From NCBI RefSeq assembly GCF_017876815.1, contig NZ_JAGIOS010000003.1, positions 1,170,001 through 1,202,000 on the forward strand: DNA of 32,000 nucleotides. Direction: 5' to 3'. How positions within the stretch are numbered: the first letter of the stretch is position 1; each line of letters opens with the position of its first letter. A program made the position numbers and the translations under genes. The notes beneath the pieces were generated by a model that saw only the letters and a list, made by a program, of their open reading frames with translations, did no database searches and was not told where the DNA came from. The stretch comes from Sinorhizobium meliloti. GTDB taxonomy: Bacteria; Pseudomonadota; Alphaproteobacteria; Rhizobiales; Rhizobiaceae. Of the stretch, positions 1-32,000 are shown piece by piece.

Positions 1-109
1 CGCGTCATGGCAAGACTCCGAAACAAATGTATTGAATGAGCTATGACAGCAGTGGTTCAGCCGATAAATGGAGAGAAAGGCAGCACAGTAGAAACGGAGA
101 GTTTTTAAT

Positions 110-1015
110 ATGGATCGCCTGACCAGCATGGCTGTATTCGTCAAAGCGGTCGATCTCGGCTCGTTCGCCGCCGCAGCGGAAGCCCTTGGACTATCCGGAC
201 CGATGGTCGGCAAGCATGTTCGATCCTTGGAGGATCGGCTCGGCGTGCAGCTTATCAACCGCACCACTCGGCGACACAGCCTGACGGAGTTCGGTCATGT
301 CTATTACGAACGCTGCCGGGTAGTGCTCGCGGAAGCGCAAGCAGCGGATGCGCTTGCGTCCGATCAGCGTTCCGAACCCCGCGGCAAATTGCGTGTGACG
401 ATGCCGGTCCATCTCGGTCGGCACTGCGTCACCCCCGTGCTGCTGGAACTCGCCCGAAAATACCCGGCGCTAGAACTTGACCTCTCGTTCAACGACCGCA
501 TCATCGACCTTGCCGAAGACGGCTTTGATCTCTCCATACGCACGGGGCCCTTGGGGGACAGGGCCGGATTGATTGGCCGTCGTGTCGCACGCCAGCCGAT
601 GATCGTATGCGCCTCACCCTCCTACCTGGAATCCAATGGCCACCCCGAAACGCCGGAGGACCTGGCGCAGCACTCGGCAGTCATCTATCGCCGATCCGGG
701 CCCGTCCCGCACTGGCTGTTTCCGAGACAGGGGCAATCCCCGGTGGGGGTGATGCCGTTCCACCGGTTCCGCCTCGACGACCTCGATGCGATCGCTGACG
801 CCGCCATACGGGGAATGGGGCTTGCATGGCTTCCCTACTGGCTGGTGCGGGGGCGGATCGAGACGGGCACGCTCGTTCGGCTTCTGCCGGAGCATCCGCC
901 GTTTCTTTATGAGTGCCATGCAGTGTGGCTGCAGACGCCGCACCTGCCGCGCAAAGTTCGCGTTGCCGTCGATGCCTTGGCGGCGCAATTGCCGAGTTTC
1001 ATGACTCTGAAATAG
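110..1015 (+). CDS. LysR-family transcriptional regulator
   Basis: 301-aa ORF. The N-terminal winged HTH (SFAAAAEALGLSGPMVGKHVRSLEDRLGVQLINRTTR) is typical of LysR, followed by a substrate-binding-type C-terminal domain. A possible divergent gene start (cat at 6..8) lies at the window edge. Confidence 0.9.
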   Translation: MDRLTSMAVFVKAVDLGSFAAAAEALGLSGPMVGKHVRSLEDRLGVQLINRTTRRHSLTEFGHVYYERCRVVLAEAQAADALASDQRSEPRGKLRVTMPVHLGRHCVTPVLLELARKYPALELDLSFNDRIIDLAEDGFDLSIRTGPLGDRAGLIGRRVARQPMIVCASPSYLESNGHPETPEDLAQHSAVIYRRSGPVPHWLFPRQGQSPVGVMPFHRFRLDDLDAIADAAIRGMGLAWLPYWLVRGRIETGTLVRLLPEHPPFLYECHAVWLQTPHLPRKVRVAVDALAAQLPSFMTLK

Positions 1016-1198
1016 AGTTGCTCGCCACGCTGCGTGGCAGGACATGACTGTCGAGAGCTGGAATGACGTTGCCGATGCGCTGAAGGCGGATTTTCAAGAA
1101 TGGGCGCCGCGTATAATCAAGCCTCAGATCGGTCCGCTTTCACGTGGCGGTATACGCCACGTGTCAACCGGAGACGCAGGCCGTGGAGGCGCAGCCCC

Positions 1199-2821
1199 TC
1201 ACCCGCGCAGGCCCGGCGCCTCTTGCCCGGTGCGCTCCACATATTCGCTGTAACCACCGCCGTATTGATTGATCCCCTCGGGCGTAAGCTCCAAAACGCG
1301 ATTGGAAAGTGCCGACAGGAAACGGCGATCGTGCGAAACGAACAGCATCGTGCCCTGATAGGCCGAAAGCGCCTTGATCAGCATTTCCTTCGTATCGAGG
1401 TCGAGATGGTTGGTCGGCTCGTCGAGGACGAGGAAGTTCGGCGGGTCGAACAGCATTGCGGCCATCACCAGCCGCGCCTTCTCACCGCCGGAGAGCACCC
1501 GGCATCGCTTCTCGACGTCATCGCCGGAAAAGCCGAAGCAGCCGGCCAGCGCTCTAAGCGGCGCCTGTCCGGCCTTGGGGAAGCGGTCCTCCAGCCATTG
1601 CAGAATGGTGCTCTCGCCATCGAGCAGATCCATGGAATGCTGGGCGAAATAACCAAGCTTGACGCTGGCGCCGAGTGAGACGCTGCCCTTGTCCGGGTTG
1701 GTCGTGCCGGTGACCAGCTTCAGCAATGTCGATTTGCCGGCACCGTTGATGCCCATGATGCACCAGCGTTCGCGCCGGCGTACCATGAAATCGAGGCCGT
1801 CATATATCGTTCGGCTGCCATAGGTCTTGTGGACGCTCTTGAGGTTGACGACGTCTTCGCCGGAGCGCGGAGCCGGCAAGAACTCGAAGGCGACGGTCTG
1901 GCGACGGCGCGGCGGCTCGACGCGGTCAATCTTTTCGAGCTTCTTCACCCGGCTCTGAACCTGCGAGGCGTGAGAGGCACGGGCCTTGAAACGTTCAATG
2001 AACTTGATCTCCTTGGCGAGCATCGCCTGCTGGCGCTCGAACTGAGCTTGCTGTTGTCTTTCGTTCAGCGCACGCTGCTCTTCATAGAAGCCATAATCGC
2101 CGGAATAGGTCGTCAGCGCGCCGCCGTCGATCTCGATGATCTTGGTGACGATCCGGTTCATGAACTCGCGGTCGTGCGACGTCATCAGCAGAGCGCCGTC
2201 ATAGCCTTTCAGGAAGTCCTCCAGCCAAATCAGGCTTTCGAGATCGAGATGGTTGCTCGGTTCGTCGAGCAGCATGACGTCCGGGCGCATCAGAAGGATG
2301 CGGGCGAGCGCCACGCGCATCTTCCAGCCGCCCGACAGCTTGGCGACGTCGCCGTCCATCATCTCCTGGCTGAAGCTGAGGCCGGCGAGCACCTCGCGGG
2401 CACGTCCCTCGAGCGCATAGCCATCGAGCTCTTCGTATCGCGCCTGCACCTCGCCGTAGCGTTCGACGATCGCATCCATTTCATCCATGCGATCCGGATC
2501 CGACATGGCCGTCTCGAGCTCGCGCAGCTCCGCCGCCACGGCGCTGACCGGGCCTGCCCCTTCCATCACCTCGGCGACGGCCGACCGACCGGCCATCTCG
2601 CCGACATCCTGATCGAAATAGCCGATCGTCATGCCCTTCTCGACCGAGACCTGTCCCTCGTCGGGCAGTTCCTGACCGGTAATCATCCGGAAGAGGGTCG
2701 TCTTTCCCGCTCCGTTCGGCCCGACGAGCCCGATCTTTTCGCCGCGGTTCAACGCTGCCGAGGCTTCGATATAGAGTATGCGGTGACTGTTGGACTTGCT
2801 GATGTTTTCGATGCGGATCAT
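1199..2821 (-). CDS. ABC-F family ATPase (two tandem ABC domains, no membrane domain)
   Basis: 540-aa ORF. Domain 1: Walker A GPNGAGKTT, signature LSGGWKMR, Walker B MLLDEPSNHLD. Domain 2: GINGAGKST, LSGGEKAR, LVLDEPTNHLD. A charged inter-domain linker (QQQAQFERQQAMLAKE) is present. Confidence 0.9.
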   Translation of the reverse strand: MIRIENISKSNSHRILYIEASAALNRGEKIGLVGPNGAGKTTLFRMITGQELPDEGQVSVEKGMTIGYFDQDVGEMAGRSAVAEVMEGAGPVSAVAAELRELETAMSDPDRMDEMDAIVERYGEVQARYEELDGYALEGRAREVLAGLSFSQEMMDGDVAKLSGGWKMRVALARILLMRPDVMLLDEPSNHLDLESLIWLEDFLKGYDGALLMTSHDREFMNRIVTKIIEIDGGALTTYSGDYGFYEEQRALNERQQQAQFERQQAMLAKEIKFIERFKARASHASQVQSRVKKLEKIDRVEPPRRRQTVAFEFLPAPRSGEDVVNLKSVHKTYGSRTIYDGLDFMVRRRERWCIMGINGAGKSTLLKLVTGTTNPDKGSVSLGASVKLGYFAQHSMDLLDGESTILQWLEDRFPKAGQAPLRALAGCFGFSGDDVEKRCRVLSGGEKARLVMAAMLFDPPNFLVLDEPTNHLDLDTKEMLIKALSAYQGTMLFVSHDRRFLSALSNRVLELTPEGINQYGGGYSEYVERTGQEAPGLRG

Positions 2822-3151
2822 GCGGAAGACGGCCTATCTGGTTGCGGGCACCCCTATGCCACGGGTTGGCGTAGCTGTCACGCCGGCCGGACGCATCTTC
2901 TCCTCGGCGAGGCTATGCCACGCACGGCGGCTCCCAACTAGCCGACGCATGGTACACGCCGCTCGATATGCCCCCTCACCTCGCTGGCGTGAGCAACCTA
3001 CAGGTCTAGGCCACCTGGTCTGAGCCCCCCGACCATCAGGCCGAATTAAGGTGTTAACCGAGACGAGCTATAAGCGCACCTGCGGATCAGACCTCGGCGC
3101 ATCGGACGCGGGGTACTGACCGGACTTCAACCCCGATGGCCTGGGAAAACG

Positions 3152-4807
3152 ATGCCTGCAACGACGACATATGCAACGACTGGTAACGCCTATATCGACG
3201 GGCTCCTCGGCGAGTGGAAATGGGCGATCAAGGATTTCACGTTCAGTTTCCCGACCAGCGCTTCATTTTACGGCGCCGGTTACGGCAATAGCGAGCCGCT
3301 GAAGGGCTTTGCGGTCTTGAACGCCGCACAGCAGGCCGCCACGCGAGCAGCCCTCGATCAGTTTTCCTCCGTCGCCAACGTCTCATTCACCGAGATCACG
3401 GAGAGTGCGACCAAGCACGCCGATCTCCGACTCGCCTCGTCCGACGCCCCGAGCACCGCCTGGGCCTATTTCCCCTCGACCGCGGGGGAAGGCGGCGACG
3501 CGTGGTTCAACAAATCATCCGGCCACTACAGCCGCCCGGTCAAGGGAAACTACGCCTATGTGACATTCCTTCACGAGACCGGCCACGCGCTTGGACTGGA
3601 ACACGCCCATGAGGGTAACGTCATGCCCGTGAACCGCGACTCGATGGAATACACGGTCATGAGTTACCGTTCCTATGTCGGTGCCTCGACCACGACCGGC
3701 TATACCAACGAGACCTGGGGATATGCGCAATCGCTGATGATGTACGATATCGCTGCCTTGCAGCATATGTACGGCGCGGATTTCACCACCCACAGCGGAA
3801 ACACGACATATCGCTGGAGCCCGACGTCAGGCGAGATGTTCACCAATGGTATCGGTCAGGGTGCCCCTGGCGGCAACAAGATCCTGCTTACGGTATGGGA
3901 CGGCGGCGGAACGGACACCTACGATTTTTCCAACTACGCGACTGCACTGAAGGTCGATCTCCGCCCGGGCGAATGGACGACCACCTCGGCCGCGCAATTG
4001 GCGAAGCTGCACTACGACGGTTCGAAGGTGGCGATCGGCAATATCGCCAACGCCCTGCAGTATCAGGGCGACACGCGCTCGCTCATCGAGAACGCGAAGG
4101 GTGGCGCAGGCAACGACGCGATCACCGGCAATGCCGCTGCAAATGCTCTTTGGGGTAACGGCGGCAATGACAGGCTGATCGGCGGCGATGGGAACGACAA
4201 TCTTGCTGGCGGTGCGGGCGCCGACCGGCTCGACGGCGGCAATGGCACGGATCTGGCCAATTATGCCAATGCCACGGCCGGCATCGTTGCCGATCTTTAC
4301 TCGCCCGGCTCCAACACGGGGGAAGCGGCTGGCGATACATATGTATCAATCGAGCGGCTCTACGGTTCAGCCTTCAACGACACCCTGCGCGGAGACAATC
4401 GCGCAAACCTCCTGAACGGCCTTGCAGGTAACGACATGCTGAATGGGCGTGACGGCAACGACACCCTGATCGGCGGTAGCGGCGCCGATCGGCTGATTGG
4501 CGGCGGCGGCGCGGACACTTTTGTCTTCGAGACGACGGCGCAATCGGCGCCGGCCTTCAGGGACGTGATCGATGATTTCGCCTCCGGCGTCGATCGGATG
4601 GATTTGCGTTCAATCGACGCGAACAGCAATGCCGTCGGAGACCAGGCATTTCTATTTATCGGCAGCAATGCGTTCCACGGCAAAGCAGGTGAACTTAACT
4701 TCAGGAGTGGGATAGTGTCGGGTGACGTCAATGGCGACGGCCTTGCAGATTTCCAGATCAAGGTGATGAATCTTTCGGCTCTTTCCGGAAGCGATTTCCT
4801 GCTTTGA
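3152..4807 (+). CDS. Serralysin-family (M10B) zinc metalloprotease with C-terminal RTX Ca-binding repeats
   Basis: Zinc motif HETGHALGLEH (HEXXHXXGXXH) and a Met-turn-like YTVMSYRSY. There are multiple GGxGxD nonapeptide repeats (GGAGNDAITGN, GNGGNDRLIGGDGNDNLAGGAGADRLDGGNGTD, GLAGNDMLNGRDGNDTLIGGSGADRLIGGGGADTFVF). No N-terminal signal peptide is present, consistent with type I secretion. Confidence 0.9.
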   Translation: MPATTTYATTGNAYIDGLLGEWKWAIKDFTFSFPTSASFYGAGYGNSEPLKGFAVLNAAQQAATRAALDQFSSVANVSFTEITESATKHADLRLASSDAPSTAWAYFPSTAGEGGDAWFNKSSGHYSRPVKGNYAYVTFLHETGHALGLEHAHEGNVMPVNRDSMEYTVMSYRSYVGASTTTGYTNETWGYAQSLMMYDIAALQHMYGADFTTHSGNTTYRWSPTSGEMFTNGIGQGAPGGNKILLTVWDGGGTDTYDFSNYATALKVDLRPGEWTTTSAAQLAKLHYDGSKVAIGNIANALQYQGDTRSLIENAKGGAGNDAITGNAAANALWGNGGNDRLIGGDGNDNLAGGAGADRLDGGNGTDLANYANATAGIVADLYSPGSNTGEAAGDTYVSIERLYGSAFNDTLRGDNRANLLNGLAGNDMLNGRDGNDTLIGGSGADRLIGGGGADTFVFETTAQSAPAFRDVIDDFASGVDRMDLRSIDANSNAVGDQAFLFIGSNAFHGKAGELNFRSGIVSGDVNGDGLADFQIKVMNLSALSGSDFLL

Positions 4808-4822
4808 GGGGGTGGAAAAACC

Positions 4823-5050
4823 ATGAGCGAATGGATCGATTTTGAGCGCTGGTCAGACTGCAAGAGCATGGAGCGGCCCGGGATCGTCTTCGAGGTCACC
4901 AACGGAGATCAGACGCTGCTCACTGATTGCGTCGTGCCGCTGCCGTTGCCGTCTGACTGGGTAGTTCATCCTCTGCGCTTTCGCGCCGTGCCGCAGCCTC
5001 GGCCTCGGCACTCTTCGCCGTTACCGAAGCCGGCAGGTCCGCAGGAGTAA
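4823..5050 (+). CDS. Hypothetical 75-aa protein immediately downstream of the protease
   Basis: The ORF starts 16 nt after the protease stop and is preceded by a purine-rich GGGGGTGG. I recognise no motif and see no signal peptide. The C-terminal third is Pro/Arg-rich and may be non-coding read-on. Confidence 0.25.
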   Translation: MSEWIDFERWSDCKSMERPGIVFEVTNGDQTLLTDCVVPLPLPSDWVVHPLRFRAVPQPRPRHSSPLPKPAGPQE

Positions 5051-5316
5051 ACACAACACGGACCAGTTGCCGGTCGGCGGCCCGCTTGCGGAGTCGAAGC
5101 GCCATGGACGTGCTGCGCCGCAGCTATTAGACTCCTTCGGATCATACGCGGAAGCAATGGTTACCGCTGGCGGCCTGCTGGTCCCTCGCGCTATCCTCAG
5201 CATCCGCAAGGTCACGTCGACCATGATCCCAGGACTGACTGCGGCGGCCGTGTTACTCGCGTCGATCAGGTGAGTGAACAAGTCGCGGCTAGCTCAACCA
5301 CGCTGCTGGAGGATTG

Positions 5317-6366
5317 ATGAACACTCTTGCTCCCCGTCTCACGGACCTCGCTCACGGTGGCGGTTGCGGCTGCAAACTCGCGCCCTCCGTTCTACAGCAG
5401 CTTCTTGCCACTCAACCGGCTGCCCGACCTTTTGCCCAGCTCCTCGTCGGCAACGACATGGCCGATGATGCCGCCGTATGGCAGGTGGACGACAACACCT
5501 GCGTGATTGCCACCACCGATTTCTTCATGCCGATCGTCGACGATCCGCGAGACTTCGGGCGGATCGCCGCGACCAATGCTATTTCCGATGTTTATGCCAT
5601 GGGTGGAAAGCCGATCCTGGCATTGGCGATCGTCGGAATGCCGATCAACAAGCTCGATTCGACAACGATCGCGAAGATTCTCGAGGGCGGCGCTTCGATC
5701 TGCGCCGAGGCGGGCATTCCCGTCGCCGGCGGCCATTCCATCGATTCCGTCGAGCCGATTTACGGCCTCGCCGTCATCGGCCTCTGTCACCCGAGCGAGG
5801 TTCGCCGCAATGGCGGCGTAAAAGCCGGAGACGCGCTCATCCTGACCAAGGGGATTGGCGTCGGCATCTATTCGGCAGCAATTAAGAAGAACGCGCTGCC
5901 GGCCGGCTGTTACGAGGAAATGATCGGCTCCACGACGCTGCTCAACCGCATCGGCGCGGACCTCGCCGCCGATCCCGATGTCCATGCGATGACCGATGTC
6001 ACCGGTTTCGGAGTCCTCGGACACGGACTTGAGATGGCCCGTGCGTCTCAGCTTTCCCTCACCCTGAGCCTTCCCGCGATTCCCTTCTTGTCACAAGCTT
6101 ACATGCTTGCCGAACAGGGTTTCATCACGGGTGCGTCGGGGCGCAACTGGGCAAGCTACGGCGCCGACGTCGTGCTTCCCGACGACCTCCCGGACTGGCA
6201 GCGACTGCTGCTTGCCGACCCGCAGACCTCGGGCGGTCTGCTGGTCGCATGTGCGCCGGAAAAGGCTGGCGCATTGGTCGAGAGTATCCGCCTCGCGGGT
6301 TACCCGCTTGCGGGCATTGTCGGAACCGCGGAAGCAGGCGCGGCTCAGATCAACGTGATTTCCTGA
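5317..6366 (+). CDS. selD: Selenide, water dikinase (selenophosphate synthetase), Cys-type
   Basis: The N-terminal [16 protein letters not shown] motif is the SelD glycine-rich loop, with Cys rather than Sec. The body is PurM/AIR-synthase-like. GGAGGA lies just upstream of the ATG at 5317; the ORF track begins at the TTG at 5314. Confidence 0.9.
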
Positions 6367-6429
6367 TATCGATTGCTCGGGGAACAAGCGTTCCCGAACA
6401 TCGTTGGTGGCGATGAAAAGGAGATCGCC

Positions 6430-6807
6430 ATGAGCAACCTCGCACCGACCCGGCCTTCCGCACGTGTTCTGGCCGCTTTCTGCCTGCTGATCGCCCTCGC
6501 CCCCAATCCAGCATCGGCACAGAACGCGAATGAGAAAGCCGATTGCGCCGCGGCTGCCGGCAAGGCGGAGCCGGCAACGCCCCCCGACCGCGCCAGCGCT
6601 GACGGCACCGCGCCCGGCAACAGCGGGTCGACCGGCTGGACCGGAGGAACGGGCGGCGCGCATATCGGCACCAATCCCCAAGGGGGGACTGCGAGCTCGA
6701 CAACCTGGCAGCCGCCGACGGCGCGCGGCATCGATCTCGCCGCGGCAGCCGAAACTCCGCCACCGAAAACCCAGGCACCGGGAGCCCAGACACCGACCGA
6801 CTGCTGA
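6430..6807 (+). CDS. Secreted low-complexity (Pro/Gly/Thr/Ala-rich) hypothetical protein
   Basis: AAGGAGA sits 5 nt upstream of the ATG at 6430. Sec-type signal peptide MSNLAPTRPSARVLAAFCLLIALAPNPASA|QN. The mature part is low complexity and ends ...TPTDC followed by TGA. Confidence 0.55.
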   Translation: MSNLAPTRPSARVLAAFCLLIALAPNPASAQNANEKADCAAAAGKAEPATPPDRASADGTAPGNSGSTGWTGGTGGAHIGTNPQGGTASSTTWQPPTARGIDLAAAAETPPPKTQAPGAQTPTDC

Positions 6808-6911
6808 GGTTACCGCCGTGGCGATCGTTAATTCTGTTTCCAAGCGTCGAGCATGGTAGTAATTTTGTCGGCGAGCGCATTTCACGCCGCTATCAGACGG
6901 GAGCTGAGGCC

Positions 6912-7979
6912 ATGCTGAACCGCCGCCGATTTCTGACGAATGCTGCGACAGCAGCAATCGCGACTGCCTGGGTTTCAAGAGGCGGCACGCGAGCCCGTGC
7001 CGAGGAGGCCGGAAATGGTTCCCGCTGGCGTCGTTTCGAGATTATCACCAAAATCGACCTTCAGCCGGCTGAAGGCCCGGCGCAGCTCTGGCTGCCGGTA
7101 GTCCGGTCTGCCGGTGACTATCAGAAAGCGGACGCTCCGCGCTGGGTATCGAACAGCACCGACATCCGTATGGAGAAAGACCCCTCCTCCGGCGCCGACA
7201 TTCTGCGCGTCATGTGGCAAGACGAGCCACGGCGCGCCATCGAGGTTACTCAACACGTGGCCACGCGCGATCGCCGCGTGGCAAGCAAGATCGCCGCAAC
7301 GGAGGCGGAACTGCAGCATGAGTTGCGCGGCACTCCCAGCATGCCCGTAGACGGCATCGTCAAGACAACCGCCATGCGCATTGTCGAAGGCCGGGATCGA
7401 GCCGAAGATCGCGCTCGGGCGATCTACGATTGGGTGATCGACAATACGTTCCGCGATGCGAACATCGACGGCTGCGGCGTCGGCAACGCCAGGGACATGC
7501 TGGAAAGCGGCTATTTCGGCGGCAAGTGCGCAGACATATCAAGCTTGTTCGTGTCGCTCGCCCGAGCCGCCGGCCTGCCTGCCCGCGACGTCTTCGGCAT
7601 CCGAGTGGCCGATTCCGCCGATTTCAAGAGCCTCGGCCGTTCCGGCGACATCACCAAAGCGCAGCACTGTCGCGCCGAAGTCTATCTCGACGCTCATGGC
7701 TGGGTTCCGGTCGATCCGGCTGATGTCCGCAAGGTTGTGCTCGAAGAAAACCTGCCGCTCGATAATCCCGCCGTCCGCGCTTTCCGCGAAAAAGCTTACG
7801 GCAACTGGGAAATGAACTGGGTGGGCTACAACACGGCGCGAGATCTCGTTCTGCCCGGAGGAGAGCTGCGACAGGGGTTCCTGATGTATCCTGCAGCAGT
7901 TACCTCGCGCGGCGAGCTGGACTGCCTCAATCCGCAGACCTTCGCCTATTCGATCACCTCCAGGGAAATAGCAGCCTGA
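6912..7979 (+). CDS. Tat-exported transglutaminase-like (cysteine-protease fold) protein
   Basis: Twin-arginine leader MLNRRRFLTNAATAAIATAWV. Transglutaminase-core triad context: GGKCADISSLFVSLARAAGLPARDV (Cys), HCRAEVYLDAHGWVPVDPAD (His, Asp). Confidence 0.85.
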   Translation: MLNRRRFLTNAATAAIATAWVSRGGTRARAEEAGNGSRWRRFEIITKIDLQPAEGPAQLWLPVVRSAGDYQKADAPRWVSNSTDIRMEKDPSSGADILRVMWQDEPRRAIEVTQHVATRDRRVASKIAATEAELQHELRGTPSMPVDGIVKTTAMRIVEGRDRAEDRARAIYDWVIDNTFRDANIDGCGVGNARDMLESGYFGGKCADISSLFVSLARAAGLPARDVFGIRVADSADFKSLGRSGDITKAQHCRAEVYLDAHGWVPVDPADVRKVVLEENLPLDNPAVRAFREKAYGNWEMNWVGYNTARDLVLPGGELRQGFLMYPAAVTSRGELDCLNPQTFAYSITSREIAA

Positions 7980-8002
7980 GGGCCAGGCGACGTCCGAAAA
8001 CG

Positions 8003-8032
8003 AAGCCGCAGGAAGATCGATCACTGCGGCTT
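8003..8032. terminator. Hairpin between convergent genes (candidate terminator, mainly for the minus-strand gene)
   Basis: 9-bp inverted repeat AAGCCGCAG (8003..8011) / CTGCGGCTT (8024..8032) with a 12-nt loop. On the minus strand it is followed by CGUUUUCGG. It overlaps the stop codon of the 8021..8404 gene. Confidence 0.3.
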
Positions 8033-8404
8033 GATCTCCTCGATCGTTAGCCGCAATCCATCGGCGTTGAACAAATCCCCCTCCCTGATCAGGGAACGAT
8101 CCTCGTTGAGTTTGAAAACCAGCGAAGCGAGCCTCGACTTCGCCTCCCCGTCCTCCACTAGGCCTTCGCGGCCAGCCCGGTAGAAGACGGCGCCCGACCA
8201 GTCGACGCCGGCGCCGCGGAAAAGCCGCACCATGTCCGGCCAGCGCAATTCGTCCCCGACAACGTGAAGATAGGCTGAGCGCAGCAGATCGACACTGGTG
8301 TCGTTGATCCGGAGCAGCACGAACAGCATGGTGAACGAGCCGACGTCCCTGTAAATCGAGACCACCCAGTCGTCAAAATCGGTCCCATGCGTTTCGGCGG
8401 TCAC
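8021..8404 (-). CDS. Hypothetical 127-aa protein directly downstream of tRNA-Sec
   Basis: The listed ORF 8021..8503 runs into the tRNA. A GTG at 8404 is preceded by GGAGA with a 6-nt spacer, and I take that as the start. No family recognised. Confidence 0.5.
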   Translation of the reverse strand: MTAETHGTDFDDWVVSIYRDVGSFTMLFVLLRINDTSVDLLRSAYLHVVGDELRWPDMVRLFRGAGVDWSGAVFYRAGREGLVEDGEAKSRLASLVFKLNEDRSLIREGDLFNADGLRLTIEEIKPQ

Positions 8405-8418
8405 GAAGGGTCTCCTGA

Positions 8419-8514
8419 TGGCGGAAGAGAATGGGAGTCGAACCCACCCAAGACAGCCTCGCTGCCCCACCCGGATTTGAAGTCCGGACATGCCACCGGG
8501 CATGATTCTCTTCC
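8419..8514 (-). tRNA. selC: tRNA-Sec (anticodon UCA), 96 nt including CCA
   Basis: Minus-strand sequence GGAAGAGAATCATGCCCGGTGGCATGTCCGGACTTCAAATCCGGGTGGGGCAGCGAGGCTGTCTTGGGTGGGTTCGACTCCCATTCTCTTCCGCCA. It has an 8-bp acceptor stem (GGAAGAGA/TCTCTTCC) and a 6-bp D stem (CATGCC/GGCATG) with a 4-nt loop. The 6-bp anticodon stem carries the loop CTTCAAA. There is a long variable arm and a 5-bp T stem with loop TTCGACT, giving the bacterial 8/5 Sec architecture. Confidence 0.93.
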
Positions 8515-8582
8515 AGGCGTCGAATTTGTTGCCATTTCACCGGAGACAATCTTTGCAAACGCGAGCGATTGCTGCCGCTTTG

Positions 8583-8830
8583 CTACCCTTTGCCATCACT
8601 CCTGTCCACTACAGCACGACTGATCATGTCGTCAATCTGCGCTGCGGCATGGGCCTGTATCCCGGGCATCACATGCGAGTACAGGTCGAGCGTAATGCCG
8701 ATCTTCGAATGTGAAAGACGCTCACTCGCGATCTTTGGATGGACGCCGCCGGCCAGCAACTGCGTTGCATGGGTGTGGCGCAAGTCGTGGAAGCGCATCC
8801 GCGGGTGGGTCCACTGGGTCGCCACTCGAA
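8583..8830 (-). pseudogene. Tyrosine recombinase (phage-type integrase), C-terminal fragment only
   Basis: The tail of ORF 8583..9050 reads RFHDLRHTHATQLLAGGVHPKIASERLSHSKIGITLDLYSHV, which covers the HxLRH, LGH-like and catalytic Tyr region. Upstream residues of the ORF do not look integrase-like, so about three quarters of the gene is missing. Confidence 0.7.
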
Positions 8831-9179
8831 AGTGACAGCTCCAATCTTGTCTACGCTCGGCGGCTTGCCTAAGACCTTTGTCGTTGATGAGCTGGTCTAA
8901 GGTCCGGCAAGCACATGTCGGGCGTGTAATTGGAGCTGCAGCTGGTCGGCCCGCTGCAGCTCTGTTTGTTCCTACACACCCGCCGCGATGTCTCTCTGCA
9001 ATCTGAACTCTCGGCCACTCGCTTTGCGGGGCTGCCTCCGCATTTGTCACTCAACATCATCTGGCAACGGTAAGTCCGCCATCGCTCACCGCACAAAATA
9101 CCTCTTCCTATAAACAAAAGACGGAACCGGGCTCTGATCTGCGCGTTCGGAGCAAACATCATCGTGCGAGGAGGCGGAC

Positions 9180-9572
9180 ATGAAACCGGCGACAATATTG
9201 CTTGCCGATGATGAAGCGCTGCTCCTTTTGGATTACGAGGCTGCCCTTGCCGAGGCGGGGTTCGTCGTTGTGGCGGTAGCCAGCGGAGGGAAGGCGATAG
9301 AGGTTTTGAGGTCCGCAGACTCCGAAATAGCAGGGGTGGTAACCGATATTCGGTTTTTTGGACTTCCCGACGGTTGGAGCGTCGCACGTGTTGCCCGTGA
9401 GATTGATCCTGATATGCCGGTCGTCTACGTCACCGGACATGGCGCTCTCGAGTGGCCCTCAAGGGGTGTCGCGAACAGCATCTTGCTCGAAAAGCCCTTC
9501 GCTCTCGCACAACTGGTGACGGCCGTATCCCAGCTGCTCAACGCACCCCGTGCTCCTCAGTGTGGCGCCTGA
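9180..9572 (+). CDS. Stand-alone response-regulator receiver (CheY-like) domain protein
   Basis: 130 aa with strong GAGGAGG 5 nt upstream. Acidic pocket LLADDE, candidate phospho-acceptor in VVTDIRF, conserved T (VYVTGH) and K (LEKPF). No output domain and no cognate kinase in the window. Confidence 0.8.
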   Translation: MKPATILLADDEALLLLDYEAALAEAGFVVVAVASGGKAIEVLRSADSEIAGVVTDIRFFGLPDGWSVARVAREIDPDMPVVYVTGHGALEWPSRGVANSILLEKPFALAQLVTAVSQLLNAPRAPQCGA

Positions 9573-9641
9573 TCCGCAGCCCCGGAGCTAGCACAGATTA
9601 TTCCCAGTCAGTTCTGGCGCAAATGGACAATTCCTGGCTCT

Positions 9642-9854
9642 CTAGGCCGCCGCTCTGAGCATTTCGCGCAAGCTGTCCTTGTTCCTGACGCCCCTTTGAC
9701 AAAGCTCTATTAGCCTAGCTGCCAGAACGGTCGCCTCAGGGCAATCATAGGTCATTCTTCTGGCTTTGATCTCCTCGTCGAACAGGCTCTGCAGCAATTT
9801 GATATCGCTCGGAGTGAGAATCCTAGGATCGATTGCATGGAACTGAGAGGTCAT
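9642..9854 (-). CDS. Hypothetical 70-aa protein
   Basis: Internal ATG at 9854 of ORF 9642..10076, preceded by GGAGA about 8 nt upstream. The upstream part of the long ORF looks non-coding. Sequence MTSQFHAIDPRILTPSDIKLLQSLF... has weak resemblance to the 11104..11391 product. Confidence 0.45.
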   Translation of the reverse strand: MTSQFHAIDPRILTPSDIKLLQSLFDEEIKARRMTYDCPEATVLAARLIELCQRGVRNKDSLREMLRAAA

Positions 9855-10026
9855 TGGCCGATCTCCTCTCTGGGGGCGTAATTGCGGAAACTCCGCAGGG
9901 CGCCCCGGGTAAATTCGGCAGTGCAACGAGCATTGTAGACCGAAGAATGGCGATTGCGAGTCGCGAAAATTCACGGCACGGCTGATAAGCAGTGATCCGA
10001 TCAACATCTCGTGCGTTATTGGCTTC

Positions 10027-10950
10027 ATGGCCAAAGCACCTTCAAAGAAGCCATCCTCAGAGCCGTCTGATCCCATGCCGGCGCGTGTCTATCCCTGCCT
10101 TGCGACGCTCGTCGATAAGCCGCCGACCGGGCAGGACTGGGCCTACGAGGTGAAGTGGGCCGGCTACCGGCTGGCCGTGCACATCGAGCCCGGCTAGGTG
10201 AGAATTCTCACGCGCGGCGGCTACGACTGGACCGACAGGCTCCCGTCGATTGCTGACGACGCGCGACGGCTCGCCGTGCAGACGGCCATAATCGACGGAG
10301 AGGCTGTCGTGCTCGATGAAAAGCATGCTCCAGCGAGCCTTGGGCCGTCTGCCGTCTATCCTCGAAGCGGGCGCCATCGTCTGCTATGCCTTCGACCTGC
10401 TCTATCTCAACGACGCGACGTTCGCCGGCTGCCGCTGCGGGAGCGCCGGAGACTGCTGCAACCGATCATCGCCAGACAGGAAGCGGCGGTTCGGTGTTCT
10501 GAGGAAGGCGATGCGGGGGCGAAGATTTCCTCCGTGCCGCGTGCGCGCACGGCCTCGAAGGCATGATCGCCAAGCATGTCGAGAAGGCCCATCGTTCCGG
10601 CCGGGGCGAGTGGTGGCGAAAGATCGCCTGCAAAAGTCGAAATAGCTTTGTGGTGATCGGCTTCGAGCCGTCGACTGTGCAGGCCATCTCGGTCGGCTTG
10701 TGCTCGCCGCCGGAAGGGCGGAGCTCTGGTTTATGTCGGCGGCTGATTACCGGCTGGTCGAACCAACTGTCGCGCGAGCTGCGTAACCTGCTCGAAGGAA
10801 TGGTGACGAAAACGCCAGCGTTGGCCCTGAGGCGGATAGGCGCCGTCTTCGTGGAGCCGGTGCTCGTCGCAAAAGTCGAGTATCGGGCCTGGACCGATGA
10901 CGGAAATTGCAAGCATGCGTCCTTTAAGGGGAGAAGGCCGCGAGAGGATG
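10027..10950 (+). pseudogene. ATP-dependent DNA ligase (LigD/Lig-type adenylation + OB domains), disrupted
   Basis: Recognisable ligase segments are spread over three frames. They read MAKAPSKK...WAYEVKWAGYRLAVHIEPG, then an in-frame TAG at 10195..10197, then VRILTRGGYDWTDRLPSIADDARRLAVQTAIIDGEAVVLDE. These are followed by IVCYAFDLLYLN (+1 frame), LPLRERRRLLQPII (frame 0), and EDFLRAACAHGLEGMIAKHVEKAHRSGRGEWWRKI, FVVIGFEP and LVAKVEYRAWTDDGNCKHASFKG (+2 frame). The adenylation motif KxDG reads KWAG. Confidence 0.8.
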
Positions 10951-11103
10951 GCCCCCTCTTTTCGGGATGGGCTAGATCTTGTGACAACCTAGAGGGCGTT
11001 GCCAACCGTAAGCCGAAGGCGCAAGGTCCAACCTTCAGTAGAAATGTCACGGGCGCTGCTGCTTAAGGGCTAAAAGCCTTGGCCCCCTTTGAAGGAGCAC
11101 GCA

Positions 11104-11391
11104 ATGTCTTCCAACGTATCCATCATGTCACCTTCGGACCTGCAATTCATCAGGTCAGTTTTGGGCGAAGCCGGCTATAACGCCAAACTTCTCGTTGACG
11201 ATCCTCGATCTTTTGAAACGGCCGAATTGCTCGTAACTAAGTTGTTCCTGGCGGGTGAAGACTCCCGACCGGGCCTGGCGGCGAAGCTAGAGTGTCAGTT
11301 GGGCAAGGCTGGCAGGTACAGACGGCCTCCCGGGTCGTCGCTGGCGCGGTATGCAATCCAAGGTCTTCCAAGCGAGCTACAATTTTCATAA
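11104..11391 (+). CDS. Hypothetical 95-aa protein
   Basis: GAAGGAG lies 6 nt upstream of the ATG at 11104. Sequence MSSNVSIMSPSDLQFIRSVLGEAG... No family recognised. Confidence 0.45.
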   Translation: MSSNVSIMSPSDLQFIRSVLGEAGYNAKLLVDDPRSFETAELLVTKLFLAGEDSRPGLAAKLECQLGKAGRYRRPPGSSLARYAIQGLPSELQFS

Positions 11392-11562
11392 GCACGACGA
11401 TGCCCGGAACGATCGTAGCCCGGTTTGCAAGTTGTAGAACAGCCCAAGAATGCGCAACTCGCGGTTTCCAATTCACGAAGCGTTCCGCGCTTTATCGTGT
11501 CGTTGTTAGGACCGATTGGAAACCACATTTCGCTCCACCCCTTCGTAGAACCGCCGCACCGC

Positions 11563-11853
11563 TCATTCCTTTCCATCCAACTCAATCTTCAGCGTTCTGA
11601 TGATGTCGGCCGCGTCCAGCATGACGTCTCTGGTCTCCGCGGGAGATAGGTCACGGGCGCGTGACGAGGCCAACTGGAGATCAATCACAACGTCTCGGGC
11701 GCGGTGGCTGGCAGCAATGCTAGCCTGCCTGCGCATATCACGGATCGTGTCAACCGAACGATCCAGCAGCCGGCTGATCTCATAGGGCGTAAGTCTTTCG
11801 ACCTCGTTCGCGGCTCTGATCAGTTCGGCAATGAATGCGGTCGTGAGGCTCAT
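11563..11853 (-). CDS. Hypothetical 96-aa protein
   Basis: The ATG at 11853 (MSLTTAFIAELIRAANEVERL...) overlaps the TGA of the upstream ORF in an ATGA arrangement, suggesting translational coupling. The protein looks helical and charged. Confidence 0.45.
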   Translation of the reverse strand: MSLTTAFIAELIRAANEVERLTPYEISRLLDRSVDTIRDMRRQASIAASHRARDVVIDLQLASSRARDLSPAETRDVMLDAADIIRTLKIELDGKE

Positions 11854-12170
11854 GGTCTTCTGACGCCGGCCCCATGCGGAGCGTTTCGAGCGGCTGTTTT
11901 CTCCGCCATCTTCGCTCGGAATTTCTCTCCCAAGCGCGGTACAGCATCCACTCCGAGATTCATTACTCGGTCCAGGTCCTCCCGATACCAGAATTTCCGC
12001 GTGGCGCTTTCCAATACGCATGGCTCCGGATAGGCGGTTCCTACGGGCTCGAGGAAGTCCTCGACGTGCTTTTCGCTGACGCAGCCCGCCGCCATTTCTG
12101 CCGTCATCCGCGGCGGCCAACTACTCGGCGGTACAATGGCTGCGCGATGCTTTCTATTCGAGATAGCCAT
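11850..12170 (-). CDS. Hypothetical protein, possibly excisionase/AlpA-like DNA-binding protein
   Basis: MAISNRKHRAAIVPPSSWPPRMTAEMAAGCVSEKHVEDFLEPVGTAYPEPCVLESATRKFWYREDLDRVMN resembles the short HTH proteins (...R.W.REDLD...) found at the ends of integrative elements. The start is uncertain (ORF track 11850..12332) and the family assignment is from memory only. Confidence 0.35.
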   Translation of the reverse strand: MAISNRKHRAAIVPPSSWPPRMTAEMAAGCVSEKHVEDFLEPVGTAYPEPCVLESATRKFWYREDLDRVMNLGVDAVPRLGEKFRAKMAEKTAARNAPHGAGVRRP

Positions 12171-12374
12171 CAAAGCACCGGGGACTTCGGTCGATGGGCG
12201 CTTAAGTTGCGCATTGCCATATGCCCCGCCTTCCTTAGATTTCATCTGGGCGGCCGTGCCGGCCACGTGCGAGCTCGCCTTGATGAACCCTCGCTCCTTC
12301 CAATTTCTTCTGGCAGGGACGCAACCTCGCACATGCCTTTACGGATCAGACCTTCTAAGTATTGAAAGGGATGT

Positions 12375-14375
12375 TCAAGAGCCGGCGCGATAGAATTTGA
12401 AGTCCGGACGCCCCACCGGGGACGAGTCTCTTCCCTCATCTGCCTCAGGAACGTGCCCTTCGTAAAGATCGAGCCTGTGCGGGTTAACCCGGCGCACGTC
12501 GCCATGCCGGAGCGTCACTCCCTGACGATCGAAGAATTCCAGGATCTCGATCGCCACCTTTCTACCGTTGTTGACACGGTCGCGGAAGAGACCTGCGGAA
12601 AATTCACCCCGCTCGGCATTGGCCGCGACTTGCCTGATGATTGCGACCATTTCCGCTGTCGTCTGACGGGTGAAGAAATGGTCATGCCGAATCTGGTCGA
12701 CGCGGCCGAGCCGTGCACAAAGTTTGAGGATGCGGCGTATCTCTCGCTCGTCTACGCCCAGCGTTTCGGCGAAATCGCGGACTCGAGGCGGACGGAATCT
12801 CTCCTCGCCTTCCAGATGCGGAAGGATTCGTGCATAGAGCTCCTCCTCCTTCTCGCTCAACCGGACCTCGTGACCCGGCAATCGGACGAAGGCGCCTTCG
12901 AGCACCAGGCGCCCGCCCGTCTGTTCGGTCCTAAGCGCAACCAGAAAGGCCGGCGGAGGAAGTCGTGGCGTGACCTGCAGCCGAAGGCGCTCGCGACCGA
13001 TCCCCTGCAGATCGGGGTTCTCCACATGAAAGGCGCTCAATACGCGCTGGACCTCGTCGGAAAATGCGACTCGCTGGCGCTTCGACAGCGCATGGCGCAC
13101 CGCCAGGCCCTCGATGAGTTCGGCCGAGGCAAACATGAGCGCGTTCTGCAGTTCCGGCTCGGACAGGGCCCGGTCGCGTGCAAAGACGTCAAGATCGACA
13201 AGAAATGGCGGAACATCCAGCAATGCCGCAAGCGCTTCGCCAGCATGGGACAGAGATGCGGCTTTCAAGAAGCTCAGCCGCTGGGGAGAGCGCCGCTTGC
13301 GCAGGGGCGCCCGCAGATCCAGGAGCCGTCCTCCACCGATCGTGCGCCGGGCTGAAACGTCGCGCAGTATGAACCGGTCGCCGACAGCAGCCGCGATCGG
13401 ACGGTCGAGCACGAGTTGAACCCGCCGCCGCTCGCCCGGCAACAGCGGTCCCTCGAGCGGCACGATACGAACACCGGTCTCGGCGCTCGCGTGGTGAAAG
13501 CGGGCCGAAAACCATTCCCCGATCGGCTTCGTCTCACTTTCAAGCACAGAAAGATCCGCGTCGAGCCTGTCGCTCGGCGCGTGCAGATGGGGATCGACCA
13601 CCATGTCGCCTCGGGTGATTGCGTTCTTCGAGATCCCCTCGCCCGCAAGGTTGAGTGCACAGCGTTGCCCGGCAAAGCCGCGCTCGGCCCTCTGGTTCTG
13701 AGCATGTATGGAACGTACGCGCGCAGCGCGACCCGCTGGCGAGACCGTCACCTGGTCGCCCACGCCGACGGACCCTGAAAGCACGGTTCCAGTGACCACG
13801 GTTCCGGCGCCCGAGAGCGTGAAGCTTCGATCGACGGCGAGCCGGAAACGGCCACCGGCAGTCGATGCCACGGTCGCACGCTCGGCAGCCGCCAGGCGTG
13901 CCTTCAACAATTCAATCCCCTGCCCCGCCGCCGCAGAGACGGGAAGTATCTCCGCATCGCGGAGGCTCGTCGACGAAAGCACCGCTCCTATTTCATCCGT
14001 CAGGCTCTCGAGGCGGTCAGGATCGGCAAGGTCTGCTTTTGTGATCGCGACCAGTCCGCGGCTGACGCCGAGCAGATCGAGGATCGCGAGATGTTCGAGC
14101 GTCTGGGGTTTGATGCCATCGTCTGCCGCAACGACCAGCATGGCATAGTCGATGCCGCCCGCGCCGGCGAGCATGGTATGAATGAAGCGCTCGTGACCGG
14201 GGACGTCGACAAATCCGGTAACTGCGTCCTTTGCAAACCGGGCATAGGCAAAGCCGAGATCGATGGTGATGCCGCGCGCCTTTTCTTCCTTGAGGCGATC
14301 GGTGTCGACACCGGTCAGTGCCTTGACGAGCGTCGTCTTGCCATGATCGATATGCCCGGCCGTGCCGACGATCAT
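12375..14375 (-). CDS. selB: Selenocysteine-specific translation elongation factor
   Basis: GTPase motifs [17 protein letters not shown] and TKADL, EF-Tu-like domains II/III, and a long C-terminal winged-helix extension (666 aa). The last ~20 codons are read from the tRNA-Sec relic and island junction. Confidence 0.92.
12395..12434 (-). repeat. Relic 5' half of a second tRNA-Sec (att-like partial copy)
   Basis: The minus strand GGAAGAGACTCGTCCCCGGTGGGGCGTCCGGACTTCAAAT aligns without gaps to nt 1-40 of the intact selC (34/40 identical). Identity ends immediately after the anticodon loop. The following sequence (TCTATCGC) cannot form the 3' anticodon stem. Confidence 0.8.
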
Positions 14376-15166
14376 GGCGCCCGCCTTGAAAGCGGCTCTT
14401 GCGCCCGACGTTCCGCTTCCTGGATCTCCGCCGGCGAAAGGCTGTCACGAACCGGTCCCATGAAGGGCTTTGCCAGGGTGCTGCCGCCTTCCGTCGCCCG
14501 GATCAGCCAGACCAAGGCAGTCACACCATTGCGTATCGTGCCCGCCCCCATATGGCAGGCCGCTCCCAGCATGGCCTGGGCGTCTGCGTCGCCCCTCTCT
14601 GCAGCCTTCAGCCACCAGTAGACGGCCTTTTGCGCATCGCGTTCGACACCGAGTGCGTTGTGGTGGAGCATGCCGAGCCGCGTCATCGAGGACGCGATGC
14701 CGGCCTCGGCGGCACATTCCGCCCAGCGTCGCGCCTCGAGCGGGTCGGCCGTCATGATCTCGCCTTCCAGCAGCAGCCAGCTCAACATGTCCTGGGCCGG
14801 CGCGTCGCCCTTTTCAGCGGCGCGTCGATAATATTCGGCTGCGATGCCGTAGTCGGCATCGGTGCCGGCGAGCCCTTGCATGTGCAGGGCGGCATAGTTG
14901 CGTTGCCCGACGGGATCCCCGGCTTCGGCCGCCAGGCGCAGCCATTTGCACGCCAGTTCTCGATTCTCCGGCACCCCGAGCCCTTCTGCGAAGCAGGCGC
15001 CGATATTGTTCTGCGCCCGCGCGACGCCGGCACGCGCCAGAGGCTCCCAGATGCGCAGCGCCGACCCGTAGTCGCCGGCTTGGGCGCGTGCCAGGGCCTC
15101 GGCCATCGGATCGGCCACAGGCGCCGTCTGGGGCTTATTGCCTCGAAGGCGTTCAAGCCACCGCAT
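14372..15166 (-). CDS. Sel1-like repeat (SLR/TPR-like) protein, cytoplasmic, embedded between selA and selB
   Basis: About six SLR units ([47 protein letters not shown]..., [24 protein letters not shown]..., [24 protein letters not shown]..., [25 protein letters not shown]...). No signal peptide. The ATG at 15166 overlaps the selA 3' end by 14 nt, and its stop overlaps the selB ATG (ATGA at 14372..14375). The longer track ORF (to 15325) would overlap selA extensively. Confidence 0.8.
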
Positions 15167-16553
15167 CGCCGCTACCCTCGGACAGGGTTTTGAGGAATTC
15201 CGCCTCATCGGACAGACAGCGCAGGTCCAGAACCAGCGCACCATCCCGCAGGCGCCCCAGGATCGGGCGGGACAGAGACCGGAACAGAGCTGCGAGCGCT
15301 TCGAGTGCGCTCCCGCTCGACCCAACGATCCTCAGGCCGGCGCTCGGGATCGTGTCTACGGGAAGCGCCCCGGAGCCTATCTGGCTCGAACAGCTGCAGA
15401 CCTCGACAGCGTAACCGCTCGGCGCCAGCATCGCGCCGACCTGCGGCGCGAGCCGCTCCGCCTGTGCCCGCACTTCCGCTTGCACGCGGGACAGCATGAA
15501 AAGTGTCGGCAGGCGCGAAGCCAGCCGATCCGGATCGCGATAGAGCTTCAAGGTAGCAGCCGTCGCCGCGATACGGATCTTGTCGACACGCAGCGCCCGC
15601 TTCAGCGGATTGCGGTTGATCTCGGCGATCAGGTCCCTGCGCCCGACGATGAAACCCGCCTGCGGACCGCCCAGCAGCTTGTCGCCGGAAAAGGTGACCA
15701 GATCGGCTCCTTCGGCGACTGCCTCTCGCACCGTCGGCTCCCTGCCGAGACCATAACGCGACAGGTCGACCAGGCTGCCCGAACCGAGATCGTTGAGAAG
15801 CACCACACCTCTTTCATGGGCGATTGCCGCAAGCTCGGCACCCGGGACCTCCGCGGTGAAGCCCTCGATCCTGTAATTCGACGTATGGACCTTGAGGATC
15901 AAAGCCGTCTCAGGCCCGATCGCCTTGACGTAGTCCTTCGCGTGGGTGCGGTTGGTCGTGCCCACTTCGACCAGATCGACGCCGGCGCGCTCCATGATGT
16001 CCGGCATGCGGAAAGCGCCGCCGATCTCGATCAATTCACCCCGCGAAACGATCGCCTGACGCCCGGCACCGACCGAGTTGAGAGCGATCAGGACAGCCGC
16101 GGCATTGTTGTTGACGACGGTGGCATCCTCCGCTCCCGTCAGCTCGCACAGCAGTTCCCGCAAATGGCTGTCGCGTTCGCCGCGCCCACCGGAATCGAGA
16201 TCGAATTCAAGCGCGGCCGCTTCGCGCATTGCATCGACGGCGGCATCGACCGCCTCCTGCGCAAGCAGCGCCCGGCCGAGATTGGTATGAAGCACCGTCC
16301 CCGTCAGATTGAACAGCGGGCGAAGGTTCGAGCGGCTGCGGTCATCGAGCCGGCTCAGCAGAGCGGCAACAATGCCATCCTTGCCTGGCAGCGCCCCACC
16401 GCTCCGCACGGCAAGGCGGACTTCGCCCAGTACTTTGCGCAGTTCGTCCGTCACCACGGCGCGGCCATGCTGCTCCACAAGCGGCGACACGGCCGCCGCG
16501 TTCAGCATCTGGTCGACGGAGGGCAAGGCACGAAGATCGACAGGTCCCGACAT
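15153..16553 (-). CDS. selA: L-seryl-tRNA(Sec) selenium transferase
   Basis: 466 aa with the PLP-lysine context [13 protein letters not shown]. The N-terminal tRNA-binding region is LPSVDQMLN. The start lies 4 nt after the fdhE stop. Confidence 0.92.
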
Positions 16554-16557
16554 TGGA

Positions 16558-17478
16558 TCAATAGCCCATCAGGAACGGGTCAAAGCCCGCCCGCTTGTAT
16601 TCCGTGTCCTTCATCAACAGGTCGAGCCCGAGGCTCGCAACATCATCGGCGACGACGTCGAGCGAAGGGTTCTTGTTCTGGTAGAGGATCTTCATCCAGC
16701 TGTTGCAGGTGTCGCAGACTTCCGCCTTGACCGTCGCCTCTTCGTCTCCCGTCTCGACGGCCTGGTAGCCGATGCCCTTCGTGGAACCGCAGGCGAGACA
16801 TTTGACCCGAACCTCATTCCACATCGTGGCGCAGCAGGAACATGAGGCATAGCGCGCGCCCTCGGCACCATGAAAGCCGATGACCATGGATGCGACCGGC
16901 CTGCCGCCGCAGGCGGGACAGACCCCTACCCGGATCGGCACGAGCCTGCTGCCGTCGAGACCGGCAGCGAGGCGCGCCGCCTGGATTTGCATTGCGGCAG
17001 CAACGTAAAGGTGGTGAGCGAGGCTCTCGACGGGCAGGTCGTCAGCCATGACGTTGCCGATCATCCAGGTCAGCATTTCCTCATCCGCCGTCCGGACCTG
17101 TGCAAGCGCTTCTGCGGCGGCAGCCGGCTTCTCCAGGGCTTCAGCCTTCTCAAAAAATTGCTGCAACACTTCGCGGCAATCCGGCGACCCCCCCATCGCT
17201 GCGCGATCGATGGGGGGCATGGCATTCGCACGCGCACGCTCAACCCGATCGGCCGGGACCGGCTCCGGCGGCGGCAATGCGGATACGAGCTCGCTCTGGA
17301 TTCGCGTGATCCCCGCCAGGAAATTGAGATAGGGAGCGAGGTGGCTGCCTTGGGCGAGTGCCTCGAAGCGACTGGCGCGATCGTTGAAGAGGCGTGCCAA
17401 ATTCGGCTTCAGGACAAACGGTGCCTTGGGAACGCCGCCGATCACCGATGGATCGGGCTGTACAGGGGATACGGACAT
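16558..17478 (-). CDS. fdhE: Formate dehydrogenase accessory protein FdhE
   Basis: Starts at the ATG at 17478 ([10 protein letters not shown]...) with GAGG upstream. Four Cys pairs are present: CPACGG, CSCC, CLACGS, CDTC. The 516-aa track ORF is an artefactual 5' extension over fdoI. Confidence 0.88.
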
Positions 17479-17516
17479 TTCACCTCGCGGGCCGACCGGC
17501 CACAGCTCGTTTCCGG

Positions 17517-18203
17517 TTATTCTGCAGGATCGATCCGGCCGCGTCCAGCCAGTTCCTTGAGCCACTTGCGATGGTGCCGCCACGCCCAGCCACCGGTGAC
17601 CGAGCCCTTCGTCATCGCGCGGAACGTCCCGCGGGTCCAGAAGGCCGCATAGACATGAACGATGAAGACGCAGATGATCAGCACCGCCGCCACGGCATGG
17701 GCGAGCACCGCAAAGCGCTTCGTCTCGATCGACGTATAGCTGTAGAAGTACTGATCCCAGATGATGACGCCGGTTATGATCAACGCGACGATCAGCAAGG
17801 CCATTGCCCAGAAGATCACCTTCTGGCCGGCATTGTACTTGCCCATTTCCGGCAAGCGGTCCTCGTGCCCGCCGATCACGTCGCGAATGCCCGTGAACCA
17901 GCCCATGTCCGCTCTGGTGAAGAGGTTGGCCTTCCAGAGCTGGAAGAAGAAAATGTAGAAACTGAAGAAAAGCACCACGCCGATCCACGGGTGCAGCATG
18001 CGCGTGTTCTGCCCCCCACCGAACAGGCCGGTCAGGAAAAACAGGGACGGGTGGAACATTGCAAGGCCGGAAAGCGCCAGCAGGATCAGGCTGGAGGCCG
18101 TGATCCAATGATTAACGCGCTTGCCCGGCCCATAGCGGTCGACTGTGACCGGCGGTCCGCGATGGATGGCATCTTCCGGTTCAAGATCGCTGGCCTTTGT
18201 CAT
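17517..18203 (-). CDS. fdoI: Formate dehydrogenase-N/O type, cytochrome b556 gamma subunit
   Basis: Four predicted TM helices with conserved His residues ([23 protein letters not shown]). The ATG at 18203 is preceded by GGGAGGA and overlaps the fdoH 3' end by 23 nt. Confidence 0.85.
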
Positions 18204-19173
18204 CAGGCGTCCTCCCTGCGGCTCCGGCGCTATCGACGAGCCTTTCCGCACTCTCTTCGTCTTCCGGCTGCACACGATTGGCCCGGCCGAAGACGCCGTG
18301 GAGAATTGCCCCGGCGGCCACGAGACCCATTGCGGCGAGACCTGTGTATTTGGTCACACCCTTCCATGCCTGGACCACGGCGGAAATCTTCGGATCGTCG
18401 GGCAGATCGGAGTAGATGTGCGGCTTGTCGTTGTGATGCAGCACATACATCACATGCGTGCCGCCTACGCCCGGCGGATCGTAAAGGCCTGCATTCGTAT
18501 AACCGCGGGATTTGAGATCGGCGATGCGGTGTTCCGCATGCTTCTTCATATCCTCCTTCGTGCCGAACACGATCGCGTGGGTCGGACAGGCCTTGGCACA
18601 GGCCGGTCCCTGGCCGACGGCGACCCGATCGGAACAGAGGGTGCATTTGTAGGCGCGGTGATCGACTTTCGAGATGCGCGGAATGTTGAAGGGACAGCCC
18701 TTTATGCAATAGCCGCAGCCAATGCAGTTCTCGTGAACGAAATCCACGATGCCGTTCGAATACTGGACGATTGCGCCCGGCGCCGGGCAGGCTTTCAGGC
18801 ACCCCGGATCGGCGCAGTGCATGCAGCCGTCCTTGCGGATGAGCCATTCGAGATTGTCGGTCTCGGGATTGACCCACTCGGTAAAGCGCATGAGCGTGAA
18901 CATGTCCTCGGTGAGGTCATGGGGGTTGGTATAGTAGCCGACGTTTTCGCCGATCCCCGGATGCGTATCGTTCCACTCGACGCACGCAGACTGGCAGGCC
19001 TTGCAGCCGATGCACTTTGAGACGTCGATCAGCTTGGCGACGGGCGTGAGCTGCCGCTCGGGCGGCGGCAGCTCGGTGGTTGCCGAGCGGCGTACGAGAT
19101 CCCGCTCGGTAAGGTTGCTTTCCATCGGCTGGACCGGCGGATTGCTGACGGCGGTGCGAGGACTGTCCATCAT
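18181..19173 (-). CDS. fdoH: Formate dehydrogenase-N/O type, iron-sulfur beta subunit
   Basis: Four ferredoxin-type clusters: [58 protein letters not shown]. There is a C-terminal membrane anchor. The ATG overlaps the fdoG TGA (ATGA). Confidence 0.92.
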
Positions 19174-22100
19174 ACTCTAGCCTCCTCGGGCGCCGTCGAT
19201 GATTCGATATTGACCAGGAATGCTTTGTATTCCGGCGTTTCGATATTGGCGTCACCGACGAAAGGCGCGAGCGAGTTGGGGCCGAGGCCCTTTTTCGCCG
19301 AGCCGGTGAACCCCCAGTGAAGCGGAATGCCCACCACATGGACCGGCTTGCCGTCGCACATCAGCGGCCGGATGCGCTTGGTCACCACCGCCTTCGCCTT
19401 GACCGAACCACGCTTCGACCACACCCGGACCCAGCCGCCGTTTTCGATATTCTTCTCCTCTGCCAGTTCCTCGGAGATCTCGACGAAGAATTCCGGCTGA
19501 AGCGCGGAATTCACGCGGTTATGCTTGGTCCAGTAGTGGAAGTGTTCCGTCAGCCGGTAGGAAGTAGCCGCGTAAGGGAACTCGTCCGACAGCCCCATCT
19601 GCGCCACGTCCGTCTGAAAGACGCGGCTGACCGGGTTGCCCCGCATCTTCGGATTGAAGACGTTGGCGACGGGGGATTCGAAAGGCTCCATATGGGCCGG
19701 GAACGGCCCGTCCCGCATCAAACCGCGTGAAAACAGGCGTGCAGTCCCCTCCTGGTTCATGATGAACGGGCCGATTTCGTCCGGCTTTGCCGTAGGAGCA
19801 ATATCGGGCACATCGTAGCCCGCCCACTTCGTGCCATCCCACTCGAGCAGCTTACGTGAGGGATCCCACGGCTTGCCCTGCAAATCGGCCGAAGCACGAT
19901 TGTAGAGCGTGCGGCGATTAAGCGGCCAGGCGAATGACCAGCCGAGATAAGCGCCAGTGTCGTCCGGATCGTGGTTGTCGCGGCGGGCCATATTGTTGCC
20001 CTGCTCGTTGAAGTTGCCGGAATAGATCCAGCAACCGCACATGGTCGAACCGTCGTCCCTGAGTTGCGAGAAGTTCAGGATCTGCTTGCCGGCCGCGACC
20101 TGCACCTTCATCGGGTTGGCAGGATCCATGAGGTCCGTCAGTGCCCGACCGTTGATTTCCTTCGCCAGCTCCTCCGGCGTAGGTTCGTTCGGATCGGCAT
20201 AGTCCCATGACAAGTTCAGGATCGGATCGGGGAACGCGCCACCCTCGTTGCGATACATCTCCTTCATCCTGAGGAATATCTGGGCGACGATGTAAGTGTC
20301 GTGCTTTGCTTCGCCGGGGGGTGTTCCACCTGCCCAGTGCCACTGCAACCATCGGCCCGAGTTTGTCAGCGAGCCCTCTTCCTCCGCAAAGCAGGTCGTG
20401 GGCAGCTGGAACACCTCGGTCTGGATGGATGCGGTATCGACAGGGTTGAAGTCGCCATGGTTTTCCCAGAACCGTGCGGTCTCTGTGTCGAGCGGGTCCA
20501 TCGTGACGAGCCACTTCAGGTTCGACAGCGCCTTGGTGTTCTTGTCCCGGTTCGGGAAGGCAAGAAGTGGGTTGAAGCCCTGGCAGATGTAGCCATTGAC
20601 CTTGCCGGCATACATCAGCTCGAACACGCGAAGCACATCATAGGCCGGCACGTCGAGCTTGGAGAGGTAATTGAAGGCCCAGTCGTTGTCGATCCGGGCG
20701 GCATCCCCCCACATGGCCTTCTGGAAGGAGACCATGAACTTCCTGTAGTTCTGCCAGTAACTTGTCTGCCCTGGACGCAATGGTTTGAACTGGCGTGTCG
20801 ACATATAGGTCGTGAAATCCACGTCCTTTTCCGTCGGCATCGTCAGATACCCCGTGAGCAGATGCGACATTAGACCGAGGTCAGTCAGTCCCTGGATGTT
20901 GGAGTGGCCGCGAAGCGCGTTCATGCCGCCGCCGCGCACGCCGATATTGCCGAGGATGAGCTGCAGCATGGCCATGGCGCGGATGTTTTGCGAACCGCTG
21001 GAATGCTGGGTCCAGCCGAGCGCATACATCGACGTCATCGTCTTTGTCGGAGACGAGCATTCCGAGATCATCTCGGCAACCTTGAGGAACTTGTCCTTGG
21101 GCGTGCCGCAGATCCGTTCCACCATTTCCGGCGTATAGGGGGCGAGGTGCGCCTTCAGCAGATTCCAGACACAACGCGGGTGCTGGAGCGCCGGGTCAGT
21201 CACGACGAAGCCGTCGTCGCCGAGGACATAGTCCCACGTCGACTTGTCATAGTCGCGCTTTTCCGCGTCGTAGCCCGTGAAGAGGCCGTCCTGGTAGCCG
21301 AAGCCGTCCTTGACGAGATAGGAGGCGTTGGTGAACGCCTTCATATAGTCCCACTGCACCTTGTCGTTGTCGATGCAATACTTCATCACCCCGTTGAGGA
21401 AGGCGATGTCGGTTCCCTGACGGATGGGAGCGTAATAGTCGGATACGGACGCGGTGCGGGTATAGCGCGGATCGACCACGATCAGCTTCGCGCCCCGCGT
21501 GGCCTTCGCCTCGGTCACCCATTTGAAGCCGCAGGGATGCGCTTCGGCCGCATTGCCGCCCATGACGACTACGAGGTCGGTATTTTTGATGTCGGTCCAG
21601 GAGTTGGTCATCGCTCCACGGCCAAATGTTGGGCCCAAACTGGACACCGTAGGGCCGTGTCAGACGCGCGCCTGATTATCGAAACCGACTATTCCCAGAG
21701 CCTTGGCGAATTTGAAGGTCGCCCAAGCCGTTTCATTGGTGGTCGCCGACGCGGCGAGCATGCCGACCGTCGTCCAGCGATTGACCGGAACGCCTGCGGC
21801 ATTCGCCGCGACGAAATTGGCGTCGCGGTCATCCTTCATCAACCGTGCGATGCGGTCGAAAGCATCCTCCCAGGAGATACGCTCGAACTTATCCGAGCCC
21901 GGCTTGCGGTGCATCGGATACTGGAGACGGGTCGGGGACTTCACGAAGTCCTTGAGCGCCGCCCCCTTGGGACAGAGCGTACCGCGGTTGGTCGGATGAT
22001 CCGCATCGCCTTCGATGTGAATGATGTCGGCAGCCTCACCCTTGCGGAGGTCGCCCTTCGAATAGATGATGACGCCACAGGCGACGGAACAGTAGGGACA

Positions 22101-22259
22101 GGTGTTGCGCGTTTCGGTGGTCGTCGTCAGCTTGTGAGGCCGGACATGCGCGACGACCGCCGCCTCAGCCTCACCAAACCCCATCGCACCGAGTGACGTT
22201 GCCGCAGCCCCTGCTCCAGCCAGCTTCAAAAAGCTGCGCCGTGAGAGGTCTACATTCAT
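19170..22259 (-). CDS. fdoG: Formate dehydrogenase-N/O type, molybdopterin alpha subunit, selenocysteine-containing (in-frame UGA at 21660..21662)
   Basis: Track ORFs 21660..22274 and 19170..21647 share one frame and are joined by a single TGA. The junction reads [30 protein letters not shown], the conserved FdnG/FdoG active-site context. Tat leader [20 protein letters not shown]; the ATG at 22259 has GGAGG 8 nt upstream. The N-terminal 4Fe-4S motif is CPYCSVACG. Confidence 0.93.
21617..21659 (-). promoter_or_regulatory. Candidate SECIS stem-loop immediately 3' of the fdoG UGA
   Basis: The mRNA reads UGA-CACGGCCCUACGGUGUCCAGUUUGGGCCCAACAUUUGGCCGUG. The outer 7-bp stem is CACGGCC/GGCCGUG. An alternative inner hairpin pairs GGCCC/GGGCC around a small apical stem, ACGG-UGU-CC(A)GU. 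This was folded by eye only. Confidence 0.5.
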
Positions 22260-22417
22260 GGGAACAGCCTCCATCTCGTGTCAGCAACAATGGAGTCTAT
22301 GCCTCGACACCAGCAAGTCAAGGTGGAGTGATATCGTCAAAGAAAGCCGCCGCAGCGAGCGGAGGCGGGCATCCAGAGAGAGGACGCGCCTGTGTTGCGC
22401 GTCAGTTGCCGAATAAT

Positions 22418-22433
22418 GTTCCCCGCGGGGAAT
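22418..22433. promoter_or_regulatory. parS-like 16-bp palindrome, copy 1 (GTTCCCCGCGGGGAAT, 15/16)
   Basis: Matches the repABC centromere consensus GTTNNCNGCNGNNAAC except for the last base. It lies 9 bp from copy 2. Confidence 0.6.
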
Positions 22434-22442
22434 TCGGAGAGT

Positions 22443-22458
22443 GTTCCCCGCGGGGAAC
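22443..22458. promoter_or_regulatory. parS-like 16-bp palindrome, copy 2 (GTTCCCCGCGGGGAAC)
   Basis: Perfect palindrome, identical to copies 3-6; fits GTTNNCNGCNGNNAAC. Confidence 0.75.
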
Positions 22459-22761
22459 ATTGGAACCGTGGGACCAGTTCCGGTCCTAGCCGAGTGGTGG
22501 GTTGCCGCGCTCAGGAGTGGCGGAAGTTATCAGCACGATAGCTTCCATAAGGCCGTAAAATGTGTTTTTCTTCAATAACTTATAGCAGCCTCAGAAAACA
22601 CTCGTCATGCCCGTCCGACCAGCATCACAAACCTTACCTTAAGTCGGCCGGCTCCCGCAAACTGTAATTTCTCGGCCACTAATGCCACGGCTTTTGGAGC
22701 TGTCAGCGTGACCATTGCGCATCGCCGCAGTCGGATCTGCCGCTGTCTCGCTGTTTAGCTC

Positions 22762-22787
22762 GAAAGCCGAAAGCCGAAAGCCGAAGG
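22762..22787. repeat. Short tandem heptamer repeat (GAAAGCC x3 plus a partial unit)
   Basis: The sequence cgaaagccgaaagccgaaagccgaaggc was read directly in non-coding DNA between fdoG and repA. Confidence 0.6.
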
Positions 22788-23102
22788 CATATGTCTGGCC
22801 CTGCTCTAGCTCGCCGAGCGACTTGAGAGACAAGCTACGATTGGAATGATCAAAGTAGGTTCACCGCCGGTTCGCCGCCACGGATACACGCACCCAGCCG
22901 TGCGGCCTGACCACCCATGACGCCCTGCCCTCCTCTGTCAGCGGTCCGAGCGACCAGCGTCCTTCGCAAAGGCATGGGGTTCTTCGGGGGCCGATTAGAG
23001 GCAATCCTTCACGGGAAGGCTTCTACAGCAAAAGCCGGCTGCCGGGCCAATCGGCGCCGAGCGTGACTCTCGTCTTGCGGCGTTGTCGAGATCTCCTCCA
23101 AA

Positions 23103-23118
23103 GTTCCCCGCGGGGAAC
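23103..23118. promoter_or_regulatory. parS-like 16-bp palindrome, copy 3
   Basis: GTTCCCCGCGGGGAAC, perfect. Confidence 0.75.
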
Positions 23119-23219
23119 AGTTGAAGCTTGGCATTCGGCCGCACCTGAAGCGCCGGGAAAGTCAGACCCGCGGCAAAGTCGATCACCGTCTATTGGATCG
23201 CCACCTGGCCGCGAGTAGT

Positions 23220-23235
23220 GTTCCCCGCGGGGAAC
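23220..23235. promoter_or_regulatory. parS-like 16-bp palindrome, copy 4
   Basis: GTTCCCCGCGGGGAAC, perfect. Confidence 0.75.
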
Positions 23236-23592
23236 ACAGTCGTGCACGACGTTTTGCGCGACGGCGAATGAAGCCTCGGCAAGACCGTGAGAGAACGCCA
23301 AGTGAACCGTCGAGTTCCACCGCGGCGGTCGAGCAGGGCGGTAGTGCCGCGGCGACCGGCTTAAAAGAAGTTCCTATCGCAAGACATCGTCAGCCGCTCG
23401 ACACGATAGTCCGTCCAAAGGATACCGACACTCGTGCAACCAGCGTGTCCTTTAATGCGGCCGCACTTTCCCGCCTCAACAGGAAGTTTGCCTTTCACCG
23501 AAGCAACCGGGCCCGACATTTCGTCCTCTAGCGGCATCTCACACCCGCCGTAGATGATCGCATCAACGGAGCTACGGTTGGCACGCCGCCAA

Positions 23593-23608
23593 GTTCCCCG
23601 CGGGGAAC
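23593..23608. promoter_or_regulatory. parS-like 16-bp palindrome, copy 5
   Basis: GTTCCCCGCGGGGAAC, perfect. Confidence 0.75.
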
Positions 23609-23944
23609 GCTTGGCTTCACTCTTGTCTGAGGCAATCGTCTGGACGAAATCATATTACGGGAACAGGTCCTGCCGATTGCGAAATCTACGCAACCTTCAC
23701 CGCTACTCTAGTCTCGAGGCGCGGCCTATGCATTGTGTATCTCCGGCAACCTGTTCGCGCCAGAACGCCGCCGGCTTTCCGGCGGAGAATCATCCGATGC
23801 AGTCGTTGCTCGGTCATGGCCCACGAGATTGAGGCAGGCCGGAGCGCAGGCGAGCACCGAGATGCCGAGCTGTTCCCAATACGGCACATATGTCTCGCCT
23901 TGGCGAGCAGTCGGTACTGCGCGCCAGCGTCCGTCGCTTCGAGA

Positions 23945-23960
23945 GTTCCCCGCGGGGAAC
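23945..23960. promoter_or_regulatory. parS-like 16-bp palindrome, copy 6 (palindrome extends to 22 bp, AGAGTTCCCCGCGGGGAACTCT)
   Basis: GTTCCCCGCGGGGAAC, perfect, about 300 bp upstream of repA. Confidence 0.75.
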
Positions 23961-24256
23961 TCTGCGAAGAGTTCGGCAGATCTCCATTCAAAGCAACGGC
24001 CAACCATTTCCGCAGTGAACCACTATTGCGTCTCGGCCCAGCGACGTCTGCGCACATCTTCGTCCAAAAAGACGCGGGGAGGGTCGAGGACCGGCATGCA
24101 CTGGCGCCTTCCCACCGGCTCCGTGCGTCATCCACAGCGCGCATTGATGGCCATAGCCGAATCGGAGTACGTCTTAGTTGCGGAAATTTTTCGAATTTGC
24201 GTGTTTTCGAGTAGTTACGTGGCGATTAGCAAGCGGTTAACCACTTCACTGCTTAA

Positions 24257-25462
24257 GTGACGGAAACGATCACAGGGATTCTTTCGATGACGCGACACCT
24301 AAGCAGCCTCGCTTTCATGGAGAATTTTTCCAGTAAGCTCGAAATGGCACTGAACAACTTGAGCATGGCGCAGTTCCCCCCGAACGCGCGTCGCACAATG
24401 CGCAAGTTCACCTCTACCGAAGTTGCCACCCTGCTGGGCGTAACCGAGGCCTATATCCGCCAGGTTGCCGCCAAGGAACAGGGCCCTGAGCCCGAAATCG
24501 CCAACGGCCGGCGCTTCTACACGCTCGAGCAGGTTCTTGAACTACGTATGGCTCTTGCGGCAAACGGCCGGAAGAAATGGATGAATCCCCGCCGGACAGG
24601 CGATGAGCAATGCCAGATCGTTGCGGTCACCAACTTCAAGGGCGGCTCCAGCAAGACCTCTACCACAATCCATCTCGGTCACTATCTGGCACTCAAGGGC
24701 TATCGCGTGCTGGCGGTCGATCTCGACCCCCAAGCATCTCTCACCGCGCTCCATGGTAGCCTGCCGGAATTCGATTACCGTGGCGGTGATACACTTTTCT
24801 CAGCCATTCGTTTCGACGATCCCGTCCCGACGAAATCCATCATCCACAAGACCCACATCGTTGGTTTCGACGTCATCTGTGCCGGCCTCGAACTGACCGA
24901 GTTCGAGACGGCCGTCGCACTCGAGATGCGGCGGTCAGCAGGAACCGGTTTCTTGCTTCGCGTTTCTCAAGCTCTGGAGCAGGTCGCCGATGACTACGAC
25001 TTCGTCCTTATGGACTCGGCTCCGTCGCTGAACTTCCTGACACTTTCGTCGCTGACCGCCGCGACTGGGGTCATCATCCCGGTTCCGGCACATATGCTGG
25101 ATGTGGACTCGACCGCAAAGTTTTTGGAGCTTGCCGGGTCGTACATGCAGATCCTGAATGAGGTGGGGACCGCCGCTCAATGGGACTTCGCCAAGTTCCT
25201 GATCACAAAGTTCGAGCCGAACGATCATCCGCAAGCGAATATGTCCGCGCTGATGAGACAGGTGTTCGGCGAGGATCTGCTCCTCAACTCCGTCATCAAG
25301 TCGACCGCGGTGGCCGATGCTCTGACGTGGAAGCAGAGCCTTTACGAGGTTCAGAGGTCCCGATTTTCGGCGCCGAAAACCTACGACCGCGCCATCGAGT
25401 CGATCAATGCTGCCAATGCTGAACTCGAGGGCCTCTTCTGGAAGGCATGGGGGAGAGAATGA
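24257..25462 (+). CDS. repA: Plasmid partitioning ATPase RepA (ParA family)
   Basis: Deviant Walker A KGGSSKTSTT, VLAVDLDPQASLT, and an N-terminal HTH-like segment. The start is uncertain (GTG at 24257 or ATG at 24287). The stop overlaps the repB ATG. Confidence 0.9.
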   Translation: MTETITGILSMTRHLSSLAFMENFSSKLEMALNNLSMAQFPPNARRTMRKFTSTEVATLLGVTEAYIRQVAAKEQGPEPEIANGRRFYTLEQVLELRMALAANGRKKWMNPRRTGDEQCQIVAVTNFKGGSSKTSTTIHLGHYLALKGYRVLAVDLDPQASLTALHGSLPEFDYRGGDTLFSAIRFDDPVPTKSIIHKTHIVGFDVICAGLELTEFETAVALEMRRSAGTGFLLRVSQALEQVADDYDFVLMDSAPSLNFLTLSSLTAATGVIIPVPAHMLDVDSTAKFLELAGSYMQILNEVGTAAQWDFAKFLITKFEPNDHPQANMSALMRQVFGEDLLLNSVIKSTAVADALTWKQSLYEVQRSRFSAPKTYDRAIESINAANAELEGLFWKAWGRE

Positions 25463-26460
25463 GCCGCAAGGATTCCAAGGGCCTTTTTGCCAATGTCCTG
25501 GGACAGCTGGAAAATTCTGCAGAGAAGGGCGGGATGCAGCGGTCGACATCGCCACATCTTCTCAAAGTTGCAGCCGGCGTCCGTCAGATGCAGGAACGCA
25601 GCGAACTTGCCGAACGCCTTCTCAAGGATGGTGGCCAGATCGTCGAGATCGATCCAGACGAGATCATGGAATCGGCCATCCGGGATCGCTTTGATTCCGG
25701 CTACAGCGAAGCCGGTATTGCGGATTTGCTCGAGTCGATGCGCGAGCATGGACAGAGTACTCCTGGCTTGGTCCGCCCGGTTCGAGGGGCCGCAAGGCCG
25801 TTTCAGATCGTATTTGGCCGGCGCCGGCTTGCCGCTGCCAAACTCCTCGGCATCAAGTTCAAGGCAATCGCCCGGGAACTTAGCGACGAAGATGCGATCG
25901 TTCTCCAAGGGGAAGAGAACAGCAACCGCAAGGACCTGTCCTTCATCGAACGATGCCTTTTTGCGCAATCGCAGGAGGCTGCCGGCTATCGCCGCGACGT
26001 GATCTGCAAGTCCCTGAGCACCGGCAGGTCGCATATCTCCGAAATGATCCGGATAGCGGCAGCATTGCCGCGCGAGATCCTGATGCAGATTGGTCCGGCT
26101 CCTGAAATCGGACGGCGCAGGTGGATCGAGTTCGAAGTGCGCTGGGCGGCTCACCGGGAGCCCGCGAAGGTGGCGCAGTTGGTTCTGGAGCAAGACCAGA
26201 TTCAAGCCTCTTCCAGCGAGCTACGCTTCGCTGCGGTTTTTGAAGCGCTTACCAAGGCGGATGTAAAGGCTGCAGCGTCTTCCACAACCGATCTGATCTC
26301 TCATGGCCTCGTGCTTGGCCAGATCCAACACGGCAAGTCGGCTGCGAAGCTGACATTCAACAAGTCTGTGCCTTCAGGCTTTGTCGATTTCATTGCAGGT
26401 CAGATCGAAAGCCTGCACGACCAGTTCATGCAAAAGCAGAATTCGAAACAAGGAGACTAA
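25459..26460 (+). CDS. repB: Plasmid partitioning protein RepB (ParB family)
   Basis: ParB-box region HGQSTPGLVRPV...FQIVFGRRRLAAAKLLG, with an HTH further on. The ATG at 25459 overlaps the repA TGA (ATGA) and follows GGGAGAG. The track alternative is the ATG at 25447. Confidence 0.88.
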   Translation: MSRKDSKGLFANVLGQLENSAEKGGMQRSTSPHLLKVAAGVRQMQERSELAERLLKDGGQIVEIDPDEIMESAIRDRFDSGYSEAGIADLLESMREHGQSTPGLVRPVRGAARPFQIVFGRRRLAAAKLLGIKFKAIARELSDEDAIVLQGEENSNRKDLSFIERCLFAQSQEAAGYRRDVICKSLSTGRSHISEMIRIAAALPREILMQIGPAPEIGRRRWIEFEVRWAAHREPAKVAQLVLEQDQIQASSSELRFAAVFEALTKADVKAAASSTTDLISHGLVLGQIQHGKSAAKLTFNKSVPSGFVDFIAGQIESLHDQFMQKQNSKQGD

Positions 26461-26465
26461 CCCGC

Positions 26466-26503
26466 AAAAGAAAAAGGCCCCCAACGAACAAGCCGTGGAA
26501 GCC
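26466..26503 (-). terminator. Rho-independent terminator of the candidate ctRNA
   Basis: Minus-strand RNA GGCUUCCACGGCUUGUUCGUUGGGGGCC forms 7 bp (including 2 G-U) plus 3 bp with one bulged U and a 7-nt loop. It is followed by UUUUUCUUUU. There is no U-tract on the plus strand. Confidence 0.65.
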
Positions 26504-26520
26504 TTCCTCAGATTTGTAGC
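26466..26520 (-). ncRNA. Candidate repABC counter-transcribed RNA (ctRNA / inc-alpha) in the repB-repC intergenic region
   Basis: Minus-strand promoter-like TTGACT (26551..26556), 17-nt spacer, GATTCT (26528..26533). About 55 nt downstream is a strand-specific intrinsic terminator. Position, size and orientation match what is known for repABC operons. Confidence 0.6.
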
Positions 26521-26615
26521 AAGATCGAGAATCGCATTTCCACGAATCACAGTCAAGAGTCCTTGGCACCGTTTTTGGTGAGCTGCTTTCTTTTGCCTAA
26601 TCGAAGGTGAAGGAA

Positions 26616-27821
26616 ATGGAAAGTGGAAGTGTGACGACGCCCTTTGGGCGGCGGTCGATGACGCTTGCCTTGTTGGCAGGCCAGTTCATCTCCCGCGACA
26701 TCGAACCTGGAAAGTCGGTCGACAAGTGGAAACTGTTTCGCTCGCTTTGTGCGGCCAAACGCCGGCTCGGCATCAGCGATCGGACGCTGGCCGTTCTGAA
26801 CGCGCTGTTGAGCTTCTATCCGGAGAACACGCTAAGCGGAGAGACCAGTCTGGTCGTCTTTCCCTCGAACGTTCAGCTGTCACTGAGAGCTCATGGGATG
26901 GCCGAGGCTACGCTCAGAAGGCATCTGGCCGCCCTCGTCGATGCAGGCCTGGTCGCTCGCAAGGACAGTCCGAACGGCAAGCGCTATGCACGCAAGACTC
27001 GCGATGGAGCGATCGGCACAGCATTCGGCTTTTCGCTCGCACCGCTTTTGGCCCGCTCCGGCGAAATAGAGCGACTCGCGGCCGAAGCCGAGGCTGATCG
27101 GATCGAGCTGCAGCGGCTACGCGAGCGACTGACGCTCTGCCGCAGAGACATCGCCAAGTTGATAGACGTGGTGCTCGAAGAACTGCCCGGCGACTGGACG
27201 TCTCTGCAGGAAGATTTCCGAAGCCTCGTCCAGGCTATACCGAGGACGCCCGATATCGCTGATCTCACCGCTTTGGTAGAGGCGTTCGAAACGCTGCGCG
27301 AACAGGTGGCTAACCAATTGCAAACGCGCATAAAACTCCAAGAGATGAGCGGCAATCCCGATCAAACTGAGCGGCACAAACAGGAATCAAAACCCGAATC
27401 TATTATTGAACTTGAACGTTGCCCTCGGAATGAGCGGTCAGACGGCCAGGCCGGTGAACCGGCTCACGAGGCAAAAAGGGCCTTTCCGCTGGGAATGGTA
27501 CTGAAAGCCTGCCCGGAAATCATGAACTACGGTCCTGACGGTGCGGTGAGAAGTTGGCGCGACCTTATGATCGCTGCGGTTACGGTACGATCTATGCTTG
27601 GCGTTTACCCCTCGGCCTATCAGGAGGCCTGCGAGGTCATGGGACCAGAAAACGCCGGGGTCGCCGTTGCCTGCATCCTGGAGAGGGCAGGGCATATCAA
27701 CTCTGCTGGCGGGTATCTGCGCGATCTGACCGGCAAAGCGCGGCAAGGGAAATTCTCGCTCGGCCCGATGCTGATGGCGTTGCTCAGGGCGAATGGCTTC
27801 GACAGGCGGGGGGTGTTGTGA
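26616..27821 (+). CDS. repC: Replication initiator RepC
   Basis: RepC signature region RTLAVLNALLSFYPE...VVFPSNVQLSLRAHGMAEATLRRHLAALVDAGLVARKDSPNGKRYA. The ATG at 26616 follows AAGGTGAAGGA. The track start is the GTG at 26607. Confidence 0.9.
   Translation: MESGSVTTPFGRRSMTLALLAGQFISRDIEPGKSVDKWKLFRSLCAAKRRLGISDRTLAVLNALLSFYPENTLSGETSLVVFPSNVQLSLRAHGMAEATLRRHLAALVDAGLVARKDSPNGKRYARKTRDGAIGTAFGFSLAPLLARSGEIERLAAEAEADRIELQRLRERLTLCRRDIAKLIDVVLEELPGDWTSLQEDFRSLVQAIPRTPDIADLTALVEAFETLREQVANQLQTRIKLQEMSGNPDQTERHKQESKPESIIELERCPRNERSDGQAGEPAHEAKRAFPLGMVLKACPEIMNYGPDGAVRSWRDLMIAAVTVRSMLGVYPSAYQEACEVMGPENAGVAVACILERAGHINSAGGYLRDLTGKARQGKFSLGPMLMALLRANGFDRRGVL
27305..27420. other. Candidate oriV (A+T-rich segment inside repC)
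   Basis: This is locally the most AT-rich stretch of repC (taaccaattgcaaacgcgcataaaactccaagag...caggaatcaaaacccgaatctattattgaacttgaacgtt). In studied repABC replicons the origin lies within repC in such a region. Confidence 0.35.
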
Positions 27822-28123
27822 TCCCGGCCTTCTAGGGGAGTAACGCTGGGGACGCAATGGCACGAGCATATTGCCGACCCGCGGGTGCCGAGCGACTCCA
27901 CTCAGGCGAAATCGTCAGCGGCAACCCGTGAGCGTCTGAGCGTGCTCCAATTTCGTCGGTGGCCTTGCTTTGAGATCAGCGCGGCCTCCTTGGCTACCTT
28001 CCAGTGAGATGCCTACATCCGGGTACAATTTCGGCGGTTTCGCAAACATCCCGGATACGCCGCCCAGGCACAACACACGTCGTCAAATGTCGCGATCGTG
28101 CGACGCAACGAACGGAGTGTCTG

Positions 28124-28540
28124 ATGACAACACAGAAAAAGGTTCTCTACACCGGCAAGACTCACACGACCGGTGGCCGTGAAGGGTTCGCCCGCAGCGA
28201 CGATGCCCAACTGGAGGTCAGGCTTTCGCCGCCGGGCAGCGGCAAAGCCGGAACCAATCCCGAGCAGCTCTTCGCCGCCGGCTGGTCAGCCTGTTTTATC
28301 GGCGCACTAGGTCTAGCCGCGGCGAAGCACAAGTTGTCGCTCCCGGCCGAAACGGCAGTCGATGCTGAAGTCGATCTCGCCAAATCGGAAGGCGGCTTTT
28401 TTCTTCAAGCCCGGCTTGCCGTCAGCCTCCCCGGCATCGACGCGGACCTTGCGCGATCGCTCATCGCCGAAGCGCATCAGACCTGCCCCTATTCAAAGGC
28501 AACGCGGGGGAACATCGAGGTCGATCTGACTCTCGCCTGA
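28124..28540 (+). CDS. ohr: Organic hydroperoxide resistance protein (OsmC/Ohr family)
   Basis: 138 aa from the ATG at 28124, with ACGGAG upstream. Both catalytic Cys contexts are present (AGWSACF and HQTCPYS), along with the TGGREG motif. Confidence 0.88.
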   Translation: MTTQKKVLYTGKTHTTGGREGFARSDDAQLEVRLSPPGSGKAGTNPEQLFAAGWSACFIGALGLAAAKHKLSLPAETAVDAEVDLAKSEGGFFLQARLAVSLPGIDADLARSLIAEAHQTCPYSKATRGNIEVDLTLA

Positions 28541-28567
28541 CCGCGTTCTTGATCCAAGGAGGTTTCT

Positions 28568-28693
28568 ATGAAGCGCCTCATAGTCGGCATACTGACATTC
28601 GCCGTTGTTGCAGCGCCTTGCGTCTATGACATATTTTCCGCGGAACCATCGGCGCTGGCCGGCCTCCTCGCGGCGTCTGTGCTGCCACTTTAA
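28568..28693 (+). CDS. Small hydrophobic 41-aa ORF (not in the supplied track)
   Basis: AAGGAGG (28556..28562) lies 5 nt upstream of the ATG at 28568. Product MKRLIVGILTFAVVAAPCVYDIFSAEPSALAGLLAASVLPL, stop TAA at 28691..28693. It starts 28 nt after the ohr stop. Confidence 0.4.
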   Translation: MKRLIVGILTFAVVAAPCVYDIFSAEPSALAGLLAASVLPL

Positions 28694-28748
28694 GGCAGGG
28701 GAAGGCCGCCAATTCGATGAGGGATCGGCTGCGAGACCAGCGGATCCT

Positions 28749-29405
28749 TCACACGTCCAGCGGTCGATTGGATCCGGGCCTCATTGCAGTCTGGAAGATG
28801 GCCCAGCGGCTTTCGAACAGGCGAAGACTGTCGGCGGCGTCCGGACTTTCGGACAGGCCGAGACGGACACGGTTATTTGCGCCTTCCAGCAAATCGATGA
28901 GGACGTGGCAAATCTCTATGGCAGGTCCCGGCACGACCAGGCCGGCGGCCTGAGCCGATATGATCGCCTGCACAATGGGTTCCAGTGCAGCACTCGACCA
29001 TACCGCCAACCTTTCCCGCAATGGCAGCGAAAACACGGCCTCGGCGGTAACCGACAGATAGAAAGCGGAATAATCACGGTCCGTGCCGAAGCGGAAATAC
29101 CTGAAAGCCACATCGCGCAACGCTGCGAGAGGTGCATCACCTTGTCCCGCTGCTTCGGCAAGCGTCTTGCGGAAGCGCACGAGGTCACGTTCGACCACGG
29201 CTTCCAGAAGCGCCTGCCTGTTGGGATATCGCCGATAAAGCGTGTGTTTCGAGATTCCGAGCTCCGCGGCAATCTCTTCCATGGAGGCGTTCGCAATCCC
29301 CTTGCGGGCAAAGGTCGAGCGGGCGCTATCCAGAAGACGACTGGTCAGAGCCTCGGCCTCTTCCCGAGTGGGACGTCCGCCGCCACGTCTGCGAACTCTA
29401 ATCAT
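28749..29405 (-). CDS. TetR/AcrR-family transcriptional regulator
   Basis: HTH ASMEEIAAELGISKHTLYRRYPNRQALLEAV. The start is taken at the ATG at 29405 (MIRVRRRGGGRPTREE...); the track ORF extends to 29456. It is divergent from the ABC-F gene. Confidence 0.88.
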   Translation of the reverse strand: MIRVRRRGGGRPTREEAEALTSRLLDSARSTFARKGIANASMEEIAAELGISKHTLYRRYPNRQALLEAVVERDLVRFRKTLAEAAGQGDAPLAALRDVAFRYFRFGTDRDYSAFYLSVTAEAVFSLPLRERLAVWSSAALEPIVQAIISAQAAGLVVPGPAIEICHVLIDLLEGANNRVRLGLSESPDAADSLRLFESRWAIFQTAMRPGSNRPLDV

Positions 29406-29468
29406 GGATGTCCGACGCCGGCCGATGGGCGGGATGGACAACGCCATTGCCCGCACCGCTGATTGCTG

Positions 29469-29494
29469 ATAACAGCACGATACCGTGCTGTTAT
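29469..29494. promoter_or_regulatory. Perfect inverted repeat, candidate TetR operator
   Basis: ATAACAGCACG-atac-CGTGCTGTTAT (11-bp arms, 4-bp spacer) lies in the 110-bp TetR/ABC-F divergent intergenic region. Confidence 0.6.
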
Positions 29495-29515
29495 TAACAT
29501 TGCAACAGGTTCGCC

Positions 29516-31105
29516 ATGCCCTCCATCACTCTCTCCGCTCTCTCCTGGTCGAAACCCGACGGGGGGCATGTTTTTACCGATCTCGACCTGGCGTTTGGTC
29601 CGGAGCGGACGGGGCTGGTTGGAAGAAACGGCATAGGAAAAACGAGCGTGCTCAACATTCTTGCCGGTACATTAAGGCCTTCCTCCGGCACGGTTGCCAT
29701 CCAGGGACGTGTCGCGCTGGCGAGGCAGATACTTCGGGCCGGCGCCGATGAAACCATCGCCGATGTGTTCGGTGTGACGCAGGCGGTTGCGGTGTTACGG
29801 CGCGCCGAAAAAGGCGAAGCGAGTCTTGAAGAACTCGAAACTGCGGATTGGACAGTGGAAGAGCGGATAGTTTCCGCCCTTGTCCGGCTTGGACTGGAGG
29901 CGCGGGCGGATACGCTCCTGAAGCAGCTCTCCGGGGGCCAGCGCACGCGGGCGGTGCTCGCGGCGGCAATATTCTCCGAGCCGGACTTCCTCCTTCTCGA
30001 CGAGCCGACCAACAATCTGGATCGTGACGGCAGACGGGCGGTTATCGACCTTCTTTCCGGCTGGCGCAGCGGGGCAATTGTCGTTAGCCACGATCGTGAA
30101 CTGCTCGAAGAAATGGACGCGATTATCGAACTGAGCTCGGTCGGGACAAAGCGCTACGGCGGGGGCTGGAGTTCCTATCAGGCGGCGAGGGCGGTTGAGC
30201 TGGAAGCGGCGCAACAAAGCCTCGCACATGCACAGAAGACCGCCGACGAAATCGACCGCAAGGCACGTGCCTTGGCAGAGCGGCTGGACAAGCGTGGCGC
30301 GTCTGGTACCCGAAAAGCGGCAAAGGGCGACATGCCGCGGATTCTAATGGGCCGGCGCAAGAGCAATGCGGAAGAAAGCCGGGGCAAGGGTGTGGAACTC
30401 GCCGAGCGACAGCGCGCAGCCGCGCTCGACGCCGTCACAGCGGCCAAAGCGCGGATCGAGGTGCTGCAGCCGTTCTCTATCCGTCTTCCGCGAACCGATC
30501 TTCCCGCCGGCCGGCAAGTCCTCGCGTTTGACCGCGTTACGGCGGGCTACGATCCCGCCCGTCCGGTCATTCGGGATCTATCCTTCTCGCTTGTCGGCCC
30601 GCGGCGCCTTTCGGTCACCGGCCCCAACGGGGCGGGCAAAACGAGTCTTCTGAAGGTAGTCACCGGAGAATTGCGACCCTTTAACGGAACCGTTTCCGTA
30701 AATGTTCCCTTCTCTCTGCTGGACCAGAGCGTCAGTATTCTGGAGCGCGGCGAGACGATCCTCGATAATTTCAAGCGGCTCAATCCCGGTGCCAGCGACA
30801 ACGCCTGCCGGGCGGCCTTGGCCAGCTTTCGCTTCCGCGCGGATGCGGCCTTGCAAAGGGTGGAGACGTTGAGCGGCGGGCAGGTGCTGCGCGCCGGCCT
30901 TGCCTGCGCACTCGGCGGTTCCGATCCCCCATCGCTGCTCATTCTCGACGAGCCGACCAACCATCTGGATATCGACTCCATCGAGGCGGTCGAAGCTGGG
31001 CTGCTCGCCTATGACGGCGCACTCGTCGTCGTCAGCCACGACGAGACATTCCTTGCAAACATCGGGATAGGCACGCGTCTGGAGCTTTCGACCTCCTGGG
31101 GCTGA
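29516..31105 (+). CDS. ABC-F family ATPase (tandem ABC domains, no membrane domain)
   Basis: Domain 1: GRNGIGKTS, LSGGQRTR, LLLDEPTNNLD. Domain 2: GPNGAGKTS, LSGGQVLR, LILDEPTNHLD. A long Arg/Lys/Ala-rich inter-domain linker is present. Confidence 0.9.
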   Translation: MPSITLSALSWSKPDGGHVFTDLDLAFGPERTGLVGRNGIGKTSVLNILAGTLRPSSGTVAIQGRVALARQILRAGADETIADVFGVTQAVAVLRRAEKGEASLEELETADWTVEERIVSALVRLGLEARADTLLKQLSGGQRTRAVLAAAIFSEPDFLLLDEPTNNLDRDGRRAVIDLLSGWRSGAIVVSHDRELLEEMDAIIELSSVGTKRYGGGWSSYQAARAVELEAAQQSLAHAQKTADEIDRKARALAERLDKRGASGTRKAAKGDMPRILMGRRKSNAEESRGKGVELAERQRAAALDAVTAAKARIEVLQPFSIRLPRTDLPAGRQVLAFDRVTAGYDPARPVIRDLSFSLVGPRRLSVTGPNGAGKTSLLKVVTGELRPFNGTVSVNVPFSLLDQSVSILERGETILDNFKRLNPGASDNACRAALASFRFRADAALQRVETLSGGQVLRAGLACALGGSDPPSLLILDEPTNHLDIDSIEAVEAGLLAYDGALVVVSHDETFLANIGIGTRLELSTSWG

Positions 31106-31326
31106 TGCCGATCGAGATAATCGATGGGCACCCAATTCAGGGCACACTCAAAGCACAGCGCCTCGTCTGTGATGGGGCTGGCGCCGGCCATGAACCCCGC
31201 GGTCGAGTGCGGCAATTCCACCGGCTAACCGACCCTCTTCAGAGGCATTCCATCACGTTAAACGACCATGGCTGCGGTCATGCCCGTGTCGGTTGGCGCT
31301 CCGAGATATAGTTCATGCGTTGCTCC

Positions 31327-32000
31327 TTACGGGATCAAAAGCAGTTTTCCGGTGGTTGCACGGCTTGCCATCGCGGCATGGGCGCCGGCGGCGTCGGCAA
31401 GGCGATAGGTTTCGCCGATCGTCACCGTGATCGATCCGTCCTCGATCCAGTCGAAAAGCTGCTTGGTGCGATCGAGAAGGAGTTCGTGCGTGTGGATGTG
31501 GTCCATGAACGTTGCGTAGCCGATCTTGATGCTCTTCGGCGGTTCATGATCTCGAGCGGTCCAGGCCCGCCGAGCACTGGTCCGTACCAGCAGAAGGTAC
31601 CGGACCGGCGAAGCGCTTCGATCGACCCCTTGAAGGTCTTGGGACCGGAGCCATCGTAAACGACGTTCACGCCCTCGCCGCCAGTCAAGCGCAGGACTTC
31701 GTCGGCAAACCTTCCGTCGGTATCGACGATGACGTGCTCGGCGCCAGCCTTTCTGGCGATCGCGACTTTGTCTTCGGACGATACGCGTCCGATTACTCGG
31801 CCACCCCTTAGCCTTATAATCTGTGTCAGCAGCAGGCCGACCCCGCCGGCCGCCGCATGAACAAGGGCGATGTCGCCCGGCTGCACTGGATAAAAATCCG
31901 TCGCGAAGTGACTGGCTGTGAGCCCCTGCATCATAATGGATGCGGCCGTTCGGTCGTCCAGGGTATCGGGAATTTTCACGAGGGAGGCTGCCGGTATCGA
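31327..32000 (-). pseudogene. NADPH:quinone oxidoreductase (zeta-crystallin/MDR family), apparent frameshift, 5' end beyond the window
   Basis: ORF 31422..31979 carries the NAD(P)-binding AAGGVGLLLTQI and ...GTFCWYGPVLGGPGPLEIM, then degenerates. A different frame continues with the expected C-terminus EPPKSIKIGYATFMDHIHTHELLLDRTKQLFDWIEDGSITVTIGETYRLADAAGAHAAMASRATTGKLLLIP and TAA at 31327..31329. The frame change is near 31538..31552. Upstream the reading frame stays open to the window end. Confidence 0.7.

Follow-up and report, generated by a model that had tools for sequence, protein, structure and literature searches.

The nearest described counterparts of the locus considered here are the formate dehydrogenase (FDH) and selenocysteine (Sec) genes of Escherichia coli, the FDH-Sec units of other Proteobacteria, and the symbiotic replicon pSymA of Sinorhizobium meliloti itself. 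In E. coli the same protein families and the same decoding mechanism are found, with fdoGHI-fdhE, selC and selD at separate loci and selAB in a neighbourhood of its own with unrelated flanking genes, whereas the locus considered here brings them together in a single module. The pSymA cluster was reportedly described by Barnett in 2001 with the sequence of that replicon, and during 2005-06 it was discussed as an FDH-plus-Sec unit open to horizontal transfer.

Shared selABC operons have been described in which the adjacent fdhA is the only selenoprotein gene and the genes are transferred as a unit (Zhang et al. 2006, PMC1794560); the FDH alpha subunit is likewise the sole selenoprotein of S. meliloti (Romero et al. 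2005, PMC1273633). The fdoGHI and selABCD cluster is a known feature of pSymA, re-analysed in 2021 (Mukai 2021, PMC8124441), and the seven genes from fdoG to selB form one predicted operon, OP_SMa0002 (Schlueter et al. 2013, PMC3616915). The pSymA copy resembles the proteobacterial fdhA plus selA-selB-selC module in placing a single selenoprotein FDH alpha beside Sec-decoding genes (PMC1794560, PMC1273633), but differs in its location, which is 2 kb from the origin of a megaplasmid of the repABC type.

Identity and gene content of the locus

The window, by which we mean the whole 32,000-nucleotide stretch of S. meliloti DNA analysed, contains the known pSymA fdoGHI-fdhE-selA-sel1-like-selB operon (SMa0002 to SMa0015) and, beyond it, selC and selD (SMa0028). 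Over the 11 kb searched in the operon region (12000-23000), identity is 100% with the pSymA of strain SM11 and 98.3% with that of strain 1021, and the gene names in the PGAP annotation of strain ml21 agree with those assigned here. In strain 1021, SMa0002-SMa0028 is the same locus (fdoGHI, fdhE, selA, SMa0013, selB, selC and selD), with matching genes, order and junctions and the same place at the replicon start beside repABC; the window departs from it at the strain level within the selB-selC insertion, where strain 1021 has copies of ISRm2011-2 and a sequence upstream of selC unlike the window's, and TSS0037 of that strain therefore has no window counterpart.

A first-pass annotation of this DNA had listed selD, selC, selA, selB, fdoG with its UGA, fdoH, fdoI and fdhE, all of which are present (Table 1), the identities of the protein genes resting on NCBIfam equivalog models with scores above the model cut-offs. 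It had also described a full Sec-decoding set with a single client on a repABC replicon, and this holds: the genes are there, FDH alpha is the only selenoprotein (PMC1273633), and repABC lies about 2 kb from the cluster. Recomputing the junctions from the sequence reproduced its values throughout, with fdoG and fdoH overlapping as ATGA, fdoH and fdoI by 23 nt, a 38-nt gap between fdoI and fdhE, a 4-nt gap between fdhE and selA, a 14-nt overlap of selA with the Sel1-like repeat (SLR) gene, and an SLR/selB overlap as ATGA.

Table 1. Positions of genes and other features in the window
Feature	Position	Strand	Evidence
selD, selenide-water dikinase	5317-6366	+	NCBIfam NF002098, 497.7 bits
Transglutaminase-like protein with twin-arginine signal	6912-7979	+	Pfam Transglut_core, E = 1e-21
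Small conserved ORF directly 3' of selC	8024-8404	-	GTG start
selC, intact tRNA-Sec, anticodon UCA	8419-8514	-	ARAGORN; Rfam RF01852, 79.7 bits
Decayed integrative element between selB and selC	8515-12394	-	Pfam Phage_integrase; PGAP annotation of strain ml21
selB, Sec-specific elongation factor	12375-14375	-	TIGR00475, 429 bits
tRNA-Sec 5'-half remnant, to anticodon loop	12395-12434	-	Rfam tRNA-Sec partial match, 23.1 bits; alignment with relatives
SLR protein, unknown function	14372-15166	-	Pfam Sel1 PF08238, five repeats, E = 2e-39
selA, selenocysteine synthase	15153-16553	-	TIGR00474, 594 bits
fdhE, formate dehydrogenase accessory protein	16558-17478	-	TIGR01562, 513 bits
SECIS-apex-like hairpin, fdhE leader	17483-17503	-	Covariance model, descriptor, pair counts, fold
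Internal transcription start and promoter-like hexamers	17512-17548	-	Published TSS mapped by exact match
fdoI, cytochrome b556 gamma subunit	17517-18203	-	TIGR01583, NF007924
fdoH, iron-sulfur beta subunit	18181-19173	-	TIGR01582, 533 bits
fdoG, Tat-exported molybdopterin alpha subunit with Sec	19170-22259	-	TIGR01553, 1148 + 227 bits (halves either side of UGA)
SECIS_3 of fdoG	21607-21665	-	Rfam, 81.6 bits against gathering score 63
fdoG promoter TTGACT-N16-TAGACT (22321-22294) and TSS 22286	22286-22321	-	Promoter scan; SMa_TSS0004
repABC replication/partition operon	24257-27821	+	Rfam RF00489, RF00490; PGAP repA, repB in strain ml21
ctRNA of repABC	26464-26508	-	Rfam
S-element of repABC	26551-26618		Rfam

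The likely start of fdoG is the ATG at 22259, which is preceded by a GGAGG Shine-Dalgarno (SD) sequence, with the ATG at 22274 as an alternative; the in-frame UGA (21662-21660) is codon 205 when numbered from the latter, and the SECIS element begins 3 nt ahead of it. Because SelD is of the Cys type (GGGCGCK), it is not itself a selenoprotein. The GTG start of the small ORF beyond selC overlaps the would-be stop of the selB frame extended through selC, and we presume that this ORF may be the ORF1 or ORF2 of Mukai.

Conservation of the module

We compared the locus with 61 proteobacterial loci in which selA and selB are adjacent, noting that these related loci are not independent samples. The fdoG-to-fdhE genes lie directly upstream of selA-selB in 46 of the 61, and the gene order and junction geometry of the window recur in about 46; selC overlaps selB or lies no more than 150 nt from it in 50, the SLR gene is placed between selA and selB in 23, and the transglutaminase-like gene, a conserved neighbour of the module, is no more than 10 kb away in 17. 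From fdoG to selB the median junction gaps in related loci are 3, -1, 68, 4, -14 and -4 nt. The grouping is that of a conserved module and does not reflect chance. In none of 75 related loci was repA or repC found within 10 kb; proximity to repABC is peculiar to pSymA, and incidental.

Separation of selB and selC

The insertion that parts selAB from selCD on pSymA, and the 5' tRNA-Sec remnant within selB, have been described previously, the interruption being attributed to a transposon (PMC8124441). In the window the intervening element contains a truncated tyrosine recombinase (8583-9050, matching only the C-terminal part of Phage_integrase), DNA ligase fragments and hypothetical ORFs. The remnant is translated as a C-terminal extension of SelB, as in the nested selB-selC genes of Alphaproteobacteria, where the extension also derives from tRNA-Sec sequence (Mukai 2021, PMC8124441); one of these, in Rhizobium panacihumi (L047), has an intact nested pair followed by the same small ORF, whereas the window selB keeps the 5' half only and the working selC is 3.9 kb away. 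Alignment shows that the D-arm of the remnant is identical to those of relatives L047 and L003, and that the intact selC, which has the core GTCCGGACTTCAAAT in common with the remnant before the two diverge, differs from it in the D-arm by three compensatory pairs. This different but compensated D-arm is what our comparison adds to the 2021 account, and it is more in keeping with an element that carried a 5' half and recombined site-specifically in the anticodon loop than with simple disruption by a transposon. In such a history selC would ancestrally have been nested in the 3' end of selB, and a now-decayed integrative element would have recombined in the anticodon loop on pSymA, fusing the old 5' half to selB and displacing the intact selC by 3.9 kb.

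One transcript or two

The first-pass annotation had proposed a single transcript of about 10 kb from fdoG to selB, in which full-length FdoG requires translation of the distal genes carried by its own mRNA; this would amount to a self-referential bootstrap. The long transcript itself agrees with the predicted operon OP_SMa0002; every junction is tight and conserved, our search for intrinsic terminators inside the fdoG-selB operon gave none that was convincing, and no separate start was mapped for selA, SLR or selB (PMC3616915). Transcription from fdoG is launched by a promoter of the sigma-70 type, 27 nt ahead of the gene, where a published start is accompanied by a matching motif (SMa_TSS0004, coverage 1031; PMC3616915). 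The same study maps starts in strain 1021 that belong to selD alone.

That this mRNA is obligatory nevertheless seems improbable to us. The earlier reading had no place for an internal promoter, yet an exonuclease-resistant 5' end, SMa_TSS0016 (coverage 302; PMC3616915 supplement 2), also present in an earlier dataset as leader SmelAR003 (PMC3616915), maps by exact match to position 17512, in the fdoI-fdhE gap 34 nt upstream of fdhE; judged by median gap across about 50 species, no other junction is as loose. Reading by eye, we note upstream of it CTGGAC (17548-17543), an N18 spacer and CAGAAT (17524-17519), the last overlapping the final codons of fdoI; the hexamer matches are only moderate, but they make a promoter plausible. 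As the TSS library was prepared without an untreated control (PMC3616915), the end at 17512 could also be a processing product protected by a hairpin. A good SD sequence precedes fdoG, and strong ones precede fdoH, fdoI and fdhE; translation of the latter three need therefore not await UGA decoding in fdoG. In Bartonella fdhE-selA-selB is located apart from fdoGHI, and in another relative (L012) selAB stands alone. FdoG does depend genetically on the distal genes for SelA and SelB, but these act in trans, so that dependence on its own mRNA is unnecessary.

We therefore favour two starts, the second of which, with its published 5' end and putative promoter, would provide an independent route of expression for fdhE-selA-SLR-selB, with fdhE as the first gene of a distal sub-operon. 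Neither selA nor selB has a clear SD in the sequence upstream of its start, and their translation probably depends on termination-reinitiation coupling, of selA to fdhE and of selB to SLR. SelA, SelB, SelD and tRNA-Sec then permit readthrough of UGA205 of fdoG by way of its SECIS.

A SECIS-like hairpin in the fdhE leader

The leader that begins at this internal 5' end contains a hairpin whose bulged U and G-U loop reproduce the SECIS apex of fdoG. It consists of G17503, a bulged U17502, a GGCC stem, a GGUC loop, a second GGCC and C17489, after which three nucleotides precede the SD (GAGG, 17486-17483). In 26 distinct leader sequences 90.2% of cells are paired, as against 25-49% when the partners are slid, and one pair alternates between CG (8 sequences) and GC (7); because most stem pairs are invariant, covariation support is modest, with double changes at two pairs. 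All 30 matches with E < 0.01 of a covariance model over 1.45 Mb lie directly upstream of fdhE, and the window copy (17475-17509, 17.2 bits), which is among the matches of this model, is the weaker 12-nt variant. The distance from the hairpin to the ATG differs among sequences by amounts that are not multiples of three, so the element is not coding. The motif is absent from about a third of fdhE leaders, including those of Bartonella, Ensifer adhaerens L18 and some Paracoccus.

The closest parallel is the SECIS-like operator in the 5'-UTR of E. coli selAB (Thanbichler and Boeck 2002, as summarised in PMC13449736), likewise a leader hairpin close to the SD, within a few nucleotides of it, in an operon encoding SelA and SelB, with a single bulged U and a G-U-containing loop as in the SECIS apex. 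When the window leader, the apex of the fdoG SECIS and the selA leader of E. coli were folded independently by minimum free energy, each gave a lower stem, a bulged U, an apical stem and a G-U loop. In sequence the stems are unrelated, however, and the E. coli element precedes selA whereas that of the window precedes fdhE, so that an effect on selA and selB would need translational coupling. By this analogy the hairpin probably mediates SelB feedback: SelB is predicted to bind it and throttle translation of fdhE, and the effect would reach selA, SLR and selB through coupling.

It is also possible, though in our judgement rather unlikely, that the hairpin has nothing to do with SelB, being a generic 5' stabiliser, an RNase-processing determinant or a tuner of SD access whose likeness to SECIS is coincidental in a GC-rich genome. 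Its folding energy is no better than that of shuffled sequence, the Rfam SECIS models give no score on the fdhE leader, four sequences have GGC or GGG loops, and in several relatives (L019, L017 and L024) the position is occupied by a different GC-rich hairpin with neither bulged U nor GU loop. Against coincidence stand a descriptor derived from the SECIS apex alone, which recovers 50 genuine SECIS elements of fdoG, one in each locus, along with 34 of 55 fdhE leaders, where chance would give about 0.13 matches in leaders; the invariance, read by eye, of the first loop G and of the U ahead of the stem in 32 of 32 aligned leaders, 28 of which have G-U at the loop centre; the layout shared with the E. 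coli operator (PMC13449736, and our fold); and the similar hairpin in fdoG leaders of another clade. A transcription-factor operator in DNA, serving the internal promoter, would account for the partial palindrome (CACG...CGTG; GGCC...GGCC) and its position just 3' of the mapped start, but we give this very little credence: two G-U wobble pairs occur in 18 of the 26 sequences, GG facing UU in an arrangement symmetric only as RNA, the CG-to-GC swap at the top of the stem preserves pairing and not sequence, and conservation of the unpaired U is confined to one side.

Implications

A known pSymA FDH-Sec module with a two-start operon, a leader hairpin for SelB feedback and an integration scar is, in our view, quite likely to be the best explanation of the locus as a whole. 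The pSymA cluster is one representative of an old unit, mobile by horizontal transfer, that combines an O-type formate dehydrogenase with the selenocysteine machinery; its genes, their order and their junctions were already known, and it is ordinary apart from the possible leader hairpin. The new lead is a possible self-regulating RNA hairpin in the second half of the operon, not reported before.

Gene content of the fdo-sel cluster

The genes that the first-pass annotation listed for this region (selD, selC, selA, selB, fdoG with its UGA, fdoH, fdoI and fdhE) are all recovered with NCBIfam, ARAGORN and Rfam, and their predicted products are those of a bacterial selenocysteine-decoding system, with SelA, SelB, SelD, a tRNA-Sec, and a UGA-containing client gene with its SECIS. 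The matches of selA (TIGR00474, 594 bits), selB (TIGR00475, 429 bits) and selD (NF002098, 498 bits) lie above the curated NCBIfam cut-offs, and fdhE, fdoI, fdoH and both halves of fdoG pass equivalog models well above theirs. The O/N-type respiratory formate dehydrogenase (FDH) set is complete (TIGR01553 with the TIGR01409 Tat signal, TIGR01582, TIGR01583/NF007924 and TIGR01562), comprising a molybdopterin alpha subunit with a Tat signal, a 4Fe-4S beta subunit, a cytochrome b gamma subunit and FdhE, and the SLR gene between selA and selB encodes five Sel1 repeats. The single SECIS starts 3 bases before the in-frame UGA, which is fdoG codon 205 when counted from the ATG at 22274; the ATG preceded by GGAGG is the better start, and it is the end coordinate used in the first-pass annotation. 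In positions 12000–22600 an Rfam search (E ≤ 10) finds no second SECIS or known leader family, only the fdoG SECIS and a tRNA-Sec remnant. The siting beside repABC also holds, with these genes about 2 kb from the fdoG start on the opposite strand, and with a ctRNA and an S-element (Rfam RF00489 and RF00490, above gathering) between repB and repC; repA and repB are PGAP assignments and repC is from the ORF alone.

Coordinates of the features discussed, as window positions
Feature	Position	Strand	Basis or remark
-35 region of selD-upstream RNA	5105-5110		ATGGACG
selD-upstream RNA	5141-5218	+	SmelAR007/TSS0049
Transglutaminase-like gene	6912-7979	+	twin-arginine signal peptide
Small ORF	8024-8404	-	127 aa
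selC (tRNA-Sec, anticodon UCA)	8419-8514	-	ARAGORN; Rfam RF01852, 79.7 bits (gathering 47)
40-nt repeat, 5' half of intact selC	8514-8475	-	
Inserted element	8515-12394		
Truncated tyrosine recombinase gene	8583-9050		
Hypothetical ORF of inserted element	11563-12120		185 aa
TSS0020	~12342	-	estimated from coordinate offset
40-nt repeat, remnant at selB end	12434-12395	-	
Covariance-model match, fdhE leader	17475-17509	-	17.2 bits
fdhE start codon	17478	-	ATG
fdhE Shine-Dalgarno	17486-17483	-	
fdhE-leader hairpin	17503-17489	-	
fdhE transcription start	17512	-	SMa_TSS0016
-35 region of fdhE start	17543-17549	-	CTGGACG
fdoG SECIS (SECIS_3)	21607-21665	-	Rfam, 81.6 bits (gathering 63)
fdoG start codon, preferred	22259	-	ATG
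fdoG transcription start	22286	-	SMa_TSS0004
TSS0003	22625	-	SmelA001

The cluster is already known, with a published record that goes back to the sequencing of the replicon. Megablast of positions 12000–23000 against a plasmid collection matches S. meliloti SM11 pSymA at 100% identity over the full length, further strains match equally well, and the strain 1021 reference is 98.3% identical (its positions 600–11624); one matching plasmid record carries the PGAP names fdnG, fdxH, gamma subunit, selA, tetratricopeptide/Sel1 protein and selB, followed by repA and repB. Mukai (2021; PMC8124441) treats the fdoGHI and selABCD cluster of pSymA as known, with reference to Barnett et al. 2001 and Copeland 2005, and reports that Sel1-like genes go with clusters of this kind in four alphaproteobacterial orders. 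Zhang et al. (2006; PMC1794560) described similar selA-selB-selC operons from Alpha-, Beta- and some Gammaproteobacteria in which a neighbouring fdhA is the only selenoprotein gene, and argued that the Sec trait is transferable only as such a cluster. FDH was given as the single Sec protein of S. meliloti by Romero et al. (2005; PMC1273633), and SMa0002 to SMa0028 are listed by name in Sugawara et al. (2013). The literature is also the basis for taking the genome to have no second sel set. The module is widespread, the pSymA cluster is a standard example of the Sec-decoding trait travelling with its single client gene, and the observation as first made adds nothing new.

Architecture of the module in related loci

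Related loci were collected by a SelA scan with one genome per species, which gave at least 75 loci, with S. meliloti absent among the matches listed. Among these matches, fdoG-fdoH-fdoI-fdhE lie directly upstream and on the same strand in 46 of the 61 loci with adjacent selA and selB (19 of the 46 with a Sel1-like gene and 27 without), selC overlaps selB or is no more than 150 nt away in 50/61, selD is within 10 kb in 38/61, and none of the 75 loci listed has repA or repC within 10 kb; the origin-adjacent siting is therefore a peculiarity of pSymA. Median distances among the matches listed are 3 nt for fdoG-fdoH, -1 nt for fdoH-fdoI, 68 nt (range 6–556) for fdoI-fdhE, 4 nt for fdhE-selA, -14 nt for selA-SLR and -4 nt for SLR-selB, so that tight junctions are a conserved trait of the whole module family and not of pSymA, and the single loose joint, fdoI-fdhE, has the same position in most of the loci.

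Two neighbouring genes recur with the module. The transglutaminase-like gene is present in 17 of the 61 loci among the matches listed, often between selD and fdoG on the opposite strand. The small ORF directly after selC is kept in 23 of the 61 among the matches listed and matches nothing in Pfam or NCBIfam; the GTG with which it starts overlaps the would-be stop of the selB frame read through selC.

Transcription and translation of fdoG to selB

The first-pass annotation proposed a single transcript of about 10 kb from fdoG to selB, with full-length FdoG dependent on translation of the distal genes of its own mRNA. The seven genes are co-directional with short or no gaps, and when recomputed the junctions are as it had described them (an ATGA overlap, a 23-nt overlap, a 38-nt gap, a 4-nt gap, a 14-nt overlap, and a second ATGA overlap); they form predicted operon OP_SMa0002 of Schlueter et al. 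(2013; PMC3616915), and there is no convincing terminator inside the operon; the 22 terminator-like sites of the scan are not clearly above the shuffle expectation of 14.6 ± 3.8. A long fdoG-selB transcript is therefore plausible. The sel genes can also be reached another way, since a published 5' end falls in the fdoI-fdhE gap. In that study RNA of strain 1021 was pooled from 16 conditions, 5'-monophosphate RNA was removed by exonuclease, and 5' ends were mapped. One of these, SMa_TSS0004 (coverage 1031), is 12 nt upstream of the annotated fdoG ATG and, in the window, seven bases downstream of TTGACT-N16-TAGACT. Another, SMa_TSS0016 (coverage 302), is 34 nt upstream of fdhE and is leader SmelAR003 of an earlier 454 dataset; its context matches the window exactly, which places the start five bases past the fdoI stop. 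Upstream of it is CTGGAC-N18-CAGAAT, a moderate sigma-70-type match read by eye; of the two promoters, our consensus promoter scan picked up only that of fdoG. No sense-strand starts were mapped in selA, SLR or selB in strain 1021, and selD has mapped starts of its own (PMC3616915).

This internal start weakens the case for FdoG being dependent on its own mRNA, and so do the ribosome-binding sites. Strong Shine-Dalgarno sequences precede fdoH (GAGGAGG), fdoI (GGGAGGA) and fdhE (GAGGTGA), and a stop at UGA205 therefore need not block translation downstream. The selA and selB genes have no Shine-Dalgarno sequence, and their starts lie 4 nt after, or overlap, the preceding stop; ribosomes that finish fdhE and SLR probably go on to translate them. 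FdoG needs SelA and SelB in the genetic sense, as factors supplied in trans, and this need is not bound to one mRNA molecule. The single-transcript, self-dependent reading is thus partly supported at best, with the junctions, the predicted operon and the lack of a convincing terminator on its side, and the published start upstream of fdhE against it; an internal promoter is among the findings that the first-pass annotation had itself named as counting against this reading.

Several other published 5' ends fall in or near the cluster. SmelAR007/TSS0049 (coverage 4521) is a very abundant short RNA in the data of Schlueter et al.; it reads in the direction of selD from a start 176 nt upstream of that gene. 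The hexamer in front of it in the window, TAGACT, is also the fdoG -10, and the predicted fold of this RNA is unremarkable. Its -35 region and that of the fdhE internal start share TGGACG, which may be chance or may reflect common control. In the 2-kb spacer between fdoG and repA are the small-RNA starts SmelA001/TSS0003 (coverage 686), matched exactly here, and SmelAR001/TSS0001, the sequence of which has no match in the window and is not identical in this strain. TSS0020 (coverage 148 in strain 1021) lies 33 nt past the selB stop, in front of a hypothetical ORF of the inserted element; no end signal for the operon transcript is visible. The strain 1021 small RNA SMa_sRNA_7 (15479–15576) was considered as selC and is ruled out, as ARAGORN places selC at 15716–15811; the sequence upstream is strain-variable. 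Among the related loci, Paracoccus-type fdoG leaders (L005, L020, L021, L025, L027, L034, L042, L057, L058) share TACCTATC-N6-8-GACAGGCA between a promoter-like TTGAC and the fdoG Shine-Dalgarno, and this block could be where a regulator binds, or a motif of the leader RNA.

The insertion between selB and selC

The split of selAB from selCD by an insertion, with a 5' tRNA-Sec remnant at the end of selB, has been described by Mukai (2021; PMC8124441). Of the final 60 bases of selB, the first 40 correspond to the tRNA-Sec 5' half as far as the anticodon loop, after which the sequences diverge; the corresponding 40 nt of the intact selC lie at the other end of the element. The remnant has the D-arm CGTCCC...GGGGCG, which is that of relatives with a nested selC (loci L047, L003 and L004), and that of the intact selC, CATGCC...GGCATG, differs from it by three compensated pairs. 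The core GTCCGGACTTCAAAT is common to both copies, which diverge after it. Immediately upstream of the intact selC is a truncated gene for a tyrosine recombinase, which matches only the C-terminal ~45 residues of the integrase domain, and ligase fragments (PGAP) fill the rest of the insertion. A recombinase gene beside an intact tRNA and a direct repeat at the far end are the hallmarks of an element that targets tRNA genes, though this one is no longer intact or mobile, with only the C-terminal part of its integrase and fragmented ligase genes. In Rhizobium panacihumi (L047) selB and selC are uninterrupted and are followed by the small ORF, the transglutaminase-like gene and selD. Together the D-arm difference, the shared core and the truncated integrase suggest integration at the anticodon loop by an element carrying its own 5' half, such that site-specific integration regenerated selC and left the old 5' half fused to selB. 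Elements that target tRNA genes more usually supply the 3' part of the tRNA.

A SECIS-like hairpin in the fdhE leader

The only part of the locus with some novelty is the leader that follows the internal start. Alignment of the sequences upstream of fdhE in related loci among the matches listed shows unrelated flanks and a conserved block just before the Shine-Dalgarno, with the form CACG-U-GGCCC-GUC-GGGUU-CGUG-AGG in many Rhizobiales, CG-U-GGCCG-GUC-CGGCC-CG in Roseococcus, Roseomonas and Paracoccus, and, one base shorter, G-U-GGCC-GGUC-GGCC-C in the window, Tianweitania, Rhizobium panacihumi and some Paracoccus. All have a lower stem, a single bulged U, a 4–5-bp stem, and a loop with a central G-U, which is also the architecture of the fdoG SECIS apex in the window (GG-U-GUCCA-GUU-UGGGC-CC) and of the Rfam SECIS consensus apex (GG-U-gGCcA-GUC-UgGCc-CC). 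The hairpin ends three bases before the Shine-Dalgarno. As in an operator of the E. coli selAB type, it is thus a 5'-UTR hairpin beside the Shine-Dalgarno of the first gene, with the bulged U and loop G-U of a SECIS apex.

Because MAFFT misaligned the shorter (12-nt, including the window copy) and longer (13-nt) classes, pair counts and a covariance model were drawn from the 13-nt class only. In its 26 distinct sequences among the matches listed, 90.2% of cells are paired, versus 25–49% with the partners slid, although most stem pairs are invariant and the loci are related to each other. One pair alternates between CG (8 sequences) and GC (7 sequences), another has five pair types, and 18 of the 26 have two G-U wobbles, which argues for an RNA rather than a DNA palindrome. 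The spacing between hairpin and ATG varies by non-multiples of three, and the block is therefore not coding. Over 1.45 Mb all 30 covariance-model matches with E < 0.01 are directly upstream of fdhE, and the model recovers copies outside its seed, including that of the window; two marginal matches away from fdhE (loci L044 and L017) are probable coding sequence, with unusual, unannotated long-ORF translations, and look like chance.

A descriptor drawn only from SECIS apices (G, a bulged U, at least 4 bp, a 4–5-nt loop with GU at loop positions 2–3, then C) was run over the same sequence, 2.89 Mb with both strands counted. Among the matches listed it finds 50 genuine SECIS elements, one per locus, and 34 of 55 fdhE leaders versus 0.13 expected; it also matches three fdoG leaders and 84 sites elsewhere. 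In minimum-free-energy folds the window leader, a class-1 leader and the E. coli selA leader all take the shape of the SECIS apex, and folding energies are not significant for the SECIS, the leader hairpin or the selD-upstream RNA (z-scores -1.6 to +1.1). The Rfam SECIS models give no score for the fdhE-leader site, about a third of the fdhE leaders in related loci among the matches listed are without the motif, and loci in which selA is not preceded by fdhE showed no SECIS-like hairpin ahead of selA. As a sequence feature the SECIS-like leader is well supported, and its function is putative.

A second SECIS-like hairpin (GU-CCCCC-GGY or GUU-GGGGG-C) is found about 37–40 nt upstream of the fdoG ATG in Xanthobacteraceae-like genomes (loci L013, L018, L022, L023, L032, L035 and L040). 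The window, with an fdoG leader of only 27 nt, does not have it.

PMC13449736 describes the SECIS-like element of E. coli selAB as binding SelB with GTP and Sec-tRNA and repressing selAB, and places it at the same three-base distance from the Shine-Dalgarno as the hairpin in the window. From this parallel and the position of the SECIS-like apex, we propose that SelB probably binds the leader and limits translation of fdhE and, via coupling, also of selA, SLR and selB. The hairpin would then sit at the single ribosome entry point of a coupled fdhE-selA-SLR-selB sub-operon, where one RNA-protein contact would set the levels of the whole Sec machinery, and such feedback would explain why selA and selB have no ribosome-binding sites of their own. 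The feedback would be an ancestral and transferable part of the FDH-Sec module, with a second hairpin in the fdoG leaders of Xanthobacteraceae-like genomes. We give roughly even chances to this full proposal, of a SECIS mimic through which one SelB contact sets the whole machinery, ancestral and transferable across the Alphaproteobacteria and with a second copy in fdoG leaders. We know of no SelB-bound leader feedback, or SelB autoregulation, described outside the E. coli selAB leader, and in the literature searched we found no paper joining SECIS, fdhE and selB as a leader operator, although it may have been described elsewhere. If the SelB operator is real, SelB autoregulation would extend from E. 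coli to a large bacterial group, and the leader would offer a simple handle with which to tune Sec-insertion capacity in rhizobia.

Follow-up and report, generated by a model that had tools for sequence, protein, structure and literature searches.

A split selC locus on pSymA of Sinorhizobium meliloti: a probable remnant of integrase-mediated integration into a tRNA-Sec gene

The selC locus of Sinorhizobium meliloti raises the question of why the 5' half of tRNA-Sec is found twice, once as an isolated fragment at the end of selB and once as part of a complete gene located 3.9 kb away. The analyzed stretch of DNA (the window) is 32,000 nt long, belongs to the replicon pSymA and is 100% identical to SM11. 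Judging from sequence comparisons, the 3.9-kb segment is very probably (a probability of about 0.9) the decayed remnant of a prophage-like element that integrated into selC by site-specific recombination.

The complete selC and the half-tRNA within selB

A single tRNA, namely tRNA-Sec, was called in the window using the ARAGORN tool, and its score against the Rfam model RF01852 was 79.7 bits (gathering score 47). Only one other site on either strand matched tRNA positions 1–40 with 10 or fewer mismatches. This relic and selC form the highest-ranking direct repeat found in the region (85% identity, spacing 3920), and their similarity ends exactly after ...CTTCAAAT. The relic by itself reached 23.1 bits in Rfam (E 0.29), which is under the threshold, and is therefore not a tRNA gene. 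The six differences between the copies are located at positions 9, 12, 14, 23, 24 and 25. Five of them are inside the 6-bp D stem and preserve pairing: from selC to the relic, A12-T25 becomes G-C, T13-A24 becomes T-G and G14-C23 becomes C-G. The Rfam alignment showed unbroken D-stem pairs in both copies. Thus, the description given by a sequence-only reading of this DNA, one intact tRNA-Sec and a 40-nt 5'-half relic with D-stem pairing kept, was reproduced by ARAGORN, Rfam and the repeat search.

The same reading placed the relic directly after selB. Its position and strand were correct, but the relic sits within the annotated selB ORF, which reads across it and stops 20 nt beyond. In about 36 related loci, the entire selC is located within the selB ORF in a constant phase, and the selB stop codon overlaps the GTG start of ORF2 (GTGA). 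The window departs from this nested arrangement, as only the 5' half is left in selB and both selC and ORF2 are 3.9 kb off. A comparison of SelB C-termini with those of relatives indicated that the tail in the window is now encoded by DNA attributed to the element and not by a whole nested selC. As for selB reading through selC in Betaproteobacteria, this candidate was rejected; in-frame translation from the match start showed that the Thiobacillus-type selB has its own stop codon.

The tRNA-Sec remnant of pSymA was already published by Mukai 2021 (PMC8124441), together with uninterrupted relatives in which selC lies entirely within the selB ORF, whose stop codon overlaps the start of the next ORF; these points were reproduced here independently. 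The disruption was attributed there to a transposon. The words "integrase" and "phage" do not occur in the text of that paper and, unlike the present account, it includes no integrase, att sites, chimeric present-day selC or D-arm covariation. The features of the locus are listed in Table 1.

Table 1. Coordinates of features at the split selC locus (positions in the window)
Feature	Position	Strand	Evidence or remark
ORF2 (127 aa), downstream of selC	8021..8404	-	annotation, flank comparison, Mukai 2021 (PMC8124441)
selC, putative resident part: 3' anticodon stem, variable arm, T arm, acceptor 3' strand, CCA	8419..8474	-	identical to empty-site selC 3' halves
Identity block GTCCGGACTTCAAAT in putative attR, crossover zone	8475..8489	-	repeat comparison
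selC, putative element-derived part, positions 1–25: acceptor 5' strand and whole D arm (CATGCC..GGCATG type)	8490..8514	-	identical to selC adjoining the intact N. petrolearium integrase
Putative P arm, int stop to selC	8515..8582	-	int–selC spacer alignment
Tyrosine integrase pseudogene, last ~73 codons and stop	8583..8804	-	PF00589, 33.5 bits
Island interior, cargo probably decayed or replaced	8805..12380		Pfam, local BLAST, repeat search
Receiver-domain gene, island interior	9180..9572	+	Pfam
ATP-dependent DNA ligase fragment, island interior	10563..11066	+	Pfam
selB	12375..14375	-	ORF list and PGAP annotation
Putative remnant of the element P' arm, TCTATCGCGCCGGC	12381..12394	-	homologous to TCTAGCGCCGGC, which immediately follows the attL relic in the intact N. 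petrolearium element
Relic: putative displaced 5' half of the resident tRNA-Sec, positions 1–40 (attL)	12395..12434	-	34/40 to selC
Identity block GTCCGGACTTCAAAT in putative attL, tRNA positions 26–40	12395..12409	-	would have to hold the strand exchange

The integrase fragment and its intact relatives

The presence of an integrase fragment next to selC, noted previously from the sequence, was borne out. The fragment ends 68 nt upstream of selC and matches PF00589 positions 125–168 above the cut-off of 27.1 bits. Its translation retains HDLRH and the LYSHV tyrosine and lacks the N-terminal ~310 residues. An amino acid identity of 81–85% was found with the C-termini of intact selC-linked integrases of 385–389 aa. 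Intact relatives, 384–389 aa long, contain PF14659 and PF00589. In each of the selC-linked loci (L009–L012, L014), about 68 bp separate the end of the integrase gene from a complete tRNA-Sec that follows on the same strand; these loci adjoin genes for terminase, SSB and tail fibre. Integrases of the same family (60–68% identity) were also found to precede tRNA-Ser(UGA) on its 5' side. No close relative was found among sequenced phages, where the best matches were Bacillus phage integrases with about 35% identity. In the plasmid collection, this integrase type was confined to S. meliloti and a single plasmid of E. adhaerens. This widespread family of integrases from Hyphomicrobiales prophages, with its uncommon 5'-side geometry on tRNA-Sec and tRNA-Ser(UGA), is newly identified here.

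The CATGCC..GGCATG D arm was found in 8 of the 11 selC copies adjacent to int (6 independent loci), versus none of the 80 copies without int. Two int-adjacent copies, those of Rhizobium CC-CFT758 and E. adhaerens W2-A, have neither this D arm nor a relic. Since the D arm tracks the integrase and the 5' half is element-borne, the present selC is a chimera, as the sequence-only reading had proposed; today's S. meliloti tRNA-Sec is, on the evidence of these comparisons, a phage/host hybrid. The relic-type D arm is carried by many other Rhizobiaceae.

Alignment of the int–selC spacers of S. meliloti, Rm2011, CFT758, NFR07, N. petrolearium, L010 and L012 revealed a conserved block, GAAATGGCAAYRAAWTC, immediately upstream of tRNA-Sec within the P arm. 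It could possibly be a promoter or a protein-binding site supplied by the element. A sigma-70 consensus promoter was not found upstream of the chimeric selC, and selC would be expressed from an element-supplied promoter. GGTAGCA repeats are present on both arms of intact elements and may be arm-type sites; one of them survives in the S. meliloti P arm (8587..8581), overlapping the int stop codon.

Empty sites, attachment sites and the proposed integration

Replicons without the segment had been predicted to carry selB followed by an intact selC with a relic-type 5' half. Such an empty site was found in Ensifer sp. USDA 6670 (L059): the 5' half of its selC matches the relic at 39 of 40 positions, both flanks are orthologous, and the selC 3' half and the downstream flank are equal to those of the window. 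The 3' half is also identical in N. petrolearium DSM 26482 (L058), an empty-site strain that differs from the window's selC positions 1–25 at the same six positions. In Neorhizobium petrolearium, which belongs to a sister genus, attB, attL and attR were all recovered in one species, with attB coming from DSM 26482. In the lysogen (L167, L009), the attL relic is native at 40 of 40 positions and is followed by TCTAGCGCCGGC, while attR combines the CATGCC D arm with a 3' half and flank identical to those of the attB strain. Thus, the empty site equals attL-left plus attR-right in both cases, as shown by L059 for S. meliloti and by L058 versus L167 and L009 for N. petrolearium. The intact relatives of the element that had been called for, with int and a tRNA-Sec 5' segment, exist, int being located immediately upstream of selC.

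The free attP was seen only for the tRNA-Ser cousins, where the sequence next to int is a tRNA-Ser 5' half ending ...CTTGAAAT|TCGC, beyond which lies phage DNA (L048, L052). This half stops at the anticodon loop. The tRNA-Sec-type attP was deduced from attB, attL and attR. In addition, two viral contigs (L140, L141) start with a tRNA-Sec 5' half ending ...CTTCAAAT|TC; they are the only real matches among the 29 obtained in viral contigs with a 15-mer relic pattern, the other 27 being due to chance. A survey of 80 species-representative selB loci revealed no additional sites with a relic. The selC site is split in 49 of 49 Sinorhizobium plasmid records.

According to the proposed mechanism, the ancestral selC would have been nested within selB, at the 3' end of its reading frame, and a tyrosine integrase of the heterobivalent type would have performed the insertion into it. 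The attP of the element, directly downstream of int, would have consisted of a mimic of tRNA-Sec positions 1–40 and the element's own upstream sequence. Strand exchange would have taken place inside the common 15 nt GTCCGGACTTCAAAT, which comprise the 5' strand and the loop of the anticodon stem. Such integration would leave the resident 5' half at the end of selB as attL (the relic) and would join the element 5' half to the resident 3' half as attR (the chimeric selC). Resident-type bases extend up to position 25 in the relic, element-type bases extend up to position 25 in selC, and the similarity is over after position 40. These repeat boundaries therefore place the crossover inside the 15-nt block, in agreement with the earlier suggestion; the exact cleavage positions would fall within tRNA positions 26–40. 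The layout is also of the Islander type: the relic and selC share the minus strand, with the 5' fragment upstream of the tDNA and the int remnant between them. Note that the Islander filter permits a 5' fragment in this place. Later decay would have reduced the integrase to its last ~73 codons, and the arm repeats and the interior would have decayed or been replaced. The element would no longer be able to excise and is fixed in S. meliloti.

Homology with the intact element of N. petrolearium (18,386 bp) is confined to the two edges of the island, namely 14 nt of the P' arm and about 290 nt of int and the P arm. Besides the genes in Table 1, the interior holds small ORFs. Pfam analysis of the island ORFs revealed neither recognisable phage genes nor a transposase, and the local BLAST search found no interior homology among the loci compared, save for the Rm2011 copy. 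An Rfam match to Betaproteobacteria-1 (11194..11317) was weak (E 0.98) and was taken as chance. Since the 3.5-kb interior is without a phage signature, secondary events must be assumed.

It is possible, though less likely than not, that integration was integrase-mediated but that the 3.9-kb content represents a later insert, either a second element or the product of plasmid recombination, the locus being a composite scar. The interior resembles neither the intact N. petrolearium element nor other prophages of the family in sequence, the DNA ligase fragments and the receiver-domain gene are atypical of these phages, and the island length differs between the SM11 type (3.9 kb) and the Rm2011 type (about 4.4 kb). 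The missing interior homology is weak evidence, however, because such elements vary greatly in their cargo. With the two att junctions intact, a composite scar would refine the main explanation rather than contradict it.

A transposon or IS that entered between selAB and selCD and cut selC by chance, the explanation given by Mukai 2021 and by the literature on the pSymA genome cited there (PMC8124441), is very unlikely. The island ORFs contain no transposase domain, and the repeat search found no terminal inverted repeats at 8515 or 12394, where the island ends. The flanking repeat is not a short exact target-site duplication but an imperfect copy, 40 nt in length, whose limits coincide with tRNA landmarks. 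A transposon would also be unable to restore selC to its full length while giving it a different D arm with co-varying bases, and the tyrosine integrase remnant adjoins selC in the same way as in intact elements.

Even less probable is a local partial duplication of selC, with one copy diverging in situ and unrelated DNA piling up between the copies: it would account for a 40-nt direct repeat of 85% identity, but the relic sequence is the usual resident type in dozens of related genomes, the functional copy is the divergent one, its sequence being the same as that of selC next to intact integrases from other genera, and the empty site and the attL/attR triplet indicate a gain of DNA through recombination.

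Comparison with known systems and possible consequences

The selC gene is also the target of enterobacterial islands (LEE, SHI-2 and similar), which have P4-type tyrosine integrases. These islands are located at the selC 3' side and duplicate its 3' end, and their selC is not nested in selB. The S. meliloti element shares the target with them and uses the opposite side of the tRNA. Elements targeting tRNA genes usually carry the 3' portion of the tRNA, which leaves the tRNA under its own promoter; this applies "with very few exceptions" (PMC8371274). The reversal of this layout, recognised in the sequence-only reading, was upheld, as the element carries positions 1–40 and the upstream region. 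As far as PMC4383910 and PMC8371274 relate the anticodon-loop sublocation class of Williams 2002, its crossover is located in the 7-nt anticodon loop, with the symmetric stem on either side. The crossover of the selC element may likewise be located in the loop, as its zone (tRNA positions 26–40) covers the 5' strand of the anticodon stem and the loop. By these accounts, the selC element resembles the class in that the tRNA gene is restored and both tRNA pieces mark the ends. It differs in replacing the 5' portion and the upstream region, whereas the class as related there usually involves the 3' portion.

Two known systems are closer. In HTVC019P-type pelagiphages of SAR11, attP comes shortly after int and includes the 5' part of a host tRNA gene, and the integrated tRNA is completed by the phage 5' end with phage-derived base changes (10.1101/410191). 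The selC element would likewise have had an attP by int with a tRNA 5' part; the pelagiphages differ in being podoviruses of SAR11 hosts, in their targets (tRNA Cys, Leu, Arg) and in hitting no nested protein gene. The pTN3-like integrases, described as unique among archaea, use a tRNA gene 5' half as attB (reviewed in PMC8371274). They share this 5'-half attB with the selC element and differ in belonging to archaeal plasmids and viruses and to another integrase lineage.

The earlier supposition that this geometry is undescribed thus holds only in part. The S. meliloti remnant and the nested selC (PMC8124441) and the 5'-part attP (10.1101/410191, PMC8371274) are already known, and this is not a new kind of mechanism. 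What is new, besides the integrase family, is the correct mechanism for the S. meliloti selC locus, an integrase and not a transposon. The literature search found no paper joining selC, prophage, Sinorhizobium and integrase. The published reason for the half tRNA-Sec inside S. meliloti selB is corrected accordingly, and the case of Rhizobium sp. NFR07 likewise, which is an integrase scar too. Since both att partners are known in one species, a ready experimental system is available.

The chimeric gene encodes the sole tRNA-Sec of S. meliloti, which is relevant to SelB/tRNA-Sec stoichiometry and to the expression of formate dehydrogenase. It is rather doubtful that integration rewires the homeostasis of the selenocysteine machinery, as a lysogenic conversion of the Sec system fixed in S. 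meliloti. If this were true, selC would have been taken out of the selB frame, a position in which processing of the tRNA and synthesis of full-length SelB have been proposed to exclude each other, and the selB–ORF2 stop/start overlap would have been broken. The tRNA-Sec would also have come under phage-supplied transcription signals, and a phage-specific D arm would have been installed in it. In bacteria, SelA contacts the D arm of tRNA-Sec.

The tRNA-Sec gene and its partial copy in Sinorhizobium meliloti

The window belongs to pSymA-type megaplasmid DNA of S. meliloti and shows 100% identity to strain SM11 across positions 8000–14400. ARAGORN found a single tRNA in it, the tRNA-Sec gene selC, which scored 79.7 bits with the Rfam tRNA-Sec model. 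The sole other match to its 5' half in the window (both strands, up to 10 mismatches) was a 40-nt relic matching tRNA-Sec positions 1–40 at 34/40. In a repeat search, no direct repeat of the region ranked above that formed by the relic and selC, and their similarity stops exactly past CTTCAAAT. Of the six differences, five fall within the 6-bp D stem, where all pairs are kept, and no broken D-stem pair was marked in either copy in the Rfam alignment. The intact gene, the 40-nt copy and the pairing-preserving changes described in the sequence-only reading were thus confirmed, but the relic does not follow selB as stated there: it lies inside the annotated selB ORF, which runs through it and stops 20 nt beyond. 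By itself, the relic scored 23 bits in Rfam and is therefore not a gene.

Features of the selC region (window positions)
Feature	Position	Strand	Remarks
selC (tRNA-Sec)	8419..8514	-	intact
GGTAGCA heptamer	8587..8581		single copy left
Tyrosine integrase remnant	ends 68 nt upstream of selC		last ~73 codons; PF00589; HDLRH and LYSHV kept
Receiver-domain gene	inside the 3.9-kb segment
ATP-dependent DNA ligase fragments	10057..11066	+	inside the island; LigD-like C-terminal domain PF04679
Small ORFs	remainder of the 3.9-kb segment
selB ORF	12375..14375		contains the relic
tRNA-Sec 5'-half relic	12434..12395	-	attL

The ligase fragments, annotated as "ATP-dependent carboligase" or "DNA ligase" depending on the strain, are probably a pseudogene.

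The relic differs between two pSymA lineages of S. meliloti, with six mismatches to selC in the window and seven in Rm2011 (~8096–8135 of that locus), whose SelB tail (..GRGSSPVERPDFK..) also differs from that of the window; selB is only ~95.7% identical between them. This divergence of the relic and selB indicates that the integration is older than a deep split within S. meliloti.

In about 36 alphaproteobacterial loci (among L058–L131), the selB ORF continues without a stop into selC and spans the entire tRNA-Sec gene, in one phase in every case. The selB–selC linkers have nine lengths, each congruent to 1 mod 3, though the tRNA is open in all three frames. The selB stop in the nested loci overlaps the GTG start of the next ORF (GTGA), and the read-through tail is also present in many SelB clusters. 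Both the nesting of selC within the selB ORF in Alphaproteobacteria and the stop/start overlap were already described by Mukai 2021 (PMC8124441). The same paper described the 5'-half remnant in S. meliloti selB and ascribed it to a transposon, with no word of an integrase or phage. The transposon reading was rejected: a domain search revealed no transposase among the ORFs of the 3.9-kb segment, and a repeat search revealed no terminal inverted repeats in it. Duplication was also rejected as an explanation.

Empty sites and intact elements at selC

In S. mexicanum, S. terangae, R. sullae and Rhizobium sp. T1473, selB is directly abutted by an intact selC, and a SelB-based scan revealed the same arrangement in many further genomes. 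The D arm of these empty-site copies is CGTCCCC..GGGGCG, i.e., of the relic type. In Ensifer sp. USDA 6670, where SelB is 94% identical and both flanks are orthologous to those of the window, the 5' half of selC matches the relic at 39/40, while its 3' half and the downstream sequence are those of the window's selC. Relatives of this kind, lacking the segment and carrying a relic-like 5' half, had been anticipated from the sequence alone. All of the Sinorhizobium plasmid records (49/49) were split at the selC site, so the insertion is old and fixed in the species; in the plasmid-record search, the uninterrupted junction was matched only by Ensifer canadensis.

A composite of a frameshifted E. 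adhaerens integrase was used as a query and retrieved a large Hyphomicrobiales family of integrases of 384–389 aa. The closest members (five loci) are located at the border of prophage-like DNA that encodes a terminase, an SSB and a tail-fibre peptidase, and a complete tRNA-Sec follows on the same strand ~68 bp after the end of each. The integrase fragment of the window is 81–85% identical to the C-termini of integrases of this type. The adjoining selC copies have a CATGCC..GGCATG D arm, and that of N. petrolearium is identical to S. meliloti selC. Among all compared loci, this D arm was found in 8/11 integrase-adjacent selC genes (six independent loci) versus 0/80 others.

A full set of attachment sites was recovered from N. 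petrolearium. In strain DSM 26482, the selB–selC junction is uninterrupted (attB), and in a second strain (assembly GCA_020687725.1) an 18,386-bp element is located at selC. At the selB end of the element, the relic equals the native 5' half (40/40) and is followed by TCTAGCGCCGGC; in S. meliloti, the homologous TCTATCGCGCCGGC comes next to the relic. At the other end, the integrase gene precedes a selC whose 5' half is of the element type; its 3' half and the flank match the empty-site strain exactly. The crossover is therefore bracketed to tRNA positions 26–40 (GTCCGGACTTCAAAT), and attP of the element would be int-[5' half]-TCTAGCGCC. The intact relatives of the element that the sequence-only reading suggested looking for were found, and one species gave attB and both junctions. 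Its view of the present selC as an element-borne 5' half joined to a resident 3' half is borne out by this att set and the D-arm distribution, and the integration mechanism is supported. Of the segment in the window, only the two edges are shared with the N. petrolearium element, so its interior has decayed or been replaced.

Note that the N. petrolearium element also encodes a second, XerC-like tyrosine recombinase (L167, 14453–15415; 320 aa; PF02899 and PF00589). Neither a terminase nor a capsid gene was noticed in the element, so it is possibly not a full phage but a satellite or a defective prophage.

Integrase family and 5'-side targeting of tRNA genes

Integrases of the same family (60–68% identity) immediately precede the 5' end of tRNA-Ser(UGA) (L018–L055, IMG/VR). 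Two viral contigs, L048 and L052 (~11170–11500), contain an integrase gene and a tRNA-Ser 5' half ending ...CTTGAAAT|TCGC at the anticodon loop, then phage DNA; this arrangement is a free attP. Two other viral contigs open with a tRNA-Sec 5' half that breaks off at the same boundary. The tRNA-Ser(UGA) sites suggest a target switch between two long-variable-arm tRNAs, the anticodon loops of which are one base apart (CTTGAAA vs. CTTCAAA). A GGTAGCA heptamer, often as GGTAGCAAANNGGTAGCA, was found flanking the att core on either side in the L048 attP and the N. petrolearium element, and it overlaps the integrase stop codon; these repeats are candidate arm-type integrase binding sites.

The sequence-only reading knew of no description of this geometry in an alpha-proteobacterial plasmid, but the relic was already published (PMC8124441), and the use of the tRNA 5' side is rare yet known. 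A phage-borne 5' part completes host tRNAs in pelagiphages (10.1101/410191), and the tRNA 5' half serves as attB for pTN3-like integrases (PMC8371274). Islander (PMC4383910) also allows a 5' fragment to lie upstream of the tDNA. What is new is the right mechanism for the S. meliloti selC locus, the chimeric nature of the only tRNA-Sec of this model organism, and an integrase family that appears to target tRNA-Sec and tRNA-Ser from the 5' side. A consensus scan revealed no promoter upstream of the chimeric selC.

Other altered selC loci

Rhizobium sp. NFR07 (L166, 12600–12873) has the same scar as S. meliloti, with the C-terminal remnant of an integrase, GGTAGCAA repeats and a D arm of the CATGCC type. 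A ~0.8-kb scar with such a remnant upstream of selC is common to NFR07 and Rhizobium/Aliirhizobium CC-CFT758 (L003 = L069, ~7186–7450). In NFR07, the D arm is of the element type and selB contains a decayed relic. CC-CFT758 lacks a relic, and its D arm (TGTCCCC..GGGGCG) resembles the resident one; gene conversion or another variant of the element could account for the difference.

On plasmid p1 of E. adhaerens W2-A (L006, 1854–7928), a ~6-kb island separates selB from selC. Its integrase, of the same family, is frameshifted, yet ~250 aa long, and located directly upstream of selC. No relic is present where the island meets selB, and the D arm (CGTCTCC..GGGACG) represents a third type. Finally, selC lies 0.17, 2.0 and 5.7 kb downstream of selB in L057, L060 (Tianweitania) and L090 (Aquamicrobium aerolatum), respectively. 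In these three loci, selB has its own stop and neither a relic nor a family integrase upstream of selC was found; they may represent other routes to the loss of the nested selB–selC arrangement.

Follow-up and report, generated by a model that had tools for sequence, protein, structure and literature searches.

Bacteria insert selenocysteine (Sec) with four gene products, and the pathway has been viewed as complete with SelA, SelB, SelC and SelD since the 1990s. What, then, is a repeat protein doing between selA and selB of Sinorhizobium meliloti? We pursued this question in a 32,000-nucleotide stretch of pSymA (the window, from whose first letter all positions are counted) and in related loci of other genomes. 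An earlier note on this DNA had described a Sel1-like repeat (SLR) protein that overlaps its neighbors on both sides inside a Sec operon, although the bacterial pathway has no known SLR component. The open reading frames, Pfam and the sequence itself bear out the description, and our literature search found no such component published. We propose that the gene, SMa0013, probably encodes an undescribed helper of the selenocysteine machinery.

A third gene in the selA-selB operon

SMa0013 occupies positions 14372-15166 of the minus strand, with its ATG at 15166-15164, its TGA at 14374-14372 and 264 codons before the stop. We assign the tag because SMa0011 is selA and SMa0015 is selB; in CP050559, where the region is identical, the gene is labeled 'sel1 repeat family protein'. 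Its start and the selA 3' end share 14 nt (15153-15166), read as ..GAT GCG GTG GCT TGA in the selA frame and as ATG CGG TGG CTT GAA in the SLR frame, with the selA TGA falling within SLR codons 4-5. At the other end, the SLR stop and the selB start (ATG at 14375-14373) overlap in a 4-nt ATGA at 14372-14375, so both overlaps reported earlier are real. A Shine-Dalgarno-like GAGGG, read directly from the minus strand at 15175-15179, stands within selA, 8 nt 5' of the SLR ATG. The mechanical ORF runs further 5' to a TTG at 15325, and a 290-aa form is annotated in some S. meliloti records (P0001); we favor the 264-aa start because M-x-W-L-D/E makes up residues 1-5 in most orthologous loci. By its layout, SMa0013 is predicted to share one polycistronic message with selA and selB, and the retention of the overlaps across orders fits a translational coupling by which the three proteins are produced together.

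[quoted passage not shown] Directly 5' of selA lies fdhE, for the formate dehydrogenase (FDH) accessory protein (16558-17484, minus strand, start approximate; Pfam FdhE_N, central and C domains), and upstream of it are the ORFs of fdoG-fdoH-fdoI (17517-22274, minus strand), a membrane formate dehydrogenase in the annotation of the identical CP050559 region. fdoG has an in-frame UGA at 21660-21662, where the TGA is read directly, and a SECIS at 21607-21665 (Rfam SECIS_3, 81.6 bits). The tRNA-Sec gene selC was found by ARAGORN at 8419-8514 of the minus strand (Rfam tRNA-Sec, 79.7 bits), and selD, for selenophosphate synthetase, lies at 5314-6366 of the plus strand (annotation of the identical CP050559 sequence and tblastn self-match). 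An Rfam scan of positions 8000-23000 returned the fdoG SECIS and selC alone, with no SECIS-like element inside SMa0013. FdoG appears to be the sole Sec-dependent enzyme of S. meliloti.

The 3' end of selB contains a remnant of tRNA-Sec (12395-12434, minus strand), which corresponds to the 5' 40 nt and is identical to intact selC at 34 of 40 positions; inserted DNA parts selC from selB in this species. Such a remnant within selB was described by Mukai 2021 (PMC8124441), whose subject is selC nested in selB. Fig. 3 of the same paper draws our gene family in the same clusters as 'Sel1-like', and the paper neither analyzes it nor reports its distribution statistics, structure or function. The legend of this figure is the sole published mention that our search found, with no functional mention and no expression data; the single literature match to the tag SMa0013 itself was a mismatch to SMa00130.

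Linkage of the gene family to selA and selB

If the protein serves Sec insertion, where are its orthologues? Scanning species-representative genomes, we obtained 541 matches to the SMa0013 family, which S. meliloti and many other alphaproteobacterial species carry. In the best 80 loci of these 541 matches, the order selA-X-selB (X being the SMa0013 orthologue) was found in 79, so the preferential linkage to sel genes on which the earlier proposal depended is decisively there. selB comes after the orthologue in every locus examined, and selA precedes it in all but one. This exception, L071, could have been taken for a gene that stays with selB once selA is gone; its selA is an internally deleted remnant, the cluster is degenerate, and we therefore do not count it as evidence. 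The overlaps recur as well: the 14-nt selA/SLR overlap is identical in 68 of 82 orthologous loci and the 4-nt SLR/selB overlap is present in 78 of 83. Because both the gene order (79 of 80 species-level loci) and the overlap lengths recur, the arrangement is far beyond chance.

The family is also discrete. Giant multi-repeat SLR proteins swamped an exhaustive representative search, which returned 155,325 clusters at E up to 0.001, so we took the family boundary from a tblastn search of plasmids. Among the plasmid matches listed, those with at least 55% identity lie at selA/selB, and the next, at 40% or less, are generic SLR proteins; it is this fall in identity that sets the family apart. Five plasmid loci that we fetched (60-80% identity, gene present) read selA-X-selB, and the same order holds in all plasmid matches examined, in the metagenome examples and in a long-linker variant. 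We saw no orthologue outside a sel context in the best 80 genome loci and the plasmid matches listed. Members can thus be defined by a same-strand position between selA and selB, which SMa0013 has, together with motifs that are invariant in alignments including 83 loci and that it also carries: R50-A-Q-x-N, R89-N, AQDMLSW-x-LLE, M-T-R163-x-G and H169, preceded by the N-terminal M-x-W-L-D/E-R-L.

Not every alphaproteobacterial Sec cluster has the gene. It is missing from Ensifer adhaerens, Ensifer sp. PDNC004, Shinella and Paracoccus aestuarii, where selA overlaps selB directly; the E. adhaerens and Paracoccus records show the ATGA overlap with nothing in between. Canonical selA-selB operons, those of E. 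coli and of the E. adhaerens, Shinella and P. aestuarii clusters, share with S. meliloti the flanking genes, the fdoGHI-fdhE context and the stop/start coupling, and differ in lacking the third ORF with its longer 5' and shorter 3' overlap. Judging from their intact genes, these clusters are presumably functional. Because such sister clusters couple selA straight to selB without it, SMa0013 looks accessory, not a core or universal component.

Could the gene then be a passenger, an SLR protein unrelated to Sec decoding that is kept in place mainly because its removal would break the translational coupling of selB? The apparently intact clusters without the gene would be expected on this account. 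Mukai's ORF1 and ORF2, which are lineage-specific and have no Pfam domain, could be the true partner of SMa0013: one or both follow selB in 68 of 79 carrier loci and they are absent from the four-member clade of non-carriers. Yet 11 carrier loci have neither ORF, and among the genome and plasmid loci examined no orthologue strays from the sel context. Moreover, mean pairwise identity is 65.0% for the SMa0013 family against 64.5% for SelB, 68.8% for SelA and 55.6% for FdhE, and dN/dS is 0.11-0.17, like that of the neighboring genes; purifying selection on the protein matches that on SelA and SelB in strength. Removal is not difficult either. Phyllobacterium zundukense has lost the orthologue secondarily, and the deletion re-created the direct selA/selB ATGA overlap; removal is therefore mechanically easy, yet rare. 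All this makes a passenger quite improbable to us. If the gene did prove dispensable, it would be a clean case of a repeat-protein gene maintained by its insertion in a translationally coupled pair. Phyllobacterium itself is kept as a sign of dispensability only with a caveat: its SelB has four changes at otherwise invariant sites, and its Sec system may be decaying.

An acidic solenoid with a basic N-terminal peptide

By sequence and by predicted fold, SMa0013 is an SLR protein. Pfam PF08238 (Sel1), a family of tandem repeats of about 36-44 aa, matches it over five stretches with E = 2e-39, scoring 133.1 bits where the gathering cut-off is 30.7. An AlphaFold 2 (AF2) model, predicted with high confidence both locally and overall at pLDDT 93 and pTM 0.85, is an all-helical solenoid of 14 paired helices, whose seven helix pairs would correspond to five or six SLR units and the caps. 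Foldseek places LpnE, LceB, c5321 and HcpC as the best matches of this model, with probability 1.00 and TM 0.77-0.82 to LpnE, LceB and c5321. In SLR and TPR folds the concave face is lined by the A helices. These are the conserved ones here, with an entropy of 0.67 bits against 1.21 bits for the B helices and with 20 invariant polar residues against 7. Invariant residues of the A helices include R50, Q52, N54, R89, N90, Q125, D126, W130, E134, T162, R163, H169 and Q197.

In front of the solenoid is a short peptide of opposite charge. Codons 1-11 (15134-15166, minus strand) encode a conserved cationic amphipathic segment of the pattern M-x-W-L-D/E-R-L/F-x-R-R/K which, by composition over 83 orthologues, has a median hydrophobic moment of 0.71 and a net charge of +3, while the solenoid body has a net charge of about -9 and the protein a pI of about 5.1. 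The hydrophobic and basic pattern holds even in loci without the 14-nt overlap. A flexible and variable Pro/Ala/acidic linker follows; in P0095, P0099 and P0206 it has lengthened to some 70-140 residues. Hydropathy revealed no transmembrane segment or signal peptide (maximum Kyte-Doolittle value 0.96 in a 19-residue window), so the protein is cytoplasmic-looking, as had been proposed.

How does this compare with known SLR proteins? LpnE and LceB of Legionella, c5321/EsiB-type proteins of E. coli, HcpC of Helicobacter and the SLR proteins of Oxalobacter formigenes share PF08238 and the right-handed alpha/alpha solenoid; for LpnE and LceB the Foldseek E is at most 1e-13, TM about 0.8 and the rmsd 2-2.5 Å. 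Identity to the structurally solved bacterial proteins is just 20-32%. These carry signal peptides and are secreted, periplasmic or surface-located; hosts are the target of most of them, and in Hcp proteins disulfides bridge the repeats. SMa0013, by contrast, has no paired cysteines, bears its own invariant motifs AQDMLSWMLLEGE and SMTRLGM-x-H, and is fixed within a cytoplasmic, translation-related operon. Nor does it belong to the secreted or periplasmic SLR subgroup (Hcp, ExoR, AlgK, MotX, MerG type), as no hydrophobic stretch was found and the NCBIfam scores fall far below their cut-offs: 63 against 350 for MerG, 36 against 700 for AlgK, 27 against 330 for MotX and 22 against 450 for ExoR.

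We also looked for signs of direct chemistry, in which the protein would carry selenide or selenophosphate for SelA or would bind tRNA(Sec) or SECIS. The basic N-terminal peptide could be read in this way, as could Cys58 and His169, which are conserved at 95% or more. However, neither a conserved Cys pair nor a CxxC/U motif is present; Cys58 is the sole conserved cysteine, and in the repeat alignment it falls where the SLR consensus would have a hydrophobic core residue. Profile searches detected Sel1 repeats only, with SLR proteins the only PDB matches: no similarity to SelD, rhodanese domains or YedE/F, and no homology to SelA, SelB or SelC. RNA binding is further disfavored by the strongly acidic body. 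We regard such a selenium- or RNA-binding role as highly improbable; together with the secreted-SLR reading it was set aside for the acidic body, the missing Cys pair and the missing signal peptide.

Candidate partners within the Sec module

An adaptor thus seems to us the best, still tentative, description: a cytoplasmic, non-enzymatic SLR protein dedicated to the Sec-insertion module of one alphaproteobacterial lineage. We envision that its concave groove would hold a protein of the Sec machinery, most likely SelB and in second place SelA, and that the tethered N-terminal peptide would provide a second contact, be it the other Sel protein, the ribosome or RNA, or the membrane. [quoted passage not shown] The lineage concerned is that of the fdoGHI-fdhE-selA-X-selB(selC) operons.

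Is there a trace of such a partner in the sequences? In partial correlations of pairwise distances, X gives its highest value with SelB (0.51, against 0.45 for the positive control FdoG-FdoH); gene adjacency and rate class confound this signal, which is a weak hint of partnership. With SelA the value is 0.23, with FdhE 0.27, with FdoG 0.05 and with FdoH -0.24. Alignments of SelA and SelB revealed no indels or residue patches that follow the presence of the gene; eight positions in SelA and two in SelB discriminate carriers, all accounted for by one divergent clade. Specific relaxation of constraint was likewise not seen in either protein.

A link to SelB need not be a helpful one. The protein could instead restrain SelB, or SelA, as a stoichiometric holdase, anti-factor or protease adaptor that limits free SelB and therefore keeps Sec-tRNA(Sec) from being sequestered. 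This would matter where selC is nested in selB, so that the two cannot be expressed independently, and the balance between SelB and tRNA-Sec was argued to be an issue in nested clusters by Mukai 2021 (PMC8124441). The selB ORF contains a nested tRNA-Sec in 70 of 83 carrier loci, but in only one of five non-carrier loci. In addition to the SelB distance correlation, the layout itself, with a short conserved peptide, a variable disordered linker and a binding domain, is like that of tethering adaptors. SspB is one of comparable layout. Nevertheless, the gene and nested selC may go together simply because one lineage inherited both. Eleven carriers in which selC stands apart from selB keep the gene, and S. 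meliloti keeps it with a mere tRNA remnant in selB. The degron or protease link is, moreover, purely hypothetical, and we think a restraining role unlikely.

Alternatively, the partner could lie on the enzyme side. In a coupling of this kind, which the earlier note had offered as a link to maturation of the Tat-exported FdoG, the groove would bind nascent or unfolded FdoG (e.g. its Tat signal peptide) or FdhE while the N-terminal peptide anchors the complex to the inner membrane, so that Sec insertion is tied to the loading of cofactors into the formate dehydrogenase and to its export by Tat. FdoG bears a classical Tat signal, SRRSFLK, at its N-terminus; the gene stands in a co-directional string with fdoGHI-fdhE in most of the best 80 loci; the partial correlation with FdhE is positive; and the cationic amphipathic peptide, which is like the helices that target MinD and MinE, for example, to the membrane, makes membrane binding a putative property. 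Yet the gene always lies between selA and selB and never adjoins fdoG or fdhE, and the correlations with FdoG and FdoH give no encouragement. Two Rhodospirillales loci (L040 and L048) speak against it as well: there the fdo genes and fdhE lie on the opposite strand beyond selD, whereas the orthologue has remained beside selAB, with an unrelated cupin gene ahead of them. This link is accordingly the less supported part of the earlier proposal, and we consider it improbable.

Returning to the adaptor, its boldest form would make SMa0013 a fifth protein component of the pathway, an SLR scaffold that joins the SelA decamer to SelB and channels Sec-tRNA(Sec) from synthesis to delivery. The amphipathic peptide might then localize the transfer to the fdoGHI message near the membrane. 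We find this form conceivable and rather doubtful; if true, the bacterial Sec pathway would have its first accessory adaptor. The protein would mark an unrecognized step, whether hand-over, localization or buffering of Sec-tRNA/SelB, or else a lineage-specific answer to a problem made by nesting selC inside selB. It is also of potential interest for the engineering of selenoprotein expression. S. meliloti is genetically tractable, and E. adhaerens and Paracoccus, with their natural 'minus' clusters, are ready controls.

Analogies to such roles can be drawn outside bacteria. SEL1L/Hrd3 of the HRD1 ERAD complex, retrieved by sequence and fold, is an SLR solenoid that recruits partners as a non-enzymatic adaptor; being eukaryotic, ER-lumenal, far larger and membrane-anchored, with TM 0.44-0.55, it is a functional analogue of SMa0013 and not an orthologue. 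Closer to translational GTPases, the C-terminal SEL1-like repeats of eukaryotic elongation factor 2 kinase recruit eEF2. Their Foldseek matches (8fo6, 8gm5, 7shq) are weak, with TM about 0.4 and 15-20% identity, and the module is part of a kinase and has no Sec link. Finally, SECp43 and SBP2 are non-enzymatic extras that organize Sec-tRNA synthesis and delivery in eukaryotes; they are RNA binders of the RRM and L7Ae type, and their likeness to SMa0013 is conceptual only, with no sequence or fold relationship. We know of no need for such accessory factors in bacteria.

Two apparent 'Rosetta-stone' fusions of SLR and SelB, P0094 (435 aa, Sel1 + GTP_EFTU) and P0240 (514 aa), came from frameshifted assemblies. 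We consider both artefactual because the reading frame breaks in each; the P0094 contig also carries split SelA, SelB and UbiA genes.

The gene and its junctions

On the minus strand at 15166-14372, between selA and selB, lies an ORF of 264 residues coding for a Sel1-like repeat (SLR) protein, in which Pfam Sel1 (PF08238) is found in five stretches (E = 2e-39). The earlier note had described this gene as an uncharacterised cytoplasmic repeat protein of ~265 residues, lodged in the selenocysteine (Sec) operon, overlapping its neighbours at both ends and devoid of a signal peptide, and the description holds on each point. selA (16553-15153) lies 5' and selB (14375-12375) lies 3' of the gene, with fdoG (22274-19170), fdoH, fdoI and fdhE upstream, all on the minus strand. 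fdoG carries an in-frame TGA (21660-21662, minus strand) and a SECIS element (21607-21665, minus strand; Rfam SECIS_3, 81.6 bits). The SLR ATG is positioned 14 nt within selA, whose own TGA is made by SLR codons 4-5 (CTT GAA), and a GAGGG motif precedes the ATG by 8 nt. At the other end, the SLR TGA and the selB start share an ATGA. The protein has no hydrophobic segment (maximum Kyte-Doolittle window 0.96).

The 4.3-kb stretch around the gene is 100% identical to S. meliloti pSymA-type megaplasmids, for example SM11 NC_017327. Since SMa0011 is selA and SMa0015 is selB in strain 1021 nomenclature (PMC4053727), the SLR gene should be SMa0013. Read mechanically, the ORF runs further upstream (15167-15325, minus strand), and some S. 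meliloti records (such as the database match P0001) give a 290-residue form starting within selA. This start finds no support among orthologues and the extra N-terminus is not conserved; it could pass for a signal peptide. On plasmid CP130055.1, from one S. meliloti strain, the gene is unannotated and matches in two pieces, which may reflect a frameshift. repA-repB-repC lie on the plus strand at ~24257-27821, following the annotation of the identical region in CP050559. Because they are ~2 kb from fdoG, the fdo-sel cluster adjoins the pSymA replication/partition module.

Linkage, loss and selection of the SLR gene

A word-seeded search with the SLR protein returned 670 matches at E <= 1e-10. 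The best 120 are full-length and 55-84% identical, with ~255-280 residues except for a few longer or truncated gene calls; their named sources are Rhizobiaceae, Aureimonas, Aquabacter, Methylocella, Terrihabitans, Acetobacteraceae (Roseomonas, Roseococcus) and Inquilinus. Scanning one genome per GTDB species revealed 541 stretches coding for a relative. We fetched the best 80 of these loci and mapped the window proteins onto them. The gene-neighbourhood check suggested in the earlier note came out in favour of linkage across several alphaproteobacterial groups: selA, the SLR gene and selB follow one another on one strand in 79 of the 80, usually with fdoGHI-fdhE upstream. The junctions are conserved as well, with the 14-nt selA overlap found in 68/82 loci (a 4-nt overlap in 6 more) and the ATGA overlap with selB in 78/83. 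In the plasmid database, matches of at least 55% identity are linked to selA/selB (among the matches listed and the loci fetched), whereas the next-best matches are generic SLR proteins at 40% identity or less; thus, the family is cleanly bounded.

The sole exception among the 80, Mycoplana sp. BE70 (L071), is a degenerate cluster with an internally deleted selA. There, a remnant of ~340 nt (7641-7980) joins the N-terminal end to the C-terminal end. No damage is apparent in the SLR gene, selB or the nested selC, and FdoG is unusually divergent (58%); the Sec cluster of this locus may be in decay. Two carrier MAG loci bear the labels 'beta proteobacterium' (L047) and 'Acidimicrobiaceae' (L079). 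Their SLR N-termini (MRWL-E/D-ALAKKARPDDD) match those of a Xanthobacteraceae MAG (L077). Faulty binning or naming probably accounts for the two labels, rather than spread beyond Alphaproteobacteria.

Could the protein serve formate dehydrogenase maturation, or link it to the membrane? This seems unlikely, given that in two Rhodospirillales MAGs (L040, L048) the fdo/fdhE genes are on the opposite strand, beyond selD, and an unrelated cupin gene is followed by selA, the SLR gene and selB. Its location thus follows selAB rather than the dehydrogenase genes.

The gene is lineage-restricted and evidently dispensable in some relatives. Paracoccus aestuarii, Ensifer adhaerens, Ensifer sp. PDNC004 and Shinella sp. 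have fdoGHI-fdhE-selA-selB clusters without it, in which selA directly overlaps or adjoins selB, and neighbour joining of SelA+SelB places all four in a single clade. By contrast, the plasmid-borne cluster of Phyllobacterium zundukense (L086) lacks the gene from within a carrier subclade, which makes this a secondary loss. The loss is clean (8300-8460): the selA/selB ATGA overlap is re-created and selA has a novel 30-residue tail. Because its SelB has four changes at sites where no other locus varies (G22N, G151D, V305A, R617H), this Sec system may be decaying. By a rough count, roughly three quarters of plasmids with a SelA at least 60% identical to that of the window carry the SLR gene.

Where present, the ORF is selected as a protein and not as a coupling spacer, because its identity is like that of its neighbours and its dN/dS is low. 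Among the 63 loci with the complete set of seven proteins, the SLR protein averages 65.0% pairwise identity, compared to 64.5% for SelB, 68.8% for SelA, 55.6% for FdhE, 67.3% for FdoI, 76.9% for FdoH and 79.7% for FdoG; dN/dS is 0.11-0.17 (Nei-Gojobori, against six relatives), indistinguishable from SelA, SelB and FdhE.

In the literature, the only trace of the gene that we found is the label 'Sel1-like', which stands in the legend to a figure in a paper on selC nested in selB (Mukai 2021, PMC8124441); it goes unmentioned in a comparative-genomics selenium-gene screen (PMC5322559) and in a 2026 review (PMC13188914). Thus, the SLR family itself is known, and a Sec operon that holds one additional conserved gene of adaptor type would be a mild surprise for selenoprotein specialists and can be tested directly.

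Fold and candidate partners

The protein belongs to the SLR family by sequence and fold and has no homology to core Sec components. An AF2 model (63-sequence alignment; pLDDT 93, pTM 0.85) has fourteen helices arranged as seven pairs, preceded by a short low-confidence helix (residues 4-7) and a disordered linker (9-19). Foldseek and PDB profile searches matched SLR proteins only (LpnE, LceB, Oxalobacter SLRs, c5321, HcpC, SEL1L, AlgK, MotX); low-similarity structural matches include the eEF2 kinase SLR domain. The protein falls outside the secreted Hcp, ExoR, AlgK, MotX and MerG subgroups, with NCBIfam scores far below their cut-offs, no signal peptide and no Cys pairs.

Conservation is much stronger in the A helices, which in SLR/TPR solenoids form the lining of the concave groove, than in the B helices (entropy 0.67 vs 1.21 bits), with 20 invariant polar residues vs 7; invariant A-helix residues include R50, Q52, N54, R89, N90, Q125, D126, S129, W130, E134, T162, R163, H169 and Q197. 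The protein is acidic (median pI 5.1; the solenoid body has a net charge of ~-9). That it binds selenium or RNA is highly improbable. A cationic amphipathic motif, M-x-W-L-D/E-R-L/F-x-R-R/K, takes up its first 10-11 residues (median hydrophobic moment 0.71, net charge +3). Sharing their coding sequence with the end of selA partly constrains residues 1-5, but the hydrophobic/basic pattern is kept where the overlap differs (MSLFSRFMRRP, MNLLNRLFGRP). Three variants (P0095, P0206 and P0099, the last at L090 6001-7173) carry an acidic, Pro/Ala/Glu-rich insertion of 70-140 residues between motif and solenoid, with synteny unchanged, including the 14-nt selA overlap. Overall, the architecture consists of a conserved short peptide joined by a flexible tether to a putative binding domain.

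We tentatively propose that the protein is a cytoplasmic adaptor without enzymatic activity that serves the SelA/SelB module. Translational coupling would co-produce it with SelA and SelB, the conserved groove would hold a Sec-machinery protein, most likely SelB, and the tethered peptide would provide a second contact; we infer that, taken together, this would assist or adjust Sec-tRNA(Sec) delivery to the fdoG UGA. Distance correlations across 57 non-redundant loci (partial, controlling for the other five proteins) weakly suggest SelB as the partner: the SLR-SelB value, 0.51, is the largest off-diagonal, although adjacency and rate-class effects confound it. The known pair FdoG-FdoH reaches 0.45 in the same matrix, and the SLR protein gives 0.27 with FdhE, 0.23 with SelA, 0.05 with FdoG and -0.24 with FdoH. 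Comparing carriers with non-carriers, no SelA or SelB feature tracks SLR gene presence. Two database proteins in which the SLR protein seems fused to the G domain of SelB (P0094, at L091 6001-7308, and P0240) are artefacts of frameshift-ridden contigs, and are thus unfit as Rosetta-stone evidence.

Nested tRNA-Sec and ORF1/ORF2

In the window, the selB 3' end contains a tRNA-Sec remnant (12395-12434, minus strand), its first 40 nt and 34/40 identical to selC, which is translated as a C-terminal extension of SelB. The intact selC (8419-8514, minus strand) lies 3.9 kb away, past DNA with several broken genes, a fragment of an integrase among them, which matches the transposon-disrupted nested selB::selC of Mukai 2021. 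A tRNA-Sec nested wholly in the selB reading frame is the rule in the carrier lineage (70/83 carriers among L002-L089 vs 1/5 non-carriers), confirming that paper on an independent species set. It is nevertheless improbable that the SLR protein buffers or regulates SelB in connection with the nested selC: 11 carriers have selC apart from selB, so nesting is not obligatory for the SLR gene.

Nor are ORF1 and ORF2 (Mukai's names), two small proteins without a Pfam domain that follow selB/selC in 68/79 carriers; 11 carriers lack both. Absent from the four-member clade without the SLR gene, they are further uncharacterised lineage-specific operon members with which the SLR protein might interact. 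That the SLR gene is a passenger, or works with ORF1/ORF2, is distinctly improbable. In L090 the two proteins are encoded at 9271-9759 and 9789-10196, and in the window an ORF2 homologue (~8021-8400, minus strand) overlaps the 3' part of selC.

Follow-up and report, generated by a model that had tools for sequence, protein, structure and literature searches.

The window that we analysed is a stretch of 32,000 nucleotides from Sinorhizobium meliloti, and it contains two open reading frames that lie in the same frame and are kept apart by one TGA. The question raised by this locus is whether the TGA ends a protein or encodes selenocysteine (Sec), and, if it encodes selenocysteine, which part of the RNA behind it serves as the selenocysteine insertion element (SECIS). 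We are very confident that the TGA and the hairpin that follows it are the selenocysteine codon and the SECIS of fdoG (SMa0002) on the megaplasmid pSymA, and that they would be read by a SelB mechanism like that of E. coli.

One reading frame across the TGA

On the minus strand the sequence around the TGA is GCG CGC GTC TGA CAC GGC CCT ACG GTG, which translates to ARV-*-HGPTV. Translating the minus strand from 22274 to 19170 gave one internal stop and then 825 open codons to the terminal stop, and a mechanical ORF list has the corresponding pair of ORFs in a single frame (21660..22274 and 19170..21647). Both the translation and the ORF list confirm the original prediction that one TGA is all that separates the two ORFs. 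The ATG at 22259 is likely the start of fdoG, because there is a GGAGG 8 nt 5' of it and because the N-terminus of the protein aligns with MDVSRRQFFK of E. coli FdnG. With this start the TGA is codon 200 of a gene of 1029 codons, which agrees with the residue number of about 200 that had been estimated from the same ATG. The translated N-terminus also carries a twin-arginine (Tat) signal, SRRSFLK.

For the protein comparisons, we wrote the TGA codon as cysteine (C) in the FdoG query. FdoG scores 1399 bits on the NCBIfam model TIGR01553 (formate dehydrogenase-N alpha), whose cutoff is 814, and the match runs from residue 5 to residue 1019 of FdoG on model positions 2–1008 of 1009. The E. coli FdnG structure (1KQF, chain A) aligns with FdoG residues 4–1020 at 1395 bits. 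In this alignment, the X that denotes selenocysteine in DNQARVXHGPTV falls on the TGA codon of fdoG. The ARV-U-HGPTV junction had been recognized in advance as the selenocysteine context of FdnG and FdoG; it can be read directly in the sequence, and the selenocysteine of 1KQF lies exactly on it.

It is possible to read the TGA as a genuine stop, from a nonsense mutation or in a pseudogene, so that fdoG would be split or inactive and the hairpin incidental. A naive ORF finder does split the gene at this point. However, when we scanned one genome per species and collected 80 orthologous loci from three proteobacterial classes (Alpha-, Beta- and Gammaproteobacteria, with 69–92% protein identity), the TGA was at the identical codon in all 80 of them. 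The position is also the one taken by selenocysteine in the E. coli FdnG crystal structure, and the open codons downstream continue the homology to the full length of the protein. The expectation that automated gene calling would cut fdoG in two holds for a naive ORF finder but not for GenBank: record CP140936.1 has a single CDS, "fdnG, formate dehydrogenase-N subunit alpha", with its ATG and its stop at the places that correspond to 22259 and 19170 of the window, and this CDS spans the TGA.

Table 1. Positions of fdoG, its SECIS and the neighboring genes in the window.
Feature	Position	Strand	Evidence
fdoG/fdnG, formate dehydrogenase alpha subunit, 1029 aa	19170..22259	-	translation, TIGR01553, 1KQF chain A, CP140936.1
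UGA selenocysteine codon (codon 200)	21660..21662	-	aligned with X (Sec) of 1KQF FdnG; 80/80 orthologous loci
Bacterial SECIS, full match to Rfam SECIS_3 (RF01989), 59 nt	21607..21665	-	81.6 bits, model positions 1–59 of 59
Apical SECIS minihelix GG-U-GUCCA[GUU]UGGGC-CC, 18 nt	21631..21648	-	orthologue covariation, RNAalifold
Lower stem, 5' arm CACGGCC	21653..21659	-	Rfam model, MFE fold
Lower stem, 3' arm GGCCGUG	21617..21623	-	Rfam model, MFE fold
fdoH/fdxH, formate dehydrogenase beta (Fe-S) subunit	18181..19173	-	TIGR01582, 533 bits; annotation
fdoI, formate dehydrogenase gamma (cytochrome b556) subunit	17517..18203	-	TIGR01583, 176.5 bits (cutoff 115.85); annotation
fdhE, formate dehydrogenase accessory protein (ATG 17478)	16558..17478	-	TIGR01562, 513 bits
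selA	15153..16553	-	TIGR00474, 594 bits; annotation
Sel1/TPR-repeat gene	14372..15166	-	
selB, Sec-specific elongation factor	12375..14375	-	TIGR00475, 429 bits
selC, tRNA-Sec, anticodon UCA	8419..8514	-	ARAGORN; Rfam RF01852, 79.7 bits
selD, selenide, water dikinase (start approximate)	5314..6366	+	NF002098, 498 bits; TIGR00476, 420 bits

The hairpin and its conserved core

The hairpin begins at the nucleotide next to the UGA, and this UGA is the sole internal one of an otherwise open frame. The Rfam model SECIS_3 (RF01989) matches here over its full length, with a score well above its gathering score of 63 (E = 4.5e-18 for the whole window). Membership of the other family, Rfam SECIS_2 (RF01988), was ruled out, with 20.1 bits for a gathering score of 70. 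The SECIS_3 structure is the same as the minimum free energy (MFE) fold and consists of a 7-bp lower helix, an internal loop and the apical minihelix. Folding the UGA region, as had been suggested, did give the predicted 7-bp stem within the MFE fold (-22.1 kcal/mol), with 29 nt enclosed and pair probabilities of at least 0.99.

Between the UGA and the minihelix there is a spacer of 11 nt. One U of the minihelix (21646) is bulged, and its loop of 3 nt (21640..21638) opens with G21640 and U21639. The motif that SelB recognizes was defined on the fdhF element of E. coli, and it combines a U bulged from the upper stem with a G-U in the apical loop. This motif is present in fdoG as U20 (21646), G26 (21640) and U27 (21639), where the first numbers are columns of the orthologue alignment described below. 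A published criterion puts the apical loop of the element 16–37 nt from the UGA (PMC10778597), and in fdoG the distance from the A of the UGA to the start of the loop is 19 nt (columns 7–25).

The folding energy by itself did not differ from chance for the single sequence (z = -0.94, with 32 of 200 dinucleotide shuffles equally stable), which is a point in favor of a genuine stop with an incidental hairpin. As this is a G+C-rich coding region, the MFE of a single sequence is uninformative. What supports a SECIS here is consequently the covariance model together with the comparison of orthologues.

The orthologue alignment is ungapped and covers 65 nt, from -3 to +59, in 81 sequences (69 of them distinct); the window position of column i is 21666 - i. 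The Rfam/MFE structure is 92.6% paired on this alignment and has 6 pairs that changed on both sides. None of 500 column shuffles equalled it, and registers slid along the alignment reached 49% pairing at most. The apical helix is 99.6% paired across the orthologues, with GC, AU, CG and GU at pair 21-33, CG, AU and GC at pair 24-30, and GC and UG at pair 22-32. Two-sided changes at three apical pairs are found in 9, 22 and 29 of the 69 sequences. Columns 21, 24, 30 and 33 are third-codon positions (Val, Ser/Ala, Leu and Gly/Ala). Since pairs 21-33 and 24-30 join such positions with each other, their covariation is synonymous and selection on the protein does not explain it.

The single nucleotides of the SelB motif do not vary at all: each of the 81 sequences has U20, G26 and U27, along with the 11-nt spacer. 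G18 and U27 are invariant despite being at degenerate codon positions. Run without a prior structure, RNAalifold predicted the minihelix exactly and no other helix. When codons +1 to +15 were compared with the flanks, overall synonymous-site entropy showed no significant reduction (Mann-Whitney p = 0.24); the paired third positions covary instead of freezing, and what is frozen are individual sites (G18 and U27).

The conserved and covarying core of the element is thus the apical minihelix, a part that the original prediction did not describe. Its broader claim of a SECIS hairpin 3' of the UGA holds up, both by the SECIS_3 score and by the conserved, covarying structure that the 80 loci have at this place. 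Synonymous covariation within the hairpin also argues against a genuine stop, and so does the complete set of sel genes that adjoins fdoG (Table 1). With these points added to the conserved TGA, we give a genuine stop practically no chance of being correct.

Having identified the TGA as a selenocysteine codon, we considered which part of the hairpin is needed for recoding. One view is that the 7-bp lower stem is itself the element and the apical part is secondary. In S. meliloti this stem is a perfect, G+C-rich helix whose pairs all have a probability of at least 0.99, and it is part of the Rfam SECIS_3 consensus. Across the orthologues, however, the lower helix is only 87% paired, and pair 8-48 is broken in 27 of the 69 distinct sequences, with A-C in place of A8-U48 in 26 of them. 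We found no convincing compensatory change in the lower helix among the 69 distinct sequences, and it is absent from the RNAalifold consensus. Liu et al. (1998) reportedly observed that the upper minihelix of E. coli fdhF, 11 nt from the UGA, is enough for SelB binding and Sec insertion. We therefore regard it as very improbable that the lower stem is the required part. The predicted 7-bp stem is real, perfect in this sequence and present in the MFE fold; what did not stand is its place as the main feature, as it is the lower helix of a larger element and is partly conserved.

In the second fold that had been proposed, GGCCC pairs with GGGCC around a small stem, in which an A is bulged and the loop is UGU. 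It can certainly be drawn, since the S. meliloti sequence satisfies all 9 of its canonical pairs. However, at -10.9 kcal/mol it is less stable than the MFE fold (-22.1 kcal/mol), and in the ensemble each of its pairs has a probability of about 0. Of the 69 sequences, 51 break its pair 12-32, 30 break pair 14-30 and 29 break pair 18-24; a two-sided change appears in one cell only, and 477 of 500 shuffles do equally well. This fold would also pair the invariant G26 and U27 and put U20 in a loop and not in a bulge, and such pairing does not match the recognition motif of an E. coli-type SelB, as in the fdhF SECIS. On the broken pairs, the shuffles and the pair probabilities we ruled this fold out, and the likelihood that it is the functional SECIS seems to us negligible. 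The functional element is almost surely the SECIS_3 structure with the minihelix at its tip.

Relation to the E. coli elements and the proposed decoding

A distant DNA search gave matches in every one of the 5426 complete E. coli genomes. The median number of places matched in a genome was 2, presumably fdnG and fdoG. In an E. coli formate dehydrogenase gene that PGAP labels fdnG, and which is either fdnG or its paralogue fdoG, the minihelix is GG-U-AGCAA[GUC]UUGCU-CC with the same 11-nt spacing. This E. coli copy (locus L082) reached 84.3 bits on SECIS_3, compared with 81.6 for the window, and 19 of the 20 loci tested passed the SECIS_3 gathering score. Because the architecture and spacing are the same in the E. 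coli copy and nearly all tested loci score as SECIS_3, the fdoG SECIS is an ordinary representative of the family to which the FDH-N and FDH-O elements of E. coli belong.

The S. meliloti element and those of E. coli fdnG/fdoG (RF01989) have in common the host gene family, the QARV-U-HGPT context, the 11-nt spacer and a lower helix. They also follow one plan in the minihelix, which is GG, a bulged U, a 5-bp stem, a 3-nt loop that starts with GU, and CC. The sequence of the stem differs, being GUCCA/UGGGC in S. meliloti (encoding Ser-Ser-Leu-Gly) and AGCAA/UUGCU in E. coli (Ala-Ser-Leu-Ala). The lower stem, a perfect 7 bp in S. meliloti, is interrupted in E. coli (GGA..GGU, CGC).

The fdhF SECIS of E. 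coli is the bacterial SECIS that has been dissected experimentally, and we take the printed consensus of SECIS_2 (RF01988) to be this element. It shares with the fdoG element a hairpin directly 3' of the UGA and a minihelix, 11 nt after the UGA, in the order GG, U, stem, a loop with G and U, stem, CC. Acting through SelB is common to fdhF and, we infer, to fdoG. The differences are that the loop of fdhF is 4 nt long (GGUC), that its lower helix is another one, and that its host enzyme is the cytoplasmic FDH-H, unlike fdoG.

The genes for the enzyme and for its decoding lie side by side in the window. Directly downstream of fdoG are the genes for FdoH, FdoI and FdhE, and the decoding machinery (SelB, tRNA-Sec, SelA and SelD) is all encoded within 5314..16553. 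SelB has the winged-helix domains that bind SECIS elements, which were found as Pfam SelB-wing_2, SelB_WH_2nd_bact and SelB-wing_3. As selA, selB, selC and selD are all in the window, no component for synthesis and insertion of selenocysteine is more than 16 kb away from the UGA. With the enzyme, the SECIS, selA, selB, selC and selD on a single stretch of plasmid, the locus is a textbook case of a self-contained selenoprotein island.

By analogy with E. coli, we propose the following course of events for SelB binding, selenocysteine insertion and enzyme activity. The fdoG product is the catalytic subunit of a periplasmic, membrane-bound molybdopterin formate dehydrogenase of the FDH-N/FDH-O type. 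During translation, the hairpin 3' of UGA-200 would present the 18-nt apical minihelix 11 nt after the UGA, and the C-terminal winged-helix domains of SelB would bind it through the bulged U and the G-U of the loop. Because of this binding, SelB-GTP with its Sec-tRNA(Sec) would be held at the ribosomal A site as UGA-200 comes up for decoding, and insertion of selenocysteine at the UGA would compete with release factor 2 (RF2). The tRNA would come from selC and be converted by SelA, with selenophosphate supplied by SelD. Sec200 would then be a ligand of the molybdenum in the bis-MGD cofactor at the active site, as in 1KQF. The 7-bp lower stem lengthens the hairpin in S. meliloti but does not belong to the conserved core.

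Prior knowledge of the locus and variation around the minihelix

The 4-kb segment at 19000..23000 has 100% identity to pSymA of Sinorhizobium meliloti strains SM11, RU11/001, Rm41 and many others. Barnett et al. (2001) are said to have described the fdoGHI-fdhE-selAB...selCD cluster on pSymA of S. meliloti, and by its DNA identity to the pSymA records the locus in the window is the same one. It is known that pSymA has a cluster of fdoGHI (FDH-O) and selABCD, and that FDH-O carries a catalytic selenocysteine (PMC8124441). The genes from SMa0002 (fdoG) to SMa0028 (selD) have also been listed (PMC4053727); their order is that of the window, and we found no difference between the two. PMC1794560 makes no mention of Sinorhizobium. 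Going by PMC8124441 and PMC4053727, together with Rfam and the annotation in GenBank, both the selenocysteine codon of fdoG and its SECIS are already known, curated in Rfam, correctly annotated in GenBank and ordinary. Their relevance is one of annotation only, in that there is one selenoprotein of 1029 aa instead of two ORFs, and NCBI already calls it so. The TGA and the SECIS of fdoG do not make any open question testable.

There are two patterns of variation that led us to consider a more speculative idea, namely that the lower helix exists in two alternative registers across species and that the minihelix dictates the residues at positions +6 and +9 after the selenocysteine. We consider this idea unlikely. 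If it were true, the variable lower helix could tune the efficiency of UGA recoding or selenium-dependent expression, species by species, and an RNA structure would appear to set protein sequence beside an active site. The first pattern is that columns 12 and 45 covary, with A..U in 9 sequences and U..A in 3, which would fit a helix shifted by one nucleotide; S. meliloti has the perfect 7-bp register of the Rfam model. The second is in the protein, where residues +6 and +9 of FdoG covary as Ser...Gly or Ala...Ala in 68 of the 69 sequences, a pattern that may be due to the pairing of the minihelix.

Residues and pairing next to the selenocysteine codon

We looked at the codons after the UGA of fdoG in an ungapped alignment of orthologues (81 sequences, 69 distinct; column i is window position 21666 - i). 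Counted from Sec, the sixth and ninth codons (+6, window 21645..21643; +9, window 21636..21634) encode amino acids that co-vary: they are Ser and Gly in 22 sequences and Ala and Ala in 46, with one exception. Because the first and second positions of these codons make pair 22-32 of the SECIS hairpin, the protein sequence beside the active site appears to be constrained by the RNA structure.

The register of the lower helix may vary from species to species. Columns 12 and 45 (window 21654 and 21621), both third positions of Gly codons, have C and C in 44 orthologues, A and U in 9, and U and A in 3. This possibility arises because the last two combinations suit a lower helix whose pairing is offset by a single nucleotide (pairs 14-43, 13-44, 12-45 and 11-46) and not the Rfam register.

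We scored the Rfam SECIS_3 model on 20 orthologous loci, and only L073, from a Rhodoblastus sp. MAG (1618..1682), fell below the gathering score. It retains the TGA and the minihelix, and its lower stem differs in sequence (CACUCGCC...GGCAGAGG).

Selenocysteine genes elsewhere in the window

The 3' end of selB (12375..14375) includes a partial copy of tRNA-Sec at 12395..12434 on the minus strand, with 85% identity to the first 40 nt of the tRNA-Sec gene (8419..8514). This copy agrees with the "remnant tRNA-Sec nested in selB" that was reported for pSymA [Mukai 2021, PMC8124441]. The same paper describes selAB as split from selCD by an insertion (PMC8124441). The annotated pieces between selB and selC-selD (a tyrosine recombinase piece, two ATP-dependent DNA ligase pieces, a carboligase and hypotheticals) are consistent with that insertion.

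Features of the window outside fdoG
Feature	Window position	Remarks
Stretch between selB and selC-selD	8583..12365	Nothing but short annotated fragments
Complete repABC replication/partition module	24257..27821	
Rfam matches to ctRNA_p42d antisense RNA and S-element	26464..26508 (-) and 26551..26618 (+)	Between repB and repC

Replicon and strain comparison

Given the position of the repABC module, the distance between fdoG and the pSymA replicon is about 2 kb. When window 1..19000 is compared with pSymA of strain ml21 (CP140936.1), the coordinate offset is first 5, then 3 and finally 1. These steps point to a few small indels that distinguish the strains, outside fdoG.

Follow-up and report, generated by a model that had tools for sequence, protein, structure and literature searches.

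Six parS repeats have been described upstream of repA2 in the Sinorhizobium meliloti megaplasmid pSymA (MacLellan et al., 2006, Mol Microbiol 59:1559, as cited in PMC9040568). The same six sites of strain Rm1021 are listed by Czarnecki et al. (2022; PMC9040568), whose Table S1 places all of them upstream of repA, at positions -1883, -1859, -1171, -1054, -681 and -327 for sites 1 to 6 in order, and flags site 1 (-1883) and site 4 (-1054) as 'degenerated parS'. Each whole plasmid was searched in that work with a tolerance of one mismatch, and no pSymA site is listed outside the region upstream of repA. As the 2006 experiments are summarised in later papers, point mutations in the pSymA parS sites reduced RepB binding and impeded incompatibility (PMC6090056), the repA-proximal parS alone stabilised a repAB test plasmid, and addition of the other five destabilised it (PMC9040568). 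The authors of the latter paper caution that mini-plasmid assays may not mirror a 1.4-Mb replicon.

In this study, we analysed a window of S. meliloti DNA, by which we mean the whole stretch of 32,000 bases, in which six copies of a 16-bp palindrome lie in front of a repABC operon. It is almost certain, in our judgement, that they form the parS centromere array of the pSymA repABC (repA2B2C2) replicon. The six palindromes are thus the already published pSymA centromere, and the original prediction, which had read them as a RepB-binding parS centromere, was correct but not new. The significance of the array as a finding is small, since experiments had already identified this centromere in 2006 and it was catalogued again in 2022; it is nevertheless a real cis-acting element that could be recognised from the sequence alone. 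The Rm1021 array is this very locus: its six sites keep their order and flanking sequences, their spacings agree within about 30 bp, and the repA-upstream region is 95.9 % identical to that of the window. The difference is only allelic: site 4 reads GTTCCCCGCGGGGTAC in Rm1021 and is a perfect palindrome in the window, which is of the SM11/Rm41 type, so that the window has five perfect sites and one imperfect site compared with four and two in Rm1021. To recover the Rm1021 sites, both ends of the record NC_003037.1 had to be joined, as its start/end junction falls inside site 5 and a linear scan of the record therefore misses one parS.

A mismatch-tolerant search of both strands of the 32,000 bases returned five exact copies of GTTCCCCGCGGGGAAC, namely site 2 (22443–22458), site 3 (23103–23118), site 4 (23220–23235), site 5 (23593–23608) and site 6 (23945–23960), and a single copy with one mismatch, GTTCCCCGCGGGGAAT, in which the terminal base departs. 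This repA-distal copy is site 1 (22418–22433), and it pairs with site 2 as a doublet, the two starts being 25 bp apart. Site 6 is the repA-proximal copy; its palindrome reaches 22 bp (AGAGTTCCCCGCGGGGAACTCT) and 326 bp separate its end from the repA ATG. No further copy was found on either strand of the window at up to two mismatches, and at up to three mismatches the search still gave the same six. The chance expectation at up to two mismatches is 0.03 copies in 32,000 bases, and none of 100 shuffled sequences reached six. The number and places of the copies, their irregular start-to-start spacings (25, 660, 117, 373 and 352 bp on recomputation) and the absence of others from the window had all been given in the original prediction, and all were reproduced. 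The fit to the repABC parS consensus that it proposed also holds, as the five perfect copies match both published forms, GTTNNCNGCNGNNAAC and GTTNNNNGCNNNNAAC, exactly, while the sixth is off by its last base; the looser form, GTTNNNNGCNNNNAAC, matches only these five copies in the window. All copies have in common a core of only 16–19 bp, and their flanks differ. We looked around the six sites for longer repeat units, as a sign of segment duplication, and found none beyond this core, which argues that the sites were not made by duplicating longer blocks.

The array lies within a 2.0-kb interval (22275–24286), which holds it completely and which had been described beforehand as an ORF-poor region of about 2 kb between fdoG and repA; the two borders found here, the fdoG start codon at 22274 and the repA ATG at 24287, bear this out. 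On the plus strand, repA (24287–25462) encodes a ParA-family partition ATPase (Pfam AAA_31, CbiA and MipZ), and this gene is annotated as repA in CP050559.1. The longest ORF begins with GTG at 24257; however, position 1 of the SM11 record and the annotated repA of CP050559.1 place the true start at the ATG of position 24287. It is followed on the same strand by repB (25447–26460), which encodes a ParB-family centromere-binding protein (Pfam RepB PF07506 and ParB_N PF02195), and by repC (26607–27821), which encodes the replication initiator (RP-C and RP-C_C). The repABC context is complete, in that Rfam detects between repB and repC a ctRNA on the minus strand (26464–26508; RF00489, ctRNA_p42d, 53.6 bits), the antisense regulator of repC known as incA in pSymA, and on the plus strand an S-element upstream of repC (26551–26618; RF00490, 73.7 bits). 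The whole 2-kb interval is 100 % identical in the pSymA-type megaplasmids of S. meliloti SM11, Rm41 and others, and RepB is 98–100 % identical across the replicons that carry the same spacer; based on these identities we assign the window to the replication and partition region of pSymA. On the other side of the interval, the gene for the formate dehydrogenase alpha subunit (fdoG/fdnG-like; 19170–22274, minus strand) encodes a selenoprotein: two ORFs, 19170–21647 and 21660–22274, are separated by an in-frame TGA, which is overlapped by an Rfam SECIS_3 element (21607–21665, minus strand). A tRNA-Sec gene (8423–8514, minus strand) is located in the same window, and selA, selB and selD are annotated nearby in related records.

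The interval that carries the array is non-coding, judging from its lack of codon-position periodicity in G+C (GC3) and from the 47 gap blocks between the aligned strains, of which 43 have a length that is not divisible by three and hence break any reading frame. In addition, the gene tables of the plasmid records, which omit pseudogenes and RNA genes, list no features in it, and its ORFs gave no match to Pfam domains. Its G+C content is 53–63 %, and its identity across 63 Sinorhizobium plasmids is 86–100 %. A heptanucleotide microsatellite (CGAAAGC, about four repeats; gctcgaaagccgaaagccgaaagccgaaggc) is present at 22757–22790 between sites 2 and 3. The last 170 bp or so before the repA ATG (24120–24286) have the lowest G+C content of the region, about 44–53 %, and contain a small palindrome, AAGCGGTTAACCACTT, with the core GGTTAACC at 24235–24242, which is a candidate promoter or RepA operator. 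A simple promoter scan of 24120–24286 gave no match, and promoter and terminator scans returned nothing interpretable for repA.

The original prediction had proposed that the motif be sought across the whole replicon, and had named scattering at similar density, as expected of a generic repeat, as the result that would speak against it. For this we used the complete 416,269-bp 'accessoryA' replicon of S. meliloti M162, to which our whole-replicon scan was confined. M162 accessoryA has the same locus, with a spacer that is 89.9 % identical and a RepB that is 98.8 % identical, and it contains four exact copies of GTTCCCCGCGGGGAAC, all of them within 1.5 kb upstream of repA. In the remaining 414 kb or so there is no copy at zero to two mismatches, and the MacLellan-type consensus finds the same four copies and no others. 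This replicon (NZ_CP021821.1) holds a pSymA-type repABC operon and parS array together with fdn/sel and rhizobactin genes, and it is possibly a pSymA that has been reduced or split, rather than an unrelated accessory plasmid. A wider scan for the exact 16-mer covered 596 Gb of species-representative genomes and gave at least 120 loci, for each of which 8 kb were fetched. Among the matches listed, 30 of the 34 loci with two or more exact copies have a RepA, RepB, RepC or ParA homologue within these 8 kb, compared with 6 of the 87 single-copy loci (Fisher p = 3e-18), and in unrelated phyla the frequency of single copies is about what chance predicts for any 16-mer in 596 Gb (some 140 expected). 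The representative genome of S. meliloti is not among the matches listed.

Taken together, the flanking repABC genes, the match to the consensus, the confinement of the motif and the association of multi-copy loci with partition genes support the reading of the six palindromes as the RepB-binding centromere of this replicon, and nothing among our results contradicts it. The sequence, gene context, confinement and partition-gene association come from the present analysis; for RepB binding, incompatibility and stabilisation we rely on the literature, and for binding in particular on the account of the 2006 mutants given in PMC6090056. According to the standard account of type Ia partition, RepB dimers, encoded about 1.5 kb downstream of the array, would recognise each 16-bp palindrome, and the ParA-type ATPase RepA would then move the RepB–parS complexes apart, so that each daughter cell would receive a copy of this low-copy replicon of 1.4–1.6 Mb. 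Extra sites supplied in trans would titrate the partition system, resulting in incompatibility. As the sites lie upstream of repA, RepA and RepB bound at parS probably also help to autorepress the operon, and particular sites may have a regulatory role. RepB belongs with the proteins that have a ParB_N domain (PF02195), and it carries an arginine-rich sequence, GRRRLAAA, at about residues 124–131. An arginine-rich GxRRxxA-like motif in the N-terminal domain of ParB proteins serves in CTP binding. By analogy with other ParB proteins, RepB might therefore load at the sites and spread from them in a CTP-dependent manner, although we found no report of CTP binding or sliding by pSymA RepB in the literature cited here.

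What the comparison of strains adds is that the six sites are unevenly kept in natural populations. The comparison took in nine pSymA-type alleles, with spacer differences of up to 14 %: those of the window, Rm1021, BL225C, T073, USDA1106, M270, RMO17, R14 and M162. Sites 3, 5 and 6 are invariant in all nine. Site 1 is the same degenerate copy in five (the window, Rm1021, BL225C, T073 and USDA1106) and a perfect palindrome in the other four (M270, RMO17, R14 and M162), while site 2 is present in eight, the exception being M162 accessoryA, where one site replaces the doublet formed by sites 1 and 2. Site 4 is perfect only in the window and in BL225C; the remaining seven strains show four different lesions, GGGTAC in Rm1021 and USDA1106, TTTCCCC in T073, GTTTCCC in RMO17 and R14, and a 2-bp deletion in M270 and M162. 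Overall, the strains retain the array, though not uniformly, as sites 3, 5 and 6 are invariant while sites 1, 2 and 4 vary. When all six sites are pooled, invariant columns make up a fraction of 0.74, which does not exceed the 0.75 of the spacer, and it is only the comparison site by site that is informative. Only 9.2 % of the background 16-column windows in the nine-strain alignment are fully invariant, which gives a probability of about 0.013 for three of the six sites being so; the stronger conservation seen at sites 3, 5 and 6 is only modestly significant.

These observations bear on a question that the literature raises about large repABC replicons: why are parS sites multiplied upstream of repA when one of them suffices on a mini-plasmid? 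The uneven conservation and the mini-plasmid result suggest that not all six sites work as a centromere. Only part of the array might do so, site 6 and perhaps the invariant sites 3 and 5, with the other sites being redundant, decaying or regulatory, in the sense of tuning repABC transcription or RepB loading; this would refine the parS reading and not replace it, and we consider it a serious possibility, somewhat short of an even chance. In its favour are the stabilisation of a repAB plasmid by the repA-proximal parS and the destabilisation by the other five, as reported at second hand in PMC9040568, the four separate lesions of site 4, the single site that stands for the distal doublet in M162, and the specialisation of parS sites that has been proposed for other repABC replicons (PMC9040568). 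On the other hand, the caution about mini-plasmids quoted above applies here, at least four perfect copies persist in every one of the nine strains, and four strains have a perfect site 1 against five with an imperfect one, which indicates upkeep or repair of the sites rather than simple loss. The five distal sites also qualify the gain that the original prediction had implied for a larger array, since according to the summary in PMC9040568 they destabilised the test plasmid. In such a divided array, sites 3, 5 and 6 may be the working centromere, and site 4 and the distal doublet may be free to decay, to be repaired or to tune RepB loading or repABC expression.

A second alternative is that the palindromes act mainly as operators through which RepA and RepB autorepress repABC, and not as a segregation centromere. 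A role of repA-upstream parS sites in controlling repABC transcription has been put forward and tested in Rhizobiales (PMC9040568), and a contribution of the sites to autorepression is plausible. However, classical operators would not be expected at the distance of five of the six sites, 0.7–1.9 kb upstream of repA, and this makes a purely regulatory role unlikely; even the nearest site ends 326 bp before the ATG, and a simple promoter scan placed no sigma-70-like promoter beside any of the sites on the repA strand. Furthermore, stabilisation and partition-type incompatibility have been reported for these sites, as far as the 2006 work is represented in PMC9040568 and PMC6090056. We therefore give this explanation very little credence. 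That the motif is a generic dispersed repeat which happens to be dense here by chance has next to no probability: as an intergenic, G+C-rich perfect palindrome it does resemble a REP or BIME element, but the unit is only 16–19 bp with no flanks in common, the scans of the window, of M162 accessoryA and, in published form, of Rm1021 pSymA (PMC9040568) refute dispersal, and multi-copy loci adjoin partition genes while single copies among the matches listed are near the chance rate.

Returning to the centromere reading, the 16-mer itself is also found with partition proteins that have diverged considerably. Across ten replicons that share the identical 16-mer, RepB is overall only about 50–71 % identical, with residues 1–20 and 121–200 well conserved and the C-terminus diverged, and GRRRLAAA is conserved among them; this pattern fits a conserved DNA-recognition module. 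Rhizobium/Ensifer contigs with two or three identical 16-mers upstream of repA encode a RepA that is 78–92 % identical to that of pSymA, but a RepB with only 50–71 % identity. In many contigs of Rhodobacterales, one of them a complete 156-kb Limimaricola plasmid, the identical 16-mer is present two to four times, both beside and within a ParA/ParB gene pair, and the 8 kb fetched at these loci gave no sign of a RepC. The ParA proteins at these loci are only 27–29 % identical to pSymA RepA, so that very distant partition systems use the same centromere sequence. An identical 16-mer combined with such a ParA, or in other replicons with a RepB of only 50–57 % identity, suggests a reusable centromere allele, with possible incompatibility across replicons. 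We put forward only tentatively, and with a little less conviction than the partial centromere considered above, the combined proposal that the array is functionally divided and that, separately, its 16-mer is a reusable centromere allele. Either, if true, would be an extension of a known system and not a new kind of system.

Chromosomal ParABS systems have several parS sites near oriC, and their ParB is a CTP-dependent sliding clamp, a property that pSymA RepB may share. Like the pSymA locus, they combine multiple 16-bp palindromes near an origin, a ParB_N reader with an arginine-rich motif and a ParA-family ATPase; they differ in the sequence of the site, and the pSymA partition genes are in one operon with the replication initiator. 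The original prediction had singled out the array as resembling such multi-site chromosomal centromeres and as unusual for a repABC replicon, and whereas the resemblance stands, the array is not unusual among large repABC replicons. The 3parS locus of the Paracoccus aminophilus plasmid pAMI4 is likewise a long non-coding region with several RepB-bound parS sites and is needed for partition of this repABC megaplasmid; however, it is AT-rich and lies beyond repC, 11.5 kb further downstream (PMC9040568), whereas the pSymA array is directly upstream of repA and its spacer, at 53–63 % G+C, shows no such AT-rich character. Closer counterparts are other large repABC replicons, those of Rhizobium rhizogenes K84 and Agrobacterium tumefaciens C58 chromosome 2, in which, as in pSymA, parS is multiplied upstream of repA and is missing between repA and repB (PMC9040568). 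K84 chromosome 2 has the identical 16-mer, at two sites within about 210 bp of repA (PMC9040568, Table S1). In A. tumefaciens, ChIP-seq shows that the RepB of chromosome 2 binds its four clustered parS2 sites, and this protein is modelled as spreading nearby (PMC9239152). With two sites in K84, four parS2 sites in C58 chromosome 2 and six over 1.5 kb in pSymA, the array described here takes its place among the multiplied repA-upstream centromeres of large repABC replicons.

Follow-up and report, generated by a model that had tools for sequence, protein, structure and literature searches.

Known counter-transcribed RNAs of repABC replicons

The closest described relative of the element analyzed here is incA of the Sinorhizobium meliloti megaplasmid pSymA in strains 1021 and 2011 (MacLellan et al. 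2005, Mol Microbiol 55:611; SmelA103, Schlueter et al. 2010, PMC2873474), which is an orthologous locus. It was characterized experimentally in strain 1021 (MacLellan 2005, as cited in PMC2873474, PMC6090056, PMC3155836 and PMC10194956), and these papers credit it with post-transcriptional repression of repC and with plasmid incompatibility. RNA-seq of strain 2011 is reported to have detected incA as SmelA103, a 60-nt transcript with high coverage at pSymA positions 1351298–1351357 that overlaps the Rfam family RF00489 (PMC2873474). A further paper counts incA among five well-characterized S. meliloti ncRNAs (PMC3738161).

The type example of the same architecture is the counter-transcribed RNA (ctRNA, inc-alpha) of Rhizobium etli p42d together with its S-element (RF00489, RF00490; Venkova-Canova 2004, Cervantes-Rivera 2010). 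The p42d repC leader is described in PMC3155836 as switching from a large stem-loop to the S-element. On Agrobacterium tumefaciens pTiR10, the small antisense RNA RepE (Chai and Winans 2005) lies in the repB–repC spacer and, according to the account in PMC6090056, lowers repC by refolding of the leader. Our likening of pTiR10 to the present locus rests on this description; the Agrobacterium replicons in our alignment have the same conserved blocks. Unlike the repABC operon of pSymA, where such extras would be unexpected, the pTi operon has repD and quorum-sensing promoters.

More distant antisense systems, namely pMV158 RNAII, pSK41 RNAI, IncB/IncIalpha RNAI and R1 CopA, share the logic of a constitutive short countertranscript complementary to the rep leader, and inhibit translation or cause attenuation through refolding, like the repABC ctRNA. 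Their sequences and replication proteins are unrelated, so that they are analogs only and not members of the same family.

The spacer between repB and repC in a pSymA-type megaplasmid

We analyzed a 32-kb stretch of S. meliloti DNA (hereafter the window, in whose coordinates all positions are given). According to Pfam matches and to PGAP annotation in CP050559, a record with 99.9% identity, the window contains genes in the operon order repA (ParA), repB (ParB) and repC (RP-C) (Table 1). The spacer from the repB stop to the repC ATG is exactly 26461–26615 and has plus-strand genes on both sides. In alignment A3 of the homologues, the A of this ATG is invariant and its T and G are conserved in at least 90% of sequences. 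A longest-ORF listing puts the repC start at GTG 26607, since it gives the longest ORF only; the conserved start is ATG 26616, which coincides with the end of the S-element and with the PGAP start in CP050559.

Across repABC, identity is 100% with the pSymA-type megaplasmids of S. meliloti strains RU11/001 and SM11 and 97.2% with pSymA of strain 1021. The neighboring genes, selD, selB and selA as well as fdnG, fdxH and the gene for the gamma subunit of formate dehydrogenase (record CP050559), fit such a replicon. Judged by sequence identity, the replicon of the window is an S. meliloti pSymA-type megaplasmid of the RU11/001 or SM11 type.

The wider neighborhood also contains the RNA elements of a selenocysteine system. 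A selenocysteine tRNA gene lies at 8423–8514 on the minus strand (79.7 bits with the Rfam family tRNA-Sec, whose gathering score is 47), and in CP050559 its neighborhood comprises selD, selB and the gene for L-seryl-tRNA(Sec) selenium transferase. A bacterial SECIS element at 21607–21665, also on the minus strand (Rfam SECIS_3, 81.6 bits, E = 4.5e-18), lies on the opposite strand to repA and about 2.6 kb upstream of it, where CP050559 has fdnG, the gene for the alpha subunit of formate dehydrogenase-N. This is consistent with a selenocysteine-containing formate dehydrogenase encoded on the megaplasmid.

Compared with incA of strain 1021, the window represents another strain with the same flanking genes and the same replicon. 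Over 26420–26660 the alignment is gap-free and has four substitutions in 241 nt, all outside the ctRNA gene (Table 1); none falls within 26442–26598, an interval that takes in the promoter and the ctRNA as well as most of the S-element. Through this alignment the SmelA103 coordinates translate to minus-strand positions 26524..26465. A first-pass annotation, made from the sequence alone, had placed a candidate ctRNA at 26520..26466; its ends are off by at most four bases.

Table 1. Features of the repABC region in window coordinates. Mean column identities refer to 44 non-redundant sequences; the helices HL, AT, H2 and H3 are predicted.
Feature	Coordinates	Strand	Mean column identity	Basis and remarks
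repA (ParA-type partition ATPase)	24257..25462	+		Pfam AAA_31, CbiA; RepA annotated in CP050559
repB (ParB-type partition protein)	25447..26460	+		Pfam RepB, ParB_N; annotated in CP050559
incA/ctRNA gene, ~60-nt antisense RNA	26524..26465	-		RF00489 match; mapped SmelA103; fold z = -3.26 (61-nt minus-strand RNA, MFE -22.8 kcal/mol)
-35 element CTTGACT	26557..26551	-	0.95	near-invariant; TTGACT part is 26556..26551
ctRNA promoter spacer		-	0.88	between -35 and -10 elements
-10 element GATTCT	26533..26528	-	0.97	17 nt after TTGACT
5' tail of ctRNA	26524..26510	-	0.62 (computed over 26528..26510); flanks 0.87-0.97	variable, single-stranded; least conserved part
Rho-independent terminator of ctRNA	26509..26466	-	stem arms 0.87-0.89; apical part 0.79; U-tail 0.96	hairpin 26509..26470; U-tail UUUUUCUUUU 26475..26466
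Anti-sequestor helix AT	26464-26473 GCAAAAGAAA / 26587-26596 UUUCUUUUGC	+		closes large stem-loop; 10-bp complementarity; 5' arm in ctRNA target
Helix HL	26494-26501 CGUGGAAG / 26537-26544 UUUCCACG	+		RNAalifold; 92.9-97.5% paired
S-element, repC leader structure	26551..26618	+		RF00490; last three positions are the repC AUG
Hairpin H2, CACC-GUUUUU-GGUG	26567-26570 / 26577-26580	+		RNAalifold; 97.3% paired
Sequestor hairpin H3	26587-26598 UUUCUUUUGCCU / 26605-26616 AGGUGAAGGAAA	+		89% paired; covers Shine-Dalgarno region
repC Shine-Dalgarno region AAGGUGAAGGA and ATG (26616-26618)	26604..26618	+		conserved ATG; PGAP start
repC (replication initiator, regulation target)	26616..27821	+		Pfam RP-C 2.3e-71, RP-C_C 2.1e-43; annotated in CP050559
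Substitution versus 1021	26441	+		in repB
Substitution versus 1021	26599	+		in sequestor hairpin loop
Substitutions versus 1021	26621, 26623	+		in repC codons 2-3

A ctRNA gene with its own promoter and terminator

A scan of the full 32 kb against Rfam at curated thresholds returned four matches, two of which fall in the repB–repC spacer. RF00489 (ctRNA_p42d) matches 26508..26464 on the minus strand with 53.6 bits (gathering score 50, E = 8e-10, model positions 1–46), and RF00490 (S-element) matches with 73.7 bits (gathering score 47, E = 3.7e-11, model positions 1–67). Both are above their gathering scores on the expected strands and at the expected positions, and RepA, RepB and RepC are encoded around them, which bears out the first-pass assignment of the element as the repABC counter-transcribed RNA. 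In keeping with that assignment, the ctRNA sits in the repB–repC spacer on the strand opposite repABC, and has its own promoter followed, 50–60 nt on, by a strand-specific rho-independent terminator.

Each of the sequence features that the first-pass annotation had listed occurs where it was said to be. The promoter-like arrangement TTGACT-N17-GATTCT is present on the strand opposite repABC as originally noted. Among 44 non-redundant replicons the TGAC of the -35 element is invariant and the adjoining C and T are nearly so; read on the plus strand, this element overlaps the 5' end of the S-element. GATTCT matches TATAAT at only three of six positions and is thus a weak -10 hexamer. That the hexamers function as a promoter we infer from how well they are conserved and from an RNA-seq 5' end that lies 4 nt farther downstream. 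The motif taken by itself does not exceed chance, as a loose pattern occurs four times in the window against 2.8 +/- 1.6 times in shuffled sequences, and it was not used as evidence. A scan for consensus promoters and terminators missed both signals of the ctRNA gene, and a hairpin on the plus strand at 26552–67 was all that it flagged. We rejected this outcome as evidence against the element, because the criteria of the scan exclude -10 hexamers with three of six matches and bulged stems. Considered as a whole, the element is far beyond chance in view of both Rfam E-values, the fold of the ctRNA and the conserved hexamers.

The core of the terminator hairpin extends from A26504-U26475 to C26497-G26482, and the hairpin is followed by the U-tail given in Table 1. 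The first-pass annotation had put a strand-specific terminator about 55 nt downstream of the promoter. This distance applies to where the terminator ends; its hairpin sets in about 15 nt past the start site. The strand specificity is pronounced. Across the homologues, 94.4% of alignment cells are paired when the helix is read on the minus strand, with compensatory changes at five pairs and a covariation score attained in none of 500 shuffles. The helix includes 218 G.U cells, and read on the plus strand only 67% of cells are paired. In all 44 non-redundant sequences the minus-strand fold is more stable than the plus-strand fold (-24.3 vs -10.4 kcal/mol), and a T4+CT3+ tail is kept in every one of them.

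A hairpin with a T-run located directly after the repB stop (26460) might be nothing but the terminator of a convergent or upstream transcript, be it the end of repB or a minus-strand gene, with no regulatory RNA involved; a 60-aa minus-strand ORF (26556..26374) that overlaps the site could be taken to point the same way. We rejected this ORF as a gene, because its extent takes in the ctRNA and its promoter together with the 3' end of repB: it would begin inside the promoter and run across the terminator into repB. Termination of repB transcripts at the site conflicts with repABC being an operon, in which transcription of repC must cross it, and a plus-strand transcript would form only a weak hairpin, with an A-run in front of it and no U-run behind. 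The invariant promoter 55–60 nt upstream on the same strand likewise argues against a mere terminator, which of all the explanations considered is the hardest to credit.

Conservation among repABC replicons

Homologous loci were collected from 80 relatives of RepC with 54–91% identity, one genome per species, and aligned; our comparisons overall span 44–81 replicons, and the non-redundant set of 44 consists of replicons whose RepC is only 54–71% identical to that of the window. The spacer is recognizable by blastn in all 80 loci. In most replicons its DNA is 75–86% identical, compared with 54–71% for the RepC protein. Rfam searches of 20 diverse replicons recovered the ctRNA from 16 and the S-element from 19; 15 replicons have the two together, none lacks both, and the arrangement is always the same.

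Conservation is uneven along the element (Table 1). From this profile, the 5' tail of the ctRNA (26510..26524) together with the apical loop (26484–26495) is the likely determinant of incompatibility specificity. A comparison with p42d gives a similar picture. Each spacer measures 158 nt when the ATG is counted, and overall identity is 77%; it reaches 87% in the promoter and 89–93% in the terminator arms, whereas it falls to 50% in the apical loop and is 73% in the 5' tail, as expected for compatible replicons. The apical stem of the window is 3 nt shorter than that of p42d, which accounts for an RF00489 score close to the threshold.

Two observations on individual homologues may be recorded here. 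In the contig of Gellertiella hungarica, the repC match is followed after about 170 nt by a copy of ar14, an alphaproteobacterial sRNA (RF02344, 94.5 bits), at 2857–2979 on the plus strand. Rhizobium sp. F40D2 (NZ_JBPWQX010000005.1) has two repC loci some 150 kb apart whose spacers are identical in alignment A1; the RepC match (1501–2978) is unusually long. This suggests that the repABC module was duplicated or that the assembly is at fault.

Helices of the repC leader

RNAalifold applied to the whole plus-strand alignment yielded just two short helices, and candidate helices were instead tested explicitly. The consensus helices of the S-element, which lie within 26559–26615, have 80.7% of cells paired in 73 distinct sequences and two-sided changes at six pairs, with a covariation score attained in one of 500 shuffles. 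In the window, four inner pairs of this fold are non-canonical and the competing hairpin H3 is the minimum free energy (MFE) structure. H3 and the Rfam S-element fold are alternatives, and either one covers the Shine-Dalgarno sequence. In homologues H3 displays one-sided changes only; with 26465–26524 blocked, the MFE structure of the leader always contains it.

The first-pass annotation had pointed to two pairings close to the repC ribosome-binding site. The CACC/GGTG pairing (26567–70 with 26577–80) is present as hairpin H2 and supported by covariation, its second pair changing from AU to GC or GU. The same CACC can instead pair with GGUG 26606–09 of the Shine-Dalgarno region, as in the Rfam form of the S-element, and covaries there too. 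The GGCA (26565–68) and TGCC (26594–97) sequences of the second proposal do exist, but their pairing is part of no supported structure. We rejected this helix, since its arms are invariant, it is absent from predicted and curated structures, and GGCA overlaps CACC by 2 nt, so that both helices cannot fully form together. The main anti-sequestor pairings, 26464–73/26587–96 (AT) and 26494–501/26537–44 (HL), had been missed in that annotation.

HL connects the ctRNA target, which contains its 26494–26501 arm, with the ctRNA promoter spacer, which contains its 26537–26544 arm. It shows GC-to-AU compensation at two pairs, with a score attained in none of 500 shuffles, and is specific to the plus strand through the G.U pair 26501/26537. 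The use of the promoter spacer by this mRNA helix explains why that spacer is conserved. For AT, the 11 tested pairs are 86% paired in 73 distinct sequences, against 46–70% when the partner is slid by 1–3 columns. Both of its arms are near-invariant; AT therefore shows no covariation, and covariation cannot confirm it. AT belongs to the MFE structure of the nascent leader. Its right arm is common to H3 as the left arm of that hairpin, which makes the free and sequestered states mutually exclusive.

These helices also bear on the idea that the spacer is a site recognized by protein at the DNA level, either a parS centromere or an operator for RepA or RepB, with the hairpin and promoter motifs being incidental. 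DNA conservation of 75–86% is above what RepC identity of 54–71% would lead one to expect, and even the ctRNA promoter spacer is conserved (0.88). This last feature is accounted for by HL. The terminator helix retains 218 wobble cells that pair on a single strand (94% of cells paired against 67%), and it has compensatory changes, of which a DNA site would have no need. In strain 2011, whose sequence is identical here, sequencing recovered an RNA that agrees in size and strand with the prediction, and the literature (PMC10194956) locates parS elsewhere. We consider a DNA-level site to be very improbable.

A predicted structure switch in the nascent leader

The effect of the ctRNA duplex on the leader was mimicked by blocking 26465–26524 during folding. 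For the free nascent leader, from 26455 to 26598, 26604 or 26620, the MFE structure is one large stem-loop (-45.1 kcal/mol) closed by 26464–73/26587–96 and including HL, in which 26599–26620 with the Shine-Dalgarno sequence and the AUG is unpaired. The blocked leader folds into three local hairpins, H1, H2 and H3, and the Shine-Dalgarno sequence is paired. Its mean probability of being unpaired drops in the window from 0.54 to 0.10 upon blocking of the target. With a shuffled target region, this probability is 0.11 +/- 0.03, and the native value was attained in none of 200 shuffles. In 70 distinct homologues the corresponding values are 0.34 and 0.13, a drop for which the Wilcoxon p-value overstates independence because the homologues are phylogenetically related; individually, the drop exceeds 0.2 in 35 of the 70, and a rise of more than 0.2 occurs in three. 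Folding with and without the ctRNA, as the first-pass annotation had proposed, is thus predicted to leave the Shine-Dalgarno sequence of the nascent leader open in one case and sequestered in the other, in agreement with the structure switch which that annotation had considered compatible with the sequence. The predicted folds also agree with the p42d leader as it is described.

The prediction depends on the length of the leader. In equilibrium folds of 26440–26670, Shine-Dalgarno accessibility is alike with and without the blocked target, and with 20–50 nt more of repC in the fold the equilibrium MFE structure sequesters the Shine-Dalgarno sequence with or without the ctRNA. The switch is lost in the long leader because of a long-range helix, 26532–43/26623–34, which dominates the long-leader equilibrium folds. 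Covariation was looked for at this helix in the homologue alignment and none was found; nascent-transcript lengths were therefore used for folding. The prediction of a switch is confined to nascent leaders ending at or before about 26620, and the switch is best read as co-transcriptional.

The same ctRNA could also act by pure transcription attenuation, through an induced intrinsic terminator upstream of repC and without occlusion of the ribosome-binding site, as has been put forward for RepE of pTiR10 and for p42d. In PMC3155836 and PMC6090056, binding of the ctRNA is said to make the repC leader an intrinsic terminator, and the window does have one terminator-like site on the plus strand, the hairpin 26552–26567 followed by ACCGUUUUUG. 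This hairpin, however, is present in both the free and the blocked predicted folds and is therefore not switch-dependent, and its U-run begins 4 nt past the stem. The hairpin that does depend on the ctRNA, 26587–26616, is followed by UGGAAAGUGG; the window has no canonical U-tract after it, so that the ctRNA-dependent terminator of the published model was not reproduced, and what this hairpin covers is the Shine-Dalgarno sequence. Attenuation and occlusion are compatible with each other, and the choice between them is the only live alternative; attenuation acting on its own is possible but rather doubtful. For pSymA we favor translational occlusion, possibly combined with attenuation as in p42d and pTiR10 (PMC6090056).

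It may be that the leader adopts states beyond these two. There are two copies of the heptamer GUGGAAG, at 26495–501 in the ctRNA target and at 26623–29 in repC codons 3–5, and each copy can pair with UUUCCAC 26537–43. Binding of the ctRNA could pass the UUUCCAC arm on to the repC coding region (helix 26532–43/26623–34) and so lock the initiation region. A sense transcript also deserves mention. SmelA102, an abundant 154-nt RNA of the small-RNA fraction of strain 2011 (pSymA 1351156–1351309), is reported to overlap RF00490 (PMC2873474). It maps to 26513–26666 on the plus strand of the window, with its 5' end inside the ctRNA:mRNA duplex region. Either processing of the duplex or the stability of a leader fragment may account for SmelA102; we found no explanation of its origin in the papers cited here. 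That the leader has additional states, and that SmelA102 is a stable ctRNA:mRNA duplex product with a function of its own, seems to us improbable on present grounds; neither the extra states nor such a function appears in the published model as it is summarized in those same sources.

A model for control of repC

We conclude that the spacer very probably comprises incA, the counter-transcribed RNA of the pSymA repABC operon, and that the repC leader with the S-element, on the opposite strand, is what this RNA targets. The identity, strand specificity and conservation of the element, like the predicted switch, are observations of the present analysis. The transcript of strain 2011 and the repression and incompatibility phenotypes are taken from the literature. 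Transcript and function in the present strain are carried over from the identical sequence of 1021 and 2011 and from p42d and pTiR10.

In the model that we favor, the conserved sigma-70-type minus-strand promoter CTTGACT-N17-GATTCT would drive synthesis of an RNA of about 60 nt, which would consist of the variable single-stranded 5' tail, the G.U-rich terminator hairpin and the U-tail, and would be fully complementary to repABC mRNA at 26465–26524. Without the ctRNA, the nascent leader would adopt the large stem-loop, with 26464–73/26587–96 closing it and 26494–501/26537–44 inside; as this structure leaves the Shine-Dalgarno sequence and the AUG single-stranded, RepC would be made. With the ctRNA on its target, AT and HL would be deprived of their left arms, and the freed U-rich segment 26587–98 would pair with the Shine-Dalgarno region, in the S-element or the H3 state. 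Expression of repC would then be shut off by translational occlusion, with premature termination added if the work on p42d and pTiR10 applies. Since RepC limits initiation, the ctRNA would set the copy number, and the same logic would make a ctRNA supplied in trans an incompatibility determinant.

Implications for repABC replicons

incA and the S-element of pSymA are already known, and there is nothing new about them here; the element raises no new question. For the window, the value of the analysis is annotation: the incA/ctRNA gene, the S-element and the repC start can be entered at 26524..26465 (minus strand), 26551–26618 and ATG 26616, respectively. The ctRNA is one layer of the control of copy number and incompatibility in repABC replicons, which carry symbiosis, virulence and chromid functions in rhizobia, agrobacteria and Brucella.

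Follow-up and report, generated by a model that had tools for sequence, protein, structure and literature searches.

A divergent TetR and ABC-F gene pair with a conserved putative operator on the Sinorhizobium meliloti megaplasmid pSymA

Described systems and the layout of the locus

In Tn10, TetR and tetA form a divergent repressor-operator unit whose target is an efflux pump, while the TetR-family regulator MphR(A) controls a macrolide phosphotransferase operon. ABC-F resistance factors are, to our knowledge, found almost exclusively in Gram-positive bacteria and antibiotic producers and are induced by ribosome-stalling leaders. No TetR-controlled ABC-F gene is described in the literature searched, and, judged by that literature, the control proposed here would be the first case of a ribosomal ABC-F under a one-component transcriptional regulator. 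With a probability of about 0.65, the gene pair studied here is a self-contained two-gene module in which a TetR protein on an operator, O1, represses its own gene and that of an ABC-F of the subfamily BAF2, a ligand induces both genes, and the ABC-F acts on the ribosome.

The pair lies in a stretch of 32,000 nucleotides (the window) that belongs to pSymA, a megaplasmid of S. meliloti SM11. The tetR-family repressor gene (28749-29405, minus strand; 218 aa and stop) is SMa2387 in strain Rm1021, and the ABC-F gene (29516-31105, plus strand; 529 aa) is SMa2385. The ATG at 29405 is preferred as the tetR start by the alignment of orthologues and is also annotated in CP050559; the ORF from 28749 to 29456 is merely the maximal ORF. 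With this start, the intergenic region runs from 29406 to 29515. The perfect 11-4-11 palindrome which the first-pass annotation reported between the divergent genes is indeed present as ATAACAGCACG-ATAC-CGTGCTGTTAT at 29469-29494 (O1; arms 29469-29479 and 29484-29494, spacer 29480-29483), but it is not central as described there: 63 nt separate it from the tetR ATG and 21 nt from that of the ABC-F gene. The identities given to the flanking genes hold: the regulator matches the TetR_N helix-turn-helix model PF00440 with 53.5 bits against a cut-off of 24 (aa 24-70, 29196-29336), and its transporter-less counterpart is a two-NBD ABC ATPase which is devoid of a membrane domain and is annotated as ABC-F. 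A mini-ORF on the plus strand (29410-29472) was ruled out as a candidate leader peptide, as it is unconserved in S. medicae (a 3-nt indel and many substitutions) and, moreover, lies antisense within the tetR 5' UTR. PADLOC gave no reason to read the locus as a defence system: its similarities are generic to ABC/AAA proteins (mad3, AriA, PtuA), and TetR is unmatched.

As in Tn10, regulator and target are divergent, the dyads lie in a short shared region that overlaps the promoter of the regulator, the operators occur in tandem (here O1 and a second site, O2, in most lineages), and derepression by a ligand is presumed. The differences lie in the target, which here is a soluble ribosome-type ABC-F and not an efflux pump, in the operator, a 26-bp 11-4-11 dyad of unrelated sequence, and in the regulator, which shows no sequence relationship to Tn10 TetR past the family helix-turn-helix, its best NCBIfam matches being N-terminal only. 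With MphR(A)/mph(A), the locus would share a one-component TetR-family sensor that couples a ribosome-targeting drug directly to the transcription of a resistance gene, although homology to MphR(A) past the family level was not found.

The two proteins and the signal they may respond to

Two PF00005 stretches place tandem NBDs in a single ABC-F chain, and the AF2 model (pLDDT 86) consists of the two NBDs and an interdomain hairpin, with the transmembrane domain absent. The catalytic Walker-B glutamates, E163 (30002-30004) and E479 (30950-30952), and the signature motifs are invariant among orthologues in both pairs, and the ATPase sites are intact. AF2 secondary structure, conservation and Foldseek together delimit the two-helix hairpin (aa 218-317; 30167-30466, plus strand), which is long, basic and equivalent to the PtIM/ARD linker; its helices span aa 218-269 and 275-317 in the model, and its tip, G271-D-x-P-R-I-L-x-G-x-x-K282 (30326-30361), is nearly invariant. 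In Foldseek, the whole chain matches ribosome-bound PoxtA, EttA, Uup, VmlR2 and LsaA with a TM of about 0.66. A hand count gives 113 aa from the end of NBD1 to the start of NBD2, as against 75 in EttA, 78 in YdiF and 102 in VmlR, and the predicted linker is in the length range of AREs and extended relative to EttA. The housekeeping proteins EttA and YdiF share the overall fold and the twin intact ATPase sites, whereas the BAF2 ABC-F is without an arm subdomain, has a linker 35-38 aa longer, does not match Pfam ABC_tran_Xtn and is accessory and megaplasmid-borne. Analogy with solved ABC-Fs suggests how the induced product, a soluble BAF2 ABC-F whose ATPase sites are both intact and whose long basic hairpin ends in a nearly invariant tip, would work: it is predicted from fold similarity to bind in the ribosomal E site and would reach towards the peptidyl-transferase centre, where it may relieve a drug- or sequence-induced stall or displace a ligand.

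The protein is 53% identical along its length and collinear to A. fabrum NP_355935.2, which is listed as BAF2 in Table S2 of Murina 2019, and groups with it against YdiF in an NJ tree; on the sequence comparison with this one labelled reference it is assigned to BAF2. This subfamily is described in Murina 2019 as an uncharacterised, predicted resistance factor, and in the tree of that study BAF2 and BAF3 associate with ARE5. The same study regards a patchy distribution as characteristic of AREs and reports no sequence signature that distinguishes AREs from translation factors. In the literature searched, BAF2 is mentioned with ABCF by Murina 2019 alone, and characterisation of BAF2 or of SMa2385/SMa2387 is confined to that study and passing mentions. 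The curated ARE models (Vga, Msr, Lsa, Sal, OptrA, CplR and producer-type) all score far under their cut-offs, the best being NF000171 with 223 bits against 800; the generic NF000355 stays under its threshold (339 bits against 380), and the Pfam linker model PF12848 has no match to the protein. Since the ARE models and NF000355 are below threshold, the placement as a putative ribosome-protection factor is based on the fold and on the Murina tree.

Following Murina 2019, the actinomycete ABC-Fs of ARE5 and ARE4 (VarM, LmrC, TiaA; OleB, CarA, SrmB, TlrC) are the closest relatives to have been characterised. Next to the generic model, the producer family NF000171 is the sole NCBIfam model matched over the full length in a single stretch, and, as in these producer proteins, the arm domain and the C-terminal extension are absent and the linker is long. 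The locus is unlike them in the low NF000171 score, in its Gram-negative hosts and in its control, which would use a putative TetR operator in place of leader attenuation or WblC. The second ABC-F of the window (1199-2821, minus strand), outside the module and without a TetR neighbour as noted at first pass, is 91% identical to A. fabrum NP_356765.2, a YdiF according to Murina 2019; it has PF12848 and passes NF000355. Comparison with the labelled references gives BAF2, not a housekeeping subfamily, for the TetR-linked protein and YdiF for the other, which makes the suggested specialised roles of the two paralogues plausible.

The AF2 model of TetR (pLDDT 91, 10 helices) has the all-helical two-domain TetR fold, and its best 50 Foldseek matches are all TetR-family structures (TM 0.6-0.73), generic folds that were uninformative when used to identify the ligand. 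In the alignment of orthologues, the N-terminal GGRPT arm is conserved, the recognition helix K53-H-T-x-Y-R-R59 is invariant, and the C-terminal domain is well conserved (W136, D171, LLEGANNR). A small molecule in the conserved C-terminal pocket would free the repressor from O1, and both genes would be induced. A sister clade of AcrR-type repressors of RND pumps, with 38-43% identity, has the same recognition helix and a related dyad, with the half-site ACAGCACG in the studied clade against AAGCAACG in the sister clade. Its genes are divergent to an RND efflux pump (MFP and AcrB), which is replaced by the ABC-F in the studied clade; this suggests a drug-sensing ancestry of the TetR.

The pair itself is well conserved. 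A TetR orthologue with 47% identity or more is present at 56 genome loci, and at 53 of these a BAF2 ABC-F orthologue lies next to it in divergent orientation. The pair ranges over four alphaproteobacterial orders and the Planctomycetes, and is found in Rhizobiaceae, Phyllobacteriaceae, Xanthobacteraceae, Bosea, Microvirga, Kaistia, Azospirillum, Sphingomonas and Caulobacteraceae; ORF clustering over 50 loci found no third conserved gene near it, permeases included. This recurrence in many soil bacteria points to a new way of inducing a possible antibiotic-protection factor. The conserved, dedicated TetR sensor is also a direct experimental handle on BAF2, a predicted resistance subfamily: a molecule that frees TetR from O1 would be a likely physiological trigger, and possibly a substrate, of the ABC-F, and the question of BAF2 function turns into a ligand screen and MIC tests in the tractable S. 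meliloti (SMa2387/SMa2385).

What the trigger would be is a separate question. A tentative and somewhat doubtful extension of the two-gene module is that BAF2 proteins serve Gram-negative bacteria of soil and water as inducible target-protection factors, directed against a natural product that targets the ribosome. One ABC-F family would then be wired to two sensors, a drug-binding TetR with its operator in the studied clade, including Planctomycetes, or a cis-acting leader RNA or uORF in the sister clade. If this is true, the ligand of TetR would directly reveal the antibiotic that an orphan ABC-F subfamily counters. Should the trigger be a clinical drug class, it would point out an environmental Gram-negative reservoir of such genes on conjugative megaplasmids. 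The same circuit might also answer a non-antibiotic signal, with TetR sensing an endogenous or a plant- or soil-derived metabolite and BAF2 acting as a conditional translation factor for hard-to-translate sequences without a resistance phenotype. We think this unlikely, even though intrinsic stalls are resolved by the housekeeping ABC-Fs EttA, YbiT, YheS, Uup and YfmR, according to published work, metabolite and flavonoid sensors such as RutR and FrrA are among the Foldseek neighbours of TetR, and both the low scores of the ARE-specific models and the lack of an ARE signature in Murina 2019 agree with it. Against it stands that the S. meliloti chromosome already encodes EttA, Uup and YheS, and pSymA encodes YdiF, while BAF2 is accessory and here megaplasmid-borne; its tie to ARE5 and its patchy presence, the ARE-like length of the predicted linker and the RND drug pump controlled by the sister TetR clade argue in the same direction.

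The palindrome as a proposed operator

O1 is kept in all 51 analysable intergenic regions, which comprise 44 distinct sequences, and its arms hold 1.50 bits per position, about four times the 0.39-0.42 of the flanks. In the window, the palindrome is unique even at 3 mismatches, with 0 expected from 100 dinucleotide shuffles. Its perfect symmetry is allele-specific, as Rm1021 has 10 of 11 matching positions and S. medicae a 10-6-10 form; the conserved part is the core CAGCACG...CGTGC, and across the orthologue loci an invariant CAGCACG is paired with the invariant recognition helix KHTxYRR. A PWM built from the O1 sites of the analysed loci scores 20-44 bits at the true sites and 34-43 bits at tetR loci without an intact ABC-F, where O1 is retained, while in four BAF2 loci without tetR the best score anywhere is at most 1 bit and O1 is absent. 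O1 therefore tracks the tetR gene and not the ABC-F gene. The second operator, O2, has a fixed 13-bp spacing from O1 in 37 loci and shares its half-site. When all plasmids were searched by BLAST with the 36-nt operator region, the Sinorhizobium replicons among them showed no second site, and the "2 places" in that search are the two strands of one palindrome.

TetR-family regulators bind dyad-symmetric operators, usually beside their own gene. The proposal that the palindrome is the operator of the adjoining TetR is strongly, if indirectly, favoured: besides its conservation in all 51 regions, the dyad is co-inherited with tetR and not with the ABC-F gene, and it overlaps the mapped tetR promoter. 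The TetR protein would occupy the 26-bp dyad as one dimer or as two.

It is very improbable that the main role of the palindrome is that of an RNA hairpin, a stabiliser or attenuator within the 5' leader of ABC-F transcripts, and not that of a protein-binding DNA site. If transcribed, it would form an 11-bp stem in a structure of -22 kcal/mol (z = -4.3), co-variation of the arms (A4/T23 against T4/A23) is as compatible with a hairpin as with a dyad, and leader RNA attenuation is usual for characterised ARE ABC-F genes such as MsrD, according to published work. Yet the site persists at tetR after loss of the ABC-F and is absent from the tetR-less BAF2 genes, in 31 of the 51 loci arm position 6/21, read on the ABC-F sense strand, sets an A against a C, and O2 carries the same half-site with hairpin potential absent. 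As the tetR mRNA begins at the edge of O1, the tetR transcript is also without the hairpin. The features of leader attenuation, which is typical though not universal among AREs, are likewise missing: the distance from O1 to the ABC-F ATG is just 15-27 nt in the 51 loci, which would not fit a leader ORF, a conserved leader ORF, terminator or U-tract is absent, and Rfam has no match in 29300-29650 at a permissive threshold.

Promoters and the proposed control of both genes

The published start of SMa2387 in Rm1021, at pSymA 1348350 (Schlueter 2013, PMC3616915), was carried over to the window by alignment and places the tetR transcription start at 29470 on the minus strand. The corresponding -35 hexamer, TTGCAA (29500-29505, minus strand), falls in the gap that separates O1 from the ABC-F ATG, with a CAA (TTG when read on the tetR strand) that the other loci conserve; the -10 hexamer, TATCGT (29477-29482, minus strand), is within the centre of O1, and the spacer between them is 17 nt (29483-29499). 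O1 covers -24 to +2 of this promoter, so that TetR bound to it would limit its own synthesis. A scan of 28500-31400 for consensus sigma-70 promoters and terminators returned none in the intergenic region, the tetR promoter being missed because its match to the consensus is too weak.

For SMa2385, an antisense start is the only one among the supplement entries listed in Schlueter 2013 (PMC3616915). A candidate ABC-F -35 element, TTGCCC (29447-29452, plus strand), lies 17 nt ahead of TAACAG (29470-29475) in the left arm of O1 and aligns with the right half of O2 (TTGCGT) from other genera. As O1 ends only 21 nt ahead of the ABC-F start codon, any ABC-F promoter would lie in or just upstream of O1, and bound TetR would therefore silence the ABC-F gene as well. 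That TetR regulates itself alone through O1, with the ABC-F expressed independently and the adjacency regulatorily irrelevant, has very little to commend it: the tetR promoter is the one that has been located experimentally, but the divergent adjacency is kept in four alphaproteobacterial orders and a second phylum while the other neighbours all change, and O1 is nearer to the ABC-F ATG than to tetR in 51 of 51 loci. Under the pooled conditions of Schlueter 2013 (PMC3616915), the tetR start is well expressed, and autorepression would thus be partial at most.

The gene pair and its conservation

The TetR-family gene (PF00440; 28749-29405, minus strand) and the ABC-F gene (29516-31105, plus strand; SMa2387 and SMa2385 in strain Rm1021) lie to the left and right of a 26-bp palindrome, and the 529-aa ABC-F product consists of two ABC nucleotide-binding domains (NBDs) with no other domain. 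The first-pass annotation was thus right to see a perfect palindrome between a TetR gene and a transporter-less ABC-F. The palindrome, here called O1, reads ATAACAGCACG-ATAC-CGTGCTGTTAT, lies at 29469-29494 and is the only occurrence in the 32-kb window at up to three mismatches, where dinucleotide shuffles predict none. Its description as central has to be corrected. The maximal ORF of tetR is 28749-29456, GenBank CP050559 starts the gene at ATG 29405 (218-aa product) and the aligned N-termini of TetR orthologues fit this start; therefore, the palindrome is off-centre, with 63 nt to the tetR ATG versus 21 nt to the ABC-F ATG.

At E ≤ 1e-5, 181 TetR homologues were found, which make up a tight family of orthologues with a well-conserved C-terminal domain; a scan of a genome collection with their alignment yielded 78 loci. 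At 47% or more TetR identity to the window protein there are 56 such loci, and in 53 of them an orthologue of the window ABC-F lies directly upstream on the opposite strand. These come from Sinorhizobium, Rhizobium, Neorhizobium, Pararhizobium, Mycoplana, Phyllobacterium, Pseudaminobacter, Aquabacter, Ancylobacter, Bosea, Microvirga, Kaistia, Azospirillum, Sphingomonas, Caulobacteraceae and several Planctomycetes (Pirellulaceae, Rhodopirellula, Novipirellula, Planctomycetaceae). The two genes form a conserved module; when all ORFs from 50 loci were clustered, no third gene family was seen to travel with them. Some genomes carry two TetR and operator copies, namely one MAG contig (L015 and L020, about 20 kb apart) and Pseudaminobacter soli (L030 and L070); the ABC-F gene is intact beside one TetR copy and reduced to a 39-aa remnant or missing beside the other, which suggests duplication of the module followed by decay.

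The pair is located on the megaplasmid pSymA of strain SM11, with which the window is 100% identical. It comes just beyond repABC (24257-27821) and a gene between repC and tetR for an Ohr-family organic hydroperoxide peroxiredoxin (28124-28540, plus strand; SMa2389 paralogue). The peroxiredoxin gene accompanies the pair in just 12 of 50 loci and is therefore placed outside the module. Downstream of the ABC-F gene, a quinone oxidoreductase gene (31327-32000, minus strand) has a 1-nt deletion near 31541 relative to strain RCAM1115 (CTTCGGC-GGTTC). In SM11 this divides the gene between two frames, through pseudogene formation or an error in sequencing.

The palindrome and the promoters around it

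Fifty-one intergenic regions (50 loci and the window) were compared with the ABC-F gene set on the plus strand, and a site matching the dyad occurs in each, 15-27 nt ahead of the ABC-F ATG. The 44 distinct sequences among them share the consensus ATAACAGCACG-ATAT-CGTGCCGTTAT, with at least 7 of the 11 symmetric positions kept in 50 of the 51 sites and 1.50 bits per position in the arms versus 0.39-0.42 in adjoining intergenic DNA. A position weight matrix made from these sites scores true O1 sites at 20-44 bits. At four TetR-less loci of BAF2, the ABC-F subfamily treated below, the best score anywhere in roughly 9 kb each is at most 1 bit (Shinella, Neorhizobium galegae, Novosphingobium and Rhizobium sp.; ABC-F identity 57-61%), while three tetR loci without an intact ABC-F gene (L015, L025, L070) still have O1, with scores of 34-43 bits, some 100 bp ahead of tetR. 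These scores set loci with and without the TetR gene clearly apart, so the motif follows the regulator, not the ABC-F, and the palindrome appears, on sequence grounds, to be a conserved site belonging to TetR. All aligned TetR proteins share the recognition helix K53-H-T-x-Y-R-R59, which would match the near-invariant O1 core CAGCACG/CGTGC. A second, less symmetric operator-like site, O2 (AAAACAGCACgg..CCGTTGCGTTTT), is present in 37 loci outside Rhizobiaceae (L026-L062), always 13 bp away from O1 towards tetR; in Sinorhizobium only a remnant is left, decayed to a conserved CCATTGYCC block (29430-29455 in the window).

In Rm1021, a transcription start of SMa2387 was mapped with high coverage, with its 40-nt upstream window at pSymA 1348310-1348349 (plus strand) and a promoter of the RpoD-like "Motif 1" class, which is marked by a conserved TTG together with an A further downstream (Schlueter et al. 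2013, PMC3616915). The Rm1021 sequence there is ACCTATTGCAATGTTAAAAACAGCACGGTACCGTGCTGTT, and the start base right after it is A. Projected onto the window, this mapping puts the tetR -35 element TTGCAA at 29505-29500, the -10 element TATCGT at 29482-29477 in the palindrome centre after a 17-nt spacer, and the +1 at 29470, all on the minus strand. O1 covers -24 to +2 of this promoter, which would be a classic autorepression layout. The tetR -35 falls in the short stretch from O1 to the ABC-F start codon, so that the two units interleave closely, in the manner of Tn10 tet. A consensus scan found no ABC-F promoter, and the available start-site data gave no mRNA start for this gene; its -10 element has to fall within O1 or further upstream, since the gap between O1 and the ATG is just 21 nt (15-27 across loci). 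A candidate on the plus strand combines TTGCCC (29447-29452), a 17-nt spacer and TAACAG (29470-29475), and its -35 element aligns with TTGCGT of O2 in other genera. Separately, an antisense start, asRNA_718, with a predicted RpoH1-type promoter was reported within SMa2385 at Rm1021 pSymA 1347706 (plus strand; Schlueter et al. 2013, PMC3616915), a position homologous to coding sequence of the window ABC-F.

Identity of the two ABC-F proteins

The closest solved relatives of the TetR-linked protein by sequence are all ABC-Fs (ABCF1, YheS, EttA, YbiT, PoxtA). An AlphaFold model from 30 homologues (pLDDT 86) has two NBDs linked by a hairpin of two helices (218-269 and 275-317), and a whole-chain Foldseek search returned ribosome-bound PoxtA, EttA, Uup, VmlR2, YbiT and LsaA at a TM of about 0.66. 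The alignment shows no variation in the Walker-B glutamates E163 and E479, in either LSGGQ motif or in either H-loop.

The TetR-linked protein is 53% identical to, and collinear with, Agrobacterium fabrum NP_355935.2, a BAF2 member (Table S2, Murina et al. 2019). BAF2 and BAF3 are strongly associated with the antibiotic-resistance (ARE) group ARE5 and counted among predicted novel resistance factors (Murina et al. 2019), the only paper returned by a literature search for BAF2 together with ABCF. Among NCBIfam models, an actinomycete "producer" family is the only full-length single-stretch match after the generic model, and it and all other ARE models fall far under cut-off. The protein has neither an arm subdomain nor a C-terminal extension, and the Pfam linker model ABC_tran_Xtn finds no match on it. 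Counted on the sequences, 113 residues separate NBD1 from NBD2, versus 75 in EttA, 78 in B. subtilis YdiF and 102 in VmlR; the hairpin is basic (21 K/R versus 14 D/E), with a nearly invariant tip, G271-D-x-P-R-I-L-x-G-x-x-K282. These NCBIfam, linker and hairpin features are consistent with a BAF2/ARE5 placement. A neighbour-joining tree, given low weight because it has no bootstrap, unites the TetR-linked alphaproteobacterial proteins in one clade, with the TetR-less proteins, the A. fabrum reference among them, as its sister.

The second ABC-F (1199-2821, minus strand) is of the YdiF type, being 91% identical to A. fabrum NP_356765.2, a YdiF (Murina et al. 2019); it contains the Pfam linker domain and passes NF000355. 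The S. meliloti chromosome encodes EttA, Uup and YheS (table, Murina et al. 2019). With these and the pSymA-borne YdiF already present, the BAF2 gene is an accessory fifth paralogue that replaces no housekeeping factor. Near the YdiF-type gene lies that of a serralysin-like RTX metalloprotease (3152-4807, plus strand; Peptidase_M10, RTX repeats and M10 C-terminal domain). Elsewhere in the window, the formate dehydrogenase alpha subunit gene (19170-22274, minus strand) is split by an in-frame TGA at 21660-21662, a selenocysteine codon that is followed by CAC GGC CCT (V-U-H-G-P); selA (15153-16553), selB (12375-14375), a selD-like gene (5314-6366), fdhE and an Fe-S subunit gene are also present.

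Proposed mode of action and comparison with known systems

The best-supported reading of the module is a one-component switch, in which TetR bound to O1, and to O2 where present, would repress both its own gene and the ABC-F gene until freed by a ligand, and the ABC-F would then act on the ribosome. A ribosome-targeting antibiotic as the trigger is plausible but unproven; in its favour, BAF2 adjoins ARE5 in the tree of Murina et al. 2019, the linker length is ARE-like, the distribution of BAF2 is accessory and plasmid-borne, and the nearest TetR clade, which has a related dyad, is divergent to an efflux pump. The main rival keeps the circuit and takes a non-antibiotic metabolite as the signal and the ABC-F as a conditional translation factor, which we regard as unlikely, though far from negligible. 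An RNA hairpin is disfavoured as an explanation of the palindrome: the 71-nt region would fold at -22 kcal/mol if transcribed, but the motif is linked to tetR and not to the ABC-F gene, the ABC-F sense strand has an A-C mismatch in 31 of 51 loci, O2 is incapable of hairpin formation, and there is neither space for a leader nor an Rfam match.

Both genes of the proposed switch are ordinary members of known superfamilies; the new elements are their conserved pairing, its operator and a handle on an orphan ABC-F subfamily. The architecture resembles that of Tn10 TetR/tetA or of MphR(A)-type drug sensors, with the difference that such a sensor would here be coupled to a ribosomal ABC-F as the target. 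For resistance ABC-Fs that have been characterised, induction works through leader attenuation or through WblC/WhiB7-type regulators, and our literature search yielded no account of an ABC-F controlled by a TetR protein.

TetR-less BAF2 genes, from which O1 is absent, have in common a conserved leader, about 95 nt long, that follows a canonical CTTGAA-N17-CTAGAT promoter (six sequences: L003:3520-3680, L004:3440-3600, L005:3390-3551, L006:3440-3600, L087:1470-1631, L088:1475-1635). A possible uORF (MDFNPIATPLCLAIRE...) overlaps the ABC-F start, and RNAalifold predicts a 7-bp helix between CCAUGGA and the start region UCCAUGG, which would sequester the ABC-F AUG. Six sequences with little covariation make this no more than a lead to a possible attenuation-type counterpart of TetR control. 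If true, the BAF2 family would be under attenuation in one clade and under TetR in the other.

The sister TetR clade (L063-L082; Sphingomonas sanguinis/paucimobilis group) is 38-43% identical and has the same KHTIYRR recognition helix. It is divergent to an RND efflux pump of HlyD-type MFP and AcrB (e.g. L074:1-3875), and its dyad, AAAAAGCAACG-N5-GTGCAATTAA (e.g. L074:3941-3966), is related to O1 but distinct.
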